Of a stretch of DNA of 64,000 nt, positions 1 through 64,000 are shown piece by piece. Source of the stretch: Escherichia phage phiWec187; sequence record LC739536.1. The stretch is one strand, 5' to 3'. Made by a program: the position numbers and the translations under genes. How positions within the stretch are numbered: the first letter of the stretch is position 1; each line of letters starts with the position of its first letter. The notes below the pieces were generated by a model. That model had not been told where the DNA came from. It did not search any database and was given only the letters and a program-made list of their open reading frames with translations.

Positions 1-1
1 G

Positions 2-1837
2 ATGATCAATGAAGAAATTCGTTGTGTTATTACGACTAATCAATCGAATACAACCCCGCTAACTTGGCCTGTTGTGAAGTCTAGAATGTTTGATCCTAAG
101 TTTTGGACAATAGATTCTCAAGCAACAGAAAGTTGTTCTATTATCTCTAATGGTGATTCTTTCACAGCAAGAATGGTTAATAGGACAGTGGCTGGTCTTG
201 CTGGGATTATTTGGTCAACTTACGATAAATATGATCACAAAGGATTAGGCTACCAAGAACATTCTGATTTAAGTAAAGAAAAACTTTGGTTTAAAATGGA
301 ACTTAGTCAAGGTGTTCCTGGATTAAAAGAAGAAAAATTAATGCCATCCTTAACAGTGACACTGAAGGATGAAACAGTTCATTATATATCTCTAAACTTT
401 TATGCAGAAGAAGTTTCAGAGGACGGTAAAACAGCAATAATCAAATTAGATTTCTCAAATTTAAAATCTGGGCCAGAAAATGATATTGTTGTTGACACTA
501 CACAGATAGATAACATGTTCTTCTCCTTGATTTCCGCAAGGTATCAAGAAATTGAAGATGTTATACCAGTAGACAATATAGATCTTTCCTTTAAGTTTAC
601 CATACTAGAGCCTGATACTGGTTACAGTATGATGAATATGGGTAATTTAAATGTTCCGGCGCACACCATAAGAATGTGTACATCTTATGATGATATGTAT
701 AACCTAACCCCAGAGCGAGTTATTTCTAACACCTATAGATTAGGTTATAGAGATATGATTAACCATTATAATGGTATGTCACACTATTATCAATTTAGTT
801 GGGATGCTGGATCTAATAAATGGGCTTTGAACAGAACAGAATATTTAAACCCAGCAACAGAGGCCTGGTTTGATAATTTCCACGCTAATGCAAAAGCTAT
901 GGGCTACACAGTAATGAACTCCTTAAGTTTTGAAATTATGAGTACAGTGTGTCCTGTAGAATGGGTACAACATACTTGGAATGATGATCTGGCTGCTACA
1001 GGTTATGAGCCACCAAGTTATGTTTTATCTCCTTCAATTGATGAAGGGATGAATTATTTACAAGGTGTAATAAATAAGATAGCTTCTATATCCGCTGCTA
1101 ATGATCTTCCGGTTATTATTCAGGTTGGTGAACCGTGGTGGTGGTATAACACAGCTACCAATCTCCCGTGTATTTATGATTATGCAACCAAAGTTGCATT
1201 TAATAATGAAACTGGATTATATGCACAAGATGTTGGTACAGTTAAGAATTATAAAACTGGTACACCATATGATGAATATTATGCATTCTTATCTAAAACA
1301 TTAGGACTGCGTGTTGCTAAATTTGCAACAGATACTAGATTAGCATATCCTGGAGCAAAAGTTACATTGTTACCATTTGTACCATCCATCTTAGGTAACG
1401 GTATGATGGAATTTGTTAACTTCCCTAAAGATTATTATATCCCAGAAAACTTTGACTTTTATTGTTCAGAATGTTATGACTGGTTGTTGGAAGGTCAGAT
1501 GGAAAGATCTTTCGATGCTATCACAATACCTAATGAACAATTAGGTTTTAGTTATGATAAGATACATTATCTTGCAGGGTTTGTTCCAGATGCAACTCTA
1601 GCACCATTATATGGCTTTGATCCTGAATCAGACTACAGAACATATTTGTGGAAAATGATTATAGGTAATATTGTATTGAATGACCAGAGGTTTGTTGGTT
1701 TGTATCAATACATATGGGCTTATCCACAAATTATGGCAGATTCATTAACTGTTCTTAATTCAAAATCCCAAGTTTTTTATATGGGTAACGTACCTCTGAA
1801 TGTCTTTTTACAAGATACAGTATATGTTTCTTCTTAA
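2..1837 (+). CDS. virion structural protein, putative tail/baseplate component; may be 5'-truncated by the window edge
   Basis: 611-aa ORF heading a co-oriented block of tail-fibre and baseplate-like genes; no recognisable catalytic motif; ATG at 2 may be internal. Confidence 0.45.
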   Translation: MINEEIRCVITTNQSNTTPLTWPVVKSRMFDPKFWTIDSQATESCSIISNGDSFTARMVNRTVAGLAGIIWSTYDKYDHKGLGYQEHSDLSKEKLWFKMELSQGVPGLKEEKLMPSLTVTLKDETVHYISLNFYAEEVSEDGKTAIIKLDFSNLKSGPENDIVVDTTQIDNMFFSLISARYQEIEDVIPVDNIDLSFKFTILEPDTGYSMMNMGNLNVPAHTIRMCTSYDDMYNLTPERVISNTYRLGYRDMINHYNGMSHYYQFSWDAGSNKWALNRTEYLNPATEAWFDNFHANAKAMGYTVMNSLSFEIMSTVCPVEWVQHTWNDDLAATGYEPPSYVLSPSIDEGMNYLQGVINKIASISAANDLPVIIQVGEPWWWYNTATNLPCIYDYATKVAFNNETGLYAQDVGTVKNYKTGTPYDEYYAFLSKTLGLRVAKFATDTRLAYPGAKVTLLPFVPSILGNGMMEFVNFPKDYYIPENFDFYCSECYDWLLEGQMERSFDAITIPNEQLGFSYDKIHYLAGFVPDATLAPLYGFDPESDYRTYLWKMIIGNIVLNDQRFVGLYQYIWAYPQIMADSLTVLNSKSQVFYMGNVPLNVFLQDTVYVSS

Positions 1838-1848
1838 GGATCTCTAGT

Positions 1849-2094
1849 ATGAGAAAATTTTTAATAGGTATGTTTTGTACATATCCTGATAATAAAGTCA
1901 GTTCTACTAAAGTTTGGAATGCTATTGGTATGATTGTTATGTCCAGTATGTTTATTTATTTGGGAATTGATAAAGAAATTCCTGAATGGATGGGCTGGGC
2001 TTTTGTTTTTATGATCACACCATCCAGACTGATGAAGAATTTAATAGATTTACGTTGGGGCAGATCACCTGCCCCTGATAAGGAGGATAACTAA
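1849..2094 (+). CDS. small hydrophobic protein
   Basis: 81-aa ORF with a hydrophobic core (MIVMSSMFIYLGI, WMGWAFVFMI); stop overlaps the next start (TAATG). Confidence 0.35.
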   Translation: MRKFLIGMFCTYPDNKVSSTKVWNAIGMIVMSSMFIYLGIDKEIPEWMGWAFVFMITPSRLMKNLIDLRWGRSPAPDKEDN

Positions 2095-3581
2095 TGGCAG
2101 ATTATGGTTTAACAGATGCTGGTTTTGTCATTCCAACGTTTGATGATATTTTAAATAATTATATGACAGCATTGAAAAACACTTTCGGTGCAGATACAGC
2201 TACATCTGAAGATACTGTCTTTGGTCAACTGTTTCGTATTATTGCATATACAGATTACACCCTTTGGGAAGGTATGCAAGGTGTTTACAATACCCAAACC
2301 TTAGATGGTGCAGAAGGTATTTATCTTGATGAAATTTTCTCTAAAAGGGGTTTTTATCGTAAAGCTGCTTCTGCTGGTAGTGGTTATGCTTATGTTAAAT
2401 CTAACAATAAGGCAGCTTGGACTTATGAGCTAAGCACAGATGTTTATTTTAATGCCGATAACGATTTGACATATTATGTCAGTGCACCAACAATGTTGAA
2501 TGCTAAGATTGGAGCATATACCATTTCTAAAGCAAACGCAACAGCTTCTGGTGAAACTTCTATTACTTTCTACATTCAAAGTGCTATTGACGGTGGTCTT
2601 AACAGTAAAACACTAAGTCCTAGCAATACAAACTTTATTTTAGATCTCACGAATTTCATTAAAGCTAACGTATCAACAACAGATCGTGCTTTAGTATGGA
2701 ATGATGCTAGTAATGTTTACATGGGTTATAATCCAGAAGATAATGTTAACCCAATAGGTTTAGTAACACCAGTGAAATTTTACGCATCTATTGCAATAGG
2801 TACAAAATGGAGTGAAATTCCAGTTACGTGTTCAGACGTTGGTTATAATCCAGTAGGTACAGAAAGTATCACAGGTATTTCTTCAACGTTTACAGGCTTT
2901 TTAGATACAGGTAACTTCTATCCATTCTCTCCAGGTACAGATGTTGAAACAGATGCAGAATTCCGTTCTCGTTTCAATGATAATATGGATGAAGCTAATG
3001 CTGCTACTCGTGCTGCTATTGTTAAAGCTCTGCTACTGACAGATGGTGTGACAAAGGTTAAGATTTATGATAACCCTACATTACATGATCAGGAACATGC
3101 TCCAGCTATGACATTCCAGACTATTGTGTATGGTGGTACAGCAGAAGAAGTTGCACAGGTTATTTATAATACTAAACCTATTAACACCTTAACCTATGGT
3201 ACAACAGCAATTACTATCGTAACAGAAGATGGCGGTCAAGAAGTAATTCGTTTTTCTCCTGGTGACAATGCTGAATATTCACTTAAACTGATATATCAAA
3301 CTGGCAATGGTAGTGTGTTAAGTACAACAGAAAGAGAAAATATTGTTTCTGCTCTTTCAAACCTACAGGCTTATTTTGAGTTAGGGTCAACAGTAACTAA
3401 CGATCAGATAAAAGGTGTAATTTATTCTGCACTTGCGTTCGGACGCTTGACTTCTCTCCGTGTTTATGTTAAACTTAATACTGAGGATGACAGTAAATAT
3501 AATGAGGGAGATATCACTCCAGCGTACAATGTTGTACCATCCTTTGACCTTGATAATATTTCCTACGAGTACGGAGTCTAA
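2094..3581 (+). CDS. putative baseplate protein (gpJ/gp6-like position)
   Basis: 495-aa ORF directly upstream of the fibre genes, translationally coupled; assigned by position only. Confidence 0.4.
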   Translation: MADYGLTDAGFVIPTFDDILNNYMTALKNTFGADTATSEDTVFGQLFRIIAYTDYTLWEGMQGVYNTQTLDGAEGIYLDEIFSKRGFYRKAASAGSGYAYVKSNNKAAWTYELSTDVYFNADNDLTYYVSAPTMLNAKIGAYTISKANATASGETSITFYIQSAIDGGLNSKTLSPSNTNFILDLTNFIKANVSTTDRALVWNDASNVYMGYNPEDNVNPIGLVTPVKFYASIAIGTKWSEIPVTCSDVGYNPVGTESITGISSTFTGFLDTGNFYPFSPGTDVETDAEFRSRFNDNMDEANAATRAAIVKALLLTDGVTKVKIYDNPTLHDQEHAPAMTFQTIVYGGTAEEVAQVIYNTKPINTLTYGTTAITIVTEDGGQEVIRFSPGDNAEYSLKLIYQTGNGSVLSTTERENIVSALSNLQAYFELGSTVTNDQIKGVIYSALAFGRLTSLRVYVKLNTEDDSKYNEGDITPAYNVVPSFDLDNISYEYGV

Positions 3582-3583
3582 AA

Positions 3584-4213
3584 ATGGCAGTGAGTGTTGA
3601 CCATGTGACAACGTGGGATAGTATCAATGAAGATGTTAAAGACCTACTGATTGAAGATTTTAAATCTTCTCCGAACATTGTCAAACTACTCTATATCATT
3701 TCTAGCGAAAAACAAAAGATAGATCAGGCAATGATCTATCTTGCCAAACACCGCTTGATCTCTACTGCAACTGGTAAGTATTTAGATCTTATTGGTGAAG
3801 AGATGGGGATGGAAAGAAATGGTGCTACAGATGAAGAGTATCGTACAATATTAAAAATCAGGGCTTATCGTGTTGCGTCTTCTGGTACGCGAGATGATAT
3901 CATTGATATGTTCGCTCGTTTTACAGGAACAGAAAAAGAAACGATCAATACATACGTTGGATTAAATAAAACATTCGACGTATTCTTTTATAATTTGTGT
4001 CTACAATCCGATCAGGCAGTAGCACAGTTACTTAACGTTTTCCCGATCCTAAGTAGTTATCGCTTAGGTGCGAAAGCGGGTTCAGCCTTTGGTTTCACTT
4101 CCTATTATGCCACAACTCCACCTCATGGCATAGGTGGTTTAGGTTCTCTTTACACAGAGGCTGAAGGAGATGATACAGGGCGAATGACTATGCTGATAGC
4201 TCAAATAGAATAA
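3584..4213 (+). CDS. putative baseplate/tail protein
   Basis: 209-aa ORF 3 nt after the preceding stop; sits between baseplate-like and fibre genes. Confidence 0.4.
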   Translation: MAVSVDHVTTWDSINEDVKDLLIEDFKSSPNIVKLLYIISSEKQKIDQAMIYLAKHRLISTATGKYLDLIGEEMGMERNGATDEEYRTILKIRAYRVASSGTRDDIIDMFARFTGTEKETINTYVGLNKTFDVFFYNLCLQSDQAVAQLLNVFPILSSYRLGAKAGSAFGFTSYYATTPPHGIGGLGSLYTEAEGDDTGRMTMLIAQIE

Positions 4214-4226
4214 GGAGTTACCCTTA

Positions 4227-5207
4227 ATGGCAAAGCCACAATACTACCCTGACTGGGCGACACAAACAGTAACCCTCCCAGGAACGGGAAACACAAACAA
4301 GATTAGACCAAAAGAAACCATCCGTAATGTTGGTATGGACTTTGGTCAGATTATGACTTGTGAAGAAATGAACTGGATCTTAAACAATATTGGGTCTTGG
4401 ATTCGCTATATGCAAGATGAATTCTTCCCAACATTGCCTACTACATATCTTCCTATAGTCGGTACTAAAATTACAATGGCAGGTGATGCTACAGGTGAAG
4501 TTACATGGAATGGTAATGCTGCTGTAACATTATCTATTCAAGTAGTAGATAACAGTCATAATCACTTATCAGCTAACATTACAGACGCAACATCGAACCA
4601 AGTTGTAGGAAATGTCCTTGTTAAGCGTGATAATGGTGGTGCTATCTATGCAGGTGATATTTACACTTGTGGTACAGGTGCTACAGATCCTGCAACATTA
4701 TTTTTTAGAAACTATAATGGACAAACAGTAGGCAATATGTCTTCTGAACCAGGTGCAGGTGGTCAACTCTATATTTATAGAATAAATCCATCTACTGGAG
4801 GAACATCTTGTGGAGTCCGTTTGTATGATGCAGGTTATGTTTTAATAGACAATCCTCGTTCTAATTCTGGTCAAGATACTGGCAATGGTAATGCTCTTGT
4901 AAGATTAGATTATCTTAACTCAAGACTAAACTCATTGCAAAGTACACTGCAAAATAATATTAACAACGTTAATAGCAACTTGCAAGGCCAAATTAATAAC
5001 ATTAACAATAGAGTTTCTTCTGTTGTGTCTTCTATCCGTCTAGGTACACGTATTAAAGCTGGTGTATCTGAATCTCCTTTCTATGCTGGTCACGTGATCA
5101 CAGGTTGGGGTTTTGGTGATAAGAAAGAACTTCGTGGTGCTTGGTATTGGTCTGCTCCGCTACAATATTACATTAATGGTAGGTGGATAACAGTAACCAA
5201 CGTTTAG
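4227..5207 (+). CDS. tail fibre protein (short fibre)
   Basis: Gly/Thr/Asn-rich beta-type sequence with a C-terminal heptad-like segment (LNSRLNSLQSTLQNNINNVNSNLQGQINNINNRV); RBS AAGGAG upstream. Confidence 0.5.
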   Translation: MAKPQYYPDWATQTVTLPGTGNTNKIRPKETIRNVGMDFGQIMTCEEMNWILNNIGSWIRYMQDEFFPTLPTTYLPIVGTKITMAGDATGEVTWNGNAAVTLSIQVVDNSHNHLSANITDATSNQVVGNVLVKRDNGGAIYAGDIYTCGTGATDPATLFFRNYNGQTVGNMSSEPGAGGQLYIYRINPSTGGTSCGVRLYDAGYVLIDNPRSNSGQDTGNGNALVRLDYLNSRLNSLQSTLQNNINNVNSNLQGQINNINNRVSSVVSSIRLGTRIKAGVSESPFYAGHVITGWGFGDKKELRGAWYWSAPLQYYINGRWITVTNV

Positions 5208-5219
5208 TAAGGAGAACAC

Positions 5220-5771
5220 ATGAAAAAAGATGTTATTTACACTGGCTTTGAACTATATCAACCAGAATTGACAGAAGAAAATGTCATCTATCTTTCAATA
5301 GGTGCTGGTTTTCTTAAAGATAAAGATGGTAATGATTGGTACGAAATTCAGAAATATTTATCCAAAAATTACCCTGATGCCTATTTCTTAACTCTAGATC
5401 ACAACAATGTAGTTGTTGCAGCTACGAAAGATGTTTCTACATATTTTCCCGCTGGTCTTACTGTTCTTGTAACATACAATGTTCCAGATAAAATAGAAGA
5501 AGAAAGCAACCTAGGGTCGTGGAGATATGACAATGGTAAGTTTATTTCTCATAATGGGTTTGCAATAGAAGATGCCAACCTTAAAATGGAAAAAGAATTA
5601 ACTTGGGCCACAAATCAAATATCTGCAATTCAAGATTTAGAGGAATTACAAGGTTTATCTGAAGAACAAAAAGATTGGTTAGGAAAAGTTAAACTCTATC
5701 GTGCAACATTAATTCAAATTAACGTTGAAGATGCACCTAATATAACTTGGCCTACAAGACCTAAGAAATAG
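5220..5771 (+). CDS. tail fibre assembly chaperone (Tfa-like)
   Basis: C-terminal DWLGKVKLYRATLIQINVEDAPNITWPTRP matches the Tfa C-terminal signature (W..YR..L..V......WP..P); directly follows a fibre gene. Confidence 0.6.
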   Translation: MKKDVIYTGFELYQPELTEENVIYLSIGAGFLKDKDGNDWYEIQKYLSKNYPDAYFLTLDHNNVVVAATKDVSTYFPAGLTVLVTYNVPDKIEEESNLGSWRYDNGKFISHNGFAIEDANLKMEKELTWATNQISAIQDLEELQGLSEEQKDWLGKVKLYRATLIQINVEDAPNITWPTRPKK

Positions 5772-5780
5772 GGGCAATGT

Positions 5781-6122
5781 ATGGAGCTAACAGAAGTATG
5801 GGATATCGCTAAAGAGGCGATTATCCCTCTTATTGGCGTAATCTGGGTGGTCTTCAAACAGAAGATAGATGATATGGCAAGTGATTTGGATAAAATGGAA
5901 GACAAATACCGCGAACTAGAAAAGAAGTTGGTGTTTGTTGAATCCACTTATGCTACCAAAGCAGAACTTGCTCAAATGCTTAACCAGATCAACTCTACAT
6001 TAATGGCAAATAATACTGCCTTAGAACAGAAGATTGAAAAAATAATGGATTTAAAAAATGCTCCTGTTCAATTAATGCTAGAGGAGATTACAAAGCGCAC
6101 ACAAAGTAAGGACAAAAATTAA
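5781..6122 (+). CDS. hypothetical protein (N-terminal hydrophobic helix plus coiled coil)
   Basis: 113-aa ORF; IIPLIGVIWVVF hydrophobic stretch then charged helical region; stop overlaps next start. Confidence 0.4.
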   Translation: MELTEVWDIAKEAIIPLIGVIWVVFKQKIDDMASDLDKMEDKYRELEKKLVFVESTYATKAELAQMLNQINSTLMANNTALEQKIEKIMDLKNAPVQLMLEEITKRTQSKDKN

Positions 6123-8536
6123 TGGCGAATTTTCCAACATATCCTGCTACGACACTAGAACAAGGTGTTGATCTGGTTATATTCTCGTCTAACCAGATGC
6201 ATGATGTTATTAATGGGGATGCTACAGCAACTGTAGAAACCGAAACAGGTTTAATACCTACACTGCGTAAAGCACTTGTTGATAACTTCTTCTTTAAGAG
6301 TCCTGTTGCTTGGTCAGCAGGATCAACTGAAACTGTATTTAACCAGTTACGTTATTTTGAAAACGGTATCTTGAGTGGGTACTATTATGCCCCATCTGCC
6401 ACTACTGCGAACCCTGTACCTATGCAGGGCACACCTGTAGGGGACAGTAACTGGACTCTGTACGCTCTTAAAACTGAACAGTTAGCTTCAGATGTGTATC
6501 CTTGGTATTTTAAAGGTGCTACAGGATATGAAACAGAAATCAGTCCTCCTTATATCTTTGATAATGCTATTGTCACCATTAACGGTGTAATTCAGATTCA
6601 AGGTGAAGCATTTACTATCAAAGATAGTAAAATTATTCTGGCAGAACCATTAGGTTTAGATCCGTCTACTGGTCTACCTAACAAATTGTTTGCTTTTATT
6701 GGTAAAACAACAGCTTCTACTTCTTACGTAGAGAAAAACCTTTTGTCATCTACTACTGGTGCAGCAATGGTTGGTCTTCCATCTGGAGGCAACCTGTTAC
6801 AAGCTCAATACTTTGTAACGCCTGAGCAGTTTGGTGCAATTGGTGATGGAGTTACCGATGATACTCAAGCAATTTTAAAAACTATCACTTTCGCTAACAC
6901 GAATAACATTCAAGTACGTGCAGATAAGAATTATAGATTCACAAGCTCAATTGCTATGTCTGGTATTCGTTGGTATGGTGGTACATTCACTGGTAACGGT
7001 GGAACAATGATTTCTACTGTGTCCTGTTGGATGGAAAACGTTCGCTTTGAAAAATGTTATGTTAAGATGTTAGGTGGTGATTGCCGATTCTATCGTAATA
7101 TCTTCTCCAACGCAACATCTACAGCAGCATTCTTAATGCAAGCAATGACAAGTGAAGGTACGTTGGACTTCAGTTACAACGAAATGTATGGTTGTAAATA
7201 TGCGATCCTGCAACAAGGTACTGGAGAAGTAATGACCTACGGGCGTTACTCTAACAACTATATTCACGATATCAAAGGTGATGCTATTGAACTTAACGTA
7301 GTTCAAAAACACTACACTGAAGGTTTGATTATCGAGAATAACCACATTGCTAACGTAGATGCTTCTGGACAAGGTGCAAACTGGGGTATTGGTATTGGTG
7401 TAGCAGGTAGTGGCCCATATGGTGTTGATGTTCCTGATTCACAATATGTACGTAATTTCAGTATCGTTGGGAATAGGGTTTACAATTGCCGTCAATGTTT
7501 ACACGTTGAAATGGGTAAAAACTTCACAATACGTGATAATGAAGTTTATCCTAACACAGCAGTTTCAACAGGTACAGGTTTAACTACTTGTGGTGTTGCA
7601 TTATACGGATGCCAAGATTTTGAAGTTGATGGTTTAACTGGTTATCTGCTCAATGATCCGTCTGTTTCAACACGTATGGTCTTTATTGACTGGGGTGTTA
7701 ACAGTGGAAGATATGCGGGGCCACCAATTAACTTTACAATTAAGAATTTGGATATTCCAGAATCTTCAATTGAGATTGCAACATCTGGATCAGATGCCTG
7801 GGAAAACTCTACAATTGTTAGTAATATCAATTGTAATATTTTTAAATGGCGTGGGCTACCATCTAGCTCTACCTTTAATAATATTCGTTGCCGTAGTATT
7901 GACTTTATTGGTCAACACGGAAGCGGAGAAGGAAGTGGTGGCGGTTTCTATACTCGCAGCCAATTCACGTATATGAAGTGGGTAGGATGTACAGCACTTA
8001 GCGGAGATGAAACAACAGTTTCTTTTGCTAAAATCTACACTGATCGTTGCGATCAGGTTGGAAATAACTTTGGTGTTCCAACTGCTGTTGATGGTACAGG
8101 TCATCGTGGGCCAGTTTTAACTACTATTTCTGAACAATATTTTACAGCTTATGATGAATTCCCAGGTGGGCGTGAATTCCCTACTGGAACAGTTATTCAT
8201 TGTGCAAGCGGTAAAAAACATGTTGTTACAGTAGGTGGTGCTTTCTTTAGTGACAACGAGAAAATAAAAGCAACTGTTACAGGTCAAACCTATCTACAGT
8301 CTAATGCTTTAAACTGGGCTAGTAATGGCTACGCTAAAGCAGCAGGTACTAAGATTGTTATTCCAGGTGCAGGTGCAAATGGCGGCGATCTTGTGACAAC
8401 TATAGCACGTGCTACATATGTGACAAATAGTTTGTACACAATAGATATTGCAGATCCAATTGTAACACCTACAGCAGAGAATACACAAATTAAAGCTCTG
8501 AATCCTGTTACTTTTGTTACTGTCAATAATGCTTAA
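6122..8536 (+). CDS. tailspike with right-handed parallel beta-helix (putative polysaccharide depolymerase)
   Basis: 804 aa; repeated beta-helix-like turns (NNHIANVDASGQGANWGIGIGVAGSG, VGNRVYNCRQCLHVEMGKNFTIRDNEVY); terminator follows. Confidence 0.7.
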   Translation: MANFPTYPATTLEQGVDLVIFSSNQMHDVINGDATATVETETGLIPTLRKALVDNFFFKSPVAWSAGSTETVFNQLRYFENGILSGYYYAPSATTANPVPMQGTPVGDSNWTLYALKTEQLASDVYPWYFKGATGYETEISPPYIFDNAIVTINGVIQIQGEAFTIKDSKIILAEPLGLDPSTGLPNKLFAFIGKTTASTSYVEKNLLSSTTGAAMVGLPSGGNLLQAQYFVTPEQFGAIGDGVTDDTQAILKTITFANTNNIQVRADKNYRFTSSIAMSGIRWYGGTFTGNGGTMISTVSCWMENVRFEKCYVKMLGGDCRFYRNIFSNATSTAAFLMQAMTSEGTLDFSYNEMYGCKYAILQQGTGEVMTYGRYSNNYIHDIKGDAIELNVVQKHYTEGLIIENNHIANVDASGQGANWGIGIGVAGSGPYGVDVPDSQYVRNFSIVGNRVYNCRQCLHVEMGKNFTIRDNEVYPNTAVSTGTGLTTCGVALYGCQDFEVDGLTGYLLNDPSVSTRMVFIDWGVNSGRYAGPPINFTIKNLDIPESSIEIATSGSDAWENSTIVSNINCNIFKWRGLPSSSTFNNIRCRSIDFIGQHGSGEGSGGGFYTRSQFTYMKWVGCTALSGDETTVSFAKIYTDRCDQVGNNFGVPTAVDGTGHRGPVLTTISEQYFTAYDEFPGGREFPTGTVIHCASGKKHVVTVGGAFFSDNEKIKATVTGQTYLQSNALNWASNGYAKAAGTKIVIPGAGANGGDLVTTIARATYVTNSLYTIDIADPIVTPTAENTQIKALNPVTFVTVNNA

Positions 8537-8540
8537 TTAA

Positions 8541-8562
8541 AAAGGGGCGAAAGCCCCTTTAT
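8541..8562 (+). terminator. rho-independent terminator after the tailspike gene
   Basis: aggggc-gaaa-gcccct hairpin followed by TT/A-rich tract. Confidence 0.6.
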
Positions 8563-8577
8563 AAAAGGAGTAGTAAA

Positions 8578-10539
8578 GTGATTTTAACACGTCCAAATAG
8601 TGCCATTGCAGACATGGTAGAGTCTCGCTATAGAAAGCGTAGAAGTTTTGCAAGTGGTTTTACCTTAAGAGATGCTCGTGAAGCATTGCTCTTTGAAACT
8701 GACGGTAACTACTATCAGTGGAAAGGTTCTCTACCTAAAGTTGTACCTGCTAACTCTACTCCTACATCTACTGGAGGGATTTCAGATACAGCTTGGAAAA
8801 ATGTGGGTAATGCAGATGACATTGCTCAAATAGAATCAGAATTAGATGCTATTGAAGCTGAAATTGAAGATCTTAGAGAATCCATTCCAGAGGCTGGTAA
8901 ATCAGCTTACCAGATTGCCGTAGACAATGGTTTCCAAGGTACTGAGACAGAGTGGTTGGCTTCTTTAAAAGGTGATCCAGGTGCTCCATTAAAGCTACTA
9001 GGGACGCTATCTAATACCAACCAATTACCTACAACTGGAAACAATGCAGGGGATGCATGGATTGTAGGCGAGAATATGTATGCTTGGGATGGTACTGCTT
9101 GGAGAAAAGTAAACTCACAGGGGCCAGAAGGTAAATCTGCTTATGAAGTATGGCTTGCAGCAGGAAACGAAGGTACAGAACTAGATTATCTTGCCGCAAT
9201 TAAAGGTGATAAAGGGGAGCCTGGCCCAGAGGGGCCACAAGGTGTGCCAGGTAATAATGCTAATGGTTTTGATTACCAAGGCGCAGCTAATTCCGTTTCA
9301 GATCTTCCTTCTGCATCTCCTGGAAACACATCTCAAGCATGGAGTATTGGTACATATCTATACGTGTCAAACGGTGTAGAATGGATCAATATGGGCGCTA
9401 TAGTGGGGCCAAAAGGAGATAAAGGCGACAAAGGAGATAAGGGTAACACTGGTGATTCAGCTTATCAAGTCTGGTTAAATGCTGGTAACGTTGGTACTAT
9501 TGACGAATATATTGCCTCTCTGAAAGGAGAAAAAGGTGATAAGGGAGACAAGGGTGATCAAGGTGAACAGGGTATACAAGGCTTGACGGGGCCAACTGGT
9601 GCAGGGTTGACCATTATTGACATTCTGACTAGCACTTCTGAACTACCACAAACTGGAGAAGATGGCGATGGTTATCTGATCAATAATGAACTTTGGGTCT
9701 GGTTGCAAGGAGCCACAGAGTGGACAAATGTTGGTCGTTTAGCTGGTACTCCAATCACTGCAAAAGGACACGTTGCGTCTGCAAGTGCACTTCCTCCTAC
9801 AGCCAATTACGGTGATGCTTATCTGACGGAAGATACAGGTCATCTTTACATTTACACCTATGATGAACAAACTCAAACTGCTGAATATGTAGATATGGGT
9901 AGTTTGAAAGGTGATAAGGGTGAAAAAGGTGACGCTGGTACTAACGGTACAGACGGTGCAACTTGGATTGTTAAAACAACAGATCCAATCTCTAGTGATG
10001 GTAAACAAGGTGATTATGCCTTTAATATCTCCACTGGCGAGGTGTTCTTAAAAACATCTGCAACTATCTGGACTTCTCAAGGTACACTACCTAGTATCAC
10101 AGATGCACCTAGTGATGGTAAGACTTATGCTCGTAAAGATGGAGCATGGGAAGAACTCACTAATTCTGTAGATGGTCAAGATATAGTTCCAACAAAAGTA
10201 ACAACTAATTTTATAGAGGTTACAGCATATACTAACAATTCTGTTACAGGGGACTGGACACCTCCAGGAACACATAACATGAATGTGTTGAATCTTACTG
10301 GTAACTCTACTATAAAAGCATGGCCTGGTGTCGAAGATAGCACAAAACCTAAACCATTCTCTGCAATAGTTTATCTTATCCAAGATGCCACTGGAGGTCG
10401 TACTGTTACTTTAGATCCATCTTACAAAGTAATTGGTTCCAGTGATATTAATACAGATCCTAACGGAGTAACAATACTACAACTAACATATTGTGGTGTT
10501 GGCGATTACGTGGATGCTATTGTTGCTAAACGCACATAA
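8578..10539 (+). CDS. tail fibre with collagen-like G-X-Y repeats and phage fibre repeats
   Basis: GDKGEPGPEGPQGVPG, GPKGDKGDKGDKGNTGDS, GEKGDKGDKGDQGEQGIQGLTGPTG; three copies of the SAYQVWL..G..GT..EY.ASLKG unit; GTG start after AAAAGGAG. Confidence 0.75.
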   Translation: MILTRPNSAIADMVESRYRKRRSFASGFTLRDAREALLFETDGNYYQWKGSLPKVVPANSTPTSTGGISDTAWKNVGNADDIAQIESELDAIEAEIEDLRESIPEAGKSAYQIAVDNGFQGTETEWLASLKGDPGAPLKLLGTLSNTNQLPTTGNNAGDAWIVGENMYAWDGTAWRKVNSQGPEGKSAYEVWLAAGNEGTELDYLAAIKGDKGEPGPEGPQGVPGNNANGFDYQGAANSVSDLPSASPGNTSQAWSIGTYLYVSNGVEWINMGAIVGPKGDKGDKGDKGNTGDSAYQVWLNAGNVGTIDEYIASLKGEKGDKGDKGDQGEQGIQGLTGPTGAGLTIIDILTSTSELPQTGEDGDGYLINNELWVWLQGATEWTNVGRLAGTPITAKGHVASASALPPTANYGDAYLTEDTGHLYIYTYDEQTQTAEYVDMGSLKGDKGEKGDAGTNGTDGATWIVKTTDPISSDGKQGDYAFNISTGEVFLKTSATIWTSQGTLPSITDAPSDGKTYARKDGAWEELTNSVDGQDIVPTKVTTNFIEVTAYTNNSVTGDWTPPGTHNMNVLNLTGNSTIKAWPGVEDSTKPKPFSAIVYLIQDATGGRTVTLDPSYKVIGSSDINTDPNGVTILQLTYCGVGDYVDAIVAKRT

Positions 10540-10542
10540 TCA

Positions 10543-10567
10543 AAGCCCCTTCTGGGGCTTATTATTT
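10543..10567 (+). terminator. rho-independent terminator after the collagen-like fibre gene
   Basis: aagcccc-ttct-ggggctt followed by attattt. Confidence 0.6.
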
Positions 10568-10578
10568 AAGGAGATTAA

Positions 10579-13398
10579 ATGTATCCTATTCCTTTATTTA
10601 TGTCAACAACATCAGCTTCAGTAGTAACAGCTACATCTATAACTACTTCCTCTATTGGTATTGCAATAGTTGGTGGTAAAAAACAACTGACATACACAGT
10701 TACACCGGAAGATGGTGCATTATTTGATATAGCTTTTTCATCTTCAGATAATACCAAAATGGTTATAGATAATAGTGGTATGATGGAGTTTGTTGCCGAA
10801 GGTGGTTTTGATGCAATAATGACAGCTAAAAATAATTTAGGTGCTGTCTTAACTGATCAATCTGGTGGTTATGCTTCAGAATTAAGTGTGTACACTGAAA
10901 GTCTATCGGCTATGGATGTAGGCACTACTCAACAGTTGGTTGCTACAATCAGTCCAGAAGGTGCTAAAGACCTTCCAGATATGGTAATTACATACACCAC
11001 AACAGATCCAGAAGTAGCTACTGTAAGCCCTACAGGGTTAATAACTGCTCTTAAAGATGGCGGTTGCCGTATAGGTTGTACTGCAACGTATCAAGGAACA
11101 GTTGTGGCCTCTGATAGGTCTTATTTAGGTGTTAATGCTATTCCTGTTATTTCTAATGTAACAGCCGTGGCAAACAGTTATGGAGACGTTCGTGTTGCTT
11201 GGGATGTAACTGATCCGCTAGACGGTGATACTTATACTGTAGAAGTATTAGATTTAAGTAATAATAGTGTTCAGTGGACTACAACAACCACGAATACTTA
11301 CGCTTACTTTGATATCTCTGACTCTATTCCTCTTTATGGGTTTGCTCCAACATACCTTAAAATTAGCGTTAAGAGCACCAAAGCAGCAGCCGTTATCTTT
11401 AATAACTCAATAGCTACAGATGATTCGTTCATTAAAGAAGTTATTGTCTTTGCTGGACAAGATAACGTAAATGCACACTTTACAGAACTATCTGGTGCAA
11501 ATAAAGCAGCAATGAGTAGCACAACAGCCCGTAATGCATATGCCACGCAACGTGGTTTAGCAAATGCTGAAGTTCTTCCGTTAAATACAGCTTCTGGATC
11601 ATCAGCAGCAGATAAATATGCAGATGATAAAGCCGGAACAGGAACACCAGACAACTACTGGTATGATCTGGATAACACAGCAGATGGGCCATGCTTAACT
11701 AACTTTATCACTAAAGTCACACCTTATGCAAGTAAGGTTAAAGCCATTATTTGGGGACAAGGTGAAAATGATGCTGTATCAGCATCTTCGACTGTTGCAG
11801 GTAGGTACAGTAACACTACACGTTACCATGATGCTACGATAGCCATCTTTGATAAGATGCGTACAATAGTTCCTGCTTCTCAAGCAAAAATTGTTTGGCA
11901 GATCCTAGGACGTTCTTATTTATATGGTGTAGAAGTTAATGGTGTGGATTGGCAGAAGTACAGAAATGTACAAAGAACCATCTCTACAGCACGTGATGAT
12001 GTTATCATTGGTTCTTGGGTAGATGGTGCTGAACGTTACAGTGGTTATGTTTATGAAGAAGGTATTGATGGTCGTATCCATTATATTTCTTCTGTATACC
12101 AAACAGCAGCTACAAAACTTGCTAAATCAGCAGCAGACGGTACAGACTTAACATCAACGTCACCTGTTTGGGTTGATATGGCTGTTCCAACTGGAGCAAC
12201 AGCTACTTCCCAATCTAATCAAGATACAATTTTAGCATGGGATGCTCAAGGCTATAGTAAACACTACTTCCGTAATATTAACGTCTTAACCGCATCTGTA
12301 TTAACTGAACAAACGCTTAATACGAACAGTTATACGTTTACCTATGCAGATCAAGTAGCACAATATGGCTTTGCAGCAGGAACTACTATATTTGATGTTG
12401 CATATTATGACGAAGCAAATGATGTGTTATCTCCTTTAGTACGTTTTAATGTTAACGTTACAGCAGGAACCGTAGAAGATAAACCTGTAGTGATGGATTA
12501 TGATTTAACACAAGAAACTCTTCCATCAGATGTTAAGGTTAATGGTGGGAACTCTTTTGCTCGTACTTCTGGAGATACACTTGTAGCCACTAACACCTTG
12601 GTTGCTCCGTTGGAGTATATTGGTACTACCCCTGTAGGTAGACGTGTAACAGCTAACACAGCTACACAAATTTTTGTCAACAACGCCTTAACAAGTGCAA
12701 GCCCGTGGGTAAAGACCAACTTAACTGTTGCAGCTTCATCTGATAACTCTCCGGTTGGAACTACTGCTAATGTATTCAAATTAACTCCGACTACAACCTC
12801 TGGTAGTCATATCTTAACTGCAACATATACTAACGCGTACAACATATCTGCCGGACGTAACTGGTCTGCCTCTGTTTTCTTGAAAGCGAACGGGATTACT
12901 AAGGCCAAACTAAGATTAAAAGCAGGAACTGAAGTTAATGAGGGTACTTTTGATTTAGCAGCAGGTACATTCACAGGAAGTGAAGCTAATATTATATCTA
13001 TGGGCAACGGTTGGTATCGTGCTATTCTGCATAAAACAGGGATAGCCAAACAGTCCTCCATAAGTTTTGAAATAATTGCCTTGGATGCAACTGGTGCGGA
13101 GATTTTCGCTGGAGATGGTACTAGTAACCTTGCAGTTTGGTTGCCACAGCTTGAAGGTGCTTCTACAGGAGAAACATCAAAAGCTGGATCGCCTTATGTC
13201 TGCACATATCCTGGAAATTTAGGAGGAGTATCCTTCACTATACCAAGGAACGGACATACTGGTGTGGATGTTTACTATTCCAACGGAGACGTTGTTCGTG
13301 ACGTATTCTCTGGTACGGCATCTACTTGGACAATAAACTACTCCAGCTTGTACGATTGGGGATCAGTCTTTATTACAGGTTTGAAATATTACGACTAA
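10579..13398 (+). CDS. large tail fibre/receptor-binding protein with Ig-like (Big_2-type) domain and putative esterase-like domain
   Basis: 939 aa; Big_2-like segment (TQQLVATISPEGAKDLPDMVITYTTTDPEVATVSPTGLITALKDGGCRIGCTATY); IIWGQGENDA resembles SGNH/sialate-O-acetylesterase-type motifs (weak); terminator follows. Confidence 0.55.
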   Translation: MYPIPLFMSTTSASVVTATSITTSSIGIAIVGGKKQLTYTVTPEDGALFDIAFSSSDNTKMVIDNSGMMEFVAEGGFDAIMTAKNNLGAVLTDQSGGYASELSVYTESLSAMDVGTTQQLVATISPEGAKDLPDMVITYTTTDPEVATVSPTGLITALKDGGCRIGCTATYQGTVVASDRSYLGVNAIPVISNVTAVANSYGDVRVAWDVTDPLDGDTYTVEVLDLSNNSVQWTTTTTNTYAYFDISDSIPLYGFAPTYLKISVKSTKAAAVIFNNSIATDDSFIKEVIVFAGQDNVNAHFTELSGANKAAMSSTTARNAYATQRGLANAEVLPLNTASGSSAADKYADDKAGTGTPDNYWYDLDNTADGPCLTNFITKVTPYASKVKAIIWGQGENDAVSASSTVAGRYSNTTRYHDATIAIFDKMRTIVPASQAKIVWQILGRSYLYGVEVNGVDWQKYRNVQRTISTARDDVIIGSWVDGAERYSGYVYEEGIDGRIHYISSVYQTAATKLAKSAADGTDLTSTSPVWVDMAVPTGATATSQSNQDTILAWDAQGYSKHYFRNINVLTASVLTEQTLNTNSYTFTYADQVAQYGFAAGTTIFDVAYYDEANDVLSPLVRFNVNVTAGTVEDKPVVMDYDLTQETLPSDVKVNGGNSFARTSGDTLVATNTLVAPLEYIGTTPVGRRVTANTATQIFVNNALTSASPWVKTNLTVAASSDNSPVGTTANVFKLTPTTTSGSHILTATYTNAYNISAGRNWSASVFLKANGITKAKLRLKAGTEVNEGTFDLAAGTFTGSEANIISMGNGWYRAILHKTGIAKQSSISFEIIALDATGAEIFAGDGTSNLAVWLPQLEGASTGETSKAGSPYVCTYPGNLGGVSFTIPRNGHTGVDVYYSNGDVVRDVFSGTASTWTINYSSLYDWGSVFITGLKYYD

Positions 13399-13403
13399 TA
13401 AAA

Positions 13404-13430
13404 AAGGAGCCATTAGGCTCCTTTTCTTTT
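13404..13430. terminator. bidirectional terminator between convergent genes
   Basis: aaggagcc-atta-ggctcctt followed by ttctttt; lies between a plus-strand gene end (13398) and a minus-strand gene end (13434). Confidence 0.6.
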
Positions 13431-13433
13431 ATC

Positions 13434-13865
13434 TTAATCAGTGAAAATTACGCTCACATCTTCTTTAGAGAAGAGTTTATGATCTTCACCTTTTGTCTCA
13501 AGAGTTTCATACAGGTTAAGAAGTTCTGAAACATCTTTCTCTACCAGTTTCTTCAATGTTGCAATTTTCTGTTTGCGATTCTTAATACGTTCAGCTACAA
13601 CCTTACGTTGGTATCCGGCAGTACGATAACCTGAGAAAGTTACACCAGTAAGACTTGCAGTTACAGGATCGTAGTGACGTTCAATCTGAAATTTATTAAA
13701 AGGTACAGCGTCATCACGAATAATCTTACCGCCATTACTTACTTGACGAAGACCAGTAACTTGCTCAAGTCGTGCCATAGAAATCTTTGGAGACAGACCA
13801 GAATCCAGGTTCATACCGTTGTTAATCAGTGCTTTCAGGGTGATTTTGCTGTTCAGTGTACTCAT
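13434..13865 (-). CDS. hypothetical protein
   Basis: 143-aa ORF co-oriented with and just downstream of the methyltransferase; listed start overlaps the MTase 3' end, true start may be the internal Met at 13814. Confidence 0.4.
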   Translation of the reverse strand: MSTLNSKITLKALINNGMNLDSGLSPKISMARLEQVTGLRQVSNGGKIIRDDAVPFNKFQIERHYDPVTASLTGVTFSGYRTAGYQRKVVAERIKNRKQKIATLKKLVEKDVSELLNLYETLETKGEDHKLFSKEDVSVIFTD

Positions 13866-14553
13866 TTAGTCGTTCCTCCGCTTGCTTAAAAATATTTACA
13901 TCGGCTTCACAGCCTAAGTATTCTCTACCTGTTAAAAGTGCCGCAACTTGTGTTGTTGCACTTCCAGAGAAGAAGTCTAAGACTACATCTCCTTCGTTGG
14001 TGTGTATATTAATAAGGTCACAAAACAAAGTCAAGTGTTTTTGTGTTGGATGAAAACGATCTGCTCCTTGATAGATAGGATACTCGAACACACCCTTATG
14101 GTAGGAAGCATTGAAGGTTGGCTTCGAACCTTTAACACAAACAATAGCCATCTCTTTAGCGTTACTAAGGTAGTTAACACCACTGTTGATGGGTACAGGG
14201 TTTGTTTTAATCCATTCAATAGTACGGAACATACGAAAACCAAGCGGTTCAAGGATTTCACGTAGCTCCTGGATCTTCCAGATATCATACCAAACTATAC
14301 AAGTACCACCTTTTCTAAGCACCCTGTAGGCTTCTTTGAATACTTCTTTAAAGTAAGGAATATCTACAACATCCCAATCACCAAAGTTGTAAGATACACG
14401 GAATCTATCCGTATCTTTTCCAGTCGGCTCTCCAGATTGAAAATTTGTGTCACGAGAAATAGCATATGGTGGGTCAGTAAGAATCAAATCTACACTATTG
14501 CTTTCGAGGGTTTGCAGGTAGTTTAACGCGGTGTTGTTTACAAATTCGCTCAT
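13822..14553 (-). CDS. DNA methyltransferase (N6-adenine or N4-cytosine, beta class)
   Basis: DPPY motif (LILTDPPYAI) preceding an AdoMet-binding-like FFSGSATT segment, the order typical of beta-class amino-MTases. Confidence 0.8.
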   Translation of the reverse strand: MSEFVNNTALNYLQTLESNSVDLILTDPPYAISRDTNFQSGEPTGKDTDRFRVSYNFGDWDVVDIPYFKEVFKEAYRVLRKGGTCIVWYDIWKIQELREILEPLGFRMFRTIEWIKTNPVPINSGVNYLSNAKEMAIVCVKGSKPTFNASYHKGVFEYPIYQGADRFHPTQKHLTLFCDLINIHTNEGDVVLDFFSGSATTQVAALLTGREYLGCEADVNIFKQAEERLNEYTEQQNHPESTD

Positions 14554-14571
14554 TATATCTCCTTCAAAGAA

Positions 14572-14591
14572 AAGGAGCCGTTAGGCTCCTT
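14572..14591 (-). terminator. hairpin/terminator upstream of the MTase gene, near-identical to the one at 13404
   Basis: aaggagcc-gtta-ggctcctt; same stem as 13404-13423. Confidence 0.5.
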
Positions 14592-14613
14592 ATATTTACA
14601 CAATATTTAACTA

Positions 14614-15561
14614 TTAGAAACAGTGCAGGAAGTTTCGACCATACTGCAAACCAATAGGAGCAAATGGGATATCATCATCGAAATCTTGAACAACAGGTTC
14701 TGGCTCTTTCGGTGCTGGCTCTTTCTTCTCTACTTTTTTAGTTTCTTTCTTAACTTCTTGTACCGGGGTAGACATTCCACGGATAGCAGCAGCTACTTTA
14801 TCAGACAAAGCAAGAACTTCACGAGCAGCTTCAATAATCTCTTCTGCCGTTACAGTCTTACCTGTATGATCACGACAAGCGTTAAGAATTGCGTGTCCAA
14901 CTGAAGCACCAAGATCATAGTCAGTCACATCAACGCCACGATCTTTAGCAATTTCTGCTTTCAGAGTAACAGTTGCAGATTGTACCACACCAGCCAAGTC
15001 GAAAGCATCACCTTTCACACCAGCACGTAGAAGCTCCAGAGCGCCGTTCACAGCGTGTCCTGTTTCAATCCCCACGGTATCACGTTTTTTGTAGTTAGGC
15101 TTGTTACCGTCATTATTAGATGGCTTATTTCCACCTTTTGAAGAGGATTGCGCTTGCTGAACACCTTCTGTTGAAAGAATAGTGATTTTACCTTTAGAGG
15201 AATTGTAGTATGTTTTGCCATTCCATTCAGAAGGTTTAACATCCATAGTTAGTTCTACACCTTTTTCGATAGTAACCCACTTGTCACCATCTTTAACTTG
15301 CAGGTTTTCATGTTCTGGATGCAGTTTAACTTCACCTAGGCTAACCCAAACACCTTTATCATCAGCACTAGCACCTTTCTCTTTAATAAGCAGAGATGCT
15401 TTGTGAGTTGATTCAATTTTCTTATCTGGCTGACCTGCAACCTTAATATAAGAGACTTTCATTTCATCAAACTTATCCAGTTTGACATATTCAACGATAC
15501 CTTCAGCCCAGAATGCTTCTTTTTTAGTACGACGGTCGATTTCAGAATTAATTACTGGCAT
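14614..15561 (-). CDS. SSB-like protein carrying an E. coli SSB-type acidic tip motif
   Basis: 315 aa; DFDDDIPF (identical to the bacterial SSB C-terminal tip) lies 15 residues before the stop; Gly/Asn/Lys-rich linker upstream; OB-fold not verifiable by eye. Confidence 0.45.
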   Translation of the reverse strand: MPVINSEIDRRTKKEAFWAEGIVEYVKLDKFDEMKVSYIKVAGQPDKKIESTHKASLLIKEKGASADDKGVWVSLGEVKLHPEHENLQVKDGDKWVTIEKGVELTMDVKPSEWNGKTYYNSSKGKITILSTEGVQQAQSSSKGGNKPSNNDGNKPNYKKRDTVGIETGHAVNGALELLRAGVKGDAFDLAGVVQSATVTLKAEIAKDRGVDVTDYDLGASVGHAILNACRDHTGKTVTAEEIIEAAREVLALSDKVAAAIRGMSTPVQEVKKETKKVEKKEPAPKEPEPVVQDFDDDIPFAPIGLQYGRNFLHCF

Positions 15562-15577
15562 AAATTCTCCTCTATAA

Positions 15578-15976
15578 TTACATTACTTTAACACAAAACT
15601 CTCGTAAAAGAGTAGCGTCAGTTTCTTCCAACAGGTATTTACCAAGACCAATACCAAATCCTATTTCACCACTTTCGAAATGGAGGATTTGTATCTTTTC
15701 TCCACCAAGGTTAATTACTTTTGCTTTTCCAGGATTATCCAAAACATCTCGTATTGTATCCTGTAGTAGCATTAGTTCACGTTTTGTGATAGTGGTTTCA
15801 GATATCTCTTTGTTTTCTACTCTCACTGTTAAACGGTTGTATCCACCAAAGAGACATAGTATTTGAATAAAAAAGGTATTATCTTGAGGTTCAACATCTT
15901 TTTTAGTTAACTCAAGACGATTAGTTTCTCTACTATAGAACGTCTCGACTAAGATTTTAGAACGATTATCTGTCAT
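15578..15976 (-). CDS. hypothetical protein
   Basis: 132-aa ORF in the replication block. Confidence 0.4.
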   Translation of the reverse strand: MTDNRSKILVETFYSRETNRLELTKKDVEPQDNTFFIQILCLFGGYNRLTVRVENKEISETTITKRELMLLQDTIRDVLDNPGKAKVINLGGEKIQILHFESGEIGFGIGLGKYLLEETDATLLREFCVKVM

Positions 15977-16019
15977 TCAAGTCCTCATAATAACACATAA
16001 TTATAATGTTTGTCAACAC

Positions 16020-16613
16020 TTAAATTTTAAATTCTTCACTGTTAAATGAATCCAGTGTACGTACTTCTGGTTCTTTGGGAATGAAAACGTCTTTTACAAA
16101 GCGGAACATAGGGAAACGTTCTGCCATTTTACGGACGTGTGCTTCTTTACCTGTGTATCGGTGATTAATAGTACAAATATTAGTTTTCAGTGCAAATTCA
16201 AAATCTGGATGATATACATAATTTTGACCATCCCAGTAACACAAGCAAATAGCTACATCAAAGTTCCATACGATTTCACTGCGTACACCTTCTTCCATAA
16301 TCATAAAGTTAAACTTAAGATCTTTATAGTATGCTTCAAATACCCATTTCAAATGCGGTAGTTCGGCATAAGTGTGTTCTGTTTGCTTAGTAAGTTGTTT
16401 AACATTACGTGCACCAACACCCAACATCAAAAATTTCTCTACTAATACGATTGTATTGTGGTTAGGCATACGCAAGTAAATATCAATATCTTGCGCAGGT
16501 TTCTCTAATCGCCAATCACGTACAGCGCCGCCAGCTACAATTGCAAACGGATCTACCAGTTGGCACATACGTAATACTTCTAAAGCTCGTACTTTTTGAT
16601 CTTCAATATTCAT
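16020..16613 (-). CDS. minimal nucleotidyltransferase (CCA-adding/poly(A) polymerase head-domain-like)
   Basis: AGGAVRDWRL followed by DIDIY, matching the GGxVRD...DxD signature of the Pol-beta-type tRNA nucleotidyltransferase head domain; only 197 aa. Confidence 0.5.
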   Translation of the reverse strand: MNIEDQKVRALEVLRMCQLVDPFAIVAGGAVRDWRLEKPAQDIDIYLRMPNHNTIVLVEKFLMLGVGARNVKQLTKQTEHTYAELPHLKWVFEAYYKDLKFNFMIMEEGVRSEIVWNFDVAICLCYWDGQNYVYHPDFEFALKTNICTINHRYTGKEAHVRKMAERFPMFRFVKDVFIPKEPEVRTLDSFNSEEFKI

Positions 16614-16750
16614 ATTTTCTCCTATCTCTTATGGTCTTTGCGTTATTCTAGATGTTCAAACATCTAATTATGAAATGGTTTAAAAGTGCGGAACAACCTT
16701 GGCAATTACAGATTGTTCCACATAAAAACTCCTTTAAAATCAAAGATTTG

Positions 16751-19700
16751 TCAATGACAACTAGCCCATGAGTTACCAACATCGTAACCAGCAGTGAGAG
16801 GTACATTAAGATTGTAATACTCACCAGCTTTATTAACAGCGATAGATGCTAATTCTCCAGCACGACTGTAGGCTGTAAACCAACCACCTTTCGGAGATTC
16901 ATGTACGTTAGCCCAAATCTTGCCAGTACGTTTCTCTTCCTCTTCTTTCCAGGTATTAACTTTATCCAAACATTCTTTATCAATTTTCTTTTGTTCTTCT
17001 GGATCATCAACTTGAGTCCAACCTAAAGATTCTTTAGAGAACCATTTAAAATGCACCAGATCACGAGTTACTTCAAGCTGTGCTTCATCGTGATATGCAA
17101 TCATTTGTTGAACGAATGACTTATTTTTCCAGTCATCAACAAAAAAGTCAACAGCTAATCCTTCTTCTTCGATAAGATCGTCGTAGATAACCATTGCTCT
17201 TTTTGCACAAATAACACCACCACTCTGGAACAGAGAGTTAAGTATTGCGTGTGCAGATCGTGTAGGTACTTTTCTACCATCAATACCGAGAATGTATTTC
17301 TTACCTGTTTTAACCCAAAAATCATGCAGACGTTCTTTAAGAAGCGCAAGAGGTTTTGCAGCTTCCCAGAAAGCATCGTATACAAGCTGTCCTGTATACA
17401 TATCACTACCTATAGTTTTTGCTACTTTTGCAGCTTGAGCGCCGTACGTGCAGTTACCTGTCAACGTGATAAAACCATTCTGACGCATAACAAAAGATTC
17501 ATTCTTGGTTGAGATACAGAATACATCTGTTACTCGTGAAAAAGCTCTTGTCAACCTCTGTCCTGAAATAGTTTGTCCGTTATTGATTGCCAACGTTAAC
17601 ATGCCATCTTTTTGAACAGAACCATACGCAATATTACCTGTCATATTGATAGCCAAAGAAACAGCGTCGCTAATCTTACCTTTCTTTTGACGGATAACAA
17701 GACTGCCGTTTGGACGCTTATGACCATCTGCCATCCAGAATGCCTCTAAGAATGCTTCCAACACAGCTTGACCTTGATTAGCAATTAATGTAGACCAGTC
17801 CACTTCGTGCTTATTTTGACCCACTTCAACGCCACATTTAGTCAAAAATTCCCTAAACTGACTCTTATTAGGACGTAATGAATGCATCGTTCCAGATACA
17901 TACTCGTCAAATGTGAAGATATCTCCCACAGCCTCACGTGCTTCTTCTAAGAATTTTTTCTCATCTTGATCTACCGTGACTGTAATACCCATTACTTTAT
18001 TTCTGGCTTTGCCAGACCACTTATAGTAGCCATCCGAAAGAAGCCAGCCTAAGAAACGACCTTCTTCCACTGTTAGAGTAGACACCACACCAGATCGCCC
18101 TGCTGCAATTATGTTTGACTCCGAGTTTAAATCCTCTGTAGATCTACGCTCCACTTGCATATACTTAACATTGTTACCATCTGATCGCATAGTTTTTCTC
18201 TGTGCGTTAATCCACATATGATCGTTAGTAACTTCTACTTTGAACCACTTGTTACCGAGAGAGACAACTTCTGCATCGTTATAGTCCCACAGCTTAAGAA
18301 TAGGGGTATATTCGTAAAGAGCGGTGTGAGTATTATAAGATAAAACTTCATCCCCTACAAAAAGATCTTTACGTTTCTTCCAACCCGTTCTTGTTAACAC
18401 TTCCGTATTATCTACAGGTACACAACCGTATTTAACGCTCTTAGCAGGACCACGTTCAAACTTACGTCCAATAATATCAGTAATATGTTTTGCCATCATA
18501 GTATGCACATCGTTTGGTTTTTCTAACAGAAGTGCATTACAGTAAGCATGATCAGGATTATCATATCTCCACGTATAATGCGACTCAATCTTCGCCTCTA
18601 ATGAATCAAAGTCATAACCAATCTGGAAGTATTTAGGAACCTCTACACCAAATAAGTTACGCATTTCATATCCGTACAGAGATGTTACACGTGGGATATT
18701 TGCTACTAACCTATGTTTCATACGAGATGTAGCTGCATCACACGTTGCAGCAGGAGTTGGTATACGACCATCAGCCCTTACTGCTGCCAGATAACCTTTA
18801 TCGTAATCCTCTTCTTCTTCCCAATCAGCACCACCCCCTAGAATAGAGTTCCTACGGTGTTTATACGTAAGATACTGCACAACCTGCGTAGCATAAGGAA
18901 ACTTTTCACCTAGTGCTTCCAAGTTAGGACAAATATCTTTCTCTTGCCCTTTTGTAAAGGAAGGGTTAGTAAGCACTTTAACACCACGACCTTTAGCTTT
19001 AGCAATACGATCTCTTAGTTTCCATTCCAAAGTTTCTGGTGTGCACTCCAGATGATCACATCTGTCCTGGCAGAAATTAGATGCTAATGTTTGATCAACA
19101 TAGTCACGAATGGCTTTCTCCATTTGTGCTTCATCTTTCTTAATCTTAGTGCCAGATTTAAGAGTGATATCTTTATCTTTATATTCAGATGGACTCCAAC
19201 CTAAACCAACTAACCAATTTTTAATATGTGTTGTGTCGTCTAAAGTAGCAGGTACTGTAGGATCACAAATAGGTTCTTCTGCTGGAATAGGTAGTTTAAA
19301 CTCTTTACCTAATGCAAATAACCACCAACCATCTTCTTTTTGTACAAGTTCACCAGAATGTTTCTCTGCAAACTTTATCATGTTACTTGAAGGTTCACCA
19401 TTCTTTTTAAACTGTAGTTTAGGTGGAATGAATGATTTCAAATAACCTTTAGTAGCAGGTTTAGGAGGTAGCACAGGTTCTGCCTCTAAACGACATGCTT
19501 CCATTCGAGCATCCAGATCACGAATATTATCTTCTGCTTGTTTCATGTTGAAAGCAAAGCCACGGTGCTCTTGACGTGTAATAATATCAGCTACACGTTG
19601 TTCTAAGTTAAATGGTTCAGACCACTTATTATAATCACCCCACTCTTCCATCAAATAACGGAACACTGCGGTGTTAGCTTTGTTATCGTAAATACAGTAA

Positions 19701-20299
19701 TACAGCATATCTGCTGCAAATGTTCTAAATCTTTCAGTTTCAGGGATGTTTTTTCTGAAATCAATTTTAACATCCCCTCCAGCTTTCTTAGATAACTCTG
19801 CCAGACTATGACCACCGAAGCGATCAGGGTTTAGTGTCTTACTTAAGATCATAGTATCACAAATTTCAATGTTACTATTACCCCAAGTATTGTACTTAAT
19901 ACTGTAGTTGAGTTTAAAAAATAATTTAATTGCCAGTAAGTCGAAGTTAATGATGTTGTGTCCAACTACTTTGGTAATTTTATAGTTTGAATTACCTTTA
20001 AATTTACCTGTTCCGTTTACAAAATCAGGAAAATCTTTAAGAGGGAAATGGGTATATTCTAAATGCTCATATTCCTCCAGTCGGTATTCATACTTTCCGT
20101 CAGTCTCAACATACGGACGACCATCGAAAAGATATTTATCACCATCATGGAAAGCAATAATCTCTCCAGTATCATGACTTTCGCACACAATACAGTGCAT
20201 TGCAAAACTATCTTTTAAACGATATGGACTTGCCAAGTAATCTACACTTTCGTCATTAAGCAAGTTGTTACTTTCAATGTCGAAAGTAAAAGCTCCCAT
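16751..20299 (-). CDS. family A DNA polymerase with N-terminal 3'-5' exonuclease, interrupted by an intein
   Basis: Motif B region RGPAKSVKYG...CTYGAQAAK split by a 324-aa insert; motif C AYHDEAQLE; N-terminal exonuclease-like FDIESN. Confidence 0.85.
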   Translation of the reverse strand: MGAFTFDIESNNLLNDESVDYLASPYRLKDSFAMHCIVCESHDTGEIIAFHDGDKYLFDGRPYVETDGKYEYRLEEYEHLEYTHFPLKDFPDFVNGTGKFKGNSNYKITKVVGHNIINFDLLAIKLFFKLNYSIKYNTWGNSNIEICDTMILSKTLNPDRFGGHSLAELSKKAGGDVKIDFRKNIPETERFRTFAADMLYYCIYDNKANTAVFRYLMEEWGDYNKWSEPFNLEQRVADIITRQEHRGFAFNMKQAEDNIRDLDARMEACRLEAEPVLPPKPATKGYLKSFIPPKLQFKKNGEPSSNMIKFAEKHSGELVQKEDGWWLFALGKEFKLPIPAEEPICDPTVPATLDDTTHIKNWLVGLGWSPSEYKDKDITLKSGTKIKKDEAQMEKAIRDYVDQTLASNFCQDRCDHLECTPETLEWKLRDRIAKAKGRGVKVLTNPSFTKGQEKDICPNLEALGEKFPYATQVVQYLTYKHRRNSILGGGADWEEEEDYDKGYLAAVRADGRIPTPAATCDAATSRMKHRLVANIPRVTSLYGYEMRNLFGVEVPKYFQIGYDFDSLEAKIESHYTWRYDNPDHAYCNALLLEKPNDVHTMMAKHITDIIGRKFERGPAKSVKYGCVPVDNTEVLTRTGWKKRKDLFVGDEVLSYNTHTALYEYTPILKLWDYNDAEVVSLGNKWFKVEVTNDHMWINAQRKTMRSDGNNVKYMQVERRSTEDLNSESNIIAAGRSGVVSTLTVEEGRFLGWLLSDGYYKWSGKARNKVMGITVTVDQDEKKFLEEAREAVGDIFTFDEYVSGTMHSLRPNKSQFREFLTKCGVEVGQNKHEVDWSTLIANQGQAVLEAFLEAFWMADGHKRPNGSLVIRQKKGKISDAVSLAINMTGNIAYGSVQKDGMLTLAINNGQTISGQRLTRAFSRVTDVFCISTKNESFVMRQNGFITLTGNCTYGAQAAKVAKTIGSDMYTGQLVYDAFWEAAKPLALLKERLHDFWVKTGKKYILGIDGRKVPTRSAHAILNSLFQSGGVICAKRAMVIYDDLIEEEGLAVDFFVDDWKNKSFVQQMIAYHDEAQLEVTRDLVHFKWFSKESLGWTQVDDPEEQKKIDKECLDKVNTWKEEEEKRTGKIWANVHESPKGGWFTAYSRAGELASIAVNKAGEYYNLNVPLTAGYDVGNSWASCH
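17453..18424 (-). mobile_element. intein with LAGLIDADG-type homing endonuclease inside DNA polymerase motif B
   Basis: Begins CVPVDNTEVL (intein block A), ends ...LTGN with +1 Cys; internal GWLLSDGYY and LEAFWMADGH resemble the two LAGLIDADG helices; removal restores K-x3-YG-x2-YG. Confidence 0.75.
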
Positions 20300-20392
20300 T
20301 CTCCCTCCTTAAAATATTTCTAAAGTCTTAATTTGTTAATACTGTACCATAAATTAATTGTTTTGTAAAGGGGCTTTCGCCCCTTCTTGTTA

Positions 20393-20785
20393 TTAATTGT
20401 CAGCACTTAGTTGTACTTTAATAAGGCAATTAGGGACACCATTGGTATTTCTCAAGCCTACACGGTCAATTTTAACTGTCCCTGTTAAGCCACTAAAAGT
20501 GGAAACAATGTTATTAATGTTTTCATCCTTACTAGCGATATCAAGAACAACTTTATCACTAACATTTTTCAGCATACGATCTACAAGCTCTCCCACAAAA
20601 CCACCGGTAGTTTGAATGAGAAGGTATAGGCAACCATCCTCAAACCACAAATGTTCACCATAAGCATAACCGTATGGTTCTAACTCCGATCCATCTTGAA
20701 ATTTAAACTTAGCAACAGTTTTCGTATAATCATACCCTAACGCAGAAGGGGATACCCCATAGAGGATATTTTCGTTGTCTTTCAT
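20393..20785 (-). CDS. hypothetical protein
   Basis: Start set at the internal ATG (20785) preceded by AAGGAGA; the longer listed ORF would overlap the primase gene. Confidence 0.5.
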   Translation of the reverse strand: MKDNENILYGVSPSALGYDYTKTVAKFKFQDGSELEPYGYAYGEHLWFEDGCLYLLIQTTGGFVGELVDRMLKNVSDKVVLDIASKDENINNIVSTFSGLTGTVKIDRVGLRNTNGVPNCLIKVQLSADN

Positions 20786-20795
20786 ATTTCTCTCC

Positions 20796-22568
20796 TTAAT
20801 AAAAACCATCAGGAATATTCTCTGGGTTACTTGTGTATTGATCGTAATCGTGAAGTGTAGCTGTTTTAATCTCATAGAAGAAACTACCTGCTGCACCAGT
20901 CTCTGAGAACTCACGGTTCTTTAGAATGTAGCAATATGTGCGGTTACGTTCCATAGGATCTTCAGCTTGTTTATCACGCTCCAGCGCAATTGTGATACCA
21001 GCACCTTTAGCAAGGAAGCTACTACCCATTGCATCATCTTCTACAATATGTTCATTACTATTGTTAGAAGACTTTTTAACGTGTGAAATTACAACAATGG
21101 TAATTGCGTACTCTTTCATAATGCGTTTGAGCCACGTCGCAAGTTCCTCTTGTTGTGACACGTCCATACCAGAAAGCAAGTCAGAATAAGGGTCGATAAC
21201 AAGAATGGTTACTCCGAAATAAATAATCATTTCCAGAACCTTCTCTTTAATCACATCTACGTTAGCCCCACGATCATCACAAACATAGAAACGTGGTGTT
21301 CCATCTTCTCGTTCGTAAAAATCACGAATCTTTTCTTCATTATCTTTTAAAATCTTTTCCTTCTCTTCTTTTGTTTTACGGTGAAGAGGGATGTGCAAGA
21401 ATGAAGACAGTAAGTTACGAGAATACTTCTTATACGTTGCCTCCAAAGATAAAATACCAAGAGTATGTTCTGGGTGTGCAAGAATAATGTGCTTCGTAAT
21501 CTCGTTAACCAACAGTGTTTTACCGATACTTGTTTTTGCAAGTATAACAGTAATTTCTTCTTCTACCAAGCCTCCACCTAACATATTAGAAGCAACACGC
21601 ATGAATGGAGGAAGGGTGATCATTTTAGCTTCCAGGCATTCCAAGGCTGCTTCATACAGTACGTTAGAAGCATAAACACCAGCAGGTGTGTACAGTTTAG
21701 CTTTGAAAAAGCGATCAAGAAAGTGATCAATTTTTCCTTCTACTAGTGCCTGGTTAGGATCTTTAACATCCGTTAGTTCCATCACGTAAACTTTATTACG
21801 TGGTAAGATTTTAACACATTTCTCAACTGCTGCACGTCCAGCTTCATCATTATCCATACACAGAACAATCTTTTTAAATTGATCTAAGAATTTATAACGA
21901 TGTTGAAGCTGCTTATGCAGAGATGTTTCGCCACAAGTGCCAGATACTACAGCAGGAACAGGATATTTACCGCCCTTGTTATAATCTTTTAGCATCTGTG
22001 TTGCAGCCAGCATATCGTGTTCACCACCAACGATTAGAATAGTACCGCTGTGGTTACGATATTTAAACTCACCAAAAAGATCACAATCCTTTCCTGTTTC
22101 ACCGATAGGATGCGAAAAATCTTTTGGATCAATACGTTGTTTATACCCAGCAATATTGTAATCTTTAGTTGTAGGGTATAGTGTTGAAATTACTTCGCCA
22201 GTAGCTTCATCGTACATATAGCGTACACCGAAAGGTTTAGAGATATCTTCACGAATACCGCGATAACCTTTTGGATTAGTTCCAGTGCTGGCTTTTAGTT
22301 TATCATGTACTTCTGGATTAAACTCACTACCCAAGATATCCTCCTCTTCAATTTCTTCGCCGTGTGCATTTAACCATTTTTGATCAGGGATAGTAAAGCC
22401 ACAAGAAAAACAATGTGCTCCTCGATGGTCTTCATCGGCATCTAAGCCATATACCATCAAATTGTTTTGTGATCGATCACGCCCTCCTTTCATACAACGA
22501 GGACACCCAGTATGTCCTTCTTGACTTAAATCAATGTTATACCCATATTTATTTACAACATAAGACAC
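20796..22568 (-). CDS. bifunctional DNA primase-helicase (T7 gp4-like)
   Basis: N-terminal Cys4 zinc ribbon (CPRCMKGG...HCFSCGF), central TOPRIM-like region, C-terminal Walker A (AKTSIGKT) helicase domain. Confidence 0.8.
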   Translation of the reverse strand: MSYVVNKYGYNIDLSQEGHTGCPRCMKGGRDRSQNNLMVYGLDADEDHRGAHCFSCGFTIPDQKWLNAHGEEIEEEDILGSEFNPEVHDKLKASTGTNPKGYRGIREDISKPFGVRYMYDEATGEVISTLYPTTKDYNIAGYKQRIDPKDFSHPIGETGKDCDLFGEFKYRNHSGTILIVGGEHDMLAATQMLKDYNKGGKYPVPAVVSGTCGETSLHKQLQHRYKFLDQFKKIVLCMDNDEAGRAAVEKCVKILPRNKVYVMELTDVKDPNQALVEGKIDHFLDRFFKAKLYTPAGVYASNVLYEAALECLEAKMITLPPFMRVASNMLGGGLVEEEITVILAKTSIGKTLLVNEITKHIILAHPEHTLGILSLEATYKKYSRNLLSSFLHIPLHRKTKEEKEKILKDNEEKIRDFYEREDGTPRFYVCDDRGANVDVIKEKVLEMIIYFGVTILVIDPYSDLLSGMDVSQQEELATWLKRIMKEYAITIVVISHVKKSSNNSNEHIVEDDAMGSSFLAKGAGITIALERDKQAEDPMERNRTYCYILKNREFSETGAAGSFFYEIKTATLHDYDQYTSNPENIPDGFY

Positions 22569-22580
22569 ATGATTCTCCTA

Positions 22581-22850
22581 CTAAAATGATTCGTTTGTCT
22601 CCATAATATATTGCATTTCCAAATCTTCCATATGTTTCTTAAATTGGTAAACAATTTCCGATGGGGAAATATCTATATCAAAAAGTTCTTTTGTACCAGA
22701 ATAAAACCTAATACCGTCAACAATAAGGCCACCATAATAATCCCAATCACTTTCTCGTGAGAAAGGATTAGGTTCTTCATAATAGTAATCTACTTCAACA
22801 ATAATAGGTTCTTTATTATCTTGTTTATACTCAAAATCAAAAGTGTTCAT
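22581..22850 (-). CDS. hypothetical protein
   Basis: 89-aa acidic ORF. Confidence 0.35.
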   Translation of the reverse strand: MNTFDFEYKQDNKEPIIVEVDYYYEEPNPFSRESDWDYYGGLIVDGIRFYSGTKELFDIDISPSEIVYQFKKHMEDLEMQYIMETNESF

Positions 22851-23794
22851 TATAAATCCTCGATAAGCAGTCTGCGGGTTTCATTTAAATCATCAATATT
22901 GTAGTTATCTCTTACATACTTAGCAAGAGCCAATCCTTTCTCAATACAAACATCAGGAGATTCGATTAAGTATTCTACAATATCTTTCCACTCTTTAACT
23001 GAATCAGCAAAGAAGATTAGATCTTTAAATTCTTCAGTATAATAGTTCTCTCGTGGTGAACAAACGAGTGGCAAACCTTTAGCACCAGCTTCAAGAATTT
23101 TTAAATTACTTTTGGCATTATTAAAATGATTATTTACTAACGGAGCTATGGAGATTTGATGACCATCGTATGCTTCCATATAACACTCATAAGGACGAAT
23201 ACCTTCATAAACACAATCTGGTTGAATATCTTCTTTAATTTGCAACCATTGAGCACTACTTAACTCTTCGTGATCTCTACGAAATCCACATAAAGTTAAA
23301 TCTTTACCAAAAGCAGGAAGAATTGCTAAATCATGTTTATGGGTTTCACTTCCCGCCCAAACCAGTGGGCTTTTAGAATAACGATCTTTAGTAAGAACAA
23401 ACTGCCCTTCATCAAAAGGTAGTCCGTTAGGCACAATATGTACATTATCATTGTATTGGCTTAATTCGACCTTTAATGCTGGAGTTGTTGTAGTTACAAG
23501 ATCGCTTCTTTCAAGGAACCATTTTAGGTCATCTCGGATTTGATTTTCAAATAATCCTTCCAGCATATGCCCTTCAGGAATAATTAAAGAATCATCCAGA
23601 TCCATTACCAATTTAAACCCAAGTTGTTTAAGAGCCAGGAAACCTGGCTTTCCACGTGTTGGTACTCCATTGAACACAAAAATATTATGCTTAGGATTAA
23701 TGGTCAGTTTGCGTTTATATGGCAAAATGATTCTATGAAAATCACATACACTATACTTTTCATTTCCGCGTGTGTCAAGAATAATATTAGGCAT
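22850..23794 (-). CDS. glycosyltransferase (GT-B/GT1-like), paralog A
   Basis: C-terminal KSNLKILEAGAKGLPLVCSP resembles the GT1/GT4 sugar-donor binding region; paralogous to the adjacent gene. Confidence 0.5.
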   Translation of the reverse strand: MPNIILDTRGNEKYSVCDFHRIILPYKRKLTINPKHNIFVFNGVPTRGKPGFLALKQLGFKLVMDLDDSLIIPEGHMLEGLFENQIRDDLKWFLERSDLVTTTTPALKVELSQYNDNVHIVPNGLPFDEGQFVLTKDRYSKSPLVWAGSETHKHDLAILPAFGKDLTLCGFRRDHEELSSAQWLQIKEDIQPDCVYEGIRPYECYMEAYDGHQISIAPLVNNHFNNAKSNLKILEAGAKGLPLVCSPRENYYTEEFKDLIFFADSVKEWKDIVEYLIESPDVCIEKGLALAKYVRDNYNIDDLNETRRLLIEDL

Positions 23795-23805
23795 ATAACT
23801 CCTTG

Positions 23806-24780
23806 TTAAAGACTTTCAATAACTTGACGACGCAGTTCATTGGCATCTGCAAGATTATAATTAAGACGAACGTGTTCTGCAAGCATCATACCACGATCTT
23901 CTGTGTATCTAGGGTTCCTCATTAGCTTGACAACTTCATAATGCCAAGATGCTTTAGAGTCTGCATAGATAACAGCCTTTGCATCTACCGGATTGAAGTA
24001 CGGCAGCACAGGAGAACAGATAATAGGAAGACCCTTTGCACCTGCTTCCAAAATCTTCAAATTGCTTTTACAGTTGTTGAAGTCATTATCTACCAGAGGA
24101 GCAATTGCAATACTGTGACCGTCATACACAGACATATACTCACCTAAATTTTTAATAGCTGGTTTATACTGTGCATTTGGAATTTTACGTTTTACTTTAA
24201 CCCACTCCGCAGTAGTTAGATACTGACTATTATTTCCAACAGGTGCAGAAGGATACACTTCATACCCTGCAATTGTCAATAGCGTATCATCAAATGTATT
24301 AGCTACAAGAGATAAATCAGGTTCATGGCTTGCTCCTCCCGCCCAAATAATAGGCGTGTCAGAATAACGGTCTTTTGTCAAAGTAAATTGACCTTCGTCG
24401 TAAGGTAGTGCGTTTCTAATAACGACAACATTACGATTTAAATGACGAATTTTGTAAGCTAGGTATTCTGTTGTTACAGTAACCACATCTGCTAACTTAA
24501 TCATCTCTACAATAGTCTTTGAGTGATTAGTAAATACGCCAGCCATATAATGTTCAGGATTAAGCGAATAAAAATCATCTAAATCAACAATAATCTTAAC
24601 ACCTTGTGCCTTCAGGCGTTTAACCTCGTCTGATCCACGAGAATACACTCTATTAAAAACTAAAACGTCTTTCTTAGGTTTAAACGTATTTCCAGCAAAT
24701 GGCATTACAATACGATGGTAATCACAACCACTGCCTAACTTATTATCACACTTAAGTACAGGAGTATTAGGATTTACCAT
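23806..24780 (-). CDS. glycosyltransferase (GT-B/GT1-like), paralog B
   Basis: KSNLKILEAGAKGLPIICSP and shared DLDD/IAPLV blocks with paralog A; start set at ATG 24780 after AGGAGG. Confidence 0.5.
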   Translation of the reverse strand: MVNPNTPVLKCDNKLGSGCDYHRIVMPFAGNTFKPKKDVLVFNRVYSRGSDEVKRLKAQGVKIIVDLDDFYSLNPEHYMAGVFTNHSKTIVEMIKLADVVTVTTEYLAYKIRHLNRNVVVIRNALPYDEGQFTLTKDRYSDTPIIWAGGASHEPDLSLVANTFDDTLLTIAGYEVYPSAPVGNNSQYLTTAEWVKVKRKIPNAQYKPAIKNLGEYMSVYDGHSIAIAPLVDNDFNNCKSNLKILEAGAKGLPIICSPVLPYFNPVDAKAVIYADSKASWHYEVVKLMRNPRYTEDRGMMLAEHVRLNYNLADANELRRQVIESL

Positions 24781-25453
24781 ATTTTTGAGCCTCCTCATAA
24801 GAGATAAAAGTTTTACCATTGCGAAGATCCTCCAGTGATTGTTTATATTGTTCCCAGTTTACACCAATCCCCTGTTCTTTCTCTTCTTTTGACAGATTTG
24901 CAAAAGGTAAAGGATTGTCTCCAAACACATCGTCAGGATGGATAAACGCCATAATTCGAATAGGACATGGTACGCCGTGAATACCTCGGTTCAAACCTGC
25001 AAGTGGAACGCGCTGAATCCACTCTGCATCTTCATATCCATAACCGTGGGTGTATGAGCGGAAATAGCCAGCTTTCTCAATAACTGCACGGGAATACATA
25101 CCAAACTGGCACATGCCTAGCTCCCAAATAACTACTTCTCCTTCAATACCTTTTACTTTATCTTTAAAGTATTCAGGCATACCAAAGAAATCCCAACCAT
25201 TTTCCTTCGCCTGTTTTACAAAATATGTTTCCCAACCTGGAACAACAGGATAACAATCATCATCAAAAATAAACCAGTAGTCATACCCTTCATCATAAAA
25301 CTTTTTCATCAGTTCATTACGGGCATATGCAACACCTTTTCGTTCACGATCATACTGTACAACAAAAGTAGCATTAGGATCAGTTACAAGATAATCTTTA
25401 AGAGGACGCTTACCTACAGTAATAACACCAACACCAATTTTTGTATTTTCCAA
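24767..25453 (-). CDS. glycosyltransferase (GT-A/GT2-like)
   Basis: WFIFDDD (DxD-type) and GYGYEDAEW motifs typical of GT-A fold transferases. Confidence 0.55.
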   Translation of the reverse strand: MENTKIGVGVITVGKRPLKDYLVTDPNATFVVQYDRERKGVAYARNELMKKFYDEGYDYWFIFDDDCYPVVPGWETYFVKQAKENGWDFFGMPEYFKDKVKGIEGEVVIWELGMCQFGMYSRAVIEKAGYFRSYTHGYGYEDAEWIQRVPLAGLNRGIHGVPCPIRIMAFIHPDDVFGDNPLPFANLSKEEKEQGIGVNWEQYKQSLEDLRNGKTFISYEEAQKYGKS

Positions 25454-25462
25454 AATAACTCC

Positions 25463-26026
25463 TTAAATAATTTTATTCATGTCTTGACAATGTAAAAGGT
25501 GTGAAACAGCTTTTCTAGGATCATCATTACCTAAACGGTATGTGTGAAATAAATATAACCCACGTAGTAAACCTAGCCTTTTATTGTTAGCGTGCAATGC
25601 TTTAGAGAAAATTATATCAAACTGTATTGATCTTTCCTCAAAAGGAATTTCATTCCACAGACTCTTACGAAAGAGAAGAAAGAATCCTGCTAAGATAGCA
25701 TCTGTAGGTACTTCCTCTATTGAGTTTCCCCATTCTAGATGTGCTCTTTTTGCAATCTCAATGTGGTGTAATATATTCGGATCTTCACTTCTTTCATTAT
25801 TAAATAATTGATATGTTGATCCCAATCTGTTACAAGATGCACCAAGAACATCAAAATCAGGATTTGAACGGACAATTGATTCCAGCCAAGCAGGTTGTTC
25901 TGGAAGAAGAAACATTGTATCAATGTCTCTTAGGCAAATCCAACTATCTTCTGGTAAGACACTTATTGTGTCATTGATACCTTTTCCAATATCTCCAGAA
26001 AGATAGGGAGTTATGTGAAATATCAT
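25463..26026 (-). CDS. hypothetical protein, possible GT-A-like transferase
   Basis: 187 aa; CLRDIDTMFL could be a DxD-type motif; weak. Confidence 0.3.
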   Translation of the reverse strand: MIFHITPYLSGDIGKGINDTISVLPEDSWICLRDIDTMFLLPEQPAWLESIVRSNPDFDVLGASCNRLGSTYQLFNNERSEDPNILHHIEIAKRAHLEWGNSIEEVPTDAILAGFFLLFRKSLWNEIPFEERSIQFDIIFSKALHANNKRLGLLRGLYLFHTYRLGNDDPRKAVSHLLHCQDMNKII

Positions 26027-26083
26027 ACTCCCTCCGTATTATTACTTTAGCATTTTTAGACTAAAAAGTCCAAATGGTTTTAC

Positions 26084-26278
26084 CTATTGATTACGTTTTG
26101 CGAGTTCCATTTGGATAGCTAAACTGTGATCTCGTGCTTCCATATACTCTTTATATGTTTCATTAAGATGATCACGACAAACATCACGCAGTTTAATCAG
26201 TTTATCTGTAGGGATACCACTAAGATCATCCCAAGATTTTACAACTTCACCAGTATCATTGATCCCAATGGTTTTCAT
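26084..26278 (-). CDS. hypothetical small protein
   Basis: 64-aa ORF. Confidence 0.3.
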   Translation of the reverse strand: MKTIGINDTGEVVKSWDDLSGIPTDKLIKLRDVCRDHLNETYKEYMEARDHSLAIQMELAKRNQ

Positions 26279-26486
26279 CTACAACCTCCTTAATTGCTAC
26301 AGCACAGTTTTTGCAGATACACTGCCCTTTACCTTTAGAAATCTGGATGTAAGGTTCATTTTCATTTTCGCCCTTACGTGAGTCATATATTACAGAATTG
26401 AAGCACACAACGCAAATATTTTTTAAGATTGTATACTTATCAACTTTCTTTTTTGTTTTAAAGTTAACTTCAATAACATCAGCCAT
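26256..26486 (-). CDS. hypothetical small Cys-containing protein
   Basis: CVVCFN...CICKNC pattern; start moved to the internal Met to avoid overlap. Confidence 0.3.
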   Translation of the reverse strand: MADVIEVNFKTKKKVDKYTILKNICVVCFNSVIYDSRKGENENEPYIQISKGKGQCICKNCAVAIKEVVDENHWDQ

Positions 26487-26764
26487 CAGTGTAACACTCC
26501 CAGTATGTTGCTTTGTGACATAACCATAGAACATTCAACATTATCGTGACTACGTGAAAAACGTTCCCAAACATCTTCATCGACTCGTAAAGCTATACAA
26601 GGATAGACGTTATCATTGATCATTTCAATTGAATAAACATCCACATTGTCTTCGTCTTCGATGAACATCATTGCAAACTGTTCTAAATGTTTCCTAATGT
26701 AATGTACATCCTCTTCTGTAAGACCAATAACAAGATAACTTGCAACGATAACGCCATCTTTCAT
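26486..26764 (-). CDS. hypothetical protein
   Basis: 92-aa ORF. Confidence 0.35.
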   Translation of the reverse strand: MKDGVIVASYLVIGLTEEDVHYIRKHLEQFAMMFIEDEDNVDVYSIEMINDNVYPCIALRVDEDVWERFSRSHDNVECSMVMSQSNILGVLH

Positions 26765-26774
26765 CTATATCTCC

Positions 26775-27284
26775 TTAGCGATAGAATTGATGTTCTTTGT
26801 AGCGGTACACTAGAACCATATCTTTTTCCCAGTGTGCTCTTATTGTAGATTTTTTAAAGTATAATGCTCCTTTTGTAATATCTAATGCAATTCGTAATTC
26901 TGGAAAATGCGTATCGAGATAAAGTAGACGTTCTGCTATAGCCTTAGCTTCCTTCCACTTATCACGTTCCATAACGTTGAATGTCTTTGTGTAAGAGAAT
27001 TGTCCTTTTTGAAACAAAACTTCTTTTATAGTATCAGGGAAATATGAATCTCTAGCCCTATTCAATACTACATTACCAACAGCAGACATACCGCGCTTTC
27101 CTTGATTACGACTTTCTGCATAGATTGCACAAGCTAATAGATTTTCTTTACTATCACGCTTTGTACACTTGTGAACTACTTTAGCAGTTTTTACGTTTGC
27201 AGCTTCGGCTTGCGCCACAACAGGTGTAAATGTAAAAGCAGTTAAGGATAGTAACGCAATTGCGACAAAGGTTTTTATTGACAA
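26775..27284 (-). CDS. secreted cell-wall hydrolase (SleB/CwlJ-like)
   Basis: N-terminal signal peptide (MSIKTFVAIALLSLTAFTFTPVVAQA); AIYAESRNQGKRGMSAVGNVVLNRARDSYFPDTIKEVLFQKGQFS matches the SleB-type hydrolase core. Confidence 0.55.
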   Translation of the reverse strand: MSIKTFVAIALLSLTAFTFTPVVAQAEAANVKTAKVVHKCTKRDSKENLLACAIYAESRNQGKRGMSAVGNVVLNRARDSYFPDTIKEVLFQKGQFSYTKTFNVMERDKWKEAKAIAERLLYLDTHFPELRIALDITKGALYFKKSTIRAHWEKDMVLVYRYKEHQFYR

Positions 27285-27377
27285 ACTTGCCTCCTATTTT
27301 GTTAAACGAACTTTTATTGTAACACAGAAGAGGCTGTTTTGCAAGTGGAGGGGGGATTATCCCCCTCTTACACTCTG

Positions 27378-27980
27378 TTAGATATTGTAAACCTTCGTAT
27401 GAGTTACTACACCATCTTCTACAAAATCAATACGTTCTTGATCCGTAACTAGTGCAGACAACACTTTAAATTTAATTTTTACACGTTCAAAAGCTGGTTG
27501 ACCATCTTTAAGATAATTATGTTCGGTTGTCACTGTCTTGTTTACAAAATCAACTTTCGCTTTACCGTTTTCGCGTAGGTGGAATGTTTTTCCTGCTTTG
27601 TACACAATTTCAACATTACCTTCGAGAATAATTCCTTCAAAAAGTTCACCCTCTTCTTCATTTTCTTCACTTTTGAACAGACGACGAAACTCTTCCATAT
27701 CAAGATAAACAACATCTTCAGAATAACTATCAGTAAGGTATGTCTTACCATCCATTAACCCGAAATATTGCCAGATCGCAGAATAAACATCACTAGTTGA
27801 TCCAAGGGTTTCTCTGAGTTTAGTTCCACGGATTACTTCATAAACTTCAAAATTGAAACCAGACTGCAAAGCATCAAACAGTACATCACTAACTTCTACA
27901 GCATAATCTTGATTGTTGTCAACATCCACAAGAAAATTGCCGCTACGAATAAGTTTTTGACCTTCTAAAGTAATACCCAT
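27378..27980 (-). CDS. hypothetical protein
   Basis: 200-aa ORF adjacent to TerD. Confidence 0.4.
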   Translation of the reverse strand: MGITLEGQKLIRSGNFLVDVDNNQDYAVEVSDVLFDALQSGFNFEVYEVIRGTKLRETLGSTSDVYSAIWQYFGLMDGKTYLTDSYSEDVVYLDMEEFRRLFKSEENEEEGELFEGIILEGNVEIVYKAGKTFHLRENGKAKVDFVNKTVTTEHNYLKDGQPAFERVKIKFKVLSALVTDQERIDFVEDGVVTHTKVYNI

Positions 27981-27999
27981 TGTTTTCTCCTCTTTTATT

Positions 28000-28024
28000 T
28001 AAAATATGCGCCCCGAAGGGCGCT
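28000..28024 (-). terminator. rho-independent terminator after the TerD gene
   Basis: gcgccc-cgaa-gggcgc hairpin followed by a U-run on the minus strand. Confidence 0.55.
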
Positions 28025-28032
28025 ATGATTTA

Positions 28033-28629
28033 TTACTCGAACCAATCGTCGCCAGCGCCAAACGCTTTAACTACATCGTAAATGTCAAGCCCAGCTTTAC
28101 CCACACCATACGCTTTCAGTTTCCATTCGCTATCTTCTCGCACCAGGGAGGCAACGTGGCAAATGGTGTTACCTGCAAGTTCTGGAGCCAAGAAGTCAAA
28201 GTCCAGCAGTTCAACATTACGTTCATCATCGAAGATTTTAAGGAAACCTTCGGTAGCGTGACCAAGGCGTTTCTTACCCGTTTCGTCATCAATAGTAATT
28301 ACGAATGCAATTTCCTGTGCTTCAGCAGAGATATTATCCAGTGTAACATCAATCTGCTCCATCTGTCCTACACCATCACGAACATCTTCACCTGCAAAAG
28401 TAGAACGTTCAGGATCAAATTTCTGCGCGTAGCACACCAGGTGACGAGGAGACAACAGTTCCGGCAGACCAGATGCATTGTGTCGGCAAATCAGAGCACT
28501 AACATCCAGATCCAGTTTTTCGTTAGATTTCCAAGAGAATTCCAGACGAATGCGTTTCAGTGCTGGTGCAATCTTTTTCAGAGAAACTTTTTCGCTAGAA
28601 CCTTTTTTCAGGGAAATTTTCTGAGTCAT
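28033..28629 (-). CDS. terD: TerD-family protein
   Basis: Aligns by eye along its length to TerD: SLKKGSSEKVSLKK, LDLDVSALIC, IAFVITIDD, SEWKLKAYGVGKAG against SLSKGGNVSLSK, FDLDASAFLL, IIFVVTIHD, GEWKFRAVGQGYAG. Confidence 0.8.
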   Translation of the reverse strand: MTQKISLKKGSSEKVSLKKIAPALKRIRLEFSWKSNEKLDLDVSALICRHNASGLPELLSPRHLVCYAQKFDPERSTFAGEDVRDGVGQMEQIDVTLDNISAEAQEIAFVITIDDETGKKRLGHATEGFLKIFDDERNVELLDFDFLAPELAGNTICHVASLVREDSEWKLKAYGVGKAGLDIYDVVKAFGAGDDWFE

Positions 28630-28701
28630 AATTTATTATCTCCTTTGTTGTTAATTTACGTTGTCTATTTTACTAATCTTTTCTACAAAGTCAAGCGTTT
28701 T

Positions 28702-29496
28702 TTACGCTTTTGCTCCAAATTTTTTAACCCACTCACCAAACTCTTCGGATAGCAGTTTATCGTAAAGTTCTTCGTCAGACAAGGACAAATCTGCAATACC
28801 GATAAAATCAACATTATCGTATTCTTTTGCCAAGTCTTTCAGGAATTTAAAGTTTGCATTACCTACACCAACCATAAACCAGTAAACAGGCGTATTGCGG
28901 TGTTTGTTCAGTAAGCTACGTACTGCTGAAGTATCCATGTTCTCCCCGTCAGTTTGGAAGAAAATCATTGCAGGAGTACGATCAACTTGTGCATCAGTAT
29001 CTACAACCTGTTCTACAACAGTACGTGTTACTTCTACAAGTTCTTTTTTACCAGTTAGTTTAGCAAGGAAACCTTTAGCCGGAACTTCTTCATACTCAAC
29101 GACTTCGCGTGTAATATTTTTCATAGGTACACTACCGAAGTATGTATCATAGATCTCTTGCATTACTGGAGCATAAGCAGTACCACCGTTGATGCAAACA
29201 TTAGACATGCAAGAGCCGACATAATCATCATACACATCAGCCGTTGCAGGAGGCAGTTCAAAAGAAGAACTATTGAAAGCCCACATGTCAATCTGTGCAT
29301 TATCATCAAACTTCATACCAAACGGCAGTAGCTTACCTACAAAATCACTGACAGTGCCATCACGATATAGCTCACACATACTACCCGAAATATCTAAGGC
29401 GCTACCGACACGAAGAACAACATCGTTAATCTTTTTCTTACGCAGAGATACAGTAAGAGTCTCTTGACGTTTTTTAAGACTGATTTTATTGGACAT
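28702..29496 (-). CDS. vWA-domain protein (TerY-like)
   Basis: MIDAS motif DISGSM plus downstream FFQTDGENMD (TDG motif); N-terminal ISLKK..LTVSLRKK resembles the TerD N-terminus. Confidence 0.6.
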   Translation of the reverse strand: MSNKISLKKRQETLTVSLRKKKINDVVLRVGSALDISGSMCELYRDGTVSDFVGKLLPFGMKFDDNAQIDMWAFNSSSFELPPATADVYDDYVGSCMSNVCINGGTAYAPVMQEIYDTYFGSVPMKNITREVVEYEEVPAKGFLAKLTGKKELVEVTRTVVEQVVDTDAQVDRTPAMIFFQTDGENMDTSAVRSLLNKHRNTPVYWFMVGVGNANFKFLKDLAKEYDNVDFIGIADLSLSDEELYDKLLSEEFGEWVKKFGAKA

Positions 29497-29497
29497 A

Positions 29498-29767
29498 TTA
29501 TTTCTCCTTTTTGACTGTAATGTTAGTAACTTCTAAATCCACTTCTACCACTTCTATATCATATAAAATACAGTTAAGTTGACCTCTTTGTGAACCGTTC
29601 AGACACATTGCTTGGTTTGTATTAACCTTAATAAACACTAAGTTTCTGAACGTATCTAAACCAGCATCTTGATAGGCAAAATAATATACAAATGTATCAC
29701 CTGCGTCAAGTTCTCCAAAACATTTAGGTTCATATGATTCGTCGTCTTTGATATTAAATTTAAGCAC
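29498..29767 (-). CDS. hypothetical protein
   Basis: 89-aa ORF. Confidence 0.35.
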   Translation of the reverse strand: MLKFNIKDDESYEPKCFGELDAGDTFVYYFAYQDAGLDTFRNLVFIKVNTNQAMCLNGSQRGQLNCILYDIEVVEVDLEVTNITVKKEK

Positions 29768-30323
29768 TATCTTCTCCTTTACCTACTTTCAAGCCTAAAT
29801 AGAAAGCCTCTCTAGTGATTTTTTGCAACTCGTTTAAAGAGATAGTTACAACTAAATCATCTTCAATTTCTAGCTTTGAGTCTTCTTCTGTCTCAATGCA
29901 AGTATTATGCACTTTGTGGTAAGGATTGTCAACACGTTTAAATTTATTATTTTCAGTGCTGAAGAAGCAATCTGGATCTTCTTCCACATCACCCCAACCC
30001 TGGTTAGGATCTTCTTCAGATCTTTCTGTTGGGATCTCACCTGTAAAGTGCTCTTCTAATACCAGAGCAATCCCATCTCCAGGATCGGAAGAGAACATCA
30101 AATTACAAACTTCTTCCCAAGGCATAGACCACTTAAATCTTTTACGATTGCCATGTTTATCTTCTTCGTTAGAGAAAACACTACCATAGCTATCATAATT
30201 CCCATACATCTCTTCGACAACCTTACCACCTTTCAAAAGAAATAGGTAGCAAGGAGAGCCATCGAAAGAGGTAGAAAGAGCAGCATTACCAGACTCTTTG
30301 CACAAGAAACTAAAACACCCCAT
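29760..30323 (-). CDS. hypothetical acidic protein
   Basis: 187-aa ORF. Confidence 0.35.
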   Translation of the reverse strand: MGCFSFLCKESGNAALSTSFDGSPCYLFLLKGGKVVEEMYGNYDSYGSVFSNEEDKHGNRKRFKWSMPWEEVCNLMFSSDPGDGIALVLEEHFTGEIPTERSEEDPNQGWGDVEEDPDCFFSTENNKFKRVDNPYHKVHNTCIETEEDSKLEIEDDLVVTISLNELQKITREAFYLGLKVGKGEDSA

Positions 30324-30523
30324 TATACACCAGCCTTAAGATCAATTAAAGCCAAAGTTGTTTCAGAGTGTGTTTGCTCGTCTACAGGTGCAGTCATATG
30401 ATAATACAAAAAATCTTCGGCATCATACCAATCTGATTCTTGACCTTGTTTCCAACCATCAATGAAAGCATCTTCCATAATGGTTTGCAATTCTTCACGA
30501 GTTAAGTGAATATCTTTACTCAT
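30323..30523 (-). CDS. hypothetical small protein
   Basis: 66-aa ORF, translationally coupled. Confidence 0.3.
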   Translation of the reverse strand: MSKDIHLTREELQTIMEDAFIDGWKQGQESDWYDAEDFLYYHMTAPVDEQTHSETTLALIDLKAGV

Positions 30524-30756
30524 TACACATTCTCCTCTTTTACCAAGTCCATCGTTGAACTATCAAAACCATCTTTAGAAGAATAGGTATAGACAGAACG
30601 TAGTTCTCGCAGGACAGTGAATACATTAGGATCATCTAACCAAGCATCCTGGAGGAGAACATAACGATCTTCATTGTCATACTGAACAGCAATCATAGAA
30701 CCAGACAGTTTGTAAATTTTAATATTCATAATATATTTCTCCTTAAAGTAGACCAC
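30523..30756 (-). CDS. hypothetical small protein
   Basis: 77-aa ORF. Confidence 0.3.
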   Translation of the reverse strand: MVYFKEKYIMNIKIYKLSGSMIAVQYDNEDRYVLLQDAWLDDPNVFTVLRELRSVYTYSSKDGFDSSTMDLVKEENV

Positions 30757-31846
30757 GTTTAACAGTTTGAATCATACCATCTTCAAGAGATTGCACTTCT
30801 TGAATGTAATCAATACGCGCAGCACGGGCTTCAGTGTTGATTCGGTTAGTTTCTTCCAACATTTTAACTAAGTTTTCTTGATCGCGACGTAATGTTTCAA
30901 TATCCAATACTTGACGATTAGCAAGTTGTGTAGCTTCAATTTGGTTTTGTGCAGCCAGATCACTACCCATTGCAATAGCAGCATTAAATTCATTCAGCAC
31001 ATTGTTCTGTGTATCGGCTGCTTTCTTCTGGCGTAGACTTTCAATATACATAGAAAAGTTTGCAGAGTAAGCAGGGATAACATTATTCACAATATTACGG
31101 GCTGATCGCATCAAACTTGCAGATACTTTCTGCATACTTTGTACACGTGGCCCCATCTGAACACACAGTAAACGCAAGGCTTTCAGGTCTGCAATACGAA
31201 TTTCAAGCAGATCCATAGTATCACGAGTACGTTGACGCTCTTCTACTTCATTTTCAGGTAGTGTATTAAGGCGAACTTCTTCTTTTTCATAAGTAGCTGT
31301 TAGAAGCTCTATATCCCTGTTTAAGCTAAGAGCATATTTTGCAATAGCCTCTTCTAAACGTTGCAGATATCGTAAAGAATCTTCTTCTTTTTTCAAGTCT
31401 GTTTGTAGTGTCTTTACCAAACCTTCAATACGATTATTGATGGTGTCAAATTCACCAAACAAATCTTCTTTCATACCTAATACTTTCTTAACCAGTTTAC
31501 CTAAGCCTTTAGATTGTTTAATAGAGTTAGGATCAAGTTGCTTTGCTTGCTTAATAAGTGCAGTTAAACGTTCACTCATTTCATCCCCCTGAGATGAACG
31601 CTGGTGTTTAAGCACTTCAGCATTAAGGTTACGAAGAGTAAGTCCTGCATCAGCACCAACTTGTTCAATCTCTTCACGAGACATTGGAGGCAGCATTTGT
31701 ACAGGTCGTGCAACAGCAGGGGCATATACAGGGCTTGCATCCATAGCACTTGGAGCAAACAAAGACTTACTTTTTTCTGTTGTTGCCGTGAATACACTCA
31801 TTTCAGACGGTTTGCTTTTTACGGCACTGATAAAAGGACTGGACAT
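30743..31846 (-). CDS. coiled-coil protein, possibly TelA-like
   Basis: 367 aa, mostly helical/coiled-coil; size and neighbourhood (TerD, vWA, TerC) fit TelA but no motif was verified. Confidence 0.3.
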   Translation of the reverse strand: MSSPFISAVKSKPSEMSVFTATTEKSKSLFAPSAMDASPVYAPAVARPVQMLPPMSREEIEQVGADAGLTLRNLNAEVLKHQRSSQGDEMSERLTALIKQAKQLDPNSIKQSKGLGKLVKKVLGMKEDLFGEFDTINNRIEGLVKTLQTDLKKEEDSLRYLQRLEEAIAKYALSLNRDIELLTATYEKEEVRLNTLPENEVEERQRTRDTMDLLEIRIADLKALRLLCVQMGPRVQSMQKVSASLMRSARNIVNNVIPAYSANFSMYIESLRQKKAADTQNNVLNEFNAAIAMGSDLAAQNQIEATQLANRQVLDIETLRRDQENLVKMLEETNRINTEARAARIDYIQEVQSLEDGMIQTVKRGLL

Positions 31847-31914
31847 TCAATTTCCTCCGTATTCTTTAGTAGATGGTGATACCTCTGTACCACCATCATA
31901 ACACAAATTAAGTA

Positions 31915-32766
31915 TTAAACAAACATATCTAAATAATTTGTAGTAATAAATGCTCCATCTGCTTCCAGATTAACATAACCAGTAGCATTAGTGGTTAAGA
32001 AATCCAGATCGAAGGACTCTTTAACACCCCGTACCTCAACACGAGAGATATCGAATACAGGTAGTGTAACAGCCTCTTCGTGCAATACCGTACCTTTGTA
32101 GGTTGCCTTAATGATAAACTTGATATTACCCGTTCCAGCATCATACAAAACACTTTCAAACCCTTTGAGAGTATACTTATCACCAGAAGTGAAGTGCAAA
32201 GTTGCTTTGTTTACAGTACGTTTTTTACGAGGAGTTCCTTTCACACGTTTATGATCACTACGTTTTTTGTATTTAGGAATGAATACAAACGATACATTGT
32301 GAAGAAAGGTATCAACATCAAGGATTTTAATATCCTCTGTTGCAGCAAATTTTGAAGTTGTTGCATCAAAATGCTTTTCCCGGCGATCATACATAAAGAT
32401 ATCAAACCGATCTTCTAAATCAAACAAATTATGTATTTTAATTTCAGAATGCTTGCGCATTGCAGCAACCTTGAACTCTTCAAAACGTGGGTGTTCTACA
32501 AGTTCTTCAAGTTTTACACCAAAGACAGTATATTGCTTCGGAGTTTTTTCTGGTGTTGGCATTACAGAAGCATAATCACCGATTGCGCTCTTAAAGCAAA
32601 ATTGTTCTTGACCTGTATTTTTACCAACGAATTTACAGTATTCGTCATCGTGCATACTTTCCTGGGTAGTACCAACAAACTCAAAACCATCTTTATTCTT
32701 CTCAAGAATTTCTTGATTAAAGATCCAACCTTCCAGGCGATATACTTTACCAACTTCTAGTTTCAT
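31915..32766 (-). CDS. hypothetical protein
   Basis: 283-aa ORF. Confidence 0.4.
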   Translation of the reverse strand: MKLEVGKVYRLEGWIFNQEILEKNKDGFEFVGTTQESMHDDEYCKFVGKNTGQEQFCFKSAIGDYASVMPTPEKTPKQYTVFGVKLEELVEHPRFEEFKVAAMRKHSEIKIHNLFDLEDRFDIFMYDRREKHFDATTSKFAATEDIKILDVDTFLHNVSFVFIPKYKKRSDHKRVKGTPRKKRTVNKATLHFTSGDKYTLKGFESVLYDAGTGNIKFIIKATYKGTVLHEEAVTLPVFDISRVEVRGVKESFDLDFLTTNATGYVNLEADGAFITTNYLDMFV

Positions 32767-32801
32767 CTGTTTCTCCTTCTTATTTAATCTGTATTAAATT
32801 A

Positions 32802-33392
32802 TTAACGACGACGTGAGCTACTAAAACTACGTTTCGACGAAGAATAACTTTTCGAAGACTTACTATAAGAGCTAACAGGACTTGAGTAAGACTTACCAGC
32901 AGAGTAATCACTATTCACTTTTGTTGTTGATGGGCGTGAATACGTTTGTACACTTTGCTGCTTAATTGTGTTTTGTTTAGTGGTTGTATATGTATTTCCT
33001 TGTTTATCATAAAAACTATGCTTTTGTGTTGTATATGCTTTACTATTAGTTGTAGGAGCAGCGTTGTTATTGATAATTGTTGTATTGCTACCGCCATCTC
33101 TATAACCACCACCGCCACTATTACCACTCAACATATGACCAAGAAGCATACCTGTAGCGAACTCACCTACGCCAGAAGAACCACTGCCGCCTCCTTGAAC
33201 AACAACTGTTGAAGGTTGTGCAGGTGCTGCTTGAACAACTTGAGGTGCAGGCTGATTTACATATTGTTCATCTACCATCTGATTTGGTGTTTGTTGGTAA
33301 CGTTGGTTTTGTACATTTTCAGAATCATCACAACCTACCAGCAATGCACTACCTAATACAACTGCAACAATAAAAGATTTAATGTTTTTCAT
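32802..33392 (-). CDS. lipoprotein, low-complexity Ser/Gly/Thr-rich
   Basis: Start at MKNIKSF after GAGAGGG; signal peptide with lipobox LVGC; C-terminal Ser/Tyr/Lys-rich tail. Confidence 0.5.
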   Translation of the reverse strand: MKNIKSFIVAVVLGSALLVGCDDSENVQNQRYQQTPNQMVDEQYVNQPAPQVVQAAPAQPSTVVVQGGGSGSSGVGEFATGMLLGHMLSGNSGGGGYRDGGSNTTIINNNAAPTTNSKAYTTQKHSFYDKQGNTYTTTKQNTIKQQSVQTYSRPSTTKVNSDYSAGKSYSSPVSSYSKSSKSYSSSKRSFSSSRRR

Positions 33393-33585
33393 TTGTAACC
33401 CTCTCATTTAAAGTCTCAACACAATTTTTAAAATCTCTAGAGAAACAATACATCTGTTCTCCGTTCCTGTTGATAGTAATTGTATGGTTATCAATATATG
33501 TTGTCAAGATAAAAATCAAACAAAACAACCCTAGAGCAAAACAAATATTTTCAAACAGAATCCAAAGAACACGTAAAACCACCAT
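33379..33585 (-). CDS. small membrane protein
   Basis: 68 aa with hydrophobic stretch FALGLFCLIFILTTYI. Confidence 0.3.
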   Translation of the reverse strand: MVVLRVLWILFENICFALGLFCLIFILTTYIDNHTITINRNGEQMYCFSRDFKNCVETLNERVTNEKH

Positions 33586-33624
33586 CAGATCACCTCAATA
33601 AAGCCCCCGAAGGGGCTTAATGAA

Positions 33625-34602
33625 TTAAGCAACAGCCTGGTCTTCTTTTTCAGGGAAGATTAAACTTGCAATAACACCCAGCCCAAGAGTACCTAACACA
33701 ATATACATACTGATCGTCGGATCAATGTGTGCTGGTAGGAAACTCACTTTTGCGTGCAGAGTTTCTGCAAACGGATGATACATCAGTTTTACACCCACAA
33801 ATACCAGGACTACGATAACTGCTTTCTCCAGATGAACCAAATACTTCAGTGCAACACTAAGAACAAAGAACAGAGCACGTAAACCTAAGATAGCACAGAG
33901 CATCGAAGAGAACACCAGCAGAGGTTCTTGTGTCACTGCAATCACTGCTGGAACAGAGTCTACTGCAAAGATTACGTCAACCATTTCCATTACAAACACA
34001 CAAACCAGAGCCGGAGTTGCTACACGAACACCATTTTTGATTGTGAAGAACTTCTCACCATCCATCTGATCAGATACAGGGAACAGCTTACGAACAATGC
34101 GAGTAGCCCAGTGTTTAGAGTAATCAACTTCTGCATCATTATCTCCAGCGAATACCATTTTAGCCGCACAGAAAAGGATGACCGCACCGAAGAAGATATT
34201 AACATACCAGCCCAAACTCAACAAGTAAGTGCCTACTGCTACAAACACACCTCGGAAGACAATCGCACCTGCAATACCCCAAAGTAGAATCTTGTGCTGC
34301 AAGTGTGTGCTTTTAATACCAAAACTTGCGAATACTGCCACAAATACTACTAAGTTATCTACAGAAAGAGATTTCTCCAACACATACCCACTTAAGAACA
34401 AGCTCGCAAAATCAGCACCGTGTTGGAAGTATACAAAACCATAGTAGGCTAATGATACCCCAATCCAGAAAATTGACCAGCCAATTGCAGATTTAAATGA
34501 AATTTCTTTGTTTTCTCTGTGTCCAAAGAAATCAATACAAATCGACAAGACTAAAATACCCACTAAAACAACCACATCAATAATTGGGAAACCCAGTTGC
34601 AT
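33625..34602 (-). CDS. terC: TerC-family integral membrane protein
   Basis: Multiple TM helices plus the two TerC signature blocks LEKSLSVDNLVVFVAVF and VIFAVDSVPAVIAVTQEPLLVFSSMLCAILGLRAL. Confidence 0.8.
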   Translation of the reverse strand: MQLGFPIIDVVVLVGILVLSICIDFFGHRENKEISFKSAIGWSIFWIGVSLAYYGFVYFQHGADFASLFLSGYVLEKSLSVDNLVVFVAVFASFGIKSTHLQHKILLWGIAGAIVFRGVFVAVGTYLLSLGWYVNIFFGAVILFCAAKMVFAGDNDAEVDYSKHWATRIVRKLFPVSDQMDGEKFFTIKNGVRVATPALVCVFVMEMVDVIFAVDSVPAVIAVTQEPLLVFSSMLCAILGLRALFFVLSVALKYLVHLEKAVIVVLVFVGVKLMYHPFAETLHAKVSFLPAHIDPTISMYIVLGTLGLGVIASLIFPEKEDQAVA

Positions 34603-34679
34603 TCTTTTCTCCTCTTTAATGCGGAGGACAATCCTCCGCTCTATGTCTTATACTATAAACTGTTTTTAAAGAAAGTCAA

Positions 34680-34928
34680 CTAGTTCAGTTCTGTAATTTT
34701 AAGTTTATCTTCTTTGTTAATGATAGGGAAAGCTACAGCATCACCTACATCATCAATAAAGCAAATAGCAAGACCACCTTCCACTTTGCTAACCTGACCA
34801 TTAAAGGCATGATACGGGGCAGGAACTTCATCTCCATCTTCAATGAGAATAGCCTCGTAAACCTTGCCGATAGTACAATCACGGGTGTTTATAAATTTTT
34901 CAAGCACTTCAACATTTACTTTACGCAT
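34680..34928 (-). CDS. hypothetical protein
   Basis: 82-aa ORF. Confidence 0.35.
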   Translation of the reverse strand: MRKVNVEVLEKFINTRDCTIGKVYEAILIEDGDEVPAPYHAFNGQVSKVEGGLAICFIDDVGDAVAFPIINKEDKLKITELN

Positions 34929-34942
34929 ATAAAGATCCTCTC

Positions 34943-35149
34943 TTATTTGTTAGATTGAAAGATACCACGGAGTACCGCAAGAATGAACGTCACACAGACT
35001 ACACTCCAAAACGTTACAGGAACATGATGCCAGTCTAAGCCGATAATGTCAATCATATAATTGTATGCTAAAAGCAGTAGCCAACTAGGGATTAACACAA
35101 TCAAGAACACAACAATAAAACAACCTAATACTGCTAAAACACCTGCCAT
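34943..35149 (-). CDS. small membrane protein
   Basis: 68 aa, two predicted TM helices. Confidence 0.35.
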   Translation of the reverse strand: MAGVLAVLGCFIVVFLIVLIPSWLLLLAYNYMIDIIGLDWHHVPVTFWSVVCVTFILAVLRGIFQSNK

Positions 35150-35158
35150 ACTTTCTCC

Positions 35159-35875
35159 TTATTTCAGTTTGTAAACAATTACATTTAAACCTTTGTTTAC
35201 TAGAGTTTCTTCGATCATAAGTTTTACAATATTCCAAGAACCTCCAGCCAAACCACAACCAAGCATTGGTAAACCTACAATTTTACCGCCTGAAGATACA
35301 ACATCGTCTCCCATACTATCTAGCGCATTGTAGATAGCTTCATAATTCAGGTCACGCTTACCTTCCTCACGACGACTATAACCATATTGTCCATATAAAT
35401 TATAAATTGTCAAATTGTTTTCTGTATATTTGGTAAACGTACCTAATTTTTTATAATCACCACGTTTAGTGGCACAATCTGCTTTAAACGCACCAGGCCA
35501 CTTGCTTTTAATTTTTGGTGCAATACCACTACCCATAGTGCAAAAACAGTTACAGCAGTGTGCTATAGCGTCTATATCGCCTCTCTCGGCTGCTGCTAAA
35601 AGATCACCGTATACCTCAATGATACCTGCTGGATAACTTGTTACAATTTCATCTTCCCAGTACATTTTCTCTACACCACCGATCAGTGCAAAGTTTTGTG
35701 TAATGCGATCATCAATATAGTTAAGCCCTGAAACATACACAGCGTATTCATCCTGTGCTGTAATACCTTGCACACGAATTCTTAAGACACCATCTTTATC
35801 TGTTGCTACACGCCCAAAATCTTTTTCTGTAATATTGGTGATAGGATCTCCGAAAGTCATTACTTTATTAGACAT
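35159..35875 (-). CDS. macro-domain protein (ADP-ribose binding/processing)
   Basis: AIAHCCNCFCTMGSGIA and GLPMLGCGLAGG resemble the paired Gly-rich loops of macro domains; start at ATG 35875 after AAAGGGGA. Confidence 0.55.
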   Translation of the reverse strand: MSNKVMTFGDPITNITEKDFGRVATDKDGVLRIRVQGITAQDEYAVYVSGLNYIDDRITQNFALIGGVEKMYWEDEIVTSYPAGIIEVYGDLLAAAERGDIDAIAHCCNCFCTMGSGIAPKIKSKWPGAFKADCATKRGDYKKLGTFTKYTENNLTIYNLYGQYGYSRREEGKRDLNYEAIYNALDSMGDDVVSSGGKIVGLPMLGCGLAGGSWNIVKLMIEETLVNKGLNVIVYKLK

Positions 35876-36725
35876 AATAATCCCCTTTAACATTAGATTT
35901 GTTGATAATGTTGCTTTCAAAAAATTGACGTAGGAAATCAAAGTTCTCTTTGTATTTTTCAATGTTATTGTAACCTTCTGCAAGGCAACCAAAGAACAGT
36001 TGTTCTACATAATACAAAGGAAGTTGTGAAAGTGCAATTTTAAAATCAACTTCGCTTTGACTCATTAGATACTTAATAGGACGAACCAAACATTTAGCAT
36101 CAGTTTCTTGCTTAATCATTTTAATAAAAGCTGCCAGATTATTGATATAGTTGAAGTTAAGTGCAGCTTCGGTATTGGCTTCTGTACCTTCATACTTTGC
36201 AAAGTACAGGAAAAACGTATCGTTTTCAACACCTTCTTTGTCTAAAATTTCAATAAGTTTTTCTTCGTGTGTTCCTGTAATATTAACATCATCAATGAAA
36301 ATCAGAGTTTTATTACCCCAGAAATCACGATTGATAGAGAAAGTGTCACCATCGATCAAAGCCTTACGATCTTCTTTGCTAAGAAATCCATAATCATTGA
36401 TATAACTCACTTTACGATGAACGATATCCCACTCCACTGCTTTACCTCCTTTGATAGAGATTAGGTAGTTGAGGTGATCTACAAAATGCTCAGATAACAC
36501 TGTAGCTGCATTTTTCACATAATTATATGGAGATGGAATAACAACAAAACTTTCATTTACTAGTCGTTCTTCATATTTAGAAAAGAAACTTTCAGCTAGA
36601 ATGCGTCCCATTCTTTTTGCTGCCTGGTTACTGCCAAACTTTAGTTTGGAATAATCTGCAATGTTAAATTTTGCTTCCTTCAGGTTAGTAAAAGTATTAG
36701 CAAAATGTTGAATTTGATTACGCAT
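35868..36725 (-). CDS. phosphoribosyltransferase-like protein (type I PRTase fold)
   Basis: TLIFIDDVNITGTHEE matches the PRPP-binding motif (hydrophobic run, DD, xxTGxT). Confidence 0.5.
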   Translation of the reverse strand: MRNQIQHFANTFTNLKEAKFNIADYSKLKFGSNQAAKRMGRILAESFFSKYEERLVNESFVVIPSPYNYVKNAATVLSEHFVDHLNYLISIKGGKAVEWDIVHRKVSYINDYGFLSKEDRKALIDGDTFSINRDFWGNKTLIFIDDVNITGTHEEKLIEILDKEGVENDTFFLYFAKYEGTEANTEAALNFNYINNLAAFIKMIKQETDAKCLVRPIKYLMSQSEVDFKIALSQLPLYYVEQLFFGCLAEGYNNIEKYKENFDFLRQFFESNIINKSNVKGDYYV

Positions 36726-37392
36726 TAATAAGTTCCTCTTTTTTAAGTTTAGCCAACAAGTCTTCTGGATTAATAATATGACAGAACTTCATCCCTATGT
36801 CAACAGCTTTTCCATCATAAATCAAACTATCTCCAACGTGTAAAATCTCCTCTGGTGCGAGATCAAACGTTACCATTTCATCAAAAGAGAGTTTAAAAAA
36901 CCTAGGATCTGGTTTACACAAGCAAAACTCATCAGAAAAATGCATAAAGTCAAATGGTAATTTTGTTAAGCCAGAATATACAGCTAAGAAACTACCTGGT
37001 ACAAAATTAGTATTGCTCTTAATACTCAAAGAATAGGTTGAACTTAGCTCTTCCAACTTCTTGCAAAGTTCAGGGTTCAATATTGGAGGATGTTTTATAA
37101 ACATTGCTAAACAGTCTCTTTTTAACCCATCCACTTTATCAAGATCAATGTTCAAACGAGTAGAAAGTGTTTCCCAAGCATTCCTAGACGTTCCACAAAT
37201 GCCTTTTTCTGCTTTTAAATCCAGGAGAGTTTTTACCTCTTTATATACGGTAGCTGCTTCTGCCTCAGAACAAGAGGCATACTCGGCAATAACCTTGTTG
37301 CGTTCTTCTGCATACAAAGGATTAGCAGTAATAAGAGTATTCCATACATCAAAAGAAATATGCTTAACAGTCATTTTTAATCCTCCGTCCAA
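36718..37392 (-). CDS. HAD-like hydrolase
   Basis: N-terminal ISFDVWNTL (variant HAD motif I) and C-terminal ILHVGDSLIYDGKAV (GDxxxD motif). Confidence 0.4.
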   Translation of the reverse strand: MDGGLKMTVKHISFDVWNTLITANPLYAEERNKVIAEYASCSEAEAATVYKEVKTLLDLKAEKGICGTSRNAWETLSTRLNIDLDKVDGLKRDCLAMFIKHPPILNPELCKKLEELSSTYSLSIKSNTNFVPGSFLAVYSGLTKLPFDFMHFSDEFCLCKPDPRFFKLSFDEMVTFDLAPEEILHVGDSLIYDGKAVDIGMKFCHIINPEDLLAKLKKEELINA

Positions 37393-37543
37393 AAGAATAT
37401 CATCTGCTTAATTTTATTGATCTCTTGATGTAGTAACTTTCCAGCATGTGATTGATCTTTAATATTGACAGCAAGAATTTCAAGCTCCGTTAGTTTTTCC
37501 TGTATAGCTTTATATTCATCATCTGTAAGCATTTTCTTCCCCT

Positions 37544-37747
37544 TTAGAATGGTAATCTTTGTATGTCACTTATCCCCACACCAAGAAGTCTAGCAATATC
37601 CTTATCTAAAAGCAACTCTTTTTGTTCTAAAATGTTAATCAGATCCCCTAATACTTCTTTAATGTCACGATCATTTTTAACAACGTGACCACCTGCTGTA
37701 TCAACTTTATCTTTAAAAACAAAGTAATGATCCATAATACCCTCCAT
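37544..37747 (-). CDS. hypothetical small protein
   Basis: 67-aa ORF. Confidence 0.3.
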   Translation of the reverse strand: MEGIMDHYFVFKDKVDTAGGHVVKNDRDIKEVLGDLINILEQKELLLDKDIARLLGVGISDIQRLPF

Positions 37748-37777
37748 ATAAATAAAGGAGGCTTTCGCCTCCTTTTA
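37746..37777 (-). terminator. rho-independent terminator after the ATPase gene
   Basis: aaaggaggc-tttc-gcctccttt hairpin with U-run on the minus strand. Confidence 0.55.
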
Positions 37778-37781
37778 TCAC

Positions 37782-38942
37782 TTAGTAAGAACGACCACCA
37801 AACACATACTCTGTGTAGTTTTTACGTTCTTTGTTTTTAATAACAACTTCAATGTTGTTGCCTTTATCATCGGTGAACACAAAGTGATAACCGTCACCAC
37901 CCATTGTACGGATGTGTTTTTCATCATACGTCAGCAAGATACGGTCTACACCCCAGTAGTAGTCACCTTCTTCGTCTTTATCTTCTACGGTAACGACTCC
38001 TTCCATTTCAGGAAGATGCTCTTCTCCTGACTTATGATCTACAGCTACAACATAACGATTACCGCTAAACAAACCTTGTGCTGTCATACCGTCAATATCT
38101 GTATCTGACGAAACATCTCCTGTACGATCTACACCGTTAACTTTCAGAAGTTTAACTTCTTTTGCAGCATAGCGGTGTTCAGTAATACTGATACCCATTA
38201 ATGCAAGTGCATCAGAGAATTTGTCATTAGGGTAACGGTTAAGTTCTTCTACTAATGACTGAACAATATCAAAGTTCAAGTCCACGGAAAGATTATAAAG
38301 CGTTTCAAAATCTGGTAAAAAGGCTTTGTTCTCCAGATTTTTAGCCAGATAGTCATCCATAGTAGCTTTAGGTAGTTTCTTATAGCTAAAGCTGTAGAAA
38401 ATACGGCTAGGACGATTACGCAAAAATTCTGATACATAACCATCGTTTTTAGTCAATACAAACAGCTTGTCGTAGCCACCTACACCATCCAGCAGGGTAA
38501 GCAAGCCATCCTGTGCATCTTTTTCAGCATACAGTTTATCAAATTCATCGATCATAATCATCACAGGTTGTGTGATTTTAGACATAAAATTGATAAAGCC
38601 TTCGCCATTAAAAGCACTACCGATAGAAATAGTAGGAATACCCATTTCACGAAGAGCAGAAGACAGCATTTTAGCTTGCAAAGTTTTACCGCTACCCTTC
38701 GTACCCTCAAGGAGAACACCTGTGTTTTTACCTTTGCGGCTAAGGAACGTCTTGATAATACGTTCTGATTTATCATCAGTATCACCGTATGTTACTGAAG
38801 GGACTTCCATATCGTTTTTAGGATACAGGAAGAACTCACCACTTTGAGTAACACCTACACCAAAAGTTCCTGCTGGAATTTCTTCAATATCTGTACCAGA
38901 CTTCTGACGCAGGAAGATTTGATTGCCGAATACTGTAAACAT
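37782..38942 (-). CDS. P-loop ATPase, paralog 1
   Basis: Walker A GTKGSGKT, Walker B IMIDEFDK; clearly homologous along its length to the 54446-55573 ORF. Confidence 0.6.
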   Translation of the reverse strand: MFTVFGNQIFLRQKSGTDIEEIPAGTFGVGVTQSGEFFLYPKNDMEVPSVTYGDTDDKSERIIKTFLSRKGKNTGVLLEGTKGSGKTLQAKMLSSALREMGIPTISIGSAFNGEGFINFMSKITQPVMIMIDEFDKLYAEKDAQDGLLTLLDGVGGYDKLFVLTKNDGYVSEFLRNRPSRIFYSFSYKKLPKATMDDYLAKNLENKAFLPDFETLYNLSVDLNFDIVQSLVEELNRYPNDKFSDALALMGISITEHRYAAKEVKLLKVNGVDRTGDVSSDTDIDGMTAQGLFSGNRYVVAVDHKSGEEHLPEMEGVVTVEDKDEEGDYYWGVDRILLTYDEKHIRTMGGDGYHFVFTDDKGNNIEVVIKNKERKNYTEYVFGGRSY

Positions 38943-38962
38943 AGTTTTCTCCTCTATTTAAT

Positions 38963-39433
38963 TTAGTCAGATTCCCAAATGTTGTCTTTCTTAATCCACA
39001 TTCGTTGATTATCTGAACCTCTATAACGTTTCGTTGTTGGTTGATTCATATCATACTTACCATCTATCACTATGTCAACCAGTTTTTTAATTTTTTCTGG
39101 AATTTCCTCAAAAAGATATCCTGTATATAAGACAATATCTTTTTTGTTTCCAAAACAATCTCTTACCTTCTCAAGAACATACTCTACAGTGTCAATGTTC
39201 TCTTTGTCAAGAGGTTCACCACCTAAAACTGTTAATCCTTTAATGAAAGGTCGAGATAAATCTTTCAAGATAAGATCTAATGTTTCAGTAGTGAACTCTT
39301 GTCCGTGGTTATACGACCAGGCTTTCTGGTTAAAGCAGCCACGGCAACCGTGGCTACAACCGCTCACCCACAAAGAGCATCTTACACCGTCACCGTTGAG
39401 CATGTCAACAGGTTCATATCCGGCGTAATTCAA
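38963..39433 (-). CDS. nrdG: anaerobic ribonucleotide reductase activating protein (radical SAM)
   Basis: CSLWVSGCSHGCRGC Cys cluster near the N-terminus; 156 aa; immediately downstream of nrdD. Confidence 0.8.
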   Translation of the reverse strand: MNYAGYEPVDMLNGDGVRCSLWVSGCSHGCRGCFNQKAWSYNHGQEFTTETLDLILKDLSRPFIKGLTVLGGEPLDKENIDTVEYVLEKVRDCFGNKKDIVLYTGYLFEEIPEKIKKLVDIVIDGKYDMNQPTTKRYRGSDNQRMWIKKDNIWESD

Positions 39434-40371
39434 AAATGTTTCTCCCTTTCTAGTACCTCTTGCATTTTACCTTTATTATAGGGGCGAGAGTTAGGGGCAG
39501 AAAGGTATCCTGACACTCTTCTGATCACAGATATGGATTCTTCTTCATGATTGCCACAACTTGGACACTCGAAGCCTTTAGCCGTTGCTTTAAATTCACC
39601 ATGAAAACCACATTTGAAACACTGATCTACAGGTTGGTTCACACCAAAATAAGGAATTTTGTTGTAGGCATAATCTACAAGAGTTTCCAGTGCTTGCAAG
39701 TTATTTTTAAGGTTTGGTGTTTCTACATAACCTATGTTCCCACCATTACTGATTTGTGCAAAACCTTCCTCATAATCCCACTTTTGGAACGGGGTAGTGT
39801 GCATCCATACAGGTTGATGGAAAGAGTTTGTCAAGTAGTCACGATCAATAGAACCAGGATAGCGATCATTTAATGCTTTGGCAAATTTATAGCACAAGGA
39901 TTCTGCTGGTGTTCCATACAAACTAAAAGCTAAACCAGAACGTTCTTTAAATGTGCCACAGATATCCTTCATATATTGAAGGATGTTTTTACCCATTGCT
40001 TTTGTATTGGTGTTACCTGGGTATAAAATCTCCATAGCTTCTGCTAAACCTACATAACCGATACTAATAGAGGCATAACCACCTTCGAATAGTTTACCAA
40101 TCTCTTCATTAGCTTCTAGTCGAGCTAAAGCCCCTTCCATAAACAATGTAGGGTTTTGAGATGCTTTGGTATGTCTAATACGGTTAACACGTAGCATATG
40201 TGCCTTATACGCCATCTCCATATGTTGTTCCAACAGTTCAGTAAATAAGATGCCCTTTTCACGGGACTCTGCTGCAATGATAGGTAAGTTTAAAGAAACC
40301 ACGCCTAAGTTGAAACGACCATCATATTTTTCACCTTGCTCTGTTGCGTAGTATGACAAGAAACTTCTACA
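39430..40371 (-). CDS. nrdD: anaerobic ribonucleoside-triphosphate reductase, exon 2
   Basis: Begins CRSFL; contains C-terminal zinc ribbon (CFKCGFHGEF...CPSCGN) and glycyl-radical motif RRVSGYL. Confidence 0.8.
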   Translation of the reverse strand, partial: CRSFLSYYATEQGEKYDGRFNLGVVSLNLPIIAAESREKGILFTELLEQHMEMAYKAHMLRVNRIRHTKASQNPTLFMEGALARLEANEEIGKLFEGGYASISIGYVGLAEAMEILYPGNTNTKAMGKNILQYMKDICGTFKERSGLAFSLYGTPAESLCYKFAKALNDRYPGSIDRDYLTNSFHQPVWMHTTPFQKWDYEEGFAQISNGGNIGYVETPNLKNNLQALETLVDYAYNKIPYFGVNQPVDQCFKCGFHGEFKATAKGFECPSCGNHEEESISVIRRVSGYLSAPNSRPYNKGKMQEVLEREKHF

Positions 40372-41140
40372 CATTATGTTCAAAGTGGCTCGCAAGGCCA
40401 CTCCCGCACCATTACGTGCTGCTGCATGTCACCATGCAGATCAGACTATATCTTCATGCTTAAAGCATGTCTACCATTTGGGGTGTCATAGGCTTACACC
40501 CTACGCTGCTACATTCATCACAGCTAGTCGTTAGGCATTTCGTAACAGAACTCATAATCATAATTATTTGGTGCTCCTCGCTTTAAGATTGCAGATATTC
40601 TTTTTCTGTCCAACCCTAAAGCGTCAGCACAACATCTCAGACTTTTAAAGTAAAAAACTTCACCGGTAGCCTTATGAGTAGCTTTTACACTGTGACACCT
40701 TGTGTAGAAAGCATAACAGTTATTATCGTAACCCTCTTGCGTGTTGTCTGGACAAGATCCCCACTCAAGATTGTATACACTATTGTCTTTCCTATTGTCA
40801 CCTTTATGCTTCACATAAGGTAAATTGTCTGGATTGGGTAAAAACGCTTCAGCTACAAGTCTGTGCACCCGAAAGCAAACAGTTTTCTTGTTTTTACGTA
40901 TTCTGACAAGTTGGTATCCTGTGTTTATTTCTTCCCACGAGCGAAGGATTCTTTCATCCTTATACCTGGTACAATAAACATTTCCAAGCTCGTCAATTTC
41001 ATACCCTTCAAAATCACGAATTTGTTTTCTCATATCAGTACCCCCTTCTTCTGTGTTGGGAGTTCTGTTACGTTTAGCACGGGATTGTCTCGTTGAGAGT
41101 TCCCCCGTTTAGGCAGATTTTACATGAGCAGTTATAGTTT
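40372..41140 (-). mobile_element. group I intron (IA2-like) interrupting nrdD
   Basis: 769 nt; 5' exon ends CAUGGGU, which can pair with intron GCUCAUG (P1, U.G at the splice site); intron core AAACGGGGGAACUCUCAACGAGACAAUCCCGUGCUAAA closely resembles the T4 td intron core; intron ends in G; splicing rejoins ...TSMG|CRSFL... Confidence 0.8.
40524..41033 (-). CDS. intron-encoded HNH homing endonuclease
   Basis: 169-aa ORF inside the intron; VHRLVAEAF...HKGDNRKDNSVYNLEW is an HNH signature. Confidence 0.75.
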   Translation of the reverse strand: MRKQIRDFEGYEIDELGNVYCTRYKDERILRSWEEINTGYQLVRIRKNKKTVCFRVHRLVAEAFLPNPDNLPYVKHKGDNRKDNSVYNLEWGSCPDNTQEGYDNNCYAFYTRCHSVKATHKATGEVFYFKSLRCCADALGLDRKRISAILKRGAPNNYDYEFCYEMPND

Positions 41141-41998
41141 ACCCATGCTTGTGACGCGACCATCTGAAGATCCTGTAACTTCTTTGTTTAAAGGTACAGA
41201 GATAAAATCAGGATAAATGCGTTCAGCACAACACTCCATTGCCAGTTGCTTCAAATCATAGTTTGGATCGCCAGCTTTCATGTTAACACCATCTTCCAAG
41301 AAGAAGATAACTTTAGGAAACACAGGAGTTACCCTATCTTTTCCTAATCCTTGTTTGTGCACCATTAGGTAGTTTTTAGTGATCATTCTACCAAAAGCAG
41401 AGGTATCCAAGCCTAAACTAATTGTTATAAAAGGTGACTGACCATTTACACTCATTAGGGTGTTCACCTGGTAGATTAAAGTTTGCATTGCATCATAAAC
41501 CTGTTTATCTACCATACGCATAGCAATATCATAATCGCCAACATCGGCGTATATTTTATTAAAACTTGCTTTAACGTATTGACTAAGCCCAGTATCAATA
41601 TGTGCACAAGTTTGTCCACCATATTGGCTAGAAGCTACTGCTTGAATAATTTGAGTTAGGACAGTAGTTGCTACACCGATAGATTTTGGTTTTTCAATAT
41701 GTGCATTACCAATACGGAAACCGTTCTCAAGCATATCTTGGTAATTTACCAGGCAACAATTAGTTAGAGGTGAGAGTAAATAATCTAAATCGTGAATGTG
41801 ACCATACCCACTTTTATGCCATTCTGCCAGATCTTCCGGTAAAATATGGGTCATTGCCATGTGCTTGCTTAGGATACCTGCTAGTAAGTCTCGGTGAGTA
41901 TTAACAATCATTGCAGGTTTGTTTGCATTTTCACGAGTAAATTCTTCGGATGTTTGTTCGAGGAATCCGATTACATCCTCATATAGTTTTTGGGTCAT
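41141..41998 (-). CDS. nrdD: anaerobic ribonucleoside-triphosphate reductase, exon 1
   Basis: 286 codons ending ...GRVTSMG at the 5' splice site; the listed ORF reads 2 codons into the intron before a stop. Confidence 0.8.
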
Positions 41999-42009
41999 TA
42001 ATCCTCCGT

Positions 42010-42040
42010 GGAAAATAAAAGCCAGCTTAATGCTGGCTTT
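42010..42040 (-). terminator. rho-independent terminator
   Basis: aaagccagc-ttaa-tgctggcttt hairpin followed by U-run on the minus strand. Confidence 0.55.
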
Positions 42041-42087
42041 AGGGTGGATCTTTATTTTAAATCTTTTTCGTAAGATTGTCCTTGATC

Positions 42088-43038
42088 TTAGTCAAGGTTT
42101 TTGGTAATACGTGTACAACCGTCAGAAGTCAAACCGTCAACTTGAGTTTCCCAAGTACCATGAATATTTCGGAACAATGTTGTTACACCTTTTGGTTCAT
42201 TAATAATGATTGCCATAACAAGTTTAGGATCGATAACAGACATAATCTTTTCCTCAATACCCTCTGTAATAACATTATTGCGCACAATATTAATTGCATC
42301 TTCTTGTACAGTAAGAACACTTACGTTCTTAAGAGTATATACCTGCTGTGTAGTGTAAATAATACGAACATAACTTACAGAACGAGTAGGCACAGGTTTA
42401 CGCGGTCGGCGAAAACGTGGTTTTGGTGAAGATTCAGTCTTACTTTCATTTTTTGAATAATACTCCTCAAACAGTTTAGTAAATGTTTTTACATCAACTA
42501 CAAACCGATCTTTCCTATATGGAGAATTCTTATGTGCACCATTAATACCACTGTTTTCATCGAAGAAAGTAATGTTTTCTTCAGTTGAATACATTAGATA
42601 ATGCTCTGCATTTTTCCAATGTGGTTGTGGACAACGAGGATTACAAACGGAAAGCAAATAATTAATATTTTCTTCCGTGGCCTCAGTATCCAGGAAACAC
42701 GTATTATGCACAGTCAGTTGTACTTTTTCAGCCATATCCTTTTCTTTATCCTCATTGGTAAGATATTCAATACGAAGAATTTCCAGAAAATTTTCAGGTG
42801 TTACTTCCATAAATGTATATTCAGGATGAAGTTCCATATATTCAAATCCACAACCATCTAATTGCTGTAGAAAGTTAGGGTAGAAGAACAAATCATTAAC
42901 ACTGTGAATCAGATCATTGATTTCTGCTTCAGTTGTGTAACCAAAACTTTTGTGAATTGCCTCGTTAAGAATATGCAGGATACCCATCTCTTCTGCTGCT
43001 TTTTTAACTTCCAGTTTATTAGCGTAAAATGCAATCAT
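42088..43038 (-). CDS. hypothetical protein
   Basis: 316-aa ORF. Confidence 0.4.
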   Translation of the reverse strand: MIAFYANKLEVKKAAEEMGILHILNEAIHKSFGYTTEAEINDLIHSVNDLFFYPNFLQQLDGCGFEYMELHPEYTFMEVTPENFLEILRIEYLTNEDKEKDMAEKVQLTVHNTCFLDTEATEENINYLLSVCNPRCPQPHWKNAEHYLMYSTEENITFFDENSGINGAHKNSPYRKDRFVVDVKTFTKLFEEYYSKNESKTESSPKPRFRRPRKPVPTRSVSYVRIIYTTQQVYTLKNVSVLTVQEDAINIVRNNVITEGIEEKIMSVIDPKLVMAIIINEPKGVTTLFRNIHGTWETQVDGLTSDGCTRITKNLD

Positions 43039-43055
43039 TATGTTCTCCTTCTAAA

Positions 43056-43490
43056 TTAGTTTAAAATTTCTTTTGCAATGGTAGAAGCAAGTTTTCCATC
43101 ATATTGATTCGGATACTCTGCTTTAAGGTGTTTCATCATATCTGGCATTTTCTTGCCTGTCAAGGCAAATTCTTCGGCAATAGCTCGAAGATCATCTTCA
43201 GATAGCATTTCTGGTAAATATTTCTCCAGAGTGGTGATATCACGCATAGCTCTCTCACATTTGCTAAGGGAAGCATTAACTTTCTTAAGCGAGTCTAGTT
43301 CCTCTTTAGCGTGTGCAATACCAATCTTAACAATGTTAATCATAATATCGTCTTCTGATTTGTTTAGATTTGCCTTTTGAGTACGAGCAAGGTCAAACTC
43401 ACCAATAATATTAGTTAACAAAGCAAAAGCACCCTTATCGGTTGTACGTGCTAAGATACGATCTGCTTTCATTTGTGTCACAATAGACAT
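43056..43490 (-). CDS. GatB/YqeY-domain protein
   Basis: 144 aa; C-terminal LRAIAEEFALTGKKMPDMMKHLKAEYPNQYDGKLASTIAKEIL resembles the YqeY C-terminal domain. Confidence 0.45.
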   Translation of the reverse strand: MSIVTQMKADRILARTTDKGAFALLTNIIGEFDLARTQKANLNKSEDDIMINIVKIGIAHAKEELDSLKKVNASLSKCERAMRDITTLEKYLPEMLSEDDLRAIAEEFALTGKKMPDMMKHLKAEYPNQYDGKLASTIAKEILN

Positions 43491-43502
43491 TCTATTCTCC
43501 TC

Positions 43503-44075
43503 TTATTTGCTAATGCTTTGAGTCTTGTTTATAACACGGTTTATTGCCAGTGAAGCCCTAGGCTCCGCAATACCTGTTGCATAGATATAAGGATGACCTC
43601 TTGGAGACTCCCTCATACCGAATGAACCTAATTCTAAACCATATTCATCCTCTACGTCAACCCCAATATTAGTGGGTACTAAATATGTTTTAACTCCATA
43701 ATAAGTAGAGAAGAAACAGCGCATAGCGTTAGCATACTCTTCAATTGTAGCATCAGGGTAGAACTCAATCAACTCCAATTTCAAGAAAATATTAAAATGG
43801 GTATCATCTAAATTTTCTTCTGTACGGTAACATGGCGTTAGTGCCATATACGGATTACCTGCTGCAAATTCAAAACCATCCTTCTCCATTTGCAGGAAAG
43901 ATTGTTCTGCACTAGCTACATAGTATTTACCGTTAGGATGCCCTAATGGGCGATCCTCTTTATTTTCTGGTAGTGTGTACGCTAGTATATCAGCATCCAC
44001 GAGATATGGAACTTCTAACATTTGTGCAAATCGACCATAGTAATCAATAGCTTGAGCTATTACTGCAACATTCAT
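43503..44075 (-). CDS. class II aminoacyl-tRNA-synthetase-like catalytic core fragment
   Basis: ALTPCYRTEE...HFNIFLKLELIEFY resembles class II motif 2 (fRxE...EF..lE); only 190 aa. Confidence 0.35.
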   Translation of the reverse strand: MNVAVIAQAIDYYGRFAQMLEVPYLVDADILAYTLPENKEDRPLGHPNGKYYVASAEQSFLQMEKDGFEFAAGNPYMALTPCYRTEENLDDTHFNIFLKLELIEFYPDATIEEYANAMRCFFSTYYGVKTYLVPTNIGVDVEDEYGLELGSFGMRESPRGHPYIYATGIAEPRASLAINRVINKTQSISK

Positions 44076-44323
44076 GATCGACCTCCATTGCGGAATGCAC
44101 GTTTAGTAATGTTTGACATAGTGATCAAATCTTGAAGCGTCATATCAGGAAAATGCTGTTCAAGAACACCTTCAACAGCGCCTACAATATCTGATAACTC
44201 AATAAGTTGCATCAGCTTGCAGTCTTGATCAATAGCATCTTGAAGTTCATAAAGCTCTTCTTGAATCTTAGCAACAGAACCATATTCCTCTTTGCTAATC
44301 TCCTTCAAATGATACCCTGCCAC
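44072..44323 (-). CDS. MazG-like nucleotide pyrophosphohydrolase (small)
   Basis: IQEELYELQDAI...LIELSDIVGA fits the MazG EExxEL...ELxD pattern. Confidence 0.45.
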   Translation of the reverse strand: MAGYHLKEISKEEYGSVAKIQEELYELQDAIDQDCKLMQLIELSDIVGAVEGVLEQHFPDMTLQDLITMSNITKRAFRNGGRS

Positions 44324-44333
44324 TTTAACCCCC

Positions 44334-47108
44334 TTAGTTTACCAGTTTATTTATGTCTGGTAAAAGATTTATTTCACCTAAGAAATCACCTTCACCTTCC
44401 TCTAGCCAACTCTCATATGCTTGTGCATGATTATAGTTACCATCAAAAGAATCTGCAACAAATTTTTCTACAGTTTTTCGAGATGTGTCAGCGCCAAATA
44501 CACCAAGTTTAATACCATTGATAGGTAAAGTGGTGCTTGTGGGTACTTTCTCTGTTGCAACACGGTTGATATCTATAATCTCCTGTACGGTTGTGTTCCA
44601 TTGTAAGCATTTAACACAACGGGTGTGCGCTACATACAGTAGGTTTCGCTCTGCCTCTTCTAGTCCTACCCATTCACCAGTCTTTTTATCATAATTGGAA
44701 GGAAAATCATTAGCAACAATAACCTGATCCCACTCCAAACCTTTAGATTTGTGTGCTGTAGTCAATGTGACTTTTGCTGTAGGAGAATTTCTATGCGTTC
44801 TAAGTGTATGTGCTATAGTGTTTGCCTTACCAGAAACTACAATGTTTAACAAACGTTTAGCATCTGGATCAGCCTCTGCACACTCAACAAATTCATCCCA
44901 GTCTGCATAAGGTAATACAGTTTCATGTTTTACTTTCTCAATATCTCCTCTCCGAAGAGCATTAACACTATCTACCATAGAGATAAAATCCCTGGTATCT
45001 ACGTTAATAATAATTTCTTCCCCGTCTGCAATACGATCCATTGCCTCCATAAGCAAGGTTAAATTCTTGCGAAAGATGATAGTGTAAGGTTTTGTATAGT
45101 CTACAACATCTGATTTGTAGCTACCTACTACAGTATCAAAGCCTTTACCAACCAAAGGATGACGCAAAGGTTCTTTATCGCTTAAAATCATATTGGCAAT
45201 GTTTGCCACTTTGGGGCCAAAACGGAAGCAAGCAGTTAATGGAAGTTCTGCCCCATACTTAGCTGTTTCAATCATCATATTAGAGCTACCTCTAAATTGA
45301 TAAATGCAGTTGTGGCTAAGAATTTCATTGCCAAAGAAGTTAGCAGTATCCTCTACTTCAATATCATAATAGATACCCTCACTATCTACAATGTCCACAA
45401 TCTCTTCTGCCGTTACAGTATCACCATCTTTTACCAACACAGACATGCCTTTAAACAAACCCGCTGCCGGAATTAAGTTATATTTGGCACTGTTCACAGA
45501 GGACATGCATTCTTTTAAAGATGCAAACGGAACTATTTCAAGGATCTTTTGTGCAAAACTCAATGCTTCACGATAAGAATTGAAATATTTACGTACACGG
45601 TAACGACCTTCCAATTTAGCAGCACTTACGCTTACACCTGCTTTAATCAGTGAAGAATAGATCGGCATTTCACTTTCTGTCCACTCAAAACTAACTTGTG
45701 TTCCTTTACAACCTTGTGCTCGCAAAGTCACTGTTAGCATTTTTCTTTCATCTACTGCACAATTGATGCTGTGCCAGTGTGGATAAGCAAAATGATAATC
45801 TTTATCCTCTAAAAGTTTAAAACCATTTTGTCCGAATTGTTCAAAGATGTTATTGATCTTTTCTTGATTAATGCCGCGTGAACTTGCTTCAAATACACAA
45901 GTAGGCATGCCATATTGTAAACTGTAAGCCATTTCTTTTTCCATAGCAGCTTCACGGTTTTCAACAATATCCAACACCCATAATTTCTGTGCTTTTTCAG
46001 AACGTGTACGTTGCCCCAGTTTAGAAAAACCTTCTTTATCATCGAATTTGTTAGTGATCCCTACTCGGAAACCTAAATCTTTCCTCCACATTAGGTATAC
46101 CACCATCTGATCATCTTTCAGAACATAGGATGAAGCCCAAATACGATGGTTATGTGTCATATCTAAAGTTTTACCTGTGGCAGTAATAATATTCCTACCT
46201 TTTGTACGTGTAGATAAAGTCTTATTTGTTACTTTTCTAAATGTAATTTTACCATTAGAATAAGACTCTACCTTATCACCGATTTGTAGGTCTTTCATTG
46301 TAACCTGACCATTCTCGGTATTAAGTACCGTGTTTTCCGACACACATTGGAATTCATCGCCCACTACCACAATTTGTTTTGCAGATTTAGCATTTCGCAG
46401 AATAGACAAGAATGCAGGGTTAACATCCTGGAATTCATCACCAAAAATAATGTCATAACCAAGATCAGCACCTGATAATTCAAACAATTTTACATAGGTG
46501 TCATGCGTCATCAAAGTATCTGTGTTAGGATCGATGCGCTCTCGCCACAATTGTTTTGCATACTTAACCACTTCTGTAATTAGTTTATGTTCGTTAATAC
46601 CTTTTCTTTTAATATCTGCAAGATGTACACCAGGAAAATGTTTACGGCTGATAAAAGGATCATCCGAAAATTCAAACTTACCTACGGTTTGTTTGATCAT
46701 TAAACCAATCATAGCACGAGTTAACAGTGTTTTCCCTCGTTTATCAATAAGATTATTAATCTTAAATTTCTTTGCTATCTCGCTACCTGTACCTGCAACG
46801 TTAACATACTGTCCTTCTGGTCGTGACAGTTTTGCACGTAAACGATGATCCAGGAATTGATAGCAAATAGAATGCAATGTACGGCATTCTACATTTAGTG
46901 GCATCTTACGTCGTGCTTCTTCTGCCATGCTTTTATTGAAAGCTAAGTAAAGAATGCGATCTTCTGTACTGTTAGCCAGCAAATAAAGTGTTGACGTTTT
47001 GCCTGATCCAGATTTAGCTTGGATAGTTAAAAAGCGATGGTCTGGAAAAGCCTCCTTAATAGCTGTTTGCTCTTCTGTTGGAGTGAAGCTCAACTCTTTC
47101 TTAGCCAT
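44334..47108 (-). CDS. SF1 (UvrD/Dda-like) DNA helicase interrupted by an intein
   Basis: Walker A AKSGSGKT; motif II IIFGDEFQD; motif III VVVGDEFQ|CIYQFRGSS split by a 346-aa insert; start set at ATG 47108 (MAKKEL). Confidence 0.75.
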   Translation of the reverse strand: MAKKELSFTPTEEQTAIKEAFPDHRFLTIQAKSGSGKTSTLYLLANSTEDRILYLAFNKSMAEEARRKMPLNVECRTLHSICYQFLDHRLRAKLSRPEGQYVNVAGTGSEIAKKFKINNLIDKRGKTLLTRAMIGLMIKQTVGKFEFSDDPFISRKHFPGVHLADIKRKGINEHKLITEVVKYAKQLWRERIDPNTDTLMTHDTYVKLFELSGADLGYDIIFGDEFQDVNPAFLSILRNAKSAKQIVVVGDEFQCVSENTVLNTENGQVTMKDLQIGDKVESYSNGKITFRKVTNKTLSTRTKGRNIITATGKTLDMTHNHRIWASSYVLKDDQMVVYLMWRKDLGFRVGITNKFDDKEGFSKLGQRTRSEKAQKLWVLDIVENREAAMEKEMAYSLQYGMPTCVFEASSRGINQEKINNIFEQFGQNGFKLLEDKDYHFAYPHWHSINCAVDERKMLTVTLRAQGCKGTQVSFEWTESEMPIYSSLIKAGVSVSAAKLEGRYRVRKYFNSYREALSFAQKILEIVPFASLKECMSSVNSAKYNLIPAAGLFKGMSVLVKDGDTVTAEEIVDIVDSEGIYYDIEVEDTANFFGNEILSHNCIYQFRGSSNMMIETAKYGAELPLTACFRFGPKVANIANMILSDKEPLRHPLVGKGFDTVVGSYKSDVVDYTKPYTIIFRKNLTLLMEAMDRIADGEEIIINVDTRDFISMVDSVNALRRGDIEKVKHETVLPYADWDEFVECAEADPDAKRLLNIVVSGKANTIAHTLRTHRNSPTAKVTLTTAHKSKGLEWDQVIVANDFPSNYDKKTGEWVGLEEAERNLLYVAHTRCVKCLQWNTTVQEIIDINRVATEKVPTSTTLPINGIKLGVFGADTSRKTVEKFVADSFDGNYNHAQAYESWLEEGEGDFLGEINLLPDINKLVN
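45309..46346 (-). mobile_element. intein in helicase motif III
   Basis: Starts CVSENTVL (block A), ends ...EILSHN followed by Cys; 346 aa implies an embedded endonuclease of unclear type. Confidence 0.7.
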
Positions 47109-47109
47109 T

Positions 47110-47586
47110 TCAACCTCTCTTAATTTGTTTAACAAGCATAGGAACAAAATCTCGTTTTAAAATTTGTTCAATAATATGATCAGGTAGCTGTTGGAAATTA
47201 TAATTAAAAGCTACTGTCTCACCTTTAGGTGTTTCTACCCGCACATATAACATGTTACGAAGTTTATCCACTTGTGCTGTGTATTCTAAACCATGTAATT
47301 GATGTAATGCAAACATCAAATCATCAGTTTCAGTTTGGAATCTATCCCTTCCCTGCATCAAGGACAAGGAAAAAGGTAGATTTTCCCTAAGAGCCACCTT
47401 CTTAGGCACTAGTGAAGGGAAATACTCCCCAATAACTTCCTGTGTAAGCTGAATACACTCTTTTTCAAGCTGGTTTTGTTCCTTGAGTTCACAAACACTC
47501 TTTTGTAAAGTGTTAACCTCTTTTTGCAAAGCTGCTAGTTGAGCACTTAACTTTCTTTTTTGATTACGACCAAAACGTTTAGACAT
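47110..47586 (-). CDS. hypothetical protein
   Basis: 158-aa ORF; stop 1 nt before the helicase start. Confidence 0.4.
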   Translation of the reverse strand: MSKRFGRNQKRKLSAQLAALQKEVNTLQKSVCELKEQNQLEKECIQLTQEVIGEYFPSLVPKKVALRENLPFSLSLMQGRDRFQTETDDLMFALHQLHGLEYTAQVDKLRNMLYVRVETPKGETVAFNYNFQQLPDHIIEQILKRDFVPMLVKQIKRG

Positions 47587-47594
47587 ATTTCCCC

Positions 47595-48110
47595 CTAGTA
47601 AAACCCTTTAACAATCTGTATTAACTCGGCACAACGGTTGACCAACTTTTCCTCATACAATACACGTTGTGGCATATGTTGTATAATATACTCCATTTGC
47701 TCATGCCATGTCCACTTTTCTTTTTTGTCTGGGATAACATCACTAGCACGAGAATTATCTTTTAATGTTTGTATAATCCAATTGCTTGGAAAGTGCTCTC
47801 CACCTTTCTTAAATGGTTTATAGTGGCCTAGAGTGAATTGAGAATCCCCTGTTAGAGCACCCAATTTATTTAGATGGATAATCAAACTACGAAACACATA
47901 GTATTCATAGATGTTATCCACCGTATAGCAAGCATAATATTTCAAGATGCCCTTATCTCGCGGATACTTACCAACATCCAGATTGCACCAGTTGACATTT
48001 TCTGGATCATAGTGGTGTTCCTTAAGCCATATTTCTCTTTCATCAAAGTCTGGATATATTACCGCTCTGCTTACAGAGTCAACAAGTGGAGATTGAGCAT
48101 CAAAAAACAT
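47595..48110 (-). CDS. hypothetical protein
   Basis: 171-aa ORF. Confidence 0.4.
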   Translation of the reverse strand: MFFDAQSPLVDSVSRAVIYPDFDEREIWLKEHHYDPENVNWCNLDVGKYPRDKGILKYYACYTVDNIYEYYVFRSLIIHLNKLGALTGDSQFTLGHYKPFKKGGEHFPSNWIIQTLKDNSRASDVIPDKKEKWTWHEQMEYIIQHMPQRVLYEEKLVNRCAELIQIVKGFY

Positions 48111-48131
48111 TATATTTTCCTTATTGGTTTG

Positions 48132-48572
48132 TTAAACGTTTTCTAAATCTTTTAAGGCATTACCCAACGTTAGAACAATAACATCGTTTGCTGCCTCTTC
48201 CCCATTGATATTGGTGAAATTTGGTGTGACAAAAGTAACCATATAAAACTCGTCCACCTGGAAGATAGCAATAACACCATCCATCTTAACATCTTGACGA
48301 AAGGAAAAACCAATCATCTTCTCTTGCAAAGGCATATCCCCTTCCTTCATTACCGCTAGGGAGTTTTCAGGAATGTTATATTTATCTGCTCCGATGTAGA
48401 TGTACGTAATGTTATCTTTATCGTGATGATACAGGGTTGCTTTTTCCATATCTAAACCTGACAGATCAAATACGTTAATTTCTTGTGTAGTCTTCATAAA
48501 TATCCTCCCAAATCCAATAATCATCTGTGTAAGTAGGATGCCTTTTATCCCACTCTGTTCTAGCCCAAGCAA
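48132..48572 (-). CDS. hypothetical protein
   Basis: 146-aa ORF; 5' end overlaps the upstream gene so the true start is probably internal. Confidence 0.35.
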   Translation of the reverse strand: MLGLEQSGIKGILLTQMIIGFGRIFMKTTQEINVFDLSGLDMEKATLYHHDKDNITYIYIGADKYNIPENSLAVMKEGDMPLQEKMIGFSFRQDVKMDGVIAIFQVDEFYMVTFVTPNFTNINGEEAANDVIVLTLGNALKDLENV

Positions 48573-48810
48573 CCGCTGCTACCAACACATCACCATGACA
48601 AGGTTGAGGTGAGCAGAAGCAAACTAAGTCTTTCCCTTCTAATTCTAACAAATCCTCAAGAGTGATTTTACCACAATGAATTTGTTCCCACAACCACTCT
48701 TTATATCTTTGTATAGTTGATCCTCGTGGTTCATCATCCTTTAACTTAAAAGGATTTGCAAACTTTGAGGCTTTTAACCCCATATGAGGCATAGCTCTGC
48801 CAATGTACAC
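48475..48810 (-). CDS. hypothetical protein with conserved-looking Cys/His motif
   Basis: 111 aa; KDLVCFCSPQPCHGDVL. Confidence 0.4.
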   Translation of the reverse strand: MYIGRAMPHMGLKASKFANPFKLKDDEPRGSTIQRYKEWLWEQIHCGKITLEDLLELEGKDLVCFCSPQPCHGDVLVAAVAWARTEWDKRHPTYTDDYWIWEDIYEDYTRN

Positions 48811-48863
48811 TGCACCTTCAGGTATTACTTTACCTAAGTGGTAAAAAATTTAATACTTTCATA

Positions 48864-49214
48864 TTAACCCAAACACATTTGTGCAATCAAGCCCTGTATA
48901 AATTTATTAGCTTCTTTACTGTCGTAGTCAGTCTCTTCTGGATATCCATCTTCATCGTACACAACTGTACCTTCAATATACCCTGCCTCAATTAAGGCGC
49001 GGATCATATCAAATTGCCAGCATGAGTTACCAAATGGACGTTTACCATTAAAACACTCTTCTTCTCTCCATAACGTAGAGAGTAGTTGTCGGAAATATTC
49101 CCGTACAGTGACAGTACCAAGATCTGAATCCTCAAACATAACATCCAGGGCATCAGGATTGCTTTTCTCTACATAAGGGATATATTTAACACCATTAATA
49201 GTTACATCAAGCAT
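48864..49214 (-). CDS. hypothetical protein
   Basis: 116-aa ORF. Confidence 0.4.
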   Translation of the reverse strand: MLDVTINGVKYIPYVEKSNPDALDVMFEDSDLGTVTVREYFRQLLSTLWREEECFNGKRPFGNSCWQFDMIRALIEAGYIEGTVVYDEDGYPEETDYDSKEANKFIQGLIAQMCLG

Positions 49215-49577
49215 TTATTTCTCCTTATCATCATATTCTAAGAACATATCTGCACGATATGCTTTACGCTCTTCAAACTTAGCAGGATCTACAACAATAA
49301 GCAATACAAGGTTAACATCTAAATACTTCTTAACAAATAGAAATAAATCTTTTCCACAGTTAAAACCTACACCAGTATAGGCATCCCCATATTGATCTAC
49401 TGATTTAATCTTCTTACTAACCGTACACTCTATGCTATTCTTTTCTTCTTGGTATAAGGCTTTCCCACCCCAATATGTAAAGAATTTAGTACCGTCAGCA
49501 CCAAGTTTAAAACCTTCTGTTGCATGTCCCGCAAATGAAAGTAAACATAACCAAGTGATCATCAGGTACTTTAGCAT
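49215..49577 (-). CDS. secreted hypothetical protein
   Basis: Start at internal Met; signal-peptide-like MLKYLMITWLCLLSFAGHA. Confidence 0.4.
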   Translation of the reverse strand: MLKYLMITWLCLLSFAGHATEGFKLGADGTKFFTYWGGKALYQEEKNSIECTVSKKIKSVDQYGDAYTGVGFNCGKDLFLFVKKYLDVNLVLLIVVDPAKFEERKAYRADMFLEYDDKEK

Positions 49578-49578
49578 T

Positions 49579-50061
49579 TTAACCACCCAATTGCAAATGT
49601 TTAGAAAGAACAATATCCCACTGATCACCACAACCGTTATCTATGCGGAACATAATGTACGTATCATCTTCTTCTACGACATATAATACCTCATAGGAAT
49701 TACAACAGCCTTCCCAATTTTTAACAGCCTCTGGTGTATCATGTGTAAAAATTTCATTACCATCATATAACCAAAACAAAGGGGTAAGGTTTTCGAAGGT
49801 CAGTGAAGTAGGGTTTACTTCATCTTTAACTGCTTCCTCATATTCTTTATGCGTTTGTACTGCTTTAGTTAGTGTACTCATGTCTATCTCCTTTTCTCCT
49901 TCTTGACTATGGAGGATAGCAAACTCTCTAAACTCCACTTCACGCCATGTTTTCAGGTAGTGCTTTATAATTTTATCAACATCTGCCTGTTCAACATTAC
50001 TTTTCAAGCAATAGTAATCATGGTCTTCGCCCATTCTACCCCATATGCTATACATTGTCAT
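49579..50061 (-). CDS. hypothetical protein
   Basis: 160-aa ORF. Confidence 0.4.
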   Translation of the reverse strand: MTMYSIWGRMGEDHDYYCLKSNVEQADVDKIIKHYLKTWREVEFREFAILHSQEGEKEIDMSTLTKAVQTHKEYEEAVKDEVNPTSLTFENLTPLFWLYDGNEIFTHDTPEAVKNWEGCCNSYEVLYVVEEDDTYIMFRIDNGCGDQWDIVLSKHLQLGG

Positions 50062-50329
50062 CTGATTGATCCTTTACATTGTTCGTGGTATACACAGGAA
50101 TAACATCATTGTGATCTTTATTACTTTCATCTGTTAAAGCCCAAAACAACTTACCTGCTGGATGTTTAAAGATGTAAGCAATAGGTTCCTCTTCCTGGGC
50201 TTCTTTGCTACGGATACCATCCCGCCAGGCAAGCCAAGTGTAGATCATCACTTCTTGACGTTCTTCTTCGTTAGGCCACATATGTGGTGGAAAGTTTTTA
50301 TCAAACCATTGCTTAAATTCTTCAGTCAT
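50048..50329 (-). CDS. hypothetical protein
   Basis: 93-aa ORF. Confidence 0.35.
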   Translation of the reverse strand: MTEEFKQWFDKNFPPHMWPNEEERQEVMIYTWLAWRDGIRSKEAQEEEPIAYIFKHPAGKLFWALTDESNKDHNDVIPVYTTNNVKDQSDDNV

Positions 50330-50564
50330 AGTCTACTCCTTAGCGTACAAAGTTAACTTCTGCTTCTTTCAGCTTTGACACTTCTACATAACCACCATGA
50401 TCATCTTTAATCCATTCTTTTCCTTTACGGATGATAACAGGATATGTAGAGTGAGTAAGTTTAGGTACAGATCTTTTTGTTTTAGTGATAGAAATGTTTT
50501 GCATAGTAGTCTCCTTAGTAAATTTTACATAGAGTCTAGATTATTTAGTAGATAGAGTCAATAA

Positions 50565-50831
50565 CTAATTACTGTTAGATCTGTATTCTGTCTTCCATTC
50601 ACAATGGTAAACTTCAACAGGTTCTAACTTCCAATGTTCAGGAACTAATTCAGGGCAATATCTACAAAAGAGAAATAGATAGATAACTAAGACAGGTATT
50701 AAATAGTAAAATGGTATACGATCATAACCATACTTACGAGATAACATGTAGACATATAGATAGGGTATAACAATTAATCCTATAACTATAAGTAAGAAGA
50801 GAAGTATAAACCTTAGTGTAGTAACATCCAT
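50565..50831 (-). CDS. small membrane protein
   Basis: 88 aa; two hydrophobic helices. Confidence 0.35.
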   Translation of the reverse strand: MDVTTLRFILLFLLIVIGLIVIPYLYVYMLSRKYGYDRIPFYYLIPVLVIYLFLFCRYCPELVPEHWKLEPVEVYHCEWKTEYRSNSN

Positions 50832-50995
50832 AGTATTCTCCTATACAGTAATATACTCTGTTCCTGCCCCTCCATGAGTGACAGGAACAATATCTATAGA
50901 GAATACTAACTCGCTTCGCTCGTCACCTTTCAGGTTTAGGGTAGCATGTTTTTCTGAAAAAGTCAATACTCTCCACAAAACTTTACAAAATACTT

Positions 50996-51268
50996 TTACA
51001 TAGGTACAACAGAGTCTGTTTTGAAGTCGTACATATGATTTACACCTGTGATTTTTGACATAGAGATCGCACGTTTAGCACCTGCAATTACCTGGTCTGT
51101 CTTCTTAATCTCTTCACGGAACTTACGTACAGTTAAAGAGAAGAAACGATGATCCATCCATTGACGATTCACACGATCACGCTTGAAGTGACGGAAATCT
51201 TCAATCTGTTTATTACGCAATCGGCGCAGTACATGTAATAGTTTATAGTAAGGGTGTTTATTTTTCAT
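50996..51268 (-). CDS. hypothetical basic protein
   Basis: 90-aa ORF. Confidence 0.35.
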   Translation of the reverse strand: MKNKHPYYKLLHVLRRLRNKQIEDFRHFKRDRVNRQWMDHRFFSLTVRKFREEIKKTDQVIAGAKRAISMSKITGVNHMYDFKTDSVVPM

Positions 51269-51271
51269 AAT

Positions 51272-51700
51272 TTATTCTCCAAATCGAAAATCGTCAATAT
51301 CATCAAACCATACACAATGGCGAGTCCTTTCTTTTTCTGTTGCAGACATTGTTTCAACAGCTTTAGGACTAAGCACAACAGGAATGTAACGAACAGGTCG
51401 TTCATAATAGTAGCCATACTTTTCTGTATTAGCTGCCTCAAAGACTTTACGGCGTTCTTCAAGATCTTCTATGGTGAATCCTACCATATAACCATCATGT
51501 TTGCTACCCCATCCTTCCTCACTTTCAACAATTGGGATATAAAAGCCGTTACGCGTCCCTGACGCTGGTTCTTCTTGAGCCTGAAGGCAAGCCTCCCATC
51601 CTGCTTTAAAGACGTTATAGAGCGATTTACGCACGTTATGAGTGCCGCTTTCGCTTGCTGGATAGAGTTCATTAAATTTATCTTGGATTTGTTGTGTCAT
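51272..51700 (-). CDS. hypothetical protein
   Basis: 142-aa ORF. Confidence 0.4.
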   Translation of the reverse strand: MTQQIQDKFNELYPASESGTHNVRKSLYNVFKAGWEACLQAQEEPASGTRNGFYIPIVESEEGWGSKHDGYMVGFTIEDLEERRKVFEAANTEKYGYYYERPVRYIPVVLSPKAVETMSATEKERTRHCVWFDDIDDFRFGE

Positions 51701-51843
51701 ACTCGCCCCTTAGTGATTATTTGACCAGCTAAACAAATAGCTTGTAGTACAATAAAGAAGTAGCCTAATTTTACACTACCCAATACCCAGAATGCAATGT
51801 TTGCAAACAAACAAAAAGCAATATTAAGTCTAAAGAATAACAT

Positions 51844-52110
51844 TTAATCCCCTTCATATTTAGGTAAAGGCATATATGCCACAATAGGAGGGTAATCAAA
51901 GTGAAAATGATGGTTCACCACAATAATCTTACCAGACATACTTTTATGCACTTCACAATACCCTTTTTCACCATCTTCCATTACCACCACATACTCACCT
52001 AGTGGAATATCATATGGATCTTCTACTTTTACCCATTCTGTCATTTTGTAAACTCCTCGTAGTAAGGTAAAGCCTTGATCAGTTGTTCTGAAGTGCCATT
52101 TTGCACCCAC
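51844..52110 (-). CDS. hypothetical protein
   Basis: 88-aa ORF. Confidence 0.35.
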   Translation of the reverse strand: MGAKWHFRTTDQGFTLLRGVYKMTEWVKVEDPYDIPLGEYVVVMEDGEKGYCEVHKSMSGKIIVVNHHFHFDYPPIVAYMPLPKYEGD

Positions 52111-52208
52111 GTAACACCATTGTCAACAGAAACATACCCTTTTTTGTCAATAAATTTACGCAGACAACCAGTGAACTTATTTTTGTAGATAACCATCCTT
52201 ACTCCTTG

Positions 52209-52562
52209 TTACATCCACAGGTTATGAAAATACTTAGCAAACAAAATGCGACCTTCTAAACGATCTTGCCGCTGTTTTTCATTAACTTCTTCTGGTGGAG
52301 TTGAGTCCTTAAAAGAAGACTCCATTTTTTCAAGAATTTCTAACCAGTGTTCTGCTGCTCGTTCTTCCATATAAGGTAGATAGTCACCTTTAGCGTGTGG
52401 GTACATCCGACGAAGTAACCCACTAGGAATTTTAACATTGTTTGTGGCTATCACTTTTGCACGATACGCAGAAAGTGCATTGTAGATCAGTTTACTTAGT
52501 GTCACATCTAGATCAAGAAGATCACTCTCTTCAAATTGAATTTCATCGTGTACAATTTTCAT
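52209..52562 (-). CDS. hypothetical protein
   Basis: 117-aa ORF. Confidence 0.4.
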   Translation of the reverse strand: MKIVHDEIQFEESDLLDLDVTLSKLIYNALSAYRAKVIATNNVKIPSGLLRRMYPHAKGDYLPYMEERAAEHWLEILEKMESSFKDSTPPEEVNEKQRQDRLEGRILFAKYFHNLWM

Positions 52563-52573
52563 ATCACTCTCCT

Positions 52574-52864
52574 TTATAGTAAAACACGTTTTGCACTGCT
52601 TGGTGCATTGTCGAACATGTCTATCACTTTGTCAAGTTTGTGTATTAACTCGTTCGTAATGTTCCACTCTTTGTATGATCTCCATTGTTTCTTATTCTCA
52701 CCTACCTGGTGTAAAACTTTGATTGGTGCATTCAAACGTACATTGCGTTCTTTGTCCTCTTCAAAAGAGGCTAACCATTTTTCGTTATGCCCATGAACAG
52801 CAATAATAATGCCAAAACCATCAAAAGTTTCTGTAATATTCTTAGTTGCTAGTGTGATGTTCAT
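52574..52864 (-). CDS. hypothetical protein
   Basis: 96-aa ORF; first gene of the minus-strand block. Confidence 0.4.
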   Translation of the reverse strand: MNITLATKNITETFDGFGIIIAVHGHNEKWLASFEEDKERNVRLNAPIKVLHQVGENKKQWRSYKEWNITNELIHKLDKVIDMFDNAPSSAKRVLL

Positions 52865-52923
52865 ATCTAACCTCTTTTGTTACGATACACACAGAGTACC
52901 AGAAACTAATTTCAGATCAAGTA

Positions 52924-52951
52924 TTGACATACTGTTTTATTGTGCTAATCT
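52924..52951 (+). promoter_or_regulatory. sigma70-like promoter in the divergent region
   Basis: TTGACA at 52924, 16-nt spacer, TAATCT at 52946. Confidence 0.45.
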
Positions 52952-52983
52952 TAATGCATACACAAATGAGAGGAGATAAACGA

Positions 52984-53535
52984 ATGCAAAACACCGATCT
53001 GACTTGGGTAGAAGCCAAAGAAGCAATGTTAAAAGGTAAACGTGTTAAACATAAATACTTTTGCGAAGGGGAATGGTTTGAAATGCGTAACCGATCCATT
53101 GTAGATGAAAAAGGGAATGACATGCAACAATGGTTCAAAAATGAAATTTGGCAGGGAACAGGTTGGTCTGTAGTTGAAGAGCAGCCTAGCTCAAGCGCAC
53201 TGTTTAGCCCTATTATGTATCGCGTTATCGGTGCTTTAGTTGTTGATCACGGGATTGCAGTGGAAAAAGAATGCTGGGAAGAGGTATCTTTTTTCAACCT
53301 GGCTTCTTATGCAAAAAGCCATATGCACTTGTTTGAAGAAGGGGATGAATTTGTTCTTCGTATGCGATATGGCAAAGAATTCAGATTACCACTTGATAAT
53401 GATGTAGACACTGTTGTAAAATGGTTAGCAGAGCATTACGCTTACGATGCAATTTGTGGTCGCAGCTTCGGCAACGAACGCTGGGACATGATTTGTGAAA
53501 AATATGATTTTGAGCCGGAGTACGGAGTTTTATAA
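52984..53535 (+). CDS. hypothetical protein
   Basis: Start at ATG 52984 after GAGGAG. Confidence 0.4.
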   Translation: MQNTDLTWVEAKEAMLKGKRVKHKYFCEGEWFEMRNRSIVDEKGNDMQQWFKNEIWQGTGWSVVEEQPSSSALFSPIMYRVIGALVVDHGIAVEKECWEEVSFFNLASYAKSHMHLFEEGDEFVLRMRYGKEFRLPLDNDVDTVVKWLAEHYAYDAICGRSFGNERWDMICEKYDFEPEYGVL

Positions 53536-53786
53536 TGTTAAGTATCAAACCTAAAATGATAACAGCAGATGAAGCAGACTTTATTTTCAAATGTGGACGT
53601 GTATGGAGAGAATTCACAAAAGGGAATGAAGTGGTTGTTGTTGTCGAACACAAGATATCTATCCAGGATCTGTTTGGACAATATGTTGATGTTATTAAAT
53701 TAGGTATTGACAAGGGTTTAGTTGAGGTGTTAACATTAGATCAAGTTGAAGCAGAGCACCTCGATAAAGTGGTGGTTGAATTTTAA
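53535..53786 (+). CDS. hypothetical protein
   Basis: 83-aa ORF, start overlaps the previous stop. Confidence 0.35.
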   Translation: MLSIKPKMITADEADFIFKCGRVWREFTKGNEVVVVVEHKISIQDLFGQYVDVIKLGIDKGLVEVLTLDQVEAEHLDKVVVEF

Positions 53787-53994
53787 AATACAGACGGGAG
53801 AAAGGTATGAGTTTCTTTGTTACAGTATTTATGGCTATCTGGATTGTAGTCTCACTCGTTCTTTTCCTGGTGGGTTGTCTGGAAGAGATTAAGAAAGCGG
53901 TTATTTGCGGTTTCTTTGGCTTTATTATCTCTCCTGCCTGGATGTGGTTCTTCATTATGATTGGTTTCCTTAAAAGGTAAGTGAGGAATAAAGA

Positions 53995-54432
53995 ATGAGT
54001 AAAACAAACGCAATCGCAGATAAAGCAACGGATGTACTTCTGAACATGGTTAACGTCACTATTCAAACAATGAGTGATGTTGTGGAGTTTGGAAAACAAC
54101 AAATTCCAGAAGTAATCCATCAATTATTAGTGTGGAAAGCAGTATCCGCAGGTTTATGGCAACTTTTTAGTATTTGCTTTATGTTTATTACTTTTATTGC
54201 TGTGCGGAACCTCATAAAAGCAATTAAAGATAAAGAATGTCTGTGGTCACGAGATCGCTATGGTGAGGTATCTGCTTTGCCTATTGTTGGTCTTGTTGTC
54301 TGTGCTTTCTTTTTCTTTTTAGGATTTGTTATTTTCTTTTCGAATTTCGATTGGCTAAAAATTATTATTGCACCAAAAGTGTATCTGATTGAATTTGCTG
54401 CTGATTTAATTCGTTCATCTCAACAAAGATAA
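53995..54432 (+). CDS. membrane protein
   Basis: 145 aa with several hydrophobic helices. Confidence 0.4.
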   Translation: MSKTNAIADKATDVLLNMVNVTIQTMSDVVEFGKQQIPEVIHQLLVWKAVSAGLWQLFSICFMFITFIAVRNLIKAIKDKECLWSRDRYGEVSALPIVGLVVCAFFFFLGFVIFFSNFDWLKIIIAPKVYLIEFAADLIRSSQQR

Positions 54433-54445
54433 AAGGGGGTTTAAA

Positions 54446-55573
54446 ATGAAATACACGATTTATGGTGATATTGTAAGTGTAAATAAAGATATGGGCGTGG
54501 AATCTAACTATCTTCCACCTGGATTCTATACTGTTAGTCGTGATCCCCTTGGCAATTATTTTTTAAGCCGTGGTAATCTGACAGGTGTACCGGATGTTCT
54601 GTATGGTGAAACAGAAAAACGAGCAAATCACGTTATCCGTACATTCCATCGCCGGAGTGCACAAGGTAAAAACACAGGCTTGCTTCTGACAGGAACTAAG
54701 GGCAGTGGTAAAACTATGTTAGCCAAACTCATTAGTCGTGACCTTGTAGAAGAAGGTATTCCAACTATTATGGTTACTCAAGCCTACAGTGATGCTAATT
54801 TCATTGAACTTATTAGCAAGATCACCGACAAAGCAGTGATTATTTTTGACGAGTTTGATAAAGTGTATGAGAAGAAACAAGATCAAGAAGCACTTCTCAC
54901 TTTGTTAGATGGTACTGGCAGTGGTAATAAACTGTTTATTCTGACTAAAAACAGTGGTTTTATTTCTGAATTCTTTTTAAATCGTCCTAGTCGTGTGTTT
55001 TATAATTTTAATTATGATAAAATCTCACTAGAAACTATGATTGACTATTTAGATAAAAACCTAGATAACAAAGCACACTTTGATAATTTCCAAAGACTTT
55101 GGGATGTAAGTTTAGAGTTGTCCTTTGATGTGATCCAAGGTATAGTAGAAGAACTTAATTTCTACCCTGATTTATCCTTTAAAGAATGCATCTCTATGAT
55201 GGGCGTTTCTTTGGGTGGTGGTAATAAGTGGGATATCAGCAGCGTTGTTATTAATGGGAAACTTCAGAAAGTTAGCTGGGTATCTAGTTGGCATAACTTC
55301 ACACCTGCAATCTTTTTAGGTGGTTCGTGCACACTGGACGTGTACTTGTCATCTCCAAGTGATGCAGATTCTAAAGAAGCCCTTGCTAATAGCTCTTACG
55401 TGGTTTTTGATGATGAAGGCGATGCTCGAATTCCATTGAATGCGACAAAAATGAAAGCAGATCTTATTACAGGCGGTAAAATCGTTGTGTTTAGTGATGA
55501 TCCAGAAGATTCTTTCCGTATTGTTCTGGAACCAACTATCACCAATGGTGCAACTTTGGCAAGTGTGTTTTAA
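54446..55573 (+). CDS. P-loop ATPase, paralog 2
   Basis: Walker A GTKGSGKT, Walker B IIFDEFDK; homologous throughout to 37782-38942; terminator follows. Confidence 0.6.
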   Translation: MKYTIYGDIVSVNKDMGVESNYLPPGFYTVSRDPLGNYFLSRGNLTGVPDVLYGETEKRANHVIRTFHRRSAQGKNTGLLLTGTKGSGKTMLAKLISRDLVEEGIPTIMVTQAYSDANFIELISKITDKAVIIFDEFDKVYEKKQDQEALLTLLDGTGSGNKLFILTKNSGFISEFFLNRPSRVFYNFNYDKISLETMIDYLDKNLDNKAHFDNFQRLWDVSLELSFDVIQGIVEELNFYPDLSFKECISMMGVSLGGGNKWDISSVVINGKLQKVSWVSSWHNFTPAIFLGGSCTLDVYLSSPSDADSKEALANSSYVVFDDEGDARIPLNATKMKADLITGGKIVVFSDDPEDSFRIVLEPTITNGATLASVF

Positions 55574-55587
55574 GTAAGCCAGCAAAT

Positions 55588-55612
55588 AAAAACCCGCTCC
55601 GGCGGGTTTTCT
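55588..55612 (+). terminator. rho-independent terminator
   Basis: aacccgc-tccg-gcgggtt followed by tttc. Confidence 0.6.
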
Positions 55613-55647
55613 TGTATTGATGCCAGATTTAATAAAAGGAGTAGTAG

Positions 55648-56637
55648 ATGGCAGCACCAAAATCATGGGAACAATATAAAGAAGAGTGTATACCAATAGC
55701 AGAGAGTAAGCAAATCCAAATCTTAGGATGGACGGGACAATGGAAAGGGGTCCACACAAAACTTGATTTGTTGTGCCATTGTGGTTATAAATGGGATACT
55801 ACAAGTATTAACAGTTTTAAATGTGGTAGCGGTTGTCCACAATGTAGGAGGAAGAATATAAGGAAGTCACAAACAATGTCCGACGATCAACATATTGCAG
55901 ATTTCTTTTCTACAGGGAAATTTAAGGAAGGCACTATCTTCACTAACACAGGAACACGGGGTAAAGGATGTAGGAATATTATCTGGATGGTTGAATGTCC
56001 TGTTTGCTCTCATGATGAATATGTTCAAGCAGGTGTTTGTGATGGTAAATTTTACTCTGAAGGAGATAACCTTAAACGAGGGTATATTCCGTGTCGTTGT
56101 GGGAACTATCGGTATACAGAAGACCAGATCACCTATAGGGTAAAAAAGGAAGTAGAAGGGAAAGGGTATGTCTGGGTAGATTGGATTACCAAACCCTCTT
56201 CTATAGGTAAGTTTAAATATCTTTGTCTTGTGCATGGGGAGCAGATAGGGAGTGCTCATAATTTATTAAGCCTCGGTCGAGGTTGTCCTATGTGTGCTGG
56301 TCATAGTCAGCAGCAGTTATATATTAATATTGTTAAGGATGATAATATTATAGTTGCTCTTAAGTTTGGTATAGCTAAAGATAGTGATAGACGATTAAAA
56401 ATTCAAAATAGCCGTAATATGTTTCCTATGGAGCGTATTTGTTTATATGATTTTAGCACAGTAAAACAATGTAAGGCTGCTGAAAGAGCTATAAAGAAAA
56501 AATTAAAAACTGGTATTTTAACGGAAAGAGAGTTGAAAGACGGTTATACAGAAACAGTAAGTGTTTCTGATTTGGAAAATCTTCAAAAAATTATTACACA
56601 ATATGGTGGCAAATTAGTATACAGTAAGGAGATGTAA
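55648..56637 (+). CDS. zinc-ribbon-rich protein, possible nuclease
   Basis: Repeated CxxC pairs (CGSGCPQC, CPVCSH, CRCGNY, GRGCPMC); C-terminal YINIV...KFGIAKD is weakly GIY-YIG-like. Confidence 0.35.
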   Translation: MAAPKSWEQYKEECIPIAESKQIQILGWTGQWKGVHTKLDLLCHCGYKWDTTSINSFKCGSGCPQCRRKNIRKSQTMSDDQHIADFFSTGKFKEGTIFTNTGTRGKGCRNIIWMVECPVCSHDEYVQAGVCDGKFYSEGDNLKRGYIPCRCGNYRYTEDQITYRVKKEVEGKGYVWVDWITKPSSIGKFKYLCLVHGEQIGSAHNLLSLGRGCPMCAGHSQQQLYINIVKDDNIIVALKFGIAKDSDRRLKIQNSRNMFPMERICLYDFSTVKQCKAAERAIKKKLKTGILTERELKDGYTETVSVSDLENLQKIITQYGGKLVYSKEM

Positions 56638-57189
56638 ATGCGGATTACTGATAAGTATGTGTTCTTCTTTTCAGCAAAAGATGAATTTAGCAACTGGTAT
56701 CTATCATCTTTTATTGAACCTTTAGCACCCAAGTATAATAATTCTATTACAAGTTCTGTTGAATTTACTTGTGTGGAACAATATATGATGTGGAGAAAAG
56801 CATGTTTGTTTTATGATTACAGTATTGCATCTTCTATTTTAACCGGAGATCTAAGATATACAGGAGAAAAAGAACAAGCATATTATAAGCGACTAGGCAG
56901 ATTAGTTAAAGATTATGATGAAGATACCTGGACTTCTTTACGGGAGAAGATTGTCAAACGTGGTTTGTATCTTAAATACACACAAAATGAAGATCTCAAA
57001 AATAAACTTATAGCTTACGCAGATAAGGAGTTTGTAGAGGCAAGTCCTTATGATTCTATTTATGGTATCAAAATGGGGATGTGGGATCGGGACGTGGAAA
57101 ATAAGGATTGTTGGAAAGGACAAAATCTTTTAGGAAAATGGCATACAGACCTTGCTGTTTATCTAAAAGCCCACTCTGATATTTCCTGA
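56638..57189 (+). CDS. NADAR-domain protein (YbiA-like)
   Basis: FFFS...FSNW, EQYMMWRKA, EASPYDSIYGIKMG and GQNLLGK blocks match the NADAR/YbiA pattern. Confidence 0.6.
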   Translation: MRITDKYVFFFSAKDEFSNWYLSSFIEPLAPKYNNSITSSVEFTCVEQYMMWRKACLFYDYSIASSILTGDLRYTGEKEQAYYKRLGRLVKDYDEDTWTSLREKIVKRGLYLKYTQNEDLKNKLIAYADKEFVEASPYDSIYGIKMGMWDRDVENKDCWKGQNLLGKWHTDLAVYLKAHSDIS

Positions 57190-57405
57190 TATTTTGAAAA
57201 TTTTTATTTTTATAAAAAGGGGTGTGGGTTTCATGTACGGAAATTCACCCTCTGAATAATATATTCAGAGTAAATATTATTTTGTACTCTGTTAATAAAC
57301 TATTTAATTTGTTTGTTGGATTATGATATCTGGTTTTTAAAAGGCATACTATCTCTTAACTACTATTTATAACAGAACAGTAAAATCATTTTTATAAAAA
57401 GGACA

Positions 57406-57610
57406 AAATTATTTAAAGTTTTTACAGATTTTTGGATACAAATTTTGAAAATGAAAAGTTCAAGTTTGGTCAAAATTATTTAAAGTTTTTGTATGTATTT
57501 CTATCCAGATTTTGAAAATGAAAACTTCAATTTTTTAAAAATTCCCCAGTTTATTTAAAGTTTTTTTGCCTTTTTCCGTAGAAAAATCAAAAATGAAAAG
57601 TTCAATTTCG
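57406..57610. repeat. three tandem ~65-75-bp direct repeats
   Basis: Each unit carries tatttaaagttttt then, about 20 nt later, tttgaaaatgaaaagttcaa. Confidence 0.7.
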
Positions 57611-57629
57611 TGTTTTTATAGGTGTGCGT

Positions 57630-57745
57630 ATGATAATCATTCTCATTTGTAAATGAGAATGATTATCATTTAATTATGTAAGTGATAATCATTCTCACTA
57701 AGAGAATGAGAATCATTAGCAAATGAGAATTTTTCTCATTTATAG
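57630..57745. promoter_or_regulatory. cluster of Fur-box-like palindromes
   Basis: Perfect 19-bp inverted repeat atgataatcattctcattt / aaatgagaatgattatcat (57630-57669) containing AATGATAATCATT, an exact 13-nt match to the core of the E. coli Fur box GATAATGATAATCATTATC; two more partial copies to 57745. Confidence 0.5.
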
Positions 57746-58001
57746 AATAACGCGCAGGGGTGGTGTTTGTCTCGCGCTCCCGTGTCCCCTCGCCATACAA
57801 TAAGAATAGCATAACTAACAACAAAAGCAAGCAATTATTTTTATCTTTACATTTCTTTACAAATTTATTTTAGACGAGCTACCGGCGATCAACCTTCCAA
57901 CCAGTGCCCCCTGGTATGTTAGCCCCGCCTTTACGCCGTGGGGTGGCGTTTCCTCTTCTGTATGTAAAACAGTATAAGCCCGATCCCTGGGCTTGTCAAG
58001 A

Positions 58002-58268
58002 TTATTTTTTGTTTTCTTGCCAGGATAGGACACCTAACCAAAAATACATGTCGCCCCGCGCCCCTGGCGGGATCTTGCTTTCCCCGCCGCCACTGCAAGC
58101 CCATAGATAACCATTAGCGAACGGATCAAAGTGATCTATTTCTTCCACCTTATGATCGCCCAGGTTGAGAACGGTTTCAACCTTTAAGCCCGTTGCGCTT
58201 GCTACCTGGTGCGCCGTGCCGCCTTGCCAGCCTAATGAGTGCATGAGGTGTAGAGTAGTATTTGTCAT
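58002..58268 (-). CDS. hypothetical small protein encoded in a GC-rich island
   Basis: 88-aa ORF with its own promoter and 5' hairpin-RBS architecture (gcgcc-ctggtt-ggcgc, then caaagaaaggg...ATG); GC content far above the flanks. Confidence 0.45.
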   Translation of the reverse strand: MTNTTLHLMHSLGWQGGTAHQVASATGLKVETVLNLGDHKVEEIDHFDPFANGYLWACSGGGESKIPPGARGDMYFWLGVLSWQENKK

Positions 58269-58315
58269 GGTATCGCCCTTTCTTTGATGTGCGCCCTGGT
58301 TGGCGCGGTAGAAAG

Positions 58316-58344
58316 ATAATAGCCCTTTCCTTTATAGATAGCAA
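58316..58344 (-). promoter_or_regulatory. sigma70-like promoter for the 58268 gene
   Basis: Minus-strand TTGCTA, 17-nt spacer, TATTAT. Confidence 0.45.
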
Positions 58345-58380
58345 GCAAAAAAAAGAAATGAAAAAAGATTAAAAAAGGGG

Positions 58381-58409
58381 TTGACGTTCCTCACCTGGTA
58401 GCGTATTAT
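58381..58409 (+). promoter_or_regulatory. sigma70-like promoter (divergent partner)
   Basis: TTGACG, 17-nt spacer, TATTAT. Confidence 0.5.
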
Positions 58410-58536
58410 TCATCTTGTCGAGGGGGGCGAGGCACAACGACAATAAACAAAAGGAGGGCGCAATGTAGGACGGGCAAAGGTGAGGATCTCCATAATCCAC
58501 CGTCACAATAACATTACTTATAAAAGGTTGATAACG

Positions 58537-58632
58537 ATGATCAAGAAAGAAAACAGCTTGACGGTTGGAACGATTAACGCTATCATTCTTGCCGTTCCAT
58601 TTTGGATTGTAGTTGCGGTTATTATTTTTTAA
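58537..58632 (+). CDS. small hydrophobic peptide (31 aa)
   Basis: MIKKENSLTVGTINAIILAVPFWIVVAVIIF; below the ORF-track length cutoff; weak RBS. Confidence 0.3.
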   Translation: MIKKENSLTVGTINAIILAVPFWIVVAVIIF

Positions 58633-58640
58633 AAATATTC

Positions 58641-58668
58641 TTGACAACGTTTTTTAATCTGATAAGAT
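58641..58668 (+). promoter_or_regulatory. early promoter
   Basis: TTGACA, 16-nt spacer, TAAGAT; followed by the 58681-58696 hairpin. Confidence 0.6.
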
Positions 58669-58720
58669 GTATCACATAGGGCGGCAATAGTGCCGCTCAT
58701 AACAGAAGAGAGAAATAATC

Positions 58721-58993
58721 ATGGCATCATATAGCGCATCAATGATCGTAATGGGCATCACTGGTAAACCTATGCGCGGTGGCGGATCTTTCGCTAACAT
58801 CAATATTGATGGGCGTTTATCCCTGGATGCAGCGATCACCGTGGCACGGGAAACATTTAAAAAAGAATGCAATTTCAATAAACAAGATTATCTCGGTTTC
58901 GCTATTGAAAAAACCGCGCGCTTTGTGGATTATAAAAGCCCGAAAATGATCGACACTACACTAAAAGCGCAAGATGTAGCGTTTTTGCTTTAA
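58721..58993 (+). CDS. early protein, hypothetical
   Basis: 90-aa ORF with promoter, 5' stem-loop and RBS. Confidence 0.5.
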   Translation: MASYSASMIVMGITGKPMRGGGSFANINIDGRLSLDAAITVARETFKKECNFNKQDYLGFAIEKTARFVDYKSPKMIDTTLKAQDVAFLL

Positions 58994-58996
58994 GGC

Positions 58997-59024
58997 TTGA
59001 CACTGAAAAATAATTTAGTAATAT
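58997..59024 (+). promoter_or_regulatory. early promoter
   Basis: TTGACA, 16-nt spacer, TAATAT; hairpin ggcgggg...cccgcc at 59036-59057. Confidence 0.6.
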
Positions 59025-59079
59025 ATACCACGTAAGGCGGGGAAATGATTTCCCGCCAAATCAAAGAAAGGGTAATGCA

Positions 59080-59442
59080 ATGAGCAAGCAAATCAATACT
59101 ATCATGTTTAATCTGGTATCTTTCCGCGATGACGTGAAAAACCTTTCGCGTGATGCAGTGGATGCACGGATCGAAAGCTATCGCACACAGATCGCAACGT
59201 TACCGCTGAAACGTGATCAACATGCCGCTAATATGATGCTTGATGCTATGATTAAAAAGATGATTCAATGTGATCTTACCCTGGCTTATGAATATGCTGG
59301 CGATCTTTTTGTAACGTATAATAAGCCCGTTCCAGGTATGAGCACCACGGAAGAATTGCATGCCTTAAATCTGCGACAAGATGCATGGGATAACATGCGC
59401 CGTGTTATGGTATGGGTAGAAAGCGGTAAAATTTACGAATAA
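59080..59442 (+). CDS. early protein, hypothetical
   Basis: 120-aa ORF with promoter/hairpin/RBS. Confidence 0.5.
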   Translation: MSKQINTIMFNLVSFRDDVKNLSRDAVDARIESYRTQIATLPLKRDQHAANMMLDAMIKKMIQCDLTLAYEYAGDLFVTYNKPVPGMSTTEELHALNLRQDAWDNMRRVMVWVESGKIYE

Positions 59443-59448
59443 AAACGG

Positions 59449-59476
59449 TTGACATTGCACTAAAACCTGATAAGCT
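59449..59476 (+). promoter_or_regulatory. early promoter
   Basis: TTGACA, 16-nt spacer, TAAGCT; hairpin gcgggaa-ttg-ttcccgc at 59485-59501. Confidence 0.55.
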
Positions 59477-59520
59477 ATCTTAAAGCGGGAATTGTTCCCG
59501 CTTACATAGGATAAAACTTT

Positions 59521-59667
59521 ATGAAACAATATGTAATGAGTATTCACACCAAAAACGGCGCTACTGTTACGACTCCGGCACGGTTTGCACTTGTAAACCG
59601 CTGCAAGAGACTAAAACGAGAGCTAAAAAACAACCGTGCAACGGGCTTTAAACGCTGGGGAGGATAA
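59521..59667 (+). CDS. early small basic protein (48 aa)
   Basis: MKQYVMSIHTKNGATVTTPARFALVNRCKRLKRELKNNRATGFKRWGG; below the ORF-track cutoff. Confidence 0.4.
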   Translation: MKQYVMSIHTKNGATVTTPARFALVNRCKRLKRELKNNRATGFKRWGG

Positions 59668-59669
59668 TC

Positions 59670-59930
59670 TTGTTTTTTCTAAAAGTTTTTGATAATGTGA
59701 TCGCTTTTGAACATGCTACAACGTTCGACCTGGCGAGATACGCTATCAGGTTTAAAGATAATGTTTATCCCCGTGCTGGCGGCGGTTACACTATTTTTAA
59801 TCATCGTAACGCTCAATTAACGGATATAACTAATCCAGGCCCTGGAGTGTATCGCATAGGCTGGCTACCGTCAAAAGACGCGGCAAGCATGTTTAAGGTA
59901 TGTAAACTACTAACAGAAGAGGCGAACTAA
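59670..59930 (+). CDS. early protein, hypothetical (TTG start)
   Basis: 86-aa ORF starting at TTG 8 nt after GGGGAGG, translationally coupled to the preceding small ORF. Confidence 0.4.
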   Translation: MFFLKVFDNVIAFEHATTFDLARYAIRFKDNVYPRAGGGYTIFNHRNAQLTDITNPGPGVYRIGWLPSKDAASMFKVCKLLTEEAN

Positions 59931-59931
59931 C

Positions 59932-60486
59932 ATGGGGCGTGAATATGTGATCCAGTCCTGGGTAAAGCATGATGCTAATGATCCGCGCATAATACCAGAT
60001 GACATGATCGATCACATGGTAGGGTATAGCGGGGAGCAGATAGGAAATCGAGCGGCAAAGAGCAACGGCAACACAAAGGCGCGATCCGTTCGCCCTGGTT
60101 GGCTGGCAAATGGTAACGCTGACATTGCAAGCGCCGCAGATCCAAGCGATGACGCTAAAAATAATCCCTTATACAGCATTGATCCGGCTTTTAAGGTGTT
60201 AGAAGAATATCCCGCTAAATTAGCCGCACTAGATAAGGCATACGAAGAAAAGCGCATGGCATGGACTGTATACAACACCGCTAAAATGGTGCTAGATGCA
60301 AAATTGATTAAAGCCCAGGAGAAGATCAATAAACTTGTTGCAGTAGCGCAAGAGGAAGACCAGGACGACCAGGAGGAAGAGGAAGAAATCATGCCTACCC
60401 TGGAAGAGGAAGAGATCCAGCCATACACGCCGACAGAAGAGGAAAAAATACAAGCCTTAAAAAATTATAAAAATTGTATTGTGTAA
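59932..60486 (+). CDS. early protein with highly acidic C-terminus
   Basis: 184 aa; EEDQDDQEEEEEIMPTLEEEEIQ tail. Confidence 0.45.
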   Translation: MGREYVIQSWVKHDANDPRIIPDDMIDHMVGYSGEQIGNRAAKSNGNTKARSVRPGWLANGNADIASAADPSDDAKNNPLYSIDPAFKVLEEYPAKLAALDKAYEEKRMAWTVYNTAKMVLDAKLIKAQEKINKLVAVAQEEDQDDQEEEEEIMPTLEEEEIQPYTPTEEEKIQALKNYKNCIV

Positions 60487-60489
60487 GGC

Positions 60490-60518
60490 TTGACATATGC
60501 AAACAAGCCCCGTAATAT
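60490..60518 (+). promoter_or_regulatory. early promoter
   Basis: TTGACA, 17-nt spacer, TAATAT. Confidence 0.55.
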
Positions 60519-60567
60519 GTACCACATAGAGCGGGGCAACCCCCTCAAAGGTGAAATAAAAAATCAC

Positions 60568-60595
60568 TTGACAACTGAAATCAGTAAGCTATAAT
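60568..60595 (+). promoter_or_regulatory. early promoter with consensus elements
   Basis: TTGACA, 16-nt spacer, TATAAT (both hexamers perfect). Confidence 0.65.
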
Positions 60596-60632
60596 GCTTA
60601 TATAAATTAAAGCGTTACTAAGGAATAAAATC

Positions 60633-60998
60633 ATGGCTAAAAATATCAATGTTTCTGCTTATGCTACCCTGGCTAACACTGCTAAAATTGAACTATCCAG
60701 CATTGAAGCGGTACATATTAGCGCCCGTCGCTGGTTTCAAAAGTCTTATGGTAATACTTATTTCTCTTTGATGGTTGACGTTGAGATCGGCGGTAAACTG
60801 ATTGAAGTCGTTAACGTTCCGTTTCAATATGGTTATGGTGATCATTTTGATACCGTCGCCCTGGAAGAGTTTAGCAAGGTTATCAACCTGGAAGGTAAAG
60901 ACTTTTCAAATTATGCTTACCTTTCCCGTTTTTGCCGTGATAATGGGATCGCTGTATACAGTCATGCAAGCGATGTTAAACGTAAAAAAGATTTATAA
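60633..60998 (+). CDS. early protein, hypothetical
   Basis: 121-aa ORF downstream of tandem promoters. Confidence 0.5.
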   Translation: MAKNINVSAYATLANTAKIELSSIEAVHISARRWFQKSYGNTYFSLMVDVEIGGKLIEVVNVPFQYGYGDHFDTVALEEFSKVINLEGKDFSNYAYLSRFCRDNGIAVYSHASDVKRKKDL

Positions 60999-61004
60999 AA
61001 AGCA

Positions 61005-61032
61005 TTGACAGCACGAATAAAAAGCATATAAT
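61005..61032 (+). promoter_or_regulatory. early promoter
   Basis: TTGACA, 16-nt spacer, TATAAT; hairpin gcgggaa-tag-ttcccgc at 61046-61061. Confidence 0.65.
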
Positions 61033-61086
61033 ACTTATATCGAGAGCGGGAATAGTTCCCGCCTCACTGAAAAAGAGATTAACATC

Positions 61087-61326
61087 ATGGCTAAATCTAA
61101 AATGTTCTTAGGTCACAAAAACAAAACTCATTGGAATGTAAGCCTTTGGATCAACAACGATGAAGGTTTTTATAATCTTGCGCGTGAATTTATCGCAGCT
61201 AACACCAATAAGAATGACGCAGCGCGTGATATGATGTTATTTCTTGAAAGTATGGATCAAGATAAAACGCCAGACGGTTACAAGTTCAGTAAAACTGCAA
61301 TCCGTGCCGCTATGGTAGGAATGTAA
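61087..61326 (+). CDS. early protein, hypothetical
   Basis: 79-aa ORF with promoter/hairpin/RBS. Confidence 0.5.
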   Translation: MAKSKMFLGHKNKTHWNVSLWINNDEGFYNLAREFIAANTNKNDAARDMMLFLESMDQDKTPDGYKFSKTAIRAAMVGM

Positions 61327-61335
61327 TAAAAGCAG

Positions 61336-61363
61336 TTGACAACGTTTTTTAATCTGGTATAGT
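61336..61363 (+). promoter_or_regulatory. early promoter, near-duplicate of the one at 58641
   Basis: TTGACA, 16-nt spacer, TATAGT; first ~24 bp (ttgacaacgttttttaatctg) identical to 58641-58661; hairpin ggcgggaaa-tgg-tttcccgcc at 61375-61395. Confidence 0.6.
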
Positions 61364-61417
61364 TTATCACATAGGGCGGGAAATGGTTTCCCGCCAAATC
61401 AAAGAAAGGTTATCATT

Positions 61418-61645
61418 ATGGCTATCGTTATTGTTCGCGTATCCGGTACGGTTGGAAGCTCCCAGGTAGTAGCAGTTATCACCGAGAAGAAAGGGGATGA
61501 TCTTCACTCTTCCTTGAATAGCTGGGCGGTCGCTAACTTCGGGCAATGGTCGAGCGTTGAGTACATCGAATCCTACCAGGTGCCAACGATTAGCCTAACC
61601 GATCTGAATGTTGATCGCTTGTTGTGCCTGGATGGATTAAACTAA
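61418..61645 (+). CDS. early protein, hypothetical
   Basis: 75-aa ORF. Confidence 0.5.
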   Translation: MAIVIVRVSGTVGSSQVVAVITEKKGDDLHSSLNSWAVANFGQWSSVEYIESYQVPTISLTDLNVDRLLCLDGLN

Positions 61646-61653
61646 AAATAATA

Positions 61654-61681
61654 TTGACAAGATAACTAAAATCAGTAAAAT
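61654..61681 (+). promoter_or_regulatory. early promoter
   Basis: TTGACA, 16-nt spacer, TAAAAT; hairpin gggcggca-atag-tgccgccc at 61692-61712. Confidence 0.6.
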
Positions 61682-61732
61682 GTAATGCATAGGGCGGCAA
61701 TAGTGCCGCCCCTAGTGAGAGAGATTATCAAC

Positions 61733-61948
61733 ATGGCTAATATCCGCACCTTGTTAAAAAATGCAAAGCAAGTTTTATTTTCAGATGACGAATATTTTAA
61801 TAAAGATATTACAGGCGTGAAAAATTTAAAAGACGTGAAGGATGTTATCGGTATCCGTGGATCTTTACGTAAAGGTGACATATACGGTAACAAGGTGCAG
61901 TATAAACTGTCAAAAGATTATGATTTTACTTTGACAATTATTTCATAA
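61733..61948 (+). CDS. early protein, hypothetical
   Basis: Start at the internal ATG after the 5' hairpin; the listed longer ORF would begin inside the promoter/hairpin. Confidence 0.5.
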   Translation: MANIRTLLKNAKQVLFSDDEYFNKDITGVKNLKDVKDVIGIRGSLRKGDIYGNKVQYKLSKDYDFTLTIIS

Positions 61949-62038
61949 AACTACTTGCAAACCTGGTAAAATAAAGTAAACTATATTCATTAAGGCGGTG
62001 GAATAGCCCACCGCCTAACAAAGAGAAGAGGAAACATC

Positions 62039-62209
62039 ATGATCACTTTCGCTACCCGTGAAGCCGCTCGCAACGTTGCACGTAAAGTTAATGCCGCCAA
62101 CCTGGGCGCTACGCTTAAAGCCCCGGTAAAAGATGAATCAGGAAAATGGATCTTCCCTGGTCTGCGTCACGCTGATAAGCTGGGAACATTAACGTTAAAA
62201 AATAAATAA
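62039..62209 (+). CDS. early small protein (56 aa)
   Basis: MITFATREAARNVARKVNAANLGATLKAPVKDESGKWIFPGLRHADKLGTLTLKNK; preceded by hairpin ggcggtgg-aatagc-ccaccgcc (61994-62015) and RBS. Confidence 0.45.
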   Translation: MITFATREAARNVARKVNAANLGATLKAPVKDESGKWIFPGLRHADKLGTLTLKNK

Positions 62210-62216
62210 TATCCGC

Positions 62217-62245
62217 TTGACAGTAGCATGATTTATAAGTAAAGT
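62217..62245 (+). promoter_or_regulatory. early promoter
   Basis: TTGACA, 17-nt spacer, TAAAGT; hairpin ggcgggaaa-tgg-tttcccgcc at 62255-62275. Confidence 0.55.
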
Positions 62246-62295
62246 AACAACAACGGCGGGAAATGGTTTCCCGCCATCAATAAAGAGATAAGATT

Positions 62296-62655
62296 ATGAA
62301 ATCAGTAAAAGCAATTAAAACTTACATTGTGTCGGCTATTTCTTTTGAAGGTACTACAACAGAAAAAGAAAAGATCACCGAACTGATGCGCCGTTTTAAG
62401 TCTGAATACTGGTATACCGATAATCAAAAACGTTACAATCATAACATGACCAAGGCGATAGCCTCATGGTTACAAGGTTTACCGTCAGAAATCAATATTG
62501 CTTTTGATTATAACGAGATCGATCACTTGTTAATCGAATGGAAGTATATAAAAGAAACAAGCAAAGAAACAACCGTTACCCGTGAGCGGGAAAATTATTG
62601 GTTATATATTGCAAGCATGATCGTAACTTTGGCAAAATATCATAAAGTAGCGTAA
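62296..62655 (+). CDS. early protein, hypothetical
   Basis: 119-aa ORF. Confidence 0.5.
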   Translation: MKSVKAIKTYIVSAISFEGTTTEKEKITELMRRFKSEYWYTDNQKRYNHNMTKAIASWLQGLPSEINIAFDYNEIDHLLIEWKYIKETSKETTVTRERENYWLYIASMIVTLAKYHKVA

Positions 62656-62669
62656 TTAAGAGGAAAAAC

Positions 62670-62807
62670 ATGAACGCATCACAGCAGATCGAAAAATTCA
62701 ACCGCAACAAAGCGCGTAAAGATTGGAACGAAGAGATCACCAAGAAAGGCGACAAGCGGAACAAAACAAAGAGAGATCGCAGCACAAAAAGATACTGGAA
62801 CGAATAA
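62670..62807 (+). CDS. early small basic protein (45 aa)
   Basis: MNASQQIEKFNRNKARKDWNEEITKKGDKRNKTKRDRSTKRYWNE; RBS AAGAGGAAAAAC; terminator follows. Confidence 0.4.
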   Translation: MNASQQIEKFNRNKARKDWNEEITKKGDKRNKTKRDRSTKRYWNE

Positions 62808-62812
62808 CAAGA

Positions 62813-62840
62813 AAGGGCGCAATAAGCGCCCTTTTAGCTT
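62813..62840 (+). terminator. rho-independent terminator
   Basis: aagggcgc-aata-agcgccctt followed by ttagctt. Confidence 0.6.
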
Positions 62841-62925
62841 ATATAGAGGCTTGTTACCCATAGGCAATGGTAACGCCAGGATAAGCCTATAAACCACGTT
62901 AGACAGCTTTACAGGAGCTTTAAAA

Positions 62926-63108
62926 ATGAAATTAGACGAAATAAGCAAGGCACTAGCCCAGGGGCAAAGGTTATGCGCCCGATATCGTGATCAATATGGC
63001 TTCATAACTAGCGGCGTGATCCTGGGGATTGAAGGCAATAAGATTTTTATTGACACGTTGAAAAACGTTGTATATAGTGACAATATAATCTCAATAAAAC
63101 ATATATGA
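62926..63108 (+). CDS. hypothetical small protein
   Basis: 60-aa ORF; its 3' end contains a promoter-like TTGACA-N17-TATAGT. Confidence 0.3.
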   Translation: MKLDEISKALAQGQRLCARYRDQYGFITSGVILGIEGNKIFIDTLKNVVYSDNIISIKHI

Positions 63109-63116
63109 GGCAAGAA

Positions 63117-63518
63117 ATGAAAAAATTATTGATCGCTGGTTTACTCTCTTTTGGCATGGTTGGAACATCTAGCGCGGCGATATCCTCCACAGTAGCAGAA
63201 TTAAGCGCCGTTGATGCAATGGAAAACGTCATGCTTATTAATAATGCGATCCCCGATGAAATCATGGAGGATTTACACATGATCGCTTATGGTGCTGTTA
63301 CACAACTAACGGCAAAAATAGATAAATCTATTGTTAATGGCTTAAATGAAGATGTACCATGTGAAATTATTACCAGTGTGCTGACTACTCAAAATTTTAC
63401 GCCGTGGCTAAAAAGTATTCAAAAGGTGCATAGTGCAGCCGCAGATCGTAGCAATGAAAAACTAGTGTCAGCACTTGCAACGTATACCCTAGCAAAATGC
63501 ACCGAGATAAAAGATTGA
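63117..63518 (+). CDS. secreted/periplasmic hypothetical protein
   Basis: Start at MKKLLIAGLLSFGMVGTSSA (signal peptide). Confidence 0.45.
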   Translation: MKKLLIAGLLSFGMVGTSSAAISSTVAELSAVDAMENVMLINNAIPDEIMEDLHMIAYGAVTQLTAKIDKSIVNGLNEDVPCEIITSVLTTQNFTPWLKSIQKVHSAAADRSNEKLVSALATYTLAKCTEIKD

Positions 63519-63565
63519 CAACATAGAAAGCACGTTATAAGATACACACAACAAAGGAGAACTAC

Positions 63566-63868
63566 ATGAACGGCATAGCTAAAACGTTTTTTCTTTTTTC
63601 TGGTGTAAATGATCCATCAATAAAAGTCGATAGTGTAAAAGAAAACAATACTATCACCGCTAAATTGTTTCAAGATGAAACAAATAACGTGCTAATCATT
63701 AATCTTAAAGAAATAACGAAAGGTTATTATACTATTGCTTACCATGCAATTTATCATGCTGGTACTAGTGAGGAAGTGCAAACAAGCAACAACGAAAGCG
63801 CGGCGCTACCTGGTGATCTGGTGCTGGGCGTTATCAGTTTAATTGTCAATGATTTTTTTAAGGAGTAA
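63566..63868 (+). CDS. early protein, hypothetical
   Basis: 100-aa ORF after TTGACA-N15-TATAAG and RBS AAAGGAGA. Confidence 0.45.
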   Translation: MNGIAKTFFLFSGVNDPSIKVDSVKENNTITAKLFQDETNNVLIINLKEITKGYYTIAYHAIYHAGTSEEVQTSNNESAALPGDLVLGVISLIVNDFFKE

Positions 63869-64000
63869 AACCATGCCCTATTTACATTTATTTTTCGGTA
63901 TCTTATTGACAGGATCTTTTTTCTTCTGTATGCTTGTTTCTATTGTAAACCACGTTTTAAGACATTAAGGAAACAGCATGAAAATTATTCCCGTACAATA

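What the first reader, a model, noticed from the sequence alone, without database searches (positions are those of the whole stretch)
27378..37392. Phage-encoded Ter-like module: TerD, vWA TerY-like, TerC, PRTase, HAD, macro domain
A co-oriented 10-kb block combines a clear TerD, a vWA TerY-like protein, a 367-aa coiled-coil protein of TelA size, a TerC membrane protein with both signature blocks, a type I phosphoribosyltransferase, a HAD-like phosphatase and a macro-domain protein. In bacteria, TerD/TerC/TelA/TerY operons are tied to PRTase and HAD enzymes predicted to make a nucleoside-like metabolite as part of a stress or anti-phage response. Finding the set inside a virulent phage, next to its nucleotide-metabolism genes, suggests the phage runs this pathway itself, possibly as counter-defence or to modify nucleotides. 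The function of this combination in a phage is unknown.
Basis: partly seen in the sequence, partly recalled or inferred. Interest (0 to 1): 0.85.

Follow-up and report, generated by a model that had tools for sequence, protein, structure and literature searches.

The report
Ter stress module in phi92-like phage
A lytic E. coli phage of the phi92 group carries a conserved operon of bacterial "tellurite-resistance" (Ter) stress proteins plus a two-enzyme pair predicted to make a nucleoside-like compound. The genes are real and under selection, but the set is already annotated in these phages, has been described for other phages, and has no tested role in infection.

Summary
Profile searches confirm TerD, a TerF-type vWA protein (not TerY), TelA, a TerC/Alx membrane protein, a ComF-like type I PRTase (PRTase_3), an HAD-family hydrolase and a macro domain, all on the minus strand between 28033 and 37374.

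The window is a Justusliebigvirus (phi92-like) phage. The block corresponds to phi92 gp171-gp187, is 98-99% identical in over 50 phage records, and is collinear in the sister genus Phapecoctavirus.

The block is best read as three parts:
- **Enzyme pair:** the HAD gene lies directly upstream of the PRTase in nearly every complete homologous locus examined.
- **Ter set:** TerD, vWA, TelA and TerC recur next to that pair, in shuffled orders, in unrelated large phages and in Bacteroidota genomes.
- **Macro domain:** this family occurs in about 2,900 phage records and is linked to the pair only in this lineage.

Phage-borne Ter systems with PRTase and HAD enzymes were described by Iyer et al. (2021), who proposed superinfection exclusion. 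The finding is therefore a correct re-discovery rather than a new kind of system. Function remains experimentally untested. DNA modification is disfavoured because these phages are highly sensitive to restriction-modification systems.

The parts
37754..37775 (-). Terminator-like hairpin (AAAGGAGGC-GAAA-GCCTCCTTT followed by ATTTAT) after the AAA ATPase gene; proposed upstream boundary of the unit
   Evidence: annotated as a terminator in phage Paula
37544..37747 (-). Small ORF (67 aa), first gene after the terminator; conserved in Phapecoctavirus; no domain found
37377..37532 (-). Small ORF (51 aa), no domain; found only in Justusliebigvirus
36718..37374 (-). HAD-IA family hydrolase with motif I D-V-W-N-T (Trp in place of the usual second Asp). 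Its end overlaps the PRTase start by 8 nt
35868..36725 (-). ComF-like type I phosphoribosyltransferase (PRTase_3) with an intact PRPP loop (IDDVNITGTHE)
35159..35875 (-). Macro-domain protein of the SCO6735/BT1257 subgroup of TARG1/DarG-type macrodomains, with an N-terminal extension. A neighbour in this lineage, not a Ter component
34943..35149 (-). Small hydrophobic protein (68 aa, about 2 transmembrane segments by eye), conserved in Phapecoctavirus
34680..34928 (-). Small ORF (82 aa), no domain
34621..34679 (-). Sigma-70-like promoter (TTGACT-16-TATAGT) followed by a leader hairpin that keeps pairing through compensatory changes in three phage lineages, upstream of the TerC ribosome-binding site
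   Evidence: phAPEC8 record annotates a host-dependent promoter at the same place
33625..34602 (-). TerC/Alx-family integral membrane protein with both acidic signature blocks (LEKSLSVDN; MEMVDVIFAVDSVPA)
33379..33585 (-). Small membrane protein (68 aa)
32802..33392 (-). Predicted lipoprotein (lipobox LLVGC) with a low-complexity Ser/Thr/Gln-rich tail
   Evidence: sequence read; conserved in related phages
31915..32766 (-). 283-aa protein of unknown function (phi92 gp179); only its C-terminal part is conserved outside the genus
30743..31846 (-). TelA-family protein, predicted all-helical
30323..30756 (-). Two small ORFs (77 aa and 66 aa), no domains
29760..30323 (-). 187-aa protein of unknown function (phi92 gp175). 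76% identical in phAPEC8, but absent from the Justusliebigvirus contig L030
29498..29767 (-). 89-aa ORF, fast-evolving (2 synonymous and 11 non-synonymous differences against phage Paula)
28702..29496 (-). vWA protein of the TerF C-terminal type with a complete MIDAS motif (D-I-S-G-S, then a Thr and an Asp)
   Evidence: motif read
28033..28629 (-). TerD-domain protein. The D-x-D site is kept; the second acidic Ca2+ loop is shortened. A sigma-70-like promoter lies at 28667-28694
28008..28023 (-). Terminator-like hairpin (GCGCCC-TTCG-GGGCGC followed by ATATTTT) just after the TerD stop codon; proposed downstream boundary
27378..27980 (-). 200-aa protein (phi92 gp171), no domain and not TerD-like. 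Membership uncertain; a weak homologue lies inside the Ter cluster of viral contig L038

Best explanation
**Identity (confidence about 0.95).** This is the Ter-type operon of Stephanstirmvirinae phages, equivalent to phi92 gp172-gp187. It joins a translationally coupled enzyme pair, HAD then PRTase_3, to a membrane-proximal set of TerC, TelA, a TerF-type vWA protein and TerD. A lipoprotein and small membrane proteins are interspersed.

**Mechanism (inferred; the stated confidence refers to this part).**
1. The unit is transcribed early or in the middle of infection, partly from sigma-70-like promoters.
2. The PRTase joins an unknown base to PRPP. The HAD enzyme then processes the phosphorylated product, giving a nucleoside-like small molecule. 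This is the pathway predicted by Anantharaman et al. (2012).
3. That product acts together with a metal-dependent assembly of TerD, vWA and TelA at the inner membrane around TerC.
4. The net effect is a change in the envelope and ion state of the infected cell. This would exclude superinfecting phages and colicins, which are the classical Ter phenotypes, and would keep the cell competent until lysis.

The macro domain is a separate, widespread phage ADP-ribose-processing gene that happens to sit next to the pair in this lineage.
For: **Shown here**
- All domain families are confirmed.
- The block is 98-99% identical in 54 phage records covering at least 80% of it, and collinear at 49-81% amino-acid identity in phAPEC8.
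- About 131 phage records carry each of TerD, TelA, TerC and the PRTase at subfamily-level identity.
- Selection is strongly purifying. Synonymous/non-synonymous differences against phage Paula are TerD 13/0, vWA 19/1, TelA 18/0, TerC 14/2 and PRTase 19/0.
- HAD lies immediately upstream of the PRTase in all 18 viral-contig loci and in 15 of 16 genome loci; the sixteenth, L025, is a 325-bp fragment.
- Ter genes lie within 10 kb of the pair, in shuffled orders, in 6 of 13 viral loci outside the Stephanstirmvirinae-like group (L034, L038, L040, L042, L043, L047), in phage-like contigs L008 and L009, and in Bacteroidota contigs L027 and L028.
- Linked and unlinked loci interleave across the PRTase tree.
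- Motifs are intact: the PRPP loop DDVxITGT is invariant; the HAD nucleophile Asp, Lys and GDxxxD are present; the MIDAS and TerC blocks can be read.
- A sigma-70-like promoter and conserved leader hairpin precede TerC. Terminator-like hairpins bracket the unit.
- The operon also encodes a lipoprotein and small membrane proteins.

**From the literature**
- Ter systems confer resistance to phages and xenobiotics, and superinfection exclusion has been proposed for phage-borne Ter systems (PMC7824862; PMC8386662).
Against: - No experiment exists for any phage Ter gene; five targeted literature searches found none.
- The HAD-PRTase pair also occurs alone. Examples are Rhizobium plasmid pRL10 and 7 of 13 viral loci with no Ter gene within 10 kb. 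It therefore does not strictly need Ter proteins nearby.
- In CcrColossus the nearest TerD gene is 27 kb from the pair, and in XaC1 it is 165 kb away.
- The HAD enzyme has Trp at the Asp+2 position, where canonical HAD phosphatases have their general acid/base residue. The simple nucleotidase step is therefore uncertain.
- The second Ca2+-binding loop of TerD is shortened in this lineage.
- The product, its target and any protein complex are entirely inferred.
- The TelA model has low confidence (pLDDT 60) and gave no significant fold match.
Confidence: 0.4

Rival explanations
1. Host-physiology maintenance, in the manner of an auxiliary gene. TerC/Alx exports Mn2+ or Ca2+, and TerD, TelA and vWA buffer envelope, oxidative or metal stress. 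The infected cell therefore stays metabolically productive, with no role against competing phages.
For: - TerC scores well above the cutoff of the TerC/Alx metal-homeostasis subfamily.
- TerC occurs alone in many 75-90 kb phages of Cronobacter, Proteus, Pectobacterium and Vibrio.
- Gut jumbo phages transcribe TerD operons strongly and carry a Ca2+ P-type ATPase (PMC12880540).
- A P-type cation ATPase follows the HAD-PRTase pair in bacterial contig L027.
Against: - It does not explain why an enzyme pair that consumes PRPP is repeatedly embedded among the Ter genes.
- No metal riboswitch or other Rfam element is present in the window.
- No phenotype data exist.
Confidence: 0.25
2. Counter-defence. 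The HAD-PRTase pair removes or mimics a host immune nucleotide signal, or diverts PRPP. The Ter proteins blunt membrane-targeting abortive-infection effectors. The macro domain reverses defensive ADP-ribosylation such as that by DarT.
For: - The macro domain's only PADLOC and NCBIfam match is DarG, and its closest solved relatives are SCO6735, BT1257 and TARG1.
- The block is in the early/middle region.
Against: - No protein other than the macro domain matches any PADLOC model.
- The macro family is independent of Ter genes. It lacks the TARG1 Lys84/Asp125 pair, having Gln and Ala instead, and scores 48 bits against the DarG cutoff of 250.
- The stand-alone pair on rhizobial plasmids and the bacterial Ter-linked pairs argue for a function that the cell itself owns, not one specific to countering defence.
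Confidence: 0.15
3. Not one functional unit. The HAD-PRTase pair is an independent two-gene cassette, and TerD, vWA, TelA and TerC form a separate module. Their adjacency here reflects common insertion into a variable region of the genome.
For: - The pair occurs alone on Rhizobium pRL10 and in 7 of 13 viral loci.
- Separate promoter-like sites precede TerC and TerD.
- Many small, fast-evolving ORFs are interspersed.
Against: - The pair lies between or beside Ter genes in several unrelated arrangements. In L042 the order is TelA-HAD-PRT-vWA-TerD. In L034 and L040 the pair sits between vWA and TerD. In L038 and L043 it directly follows the Ter genes.
- The same linkage is seen in Bacteroidota.
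- Linked loci are spread across the PRTase tree.
Confidence: 0.15
4. Nucleotide or DNA modification. The PRTase and HAD enzymes make a non-canonical nucleotide precursor that ends up in phage DNA or the nucleotide pool.
For: - The block lies next to nrdD and nrdG.
- In some phages the pair sits near adenylosuccinate-synthetase-like genes.
Against: [quoted passage not shown]
- A phosphatase step would lead away from dNTPs.
- No kinase, glycosylase or polymerase partner is conserved with the pair.
Confidence: 0.05

Closest known systems
Enterobacteria phage phi92 gp171-gp187 and the same block in other Justusliebigvirus and Phapecoctavirus phages (for example Paula, PaulScherrer/Bas60, phAPEC8)
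   Same: Same genes in the same order, 98-99% nucleotide identity within the genus and 49-81% amino-acid identity in phAPEC8. Deposited annotations already read "putative stress protein", "stress/toxic anion resistance protein", "membrane bound tellurium resistance protein", "orotate phosphoribosyltransferase", "phosphatase" and "hydrolase", or "macrodomain", "phosphoribosyltransferase" and "HAD-like".
   Different: Essentially nothing differs. This window is another isolate of that group. The annotations name the genes one by one and do not treat them as a system.
[quoted passage not shown]
   Same: TerD, TerC, TerF-type vWA and TelA together with PRTase and HAD signal-biosynthesis enzymes, encoded by lytic phages. 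That paper proposes a role in competition with superinfecting phages.
   Different: That paper concerns jumbo phages and does not name the phi92 group. Here the genome is about 146 kb and the whole set is compacted into one 9.7-kb unit. I did not compare the ME3 genes directly.
Klebsiella phage phiKp34 Ter-like cluster (PMC8386662)
   Same: The paper reports terC, a terF-type vWA gene, terD and telA homologues as a cluster in a roughly 141-kb myophage. Its TerC is 68.8% identical to the one in this window (H224).
   Different: The paper does not mention a PRTase-HAD pair. It reports two terD genes against one here.
Bacterial Ter-linked biosynthetic neighbourhoods (Anantharaman, Iyer and Aravind 2012), for example Tannerella contig L027
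   Same: A homologous HAD (D-x-W-x-T) followed by PRTase_3, adjacent to TerD genes.
   Different: The bacterial cluster has three TerD paralogues, TerY-type vWA proteins with a TerY_C domain, a PP2C phosphatase, a Ser/Thr kinase and a P-type ATPase. It has no TelA. The phage PRTase is only about 32% identical to the bacterial one.
Classical terZABCDEF operon of IncHI2 plasmids and E. coli O157 islands
   Same: TerC, TerD and a TerF-like vWA protein are present. The only DNA-level similarity to E. coli genomes is a 167-195 nt stretch of terC at about 70% identity.
   Different: No TerZ, TerA, TerB or TerE paralogues. TelA, which belongs to the separate kilA/telAB system, is present instead. The classical operon has no PRTase or HAD.
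Bacillus subtilis yceCDEFGH operon (from my own knowledge: TerD paralogues, TerC-family YceF, TelA-family YceH)
   Same: The combination of TerD, TerC and TelA in one operon.
   Different: It has no vWA, PRTase or HAD genes. I did not compare it here.

Membership tests
Ter stress-response system sensu Anantharaman et al. 2012 / Iyer et al. 2021 | TerD-domain protein | tested here: met
   PF02342, E 5e-28; solved TerD 2kxt at 8.6e-15 over residues 5-180
Ter stress-response system sensu Anantharaman et al. 2012 / Iyer et al. 2021 | TerC-family membrane protein | tested here: met
   PF03741, E 1.2e-38; TIGR03718, 322.8 bits against a cutoff of 246.4; both acidic motifs read
Ter stress-response system sensu Anantharaman et al. 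2012 / Iyer et al. 2021 | TelA and TerF-type vWA sub-membrane components | tested here: met
   PF05816, E 5e-34, and PF10138, E 1.2e-38; MIDAS D-x-S-x-S motif present
Ter stress-response system sensu Anantharaman et al. 2012 / Iyer et al. 2021 | Linked PRTase plus HAD biosynthetic enzymes | tested here: met
   PF15610, E 1.1e-41; HAD adjacent with an 8-nt overlap; homologous pair next to TerD in bacteria
Ter stress-response system sensu Anantharaman et al. 2012 / Iyer et al. 2021 | Ca2+ binding by TerD through two acidic loops | tested here: inconclusive
   D-x-D (D40, D42) and D82, G86, E91 are conserved, but the GDNxTGEGDGDDE-type loop is shortened to GEDVRDGVGQMEQ
Ter stress-response system sensu Anantharaman et al. 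2012 / Iyer et al. 2021 | [quoted passage not shown] | not testable with these tools
   Requires genetics and metabolomics
Classical terZABCDEF operon | TerB, TerA, TerZ and TerE paralogues alongside TerC and TerD | tested here: not met
   Only one TerD-domain ORF and no TerB hit among the 20 ORFs scanned against Pfam
TerY-P triad (vWA TerY + PP2C phosphatase + Ser/Thr kinase) | TerY-type vWA protein with phosphatase and kinase partners | tested here: not met
   The vWA protein matches the TerF type. There is no PP2C or kinase domain in the block, and PADLOC reported no match for the vWA protein at E up to 0.01. The bacterial contig L027 does have the triad
Type I phosphoribosyltransferases | PRPP-binding loop and PRTase core fold | tested here: met
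Canonical HAD phosphatases | Motif I D-x-D-x-T, with the second Asp as general acid/base | tested here: not met
   Motif I reads D-V-W-N-T. Trp at Asp+2 is present in all 25 PRTase_3-linked HAD ORFs in which the motif could be read, bacterial ones included; three naively called or truncated ORFs gave no read. The nucleophile Asp, the Lys and GDxxxD are present
DarG antitoxin / TARG1 macrodomain hydrolases | TARG1 catalytic Lys84/Asp125; DarT-binding C-terminal domain in DarG | tested here: not met
   The aligned positions are Gln and Ala, as in SCO6735 and BT1257. NF048014 scores 48 bits against a cutoff of 250 and covers only profile positions 4-147
Macro domain superfamily | Macro fold at the sequence-profile level | tested here: met
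   PF01661, 30.8 bits against a cutoff of 22; PDB 5e3b, 2fg1 and 2afc at about 4e-15

The most novel reading that the evidence does not exclude
The HAD(D-x-W-x-T)-PRTase_3 pair is a mainly virus-borne two-enzyme cassette that makes a previously unknown nucleoside-type small molecule by non-canonical HAD chemistry. In phi92-like phages this molecule would work with TerD, vWA, TelA and TerC as a phage-encoded chemical and membrane system. That system would exclude rival phages or disarm membrane-targeting abortive infection. It would be a viral small-molecule pathway and would finally give the Ter system a mechanism.
Probability: 0.2. Interest if true: 0.75.

Novelty: already known. Interest (0 to 1): 0.35.

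Why it matters
[quoted passage not shown] The predicted nucleoside-like metabolite has never been identified.

Phi92-like phages pack a minimal, strongly conserved version into one unit of about 9.7 kb. It contains one TerD, one vWA protein, TelA, TerC and the HAD-PRTase pair. These phages infect E. coli K-12 (BASEL phages such as PaulScherrer/Bas60), so they are a tractable system for deletion genetics and metabolomics.

The finding itself is a correct re-identification of something already annotated and already discussed. Its value is as a model system, not as a discovery.

Details added here that may help design experiments:
- The HAD gene sits directly upstream of the PRTase gene in nearly every locus examined.
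- The paired HAD always has Trp at the Asp+2 position of motif I.
- The pair can occur without Ter genes, for example on a rhizobial plasmid.
- The macro domain is independent of the Ter module.

Tried and rejected
- **Key paper unavailable.** The full text of Anantharaman et al. 2012 (PMC4104200) is not held. Its content is cited only through Iyer et al. 2021 and from memory.
- **TelA structure.** The AlphaFold model had low confidence (pLDDT 60). Foldseek gave only generic helical bundles such as BAR domains and ClyA/AhlC-type toxins, at E of 0.004 or worse and TM of 0.33 or less. I treat this as uninformative.
- **gp171 as a hidden TerD.** Profile-profile comparison gave a probability of 0.1%, so this was rejected. 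Its Cupin_3 hit is below threshold.
- **Riboswitch before TerC.** No Rfam family reaches threshold anywhere in the window. Only a simple conserved hairpin is present.
- **Defence-system membership.** PADLOC matches nothing except a DarG-like macro domain and a spurious Cas12g hit at E 0.003.
- **PRTase substrate.** No PDB sequence relative exists. Fold matches are too distant to assign a base (12-17% identity).
- **AlphaFold database search.** The afdb50 library was not available.
- **Literature.** Five targeted searches found no experiment on any phage-encoded Ter, PRTase_3 or paired HAD protein.
- **Recent capture from the host.** Rejected. TelA relatives above 38% identity all lack a bacterial name and sit on phage-sized or short contigs, and the named bacterial TelA proteins are at most 27% identical. 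E. coli genomes share only a short stretch of terC at about 70% identity. The block's base composition matches its flanks.

Full report
**What the window is.**
The region 27378-37392 is 97.9-99.1% identical over its full length to Escherichia phages Antha, muut, Paula, PaulScherrer and many others. Of 91 matching phage records, 54 cover at least 80% of it. These phages are Justusliebigvirus (phi92-like) myoviruses of the subfamily Stephanstirmvirinae. The block corresponds to phi92 gp171-gp187. All genes lie on the minus strand. GC content (0.35-0.39) and GC skew match the flanks, so nothing suggests a recent foreign insertion. Upstream lie nrdD, nrdG and an AAA ATPase. Downstream lie a cell-wall hydrolase and glycosyltransferases.

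**Checking the observation.**

| Gene | Coordinates | Best evidence |
|---|---|---|
| TerD | 28033-28629 | PF02342, E 5e-28; solved TerD 2kxt at 8.6e-15 |
| vWA | 28702-29496 | PF10138 vWA-TerF-like, E 1.2e-38 |
| TelA | 30743-31846 | PF05816, E 5e-34 |
| TerC | 33625-34602 | PF03741, E 1.2e-38; TIGR03718 TerC/Alx, 322.8 bits (cutoff 246.4) |
| Macro | 35159-35875 | PF01661, E 3e-7 |
| PRTase | 35868-36725 | PF15610 PRTase_3, E 1.1e-41 |
| HAD | 36718-37374 | PF00702, 25.8 bits (cutoff 26.4); nine HAD-IA NCBIfam hits; PDB 2om6 at 8.9e-9 |

Four corrections apply.
- The vWA protein is of the TerF C-terminal type, not TerY.
- The 200-aa ORF at the low-coordinate end has no recognisable domain.
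- The macro gene most likely starts at 35875.
- The HAD gene most likely starts at 37374, as in the deposited annotations.

Motifs readable in the translations are intact. These are the MIDAS motif D-I-S-G-S in the vWA protein, both acidic TerC blocks, the PRPP loop IDDVNITGTHE in the PRTase, and a lipobox (LLVGC) in the 196-aa protein between TerC and TelA.

**Conservation.**
Protein searches of the phage collection find TerD in 147 records, the PRTase in 156, TelA in 245 and TerC in 176. In each case about 131 records match at subfamily-level identity, namely the two genera Justusliebigvirus and Phapecoctavirus. In phAPEC8 the gene order is the same: nrdG, small ORF, HAD, PRTase, macro, small membrane protein, TerC, small membrane protein, lipoprotein, part of gp179, TelA, small ORF, gp175, small ORF, vWA, TerD, endolysin. 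Amino-acid identity is 49-81%.

Against phage Paula, the block shows 143 synonymous and 47 non-synonymous differences, an overall pN/pS of 0.09. Per gene (synonymous/non-synonymous) the counts are TerD 13/0, vWA 19/1, TelA 18/0, TerC 14/2, PRTase 19/0, macro 6/0 and HAD 7/5.

**Anatomy of the unit.**
- A strong terminator-like hairpin follows the AAA ATPase gene (37775-37754). Another follows the TerD stop codon (28023-28008). Together they bracket about 9.7 kb.
- Inside the unit, sigma-70-like promoters precede TerC (TTGACT-16-TATAGT, 34679-34652) and TerD (28694-28667). The phAPEC8 record independently annotates a host-dependent promoter at the TerC position.
- Between the TerC promoter and its ribosome-binding site lies a hairpin. 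Its stem differs in sequence but keeps pairing in three lineages.
- No Rfam family, including metal riboswitches, matches at threshold.
- HAD and PRTase overlap by 8 nt, and PRTase and macro also overlap by 8 nt.

**Which genes belong together.**
I collected relatives of the PRTase from phage records, IMG/VR contigs, metagenome contigs and GTDB genomes.

The HAD gene sits immediately upstream of the PRTase in all 18 viral-contig loci. It does so in 15 of 16 genome loci as well; the sixteenth, L025, is a 325-bp fragment. The same holds in XaC1, Rhizobium phage TM61, CcrColossus and Kabachok. This pair is therefore the tightest unit.

It can stand alone, as a two-gene operon on Rhizobium johnstonii plasmid pRL10. 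In 7 of the 13 viral loci outside the Stephanstirmvirinae-like group, no Ter gene lies within 10 kb.

In the other 6 of those 13 loci, Ter genes flank or enclose the pair in different orders.
- L042: TelA-HAD-PRT-vWA-TerD.
- L034 and L040: TelA-vWA ... HAD-PRT-TerD.
- L038: TerC-x-vWA-TerD-TelA-HAD-PRT.
- L043: TerC, TerD, vWA, then the pair.
- L047: TerD, then the pair.

The phage-like contigs L008 and L009 show the same association.

In Bacteroidota contigs the homologous pair follows TerD genes. In the Tannerella contig L027 the order is three TerD genes, three vWA genes (the third with a TerY_C domain), PP2C, a kinase, HAD, PRTase_3 and a P-type ATPase.

On a rough neighbour-joining tree of the PRTases, Ter-linked and unlinked loci interleave. 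In CcrColossus TerD lies 27 kb from the pair, and in XaC1 it lies 165 kb away. Recurrent linkage in shuffled order is good evidence for a functional connection.

The macro domain behaves differently. Its family is present in 2,933 phage records, including T4-like, Felix O1-like and PAK_P1-like phages. It sits next to the pair only in Stephanstirmvirinae-like lineages. I treat it as a neighbour, not as a Ter component.

**The enzymes.**

The paired HAD enzyme has the nucleophile Asp, the motif III Lys and GDxxxD. Its motif I, however, reads D-x-W-x-T. Trp occupies Asp+2 in all 25 PRTase_3-linked HAD ORFs in which the motif could be read, bacterial ones included. It is also present in the closest solved protein, 2om6. 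Canonical HAD phosphatases use Asp+2 as the general acid/base, by established knowledge. Calling this enzyme a simple nucleotidase is therefore an inference, not a demonstrated fact.

**The Ter proteins.**
- **TerD.** It keeps the D-x-D site but has a shortened second acidic loop compared with K. pneumoniae TerD and with other phage TerDs. Ca2+ binding is therefore uncertain.
- **TelA.** Relatives above 38% identity all lack a bacterial name and sit on phage-sized or short contigs. The named bacterial TelA proteins are at most 27% identical.
- **TerC.** The only similarity to 5,426 E. coli genomes is a 167-195 nt stretch at about 70% identity to terC of the ter operon.

The module is therefore an old phage lineage, not a recent capture from the host. 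The TelA structure model was too poor to use.

**The macro domain.**
Its closest solved relatives are SCO6735, BT1257 and human TARG1. Its only PADLOC and NCBIfam match is DarG, far below the family cutoff. At the TARG1 catalytic positions Lys84 and Asp125 it has Gln and Ala, like SCO6735 and BT1257. A role in removing ADP-ribose is plausible from family knowledge. That role is separate from the Ter question.

**How it most likely works.**

Shown:
- the identities of the proteins;
- the operon-like layout, with early-type promoters;
- the strict HAD-PRTase coupling;
- the recurrent linkage of the pair to Ter genes;
- intact motifs and purifying selection;
- several envelope proteins encoded in the same unit.

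Inferred:
- The PRTase couples an unknown base to PRPP, and the HAD enzyme converts the product to a nucleoside-like molecule. This is the 2012 prediction, relayed.
- That molecule works with a metal-dependent TerD-vWA-TelA assembly at the membrane around TerC.
- The outcome is an altered envelope and ion state of the infected cell. This would exclude superinfecting phages and colicins and sustain the cell until lysis.

This is the hypothesis of Iyer et al. 2021 for phage Ter systems. I consider it the best supported reading, at about 0.4.

Rivals:
- Stress or metal-homeostasis support for the infected cell (0.25).
- Counter-defence (0.15).
- Two unrelated cassettes that happen to be adjacent (0.15).
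- Nucleotide or DNA modification (0.05). This is disfavoured because BASEL phenotyping found phi92-like phages and relatives exceptionally susceptible to restriction-modification systems.

**Comparison with what is known, and novelty.**
The deposited phi92-group annotations already label these genes as stress, tellurium-resistance, phosphoribosyltransferase, phosphatase/macrodomain and HAD proteins. A 2015 metagenome paper lists Phi92_gp172, gp173 and gp178 as tellurium-resistance proteins. The phiKp34 paper describes the terC, terF-vWA, terD and telA cluster in a related Klebsiella phage. Iyer et al. 2021 describe phage Ter systems complete with PRTase and HAD enzymes in jumbo phages and in "certain other related smaller tailed phages".

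The block is a member of the Ter system in the broad comparative-genomic sense. It is not a classical terZABCDEF operon, because TerB, TerA and TerZ are absent. It is not a TerY-P triad, because there is no TerY-type vWA protein, PP2C or kinase. The finding is therefore already known as a kind and as an instance. What remains open is the function, for which I found no experiment in five targeted searches.

**Verdict.**
Novelty is "already known". Interest is modest (0.35), mainly because this compact module in a phage that infects E. coli K-12 is a practical entry point to the long-unsolved Ter mechanism.

Noticed in passing
window 39430-41998 (minus strand): nrdD is split into two ORFs: 41132-41998 (NRDD profile positions 1-263) and 39430-40401 (positions 263-562). 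An HNH/NUMOD homing-endonuclease-like ORF (40524-41033) lies between them. A sub-threshold Rfam group I intron hit lies at 40422-40529 (39.2 bits, E 2.6e-8). Phage Paula has an uninterrupted 1800-bp nrdD. This looks like a mobile group I intron carrying a homing endonuclease.
   Followed up: partly
window 44334-47147 (minus strand): A UvrD-like helicase (937 aa) carries Hint/intein-splicing signals within residues 267-613, suggesting an intein insertion.
   Followed up: no
window 33625-34602, compared with Phapecoctavirus records: TerC alleles are mosaic between genera. Some Phapecoctavirus phages (Mt1B1_P17, tuntematon, vB_EcoM_REC) carry a TerC about 95% identical to the Justusliebigvirus allele, whereas most have about 71%. 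This implies recombinational exchange of this one gene.
   Followed up: partly
window 34621-34639 (minus strand), upstream of TerC: A GC-rich hairpin lies between a sigma-70-like promoter and the TerC ribosome-binding site. It keeps base pairing through different stem sequences in three phage lineages. Its role (mRNA stability, attenuation or an antisense terminator) is unknown.
   Followed up: partly
window 36718-37374; loci L004-L047: The HAD enzymes paired with PRTase_3, in phages and bacteria alike, have Trp at the Asp+2 position of motif I (D-x-W-x-T). The archaeal structural-genomics protein 2om6 has it too. This suggests a distinct HAD subfamily with atypical chemistry.
   Followed up: partly
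L029 (Rhizobium johnstonii 3841 plasmid pRL10, record positions 107669-109142): The HAD-PRTase_3 pair occurs as an isolated two-gene unit on a conjugative rhizobial plasmid and in several Rhizobium, Sinorhizobium and Ensifer genomes. No Ter genes are nearby. Related pairs occur in Rhizobium phages.
   Followed up: partly
phage records MG065639, MG065645, MG065656, MG065689: Records named "Campylobacter phage" A150, A145, C3 and A110a are 98.3% identical to this E. coli phage block over its full length. They are probably mislabelled or contaminant genomes.
   Followed up: no
window 29498-29767 (minus strand): The 89-aa ORF between gp175 and the vWA gene shows 2 synonymous and 11 non-synonymous differences against phage Paula (pN/pS 1.38), unlike its neighbours. 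It is either evolving fast or is not a real gene.
   Followed up: no
window 24767-25453 (minus strand): A glycosyltransferase-like ORF has a sub-threshold match to the TET-associated glycosyltransferase family (PF20691, 23.3 bits against a cutoff of 27.5). It is one of a run of glycosyltransferase genes downstream of the block.
   Followed up: no
L030 (IMG/VR contig, Justusliebigvirus) compared with window 29760-30323: One otherwise near-identical phage contig lacks the gp175-like 187-aa gene, so this conserved unknown gene is dispensable in at least one isolate.
   Followed up: no

Follow-up and report, generated by a model that had tools for sequence, protein, structure and literature searches.

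Gene content and organisation of the locus

The window analysed is the whole 64,000-nucleotide stretch of Escherichia phage phiWec187 (LC739536.1), a phi92-like Justusliebigvirus. Two AAA+ ATPase genes, termed copy A and copy B, were confirmed in it as open reading frames of 386 and 375 codons, lying 15.5 kb apart on opposite strands and in different operons (Table 1). The counterparts of copy A are phi92 gp190 and VEcB gp170, both labelled 'ATPase', and that of copy B is alia gp101; genes 99-100% identical to A and B were already deposited with the annotation 'ATPase'. A good ribosome-binding site precedes each start codon, GAGGAG for copy A (ATG 38942) and AAGGGGG for copy B (ATG 54446).

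Table 1. Features of the two ATPase genes in the window
Feature	Position	Strand	Details	Basis
Copy A AAA+ ATPase	37782..38942	-	386 aa	ORF and translation
Copy A N-terminal beta-rich domain and YG N-linker	38787..38942	-	residues ~1-52; 28% identity to the B N-domain	
Copy A AAA+ module (alpha/beta subdomain and lid)	38187..38726	-	residues 73-252; 58% and 46% identity to B	
Copy A C-terminal beta-rich domain	37785..38186	-	residues 253-386; family-specific	
Terminator-like hairpin right after the copy A stop codon	37754..37775	-	AAAGGAGGC-GAAA-GCCTCCTTT, then T-rich tail	scan
Tentative sigma-70-like promoter	39050..39078	-	TTGACA-17-TATGAT, 11/12 matches; ~108 nt upstream of copy A start	scan
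Copy B AAA+ ATPase	54446..55573	+	375 aa	ORF and translation
Copy B N-terminal beta domain and Y53-G54 N-linker	54446..54610	+	five strands, residues 3-43	model secondary structure
Copy B AAA+ module	54668..55210	+	residues 75-255	
Copy B C-terminal beta-rich domain	55211..55570	+	residues 256-375; block pLDDT 80-95	high-confidence model region
Terminator-like hairpin 16 nt past the copy B stop codon	55589..55610	+	AAAACCCGC-TCCG-GCGGGTTTT	scan

The terminator-like hairpins recur in related phages. In Klebsiella phage phi1_175008 the equivalent hairpin after the A ortholog has a different stem (AAAGGGGC-GAAA-GCCCCTTT), and B orthologs also carry one downstream in Phapecoctavirus (positions 6157-6176 of locus L003) and in the Klebsiella phage (positions 4629-4646 of locus L052), where the stem changes on both sides keep the pairing. 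The promoter-like site upstream of copy A sits within the 3' end of nrdG; such sites are not more numerous in the region than expected by chance, and this one may serve as a tentative lead only.

Comparison of the two copies

The two proteins had been described as aligning along their whole length, and BLASTP is in accordance with this, giving 145/375 identities (39%) and 59% positives at E 1e-81 over residues 2-369 of copy A and 3-362 of copy B. The likeness extends far past the Walker motifs, so that the outcome named beforehand as refuting did not occur, and every motif quoted in the original prediction was recovered, namely GTKGSGKT (A 80-87, B 83-90), I[MI][IF]DEFDK, LLTLLDG, the sensor-1 segment LTKN and the arginine-finger motif NRPSR. 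The all-against-all BLASTP of the ORFs of the window revealed A and B as one of only two paralog pairs, and no flanking gene was duplicated along with them. This alignment evidence confirms A and B as real paralogs of one phage AAA+ family.

The identity is distributed very unevenly, being 28% in the N-terminal domain, 58% in the AAA alpha/beta subdomain, 46% in the lid and 13% in the C-terminal third. Direct profile comparison of the C-terminal domains was weak (hhalign E 0.007). Each of them connects to an intermediate clade of 368-aa proteins at E ~1e-7 (hhalign; 3e-7 for copy B), and secondary-structure elements are predicted in the same order in both.

Family and clade assignment

Both copies belong to PHROG 2376 ('ATPase'), whose members include the phAPEC8-type ATPase, Salmonella phage 7-11 gp125 and Bacillus phage Bcp1_221; the match covers residues 1-376 of the 386 aa of copy A (E 2e-104) and residues 1-367 of the 375 aa of copy B (E 7e-108). 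The genes had been described as an unusual Walker ATPase, which does not hold, since both copies carry the canonical motifs of the classical AAA clade and score above the 21.2-bit cut-off of PF00004 (29.4 bits for A, 38.9 bits for B). Walker A (GTKGSGKT) and Walker B (IMIDEF in A, IIFDEF in B) satisfy GxxGxGK[ST] and hhhhDE. In the family profile search p97/Cdc48 (D2) was matched at E 2e-12, and only classical-clade proteins were present among the best 60 of 69 matches.

The catalytic residues are K86 of Walker A (G80-T87), D132/E133 of Walker B, sensor-1 N166 and arginine fingers R177/R180 in copy A, corresponding to K89 (G83-T90), D135/E136, N169 and R180/R183 in copy B. In copy B numbering K89, D135, E136, N169, R180 and R183 are invariant across 49 homologs, and NRPSR aligns to the RPGR of p97 in the profile alignment. 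A pore-loop-like element is found as F111-x-G113 in copy A and Y114-x-D116 in copy B; among the 49 homologs, 43 have an aromatic residue (F, Y or W) at the pore-loop-1 position, followed by G or D at +2. The segment is shorter than that of p97, and copy B has D where the aromatic-hydrophobic-Gly motif calls for G.

The AlphaFold2 model of copy B has a pLDDT of 87.6, and the full three-domain fold matches further phage proteins in BFVD. The N-domain is conserved across the family, as matches in the representative library begin at query residues 2-23, and in the N-linker G54 of copy B is invariant and Y53 nearly invariant in the family alignment.

Distribution, phylogeny and selection

A search of 1.84 billion representatives gave 1,083 clusters of the family at E<=1e-30. 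The 185,579 species genomes yielded only 43 family loci, nearly all on MAG contigs. Jumbo phages (GAP32, Serratia BF, Atu_ph07 and XbC2) are among the carriers. Most family members are single-copy, including those of the sister genus Phapecoctavirus, where a syntenic ortholog of copy B occurs with 64.5% identity; copy B is the copy at the ancestral position, common to Phapecoctavirus, and copy A is the extra one.

The search for paralog pairs in related phages revealed both copies in ~65 phage records and in several 145-156 kb metagenomic contigs, and the pair is conserved in a two-copy Klebsiella phage relative, whose orthologs share 76% (A) and 74% (B) amino-acid identity, rising to 91% in the AAA+ module of copy A. 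In the tree, the two copies belong to distinct clades (bootstrap 100% for A and 99% for B), and the grouping of A, the 368-aa clade and B received only 69%. Against the Klebsiella phage orthologs dS was saturated and dN was 0.05-0.44, with dN/dS ~0.09 for A, and purifying selection on both copies was established from these coding-sequence comparisons. The idea of an old duplication kept in both places thus stands as regards an old second copy retained under selection; its origin may have been either duplication within the genome or transfer from a related phage.

Genomic neighbourhood

Copy A abuts the Ter-like module, as described originally, and lies between nrdG and the HAD/PRTase/Macro/TerC cluster, in a DNA-metabolism operon, while copy B sits among small genes in an early-type operon. 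The order of copy B, one further gene and NADAR was upheld, but the intervening 'zinc-ribbon' gene proved to be a CapR+T5orf172 endonuclease-like gene, which varies in size from 329 aa here to 400 aa in Phapecoctavirus and 466 aa in phage alia.

Phapecoctavirus phage ESCO13 carries nrdD-nrdG-63aa-201aa-HAD-PRTase-phosphatase-TerC without copy A, showing that the Ter-like module does not always occur together with it. In the Klebsiella phage, neither an endonuclease nor a NADAR gene was found in the 3.5 kb downstream of B. Across 38 + ~108 loci, no neighbour family is common to those beyond close relatives. A and B hence appear to be stand-alone genes, and the most likely reading of these gene orders is that neither is a part dedicated to the Ter-like or endonuclease/NADAR genes beside it. 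The proposal of two ATP-driven systems with different partners, taken as the adjacent modules, finds no support in this comparison. Different jobs for A and B are plausible all the same, on the ground of the diverged N- and C-terminal domains and not of the neighbours.

Proposed function and alternative explanations

The explanation favoured, with a probability of about 0.6, is that A and B are anciently diverged paralogs of a widespread, virus-specific, stand-alone family of the classical AAA clade and would act as ring-forming protein remodellers with diverged specificity domains. Each protein joins a small beta domain at the N-terminus to a compact AAA motor and, at the C-terminus, a beta domain specific to the family. 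The motor has all its catalytic residues (Lys of Walker A, Asp-Glu of Walker B, Asn of sensor 1 and the arginine fingers of R-P-x-R), and its pore-loop-1 position is occupied by a conserved aromatic residue. By analogy with other classical AAA proteins, each copy would form a ring in which ATP hydrolysis drives the gripping and then the remodelling or unfolding of a protein substrate, the target probably being chosen by the terminal domains. No polar residue is invariant in the C-domain, which probably serves in binding or assembly and not as an enzyme. As the motor was kept at 58% identity and the N- and C-domains diverged to 28% and 13%, the copies most likely differ in targets or timing. 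The pore-loop-1 segment is short and most of pore loop 2 is missing, so the proteins may work in a way other than threading.

A replication role was also considered, in which the proteins would, for example, load a helicase or remodel the replisome or nucleoid instead of acting as general protein unfoldases, with copy A serving its replication and nucleotide operon. Copy A is co-oriented with a 937-aa helicase, nrdD/nrdG and RNR-like genes, and a crAss-like phage homolog, consisting of the N domain and AAA module only, is flanked by primase and exonuclease within the replication block; together these two settings leave room for a replication-linked role. In crAss-like phages an 'AAA domain ATPase', ATP_43b, is among four highly conserved replication-block genes (PMC7886860) and is a candidate family member. 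Some sources call homologs 'DNA replication protein' or 'DnaC', and weak matches to clamp-loader and DnaC-like PHROGs and to the Hda and IstB models were obtained. However, the model scores lie far under the family cut-offs (Hda 29.8 bits against 194.8, IstB 19.9 against 200), the clamp-loader PHROG matches (E 1e-5 to 1e-8) cover the P-loop region only, and copy A has no match in NCBIfam. The profile matches, like the second region of homology with its R-P-x-R, indicate the classical clade, in which the members characterised so far are protein remodellers, and most family members (among them copy B and the homologs of Bacillus phage Bcp1, Salmonella phage 7-11 and Lactococcus phage AM12) lie among small early genes rather than replication genes. 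The replication reading is rated unlikely.

Paralogous classical AAA proteins often build mixed rings, as seen in the Pex1/Pex6 and m-AAA systems, with Pex1/Pex6, Yta10/Yta12 and the FtsHi proteins as hetero-oligomeric examples. Co-assembly of A and B into one hetero-oligomeric ring, that is one machine and not two, would fit AAA cores that are 58% identical with invariant inter-subunit arginine fingers and sensor residues, as well as the retention of both copies together in each two-copy lineage seen. Homo-oligomers must nevertheless work, since most members are single-copy, and the distance between the genes, their opposite strands, their different operons and their own terminator-like hairpins also speak against a joint machine, which appears rather improbable.

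Less credible still is the reading of two related systems in which A drives the Ter-like (HAD/PRTase/Macro/TerC/TerD) module and B the zinc-ribbon/NADAR system. The adjacency is common to the window and every Justusliebigvirus record, in phi1_175008 A immediately precedes the 63aa-201aa-HAD-PRTase...TerC/Alx genes, Phapecoctavirus too has NADAR downstream of B, and an ADP-ribose-processing gene follows each copy at 1-2 kb (Macro 35162-35878, NADAR 56638-57189). Against this stand the retention of the nrdG-to-TerC module in ESCO13 without A, the retention of B in the Klebsiella phage without an endonuclease or NADAR gene within 3.5 kb and the lack of a conserved partner across ~110 loci. Moreover, the hairpins part both ATPases from their downstream genes. 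The gene after B is endonuclease-like and size-variable, and in unrelated phages, too, HNH endonuclease genes occur no more than 4 kb away from family members.

Iyer et al. 2021 reported BCS1 orthologs in all three jumbo-phage groups and proposed for jumbo-phage AAA+ proteins a role as folded-protein translocases in membrane-proximal virion assembly (PMC7824862, which gives no accession for these orthologs). That A and B are such orthologs is hardly tenable: BCS1 was matched in the profile search (E 1e-7) and the family has jumbo-phage members, but p97 outscores BCS1 by sequence profile, neither protein has a transmembrane segment or N-terminal anchor (maximum Kyte-Doolittle 19-residue mean ~1.0 in both), BCS1_N (PF08740) is unmatched even at E<=1, and the genes belong to early or metabolic operons rather than structural modules.

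Comparison with known systems

Compared with classical-clade AAA proteins (p97/Cdc48 D2, Rix7/NVL, AFG2, NSF-D2, spastin/katanin, Vps4 and Msp1/ATAD1), the phage proteins carry a single compact AAA module and none of the known N-domains (MIT, double-psi barrel, transmembrane segment). The profile alignment with p97 places the shortening in the pore-loop-1 segment and the deletion in pore loop 2. From mitochondrial BCS1 they differ by having no membrane anchor or BCS1-specific domain, and their profile likeness to it is weaker than that to p97. The FtsH-like protease label (GenBank 'ATPase or Zn metalloprotease', 'FtsH-like protease') is unjustified, the likeness being in the AAA module only; neither A nor B has a match to the M41 peptidase family, an HExxH motif or a transmembrane segment. 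Bacterial Trip13/Pch2 of CBASS-HORMA (PDB 6p8v) shows 14% identity and scores no better than generic classical AAA proteins, and no HORMA or CdnC genes lie near A or B. Among the PADLOC defence models, copy A had no match and copy B only a marginal one to the P-loop (E 8.5e-4).

A literature search returned no experimental study of any family member. Within PHROG 2376 itself, A and B match end to end and are plain members without any difference, and what the present analysis adds to the existing 'ATPase' annotation is the comparison of the paralogs, their three-domain anatomy and the absence of conserved partners.

Sequence similarity and family assignment

The two AAA+ ATPase genes, copy A and copy B, were compared with public records and with each other. 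The region 37000-45000, in which copy A lies, was 98% identical over its full length to Escherichia phages SD2, arall and VEcB. Identity to phi92 was 98.5% with 94% of the length covered, and some relatives including phi92 matched in two pieces. These four phages belong to Justusliebigvirus (subfamily Stephanstirmvirinae). The counterparts of copy A (VEcB gp170 and phi92 gp190) and of copy B (alia gp101) are annotated 'ATPase', with 'ATPase or Zn metalloprotease' and 'FtsH-like protease' as labels in some other records. Both copies carry an annotation already and belong to a phage AAA+ family that is known but uncharacterised.

The database search also returned 13 public records titled 'Campylobacter phage' (host Campylobacter jejuni) which match this phi92-like region. 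MG065639, MG065645, MG065656 and MG065689 were about 98% identical to it, and one Campylobacter-labelled record in the copy B search carried a 100% identical copy B protein. Mislabelled hosts or mixed phage preparations may account for these records.

The ORFs and translations agreed with the original prediction, and a good ribosome-binding site is present at the start codon of each gene. The pairing is real and well beyond chance. BLASTP aligned the two proteins over 375 columns with 39% identity and 59% positives (E 1e-81), so that the similarity extends past the Walker motifs. The identity was 28% in the N-terminal domain, 58% in the AAA alpha/beta subdomain, 46% in the lid and 13% in the C-terminal third. 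The two C-domains were barely related in a direct profile comparison (E 0.007); each is linked to the C-domain of the 368-aa clade, an intermediate clade of the family, at E ~1e-7. The order of strands and helices in the C-domain is the same in the AlphaFold2 models of both copies (pLDDT 87.6 for full-length B and 82.5 for the C-domain of A).

Both proteins matched PHROG 2376 ('ATPase') end to end (E 2e-104 and 7e-108) and PF00004 (AAA) above the Pfam threshold. For copy B, the RNA_helicase, AAA_5 and nSTAND3 models also passed their cut-offs marginally, on the P-loop segment covered by PF00004. A profile built from 49 family members gave p97/Cdc48 as the best match (E 2e-12), followed by VAT, AFG2, Rix7, NVL and BCS1, and among the best 60 of 69 matches all were classical-clade AAA proteins. 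The Walker A lysine, the Walker B Asp-Glu, the sensor-1 asparagine and both arginines of the R-P-x-R motif are invariant across the family. In the conserved N-linker Tyr-Gly, the glycine is invariant and the tyrosine nearly so. The position of pore loop 1 is F, Y or W in 43 of the 49 sequences, with G or D at +2. Because of these classical-clade matches and the complete catalytic set, the copies are predicted to be compact but canonical classical AAA motors rather than the 'unusual Walker ATPase' proposed earlier. The family-specific feature is the N-terminal beta domain of five strands and about 45 residues, and the C-terminal domain of the family holds zero invariant residues. Membership of the FtsH, DnaC/clamp-loader and defence-system groups was rejected on test.

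Distribution of the family

Cluster representatives (50%-identity clusters) of the family numbered 1,083 at E<=1e-30 and 3,295 at E<=1e-10 among 1.84 billion. A prokaryotic survey of 185,579 species, one genome each, gave 43 loci, nearly all on MAG contigs which resemble binned phage DNA. Homologs found by tblastn came from Phapecoctavirus, jumbo phages, Herelleviridae-type Bacillus and Enterococcus phages, and further from Staphylococcus, Lactobacillus, Lactococcus, Aeromonas, Acinetobacter and crAss-like phages. Full-length structural matches in BFVD were unnamed AAA proteins of Erwinia, Salmonella, Agrobacterium, Proteus and Lactobacillus phages. PHROG 2376 appears to be confined to viruses, where many large virulent phages have it, such as therapy-relevant coliphages and phages of Klebsiella, Herelleviridae, jumbo phages and crAss-like phages. 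Literature searches on the phi92/Justusliebigvirus ATPase, on AAA+ unfoldases of phages and on AAA+ proteins active against defence yielded no functional work on a member of the family.

History of the pair

Two copies are present in about 65 phage records, which belong to Justusliebigvirus and to a small number of Klebsiella phages, phi1_175008 among them, and several metagenomic contigs of 145-156 kb hold an A-type and a B-type gene. The sister genus Phapecoctavirus has the B-type gene only, 64.5% identical and unchanged in position. Neighbour-joining on the N+AAA region recovered the A clade with 100% and the B clade with 99% bootstrap. Copy A grouped with the 368-aa clade at 66%, and these together with B were set apart from the jumbo-phage clade at 69%. 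The pattern would fit an old duplication inside this phage lineage; alternatively, the second copy may have arrived by transfer from a related phage. The all-against-all comparison of window ORFs returned the A/B pair, one tandem pair elsewhere and no others, with no flanking gene co-duplicated with the ATPase, so the duplication is confined to the ATPase gene. The members of the tandem pair are 41% identical over 324 aa (E 1e-80), and one of them has a weak glycosyltransferase-like match.

Against the Klebsiella phage orthologs, dN was low and dS saturated for both copies. The amino acid identity was 91% (A) and 85% (B) in the AAA module and 48% (A) and 60% (B) in the C-domain. These values argue for purifying selection on both copies, tightest on the motor. 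The view that an old duplication was retained in both places is thus upheld by the two-copy records and by the selection on both genes.

Features of the two ATPase regions and of the compared loci
Feature	Sequence	Coordinates	Strand
Copy A, 386 aa	window	37782-38942	-
Copy B, 375 aa	window	54446-55573	+
Hairpin after A stop	window	37754-37775	-
Hairpin after B stop	window	55589-55610	+
Equivalent hairpin at ortholog	L050	6165-6184	
Equivalent hairpin at ortholog	L052 (B-ortholog locus, phi1_175008)	4629-4646	
Equivalent hairpin at ortholog	L003 (B-ortholog locus, Phapecoctavirus)	6157-6176	
nrdD, N-part	window	41132-41998	-
nrdD, C-part	window	39430-40401	-
HNH / I-HmuI-like endonuclease ORF, 169 aa	window	40524-41033	
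Macro-domain protein	window	35162-35878	-
Domain-shuffling site	window	42088-43038	-
Domain-shuffling site	window	35162-35992	-
Domain-shuffling site	L006	4586-5389	
Domain-shuffling site	L050	3920-4933	
Domain-shuffling site	L050	8508-9071	
PHROG 3054 ORF, 145 aa	window	53995-54432	+
CapR/T5orf172 gene, 329 aa	window	55648-56637	+
NADAR	window	56638-57189	+
Tandem paralog	window	22850-23794	-
Tandem paralog	window	23806-24819	-

Neighbouring genes

The original prediction read the two copies as a sign of two related ATP-driven systems with different partners, taken here to be the adjacent genes. In Phapecoctavirus ESCO13, nrdD-nrdG is followed directly by the 63-aa and 201-aa genes, a HAD hydrolase, a PRTase, a phosphatase and TerC. 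Copy A is located at the exact junction of nrdG and the 63-aa gene, and the gene order of ESCO13 therefore shows that the Ter-like module exists without A. In the Klebsiella phage, A lies upstream of the same downstream genes, and the upstream nrdG is absent.

The gene after copy B, earlier described as a 'zinc-ribbon' gene, carries CapR and T5orf172 domains and matches endonuclease PHROGs. Its size varies from 329 aa in the window to 400 aa in Phapecoctavirus and 466 aa in alia, where an additional N-terminal CapR-like stretch is found. In Klebsiella phage phi1_175008, the 3.5 kb that follow B contain neither this gene nor NADAR. Lactococcus phage AM12 and several metagenomic loci have HNH endonuclease genes no more than 4 kb from the family member. 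The size variation, the Klebsiella absence and the HNH genes at other loci are as expected of homing endonuclease genes; the gene behaves like a mobile homing-type gene parked beside a conserved one.

GC-rich tetraloop hairpins with T-rich tails stand directly after both window stop codons, and all A and B orthologs examined have a hairpin directly 3' of the stop. Stem sequences vary from lineage to lineage, with changes on both sides which preserve pairing. This suggests that a transcription unit ends with each ATPase gene, or that the hairpin at its 3' end is protective. The ORFs immediately upstream and downstream of the ATPase in four phages were unrelated to one another. Clustering of the neighbours within 4 kb, at 38 and then about 108 loci, gave no conserved partner gene, with lineage-limited synteny only. 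Taken together, the ESCO13 module, the Klebsiella B locus, the unrelated flanks, the clustering and the hairpins leave the adjacent-gene systems unsupported, and the proposed neighbouring partners are wrong or at least unsupported.

Some further features of the flanking regions were recorded. The nrdD gene of the window is split at exactly position 263 of Pfam NRDD, with an endonuclease ORF between the halves; in ESCO13 it is intact (604 aa). The split looks like an intron or homing-endonuclease insertion. Short domains of unassigned function are shuffled among genes around A and around the ATPase of the 368-aa clade. For example, L006 encodes, upstream of its ATPase, a 267-aa protein that contains the N-part of the Macro protein and the C-part of a 316-aa protein labelled 'ribonucleotide reductase'. 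The ORF adjoining B upstream falls in PHROG 3054 (unknown function), and with its two long hydrophobic stretches it resembles a small membrane protein; the ORFs at its position in four other compared phages are unrelated to it. A promoter-like site upstream of A is kept as a lead only, since the site count in the region was not above chance.

Genes of NAD+/ADP-ribose metabolism recur near the family, at distances of up to 4 kb and in several separate lineages. NADAR lies about 1 kb downstream of B, and a Macro-domain protein, the Ter-cluster 'phosphatase' (30.8 bits), about 1.9 kb downstream of A. Five loci on phage-like contigs from Clostridia MAG bins have a Macro domain within 4 kb of the family member, and locus L029 has NMNAT-Nudix. 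Just upstream of the ATPase, 13 uncultured viral contigs carry NMNAT-Nudix, a phosphatase and NAMPT. These genes looked promising as general partners, and were rejected as all 13 NAMPT loci represent a single lineage with ATPases at least 60% identical. Large phages often collect such genes in early regions, and hence the proximity may be co-location without functional coupling. The recurrence is a lead which hints weakly at a takeover or counter-defence role.

Proposed function and comparison with known motors

Copy A is located in the helicase/nrd/Ter operon and copy B among small early-type genes, in a block just past a divergent promoter region. Given the conserved motor, the strongly diverged terminal domains and the different operons, the two copies most likely act on different targets or at different times. 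From its homology with the classical AAA clade, each protein would probably form a ring in which ATP drives the gripping and remodelling of a protein substrate. A conserved aromatic residue would face the pore, and the N- and C-terminal domains would serve in target selection or assembly. A further, more speculative reading is an early-expressed phage 'disassembly motor' for host takeover or counter-defence, with the copies specialised through their N- and C-domains for two host or defence complexes, or joined in a mixed A/B ring. It is unlikely as it stands, with a probability of roughly one in eight. If such a motor dismantles host or defence complexes, it would represent a new class of phage takeover tool.

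The motor may instead have a replication-linked role, as the crAss-like homolog, which consists of N+AAA only, is located between primase and exonuclease, and the replication block of crAss-like phages includes a conserved gene for an AAA ATPase (PMC7886860). This role, if true, would fill a gap in several phage replisomes. A mixed A/B ring may also form. A BCS1-like assembly role, proposed for AAA proteins of jumbo phages (Iyer et al., PMC7824862), may apply, but BCS1 membership was rejected since there is no membrane anchor and no BCS1_N domain, and the structural match is confined to the AAA part.

As a finding on the window the pair is ordinary, being annotated paralogs kept in a well-sequenced phage genus. 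The wider interest lies in a very common phage motor protein of uncharacterised function, of which this genus supplies two specialised versions; the phi92-like pair is a natural comparison for finding substrates. Compared with p97 in the alignment, pore loop 1 of the family is shorter and the pore-loop-2 segment is nearly absent.

Follow-up and report, generated by a model that had tools for sequence, protein, structure and literature searches.

Textbooks have described group I introns that encode homing endonucleases in phage ribonucleotide reductase genes since the 1980s. In the established picture, ribozymes and endonuclease genes evolve independently of one another, and insertion beside the codons of catalytic residues is common for both introns and inteins. 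Introns of the Michel-Westhof subgroup IA contain the extra helices P7.1/P7.2, located between P7 and the 3' strand of P3, as well as P9.1/P9.2; the td, nrdD, and nrdB introns of T-even phages are of this type. I-HmuI, which is encoded by the DNA polymerase intron of Bacillus phage SPO1, nicks one strand. The endonucleases of the T-even introns are of more than one family. The td and nrdD introns encode the GIY-YIG enzymes I-TevI and I-TevII, and I-TevIII of the nrdB intron is an HNH enzyme (PMC2988022). The ribosome-binding sites of the T4 intron endonuclease genes are hidden in hairpins (PMC2988022).

Closer to the locus described here, parts of a related arrangement have already been recorded by the depositors of phage genomes. 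In the GenBank record of phi92 (FR775895), the join of the two nrdD parts is annotated as Phi92_gp192A, a 'spliced variant', in the ORF-less form. In several rV5-like records the ORF between two nrdD pieces is labelled 'HNH homing endonuclease'. The full 769-nt form present in the records of arall, VEcB, and SD2 is not annotated as an intron, and in those of arall, VEcB, and nepoznato the second nrdD fragment begins at a GTG that lies inside helix P9.2. Our literature search, which did not reach the phi92 genome paper, found no paper describing the nrdD intron of phi92-, phAPEC8-, or rV5-like phages. The terminase introns are the only ones mentioned in the rV5 paper.

The window analyzed here is a 64,000-nt stretch of DNA of Escherichia phage phiWec187 (LC739536.1). 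Megablast against deposited phage genomes identifies its source as a phi92-like coliphage (Stephanstirmvirinae, genus Justusliebigvirus), and arall and VEcB are 98.9% identical to it across the nrdD region. The nrdD gene of this phage is interrupted between the codons for Gly286 and Cys287 by an element that we take with high confidence to be a mobile group I intron of the self-splicing type, belonging to the T-even IA family. The element is real, well formed, and recently mobile. It is of an ordinary kind, which public phage genomes already contain and in part annotate.

Insertion site and ribozyme fold

The nrdD gene, the intron, and the HNH gene are all on the minus strand, and nrdG is directly downstream of nrdD (Table 1). 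As listed, the two ORFs of nrdD extend somewhat beyond the exons. The first (41132..41998) matches positions 1-263 of the Pfam NRDD profile, and the second (39430-40401) matches positions 263-562 and the glycyl-radical domain. The frame of exon 1 ends three codons into the intron at an in-frame UAA (41134-41132), and this termination inside the insert rules out an intein.

Table 1. Features of the interrupted nrdD locus, in positions of the window
Feature	Position	Strand	Description
nrdD exon 1	41141..41998	-	codons 1-286; ends ...ACA AGC ATG GGT; Pfam NRDD profile 1-263, E 1e-72
Group I (IA-type) intron	40372..41140	-	769 nt; starts AAACUAUAAC, ends AACAUAAUG; terminal G at 40372
P1 helix	41123..41147	-	exon CAUGGGU 41147-41141, 11-nt loop, internal guide GCUCAUG 41129-41123
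5' ribozyme core	41038..41122	-	P3 5' strand 41117-41112; P4 41108-41103 with 41084-41079; P5 41098-41095 with 41091-41088; P6 5' strand 41078-41077; P6a 5' strand 41072-41065; P6b hairpin 41063-41058 with 41045-41040
HNH homing endonuclease gene	40524..41033	-	169 aa, in P6a loop, I-HmuI-like; PDB 1U3E, PHROG 59
Dispensable segment	40549..41037	-	contains the ~490 nt missing from the 279-nt phi92-type allele, from alignments
3' ribozyme core	40372..40548	-	P6a 3' strand 40548-40541; P6 3' strand; P7 40529-40525 with 40448-40444; P7.1, P7.2; P3 3' strand 40475-40470; P8; P9 with GUGA tetraloop 40439-40422; P9.1, P9.2; terminal G 40372
nrdD exon 2	39430..40371	-	codons 287-599 and stop; begins TGT AGA AGT (Cys-Arg-Ser); Pfam NRDD 263-562 and Gly_radical
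Exon-2 co-conversion tract	40337..40371	-	about 35 nt, moves with the intron; first six bases TGTAGA

The boundaries of the insert were read from an alignment of the window with three relatives: muut, which lacks the insert, phi92, which has a short form, and arall, which has the full one. What the intron-less muut allele lacks is exactly the 769 nt from 40372 to 41140. At this site muut reads ...AGCATGGGT/TGCCGT..., and the window reads ...AGCATGGGT/aaac...aatg/TGTAGA..., where the ends of the intron are AAACTATAAC...AACATAATG. The empty target of the muut type is ACAAGCATGGGT/TGCCGTAGTTTC. Removal of the intron is predicted to leave the ligated junction ...AGCAUGGGU/UGUAGAAGU..., which in RNA would be ...AUGGGU/UGUAGA.... 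The two exons joined form an ORF of 1800 nt, equal in length to the intron-less CDS of muut, and precise excision restores the host frame. The rejoined NrdD has 599 aa (~68 kDa) and reads ..TSMG/CRSFL... across the junction. It matches NCBIfam NF006732 (760 bits, cut-off 657) and TIGR02487 (523 bits), each in a single continuous stretch, and it aligns end to end with T4 NrdD (PDB 1H78). The original prediction, made from the window alone, had placed two nrdD exons 769 nt apart, had fixed the splice sites to the nucleotide, and had read TSMG/CRSFL at the restored junction. The muut alignment and the unbroken NrdD matches agree with it on every one of these points, and no different junction is required by the protein alignment that had been proposed as a check.

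In the alignment to 1H78, the intron falls between the equivalents of Gly289 and Cys290 of T4 NrdD. Cys290 is the active-site cysteine on the finger loop. Since the first residue encoded by exon 2 corresponds to this cysteine, the intron directly precedes the codon of the catalytic residue.

The insert folds as a group I ribozyme. Thirteen helices were placed by hand (P1, P3, P4, P5, P6, P6a, P7, P7.1, P7.2, P8, P9, P9.1, and P9.2), and all 72 of their base pairs form in the window. The pairing of exon and guide in P1, which had been proposed at the outset, comprises 7/7 pairs and has the canonical U.G at the 5' splice site, formed by the last U of the exon with a G. JSE carries a compensatory change in the same helix (GAUGGGU/GCUCAUC). 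P6a is an 8-bp helix of CGUAACAG with CUGUUACG, and the terminal G that closes the 3' end of the intron (...AAUG, at 40372) is set by the intron-less allele. Covariation was assessed on an alignment of seven ORF-less cores, namely those of the window, nepoznato, HMD-6, JSE, Vibrio phage F97, the T4 nrdD intron, and the td intron of RB7. Pairing holds in 94.6% of the cells of this alignment, and two-sided changes are seen in 30 of the 72 pairs. Slid controls, in which the 3' partners were moved by 1-3 columns, had 34-45% of cells paired and 3-6 pairs with two-sided changes, and not one of 500 shuffles equalled the observed values of pairing and covariation. P7 is invariant across the alignment and is therefore uninformative for covariation. 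P7.1, P7.2, P9.1, and P9.2 all form and covary. The presence of these extra helices, together with sequence homology to the T4 nrdD and td introns, places the intron in subgroup IA, which is the T-even td/nrdD/nrdB type.

With the ORF in place, the window has no match to Rfam at the gathering threshold. A permissive search finds RF00028 on the 3' half alone (39.2 bits), the match to the model being interrupted by the 490-nt ORF segment in P6a. The ORF-less allele of phi92, whose 279 nt are identical to the corresponding core of the window, matches the full Intron_gpI model (RF00028) at 70.6 bits (cut-off 50, E 2.8e-17). The covariance-model search suggested in the original prediction is thus passed by the ORF-less allele and gives a partial match with the window alone. 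The assignment to group I is sustained by this match, by the 72 formed pairs, and by the covariation, and the core strings AAACGGGG...GACAAUCCCGUGCUAAA that had been cited for it are present in the window. No second intron came up when the entire window was scanned permissively with Rfam, the other hit being a sub-threshold hilD 3'UTR. A P10 pairing is speculative. The candidate would pair CUAUA (intron positions 4-8) with UGUAG over 5 bp, with a 3-nt spacer from P1; it is weak and is not conserved in JSE.

The HNH endonuclease gene

The intron contains an intact endonuclease gene, whose last codons (encoding ..EMPND, followed by the stop) overlap J6/7 and the 5' strand of P7. An HNH endonuclease ORF had been anticipated here, and the product indeed matches I-HmuI (PDB 1U3E) over its full length (query 3-166, chain 4-172, E 8e-9). 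The alignment runs from the N-terminal beta region through the HNH motif to the C-terminal helix-turn-helix. In the motif, VKHKGDNRKDNSVYNLEW..DN of the window aligns with VDHKDGNKDNNLSTNLRW..IN of I-HmuI, and the His and Asn residues are conserved. The two PHROG families that match, 59 (E 2e-34) and 959 (E 2e-27), are both described as 'HNH endonuclease'. Two Pfam models narrowly miss their curated cut-offs, HNH_3 with 22.0 against 24.8 bits and I-HmuI_NUMOD-like with 25.4 against 27 bits, and no NCBIfam model matches the endonuclease. The residue before the catalytic His is Lys in the window enzyme and Asp in I-HmuI. That Asp of I-HmuI is a metal ligand, and judged by this substitution the chemistry of the window enzyme may differ from that of I-HmuI.

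Orthologues of the enzyme are encoded in this intron, at the same point, in HMD-6 (91% aa identity), JSE (50%), and F97 (50%). All of them end in EMPND, and the H...N...N motif is conserved in the four lineages. Between the window and HMD-6 the dN/dS is about 0.04, a value that stands over a saturated dS, and from this ratio the endonuclease gene is under purifying selection.

The P6b hairpin contains the GGGGG Shine-Dalgarno sequence of the endonuclease gene and has a folding energy of -14.2 kcal/mol (z = -3.3). A hairpin that buries a purine-rich Shine-Dalgarno sequence directly upstream of the endonuclease gene is found in 4/4 lineages, with z about -3. The ribosome-binding sites of the T4 intron endonuclease genes are likewise hidden (PMC2988022). 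A search for a promoter belonging to the endonuclease gene itself, which covered the sigma-70 type, found such sites at chance level (9 against 7.6 expected).

Distribution and mobility

Matches to the window at this locus fall into three classes of megablast coverage. Coverage of 100% corresponds to the insert of the window, about 82% to an insert that is roughly 480-490 nt shorter, and 71% to no insert. Among 54 Justusliebigvirus-like records, 23 contain the intron and 31 are without it, counts that include RefSeq/GenBank duplicates and are approximate. Almost all Phapecoctavirus records are intron-less. Among Stephanstirmvirinae records, only about 10 have the full form with the endonuclease gene, and within Justusliebigvirus the ORF-less alleles are commoner than the ORF-containing ones. 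Besides the deletion of the phi92 type, there is a second deletion, of 479 nt, that gives an allele of 290 nt (AMO3598 type). Short repeats (GG/GGG, CTG) are present at the edges of the deletions, and the end-points are therefore ambiguous by a few nt. Both endonuclease-deleted alleles, of 279 nt and 290 nt, retain every ribozyme helix and a relic of the ribosome-binding-site hairpin. The endonuclease gene has been lost at least two times independently.

The intron has also crossed between genera. In nepoznato, a Phapecoctavirus, 765 of its 769 nt are identical to the window (99.5%), and the nrdD exons have 70-80% identity (25-46 of every 50 positions compared). The block of identity between the two phages extends from 6 nt before the 5' splice site to about 35 nt into exon 2. 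Within this exon-2 tract nepoznato has the Justusliebigvirus-type sequence TGTAGAAGTTTCTTGTCATACTATGCAACAGAGCAAGG, and intron-less Phapecoctavirus phages have TGTCGTTCCTTT...; in two of them, KKP 3954 and phAPEC8, the tract reads TGTCGTTCCTTTTTG...GCCACC. The occurrence of donor-type exon-2 sequence in nepoznato makes the co-conversion tract a signature of DNA-level homing from a Justusliebigvirus-like donor. This was a recent transfer of the intron between genera, and it was accompanied by exon co-conversion. Together with the patchy distribution of the intron, the tract is indirect evidence for site-specific cleavage of the intron-less allele. TGTAGA starts exon 2 in every intron-containing allele examined and in none of the 31 intron-less Justusliebigvirus records. 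The change in exon 2 from TGCCGT to TGTAGA is synonymous and intron-linked.

Three other readings of the locus are disfavoured by the covarying ribozyme, its retention after loss of the endonuclease, purifying selection, and the short co-conversion tract. The one that survives best, although we consider it improbable, is that the intron splices but has spread by ordinary homologous recombination during co-infection, or else by reverse splicing, the HNH protein being inactive or having another role, for example as a maturase. The Asp-to-Lys difference beside the catalytic His would suit such a protein, and the excess of ORF-less over ORF-containing alleles in the genus would suit spread that is independent of an endonuclease. 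The low dN/dS (about 0.04, again over saturated dS) and the H...N...N residues kept in four lineages argue against it. In addition, the transferred block reaches no more than 6 nt past the intron on its upstream side and about 35 nt on its downstream side. Repair of a break is expected to give such short, insertion-centred co-conversion; reverse splicing would transfer no exon sequence at all.

We give far less credence to a split of the gene without splicing, in which an endonuclease cassette divides nrdD and the two polypeptides assemble after translation. There is a precedent in the nrdA gene of Aeromonas phage Aeh1, which is divided by mobE and whose halves assemble post-translationally (PMC7344957, PMC3653736), and the records of arall, VEcB, and nepoznato do show two separate 'large subunit' CDSs and a hypothetical protein. 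However, a complete and covarying ribozyme fold lies on both sides of the ORF, and relatives without the endonuclease gene have kept the 279/290-nt ribozyme intact and undegraded. The 'CDS' of exon 2 would have to start at the GTG within the intron helix P9.2 (40401), and position 263 of the Pfam profile is common to both halves, so that no overlap or linker is required. Just as hard to believe is a decayed intron whose RNA no longer splices. In that case nrdD would be a pseudogene, and the element would persist only because the phage can do without anaerobic ribonucleotide reduction under laboratory conditions. Some endonuclease-bearing phage introns do fail to splice, for example one in Pectobacterium phage CB7 (PMC7344957), but here every core helix is fully paired, the core is identical across many independent isolates, neither exon is damaged and the two score as full-length NrdD, purifying selection on the endonuclease gene is strong, and another genus has recently been invaded.

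Proposed mechanism and comparison with known introns

For the mobile group I intron that we favour, catalysis of splicing, the activity and cleavage site of the endonuclease, and the control of its translation are assigned by homology, and the following cycle is proposed. The transcribed RNA would fold into P1-P9.2, with exon CAUGGGU paired to the guide GCUCAUG. Free guanosine would attack 3' of the U in the U.G pair (41141/41140), and the released exon 1 would then attack after the terminal G (40372) to yield a ligated mRNA for an intact 599-aa NrdD. With its Shine-Dalgarno sequence locked in P6b, the endonuclease would probably be translated from processed or late transcripts only. During a mixed infection the enzyme would nick or cut intron-less nrdD alleles close to the insertion site, and recombinational repair would then copy the intron along with about 35 bp of exon 2.

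The kind of element has long been known, and no concept is changed by the finding. It is of value mainly for annotation, as nrdD is split in two, with a hypothetical protein added and the second fragment begun within the intron, in most of the public records (arall, VEcB, nepoznato, and many rV5-like phages). The correct product is predicted to be a single 599-aa NrdD translated from spliced mRNA. The locus is also a natural snapshot of the homing cycle, with a recent jump from genus to genus, co-conversion of only a short tract, an endonuclease gene lost twice independently while the ribozyme was kept, and many empty sites. The insertion exactly before the catalytic cysteine codon adds to the clarity of the example. 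Between them, related coliphage isolates represent the endonuclease-bearing form, two independent deletions of the endonuclease, and the empty site, and would allow each stage of homing to be tested directly.

One close relative is the phi92 nrdD intron (FR775895), whose gene, site, and ribozyme are those of the window; over its 279 nt it is identical to the window intron minus the ORF segment. It differs by the absence of the 490-nt HNH segment, whereas the window, arall, VEcB, and SD2 have the full 769-nt form. Further relatives are found in rV5-like phages such as HMD-6, in the T4-like phage JSE, and in Vibrio phage F97. They share with the window the insertion site (..MG/CRS..), the ribozyme architecture, and an orthologous HNH protein. 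The identity of their ORF-less cores to that of the window is 89% for HMD-6, 77% for JSE, and 66% for F97. In F97 exon 2 is still UGCCGA and matches the guide UUGGCA next to P1, whereas the lineage of the window has UGUAGA.

The T4 nrdD (sunY) intron has the same host gene, the same 7-nt guide GCUCAUG, no P2, the P7.1 loop GAUGAAUGUA, homologous P9 and P9.2 helices, and a homologous 3' end. BLAST aligns it with the window core at 70.5% identity over positions 12-230, and the identity of the ORF-less cores is 63%. It is inserted at the codon for Tyr180 of T4 NrdD, which corresponds to codon 176 of the window and is about 110 codons upstream of the window site. Its GIY-YIG enzyme, I-TevII, is encoded downstream of P9, whereas the HNH gene of the window is in P6a. 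The window intron is not a member of the T4 nrdD intron/I-TevII element, as the insertion site and the enzyme family are both different. It follows from these two differences that the window carries a relative of the T4 nrdD ribozyme, placed at another site in nrdD and paired with another endonuclease, and such a second-site intron fits the established picture of independent evolution. The guide GCUCAUG is kept at both nrdD sites, opposite exon UAUGAGU in T4 and CAUGGGU in the window. A fuller history can be sketched, but it is doubtful: a sister of the T4 nrdD and td ribozymes may have moved to the second nrdD site by guide-directed reverse splicing and later gained a site-matched endonuclease, and TGCCGT may have changed to TGTAGA under selection either to pair in P10 or to make the site immune to the enzyme.

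The T4 td intron shares with the window the identical P4-P6 motif AAACGGGG..GACAAUCCCGUGCUAAA, an ORF in the P6 loop, the 3' end UGAACAUAAUG, and an endonuclease ribosome-binding site hidden in a hairpin (PMC2988022). It differs in its host gene (thymidylate synthase), in having P2 and a short P7.1, and in its GIY-YIG enzyme I-TevI. BLAST aligns td with the window core at positions 172-230 only, and the ORF-less core identity is 58%. The original description of the core as td-type is right for the P4-P6 motif, the 3' end, and the ORF in P6, but P2 is absent, the guide and the P7.1 loop are those of T4 nrdD, and the overall identity is lower with td (58%) than with T4 nrdD (63%). By these comparisons the T4 nrdD intron is, overall, at least as close to the window intron as td is. 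The accompanying contrast, an HNH enzyme rather than the GIY-YIG enzymes of the classic T4 introns, is valid for I-TevI and I-TevII but does not extend to the nrdB intron, whose I-TevIII is itself HNH (PMC2988022). I-HmuI, against which the window enzyme aligns in full, has low sequence identity to it and belongs to a different host intron and target gene.

Deletions of the endonuclease gene

The group I intron of nrdD occurs in public genomes in forms that lack its HNH endonuclease gene. Two distinct deletions of that gene from one intron were found relative to window positions 40549-41043, one in the 279-nt allele of phage phi92 and the other in the 290-nt allele of AMO3598, and the deletion edges in each allele bear short repeats (CTG; GAAGGG / TATGA). 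Because the two deletions differ, comparison of these sequences implies that the endonuclease gene has been lost independently at least twice, with the ribozyme retained.

Exon 2 in public records

In the public records of the closest relatives, the second nrdD fragment is given a GTG start at window 40401 (arall, which has the full intron; nepoznato, a Phapecoctavirus phage with a near-identical intron; phi92 gp192), and the join is not annotated for these entries. This position falls within the intron helix P9.2, and the fragment as annotated therefore carries 10 spurious codons.

Segments relating to nrdD exon 2
Feature	Window	Strand	Source
Second nrdD fragment as annotated in relatives	39430-40401	-	Public records
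Exon 2 bases +1 to +6	40366-40371	-	Allele comparison

Some GenBank MG0656xx records (hits H13-H16 and H57-H62) are named "Campylobacter phage", with Campylobacter jejuni given as host. Part of them share 98-99% identity with phi92-like phages of E. coli; a second group, whose intron is ~84% identical, resembles rV5-like coliphages. These host labels look doubtful.

In the gap between nrdD and the upstream gene, ~20 nt before the start codon of nrdD, there is a terminator-like hairpin at 42018-42040 (-); its 9-bp stem (AAAGCCAGC..GCTGGCTTT) precedes a T run. A sub-threshold Rfam match to hilD_3p_UTR at 61679-61835 (-), which scores 39.8 bits (E 9e-5) where the cut-off is 74, is probably due to chance or composition.

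Exon sequence and guide compared with other introns

All intron-containing alleles from four phage lineages open exon 2 with TGTAGA (Cys-Arg), in place of which intron-less alleles have TGCCGT or TGTCGT, encoding the same amino acids. P10 pairing, endonuclease immunity or plain co-conversion could account for TGTAGA. In Vibrio phage F97, exon 2 still begins TGCCGA and a matching guide, UUGGCA, adjoins P1. The T4 nrdD intron has a 7-nt guide, GCUCAUG, identical to that of the window intron (P1 at 41123-41147), but the exon targets differ (UAUGAGU in T4, CAUGGGU here) and the two insertion sites lie ~330 nt apart within nrdD.
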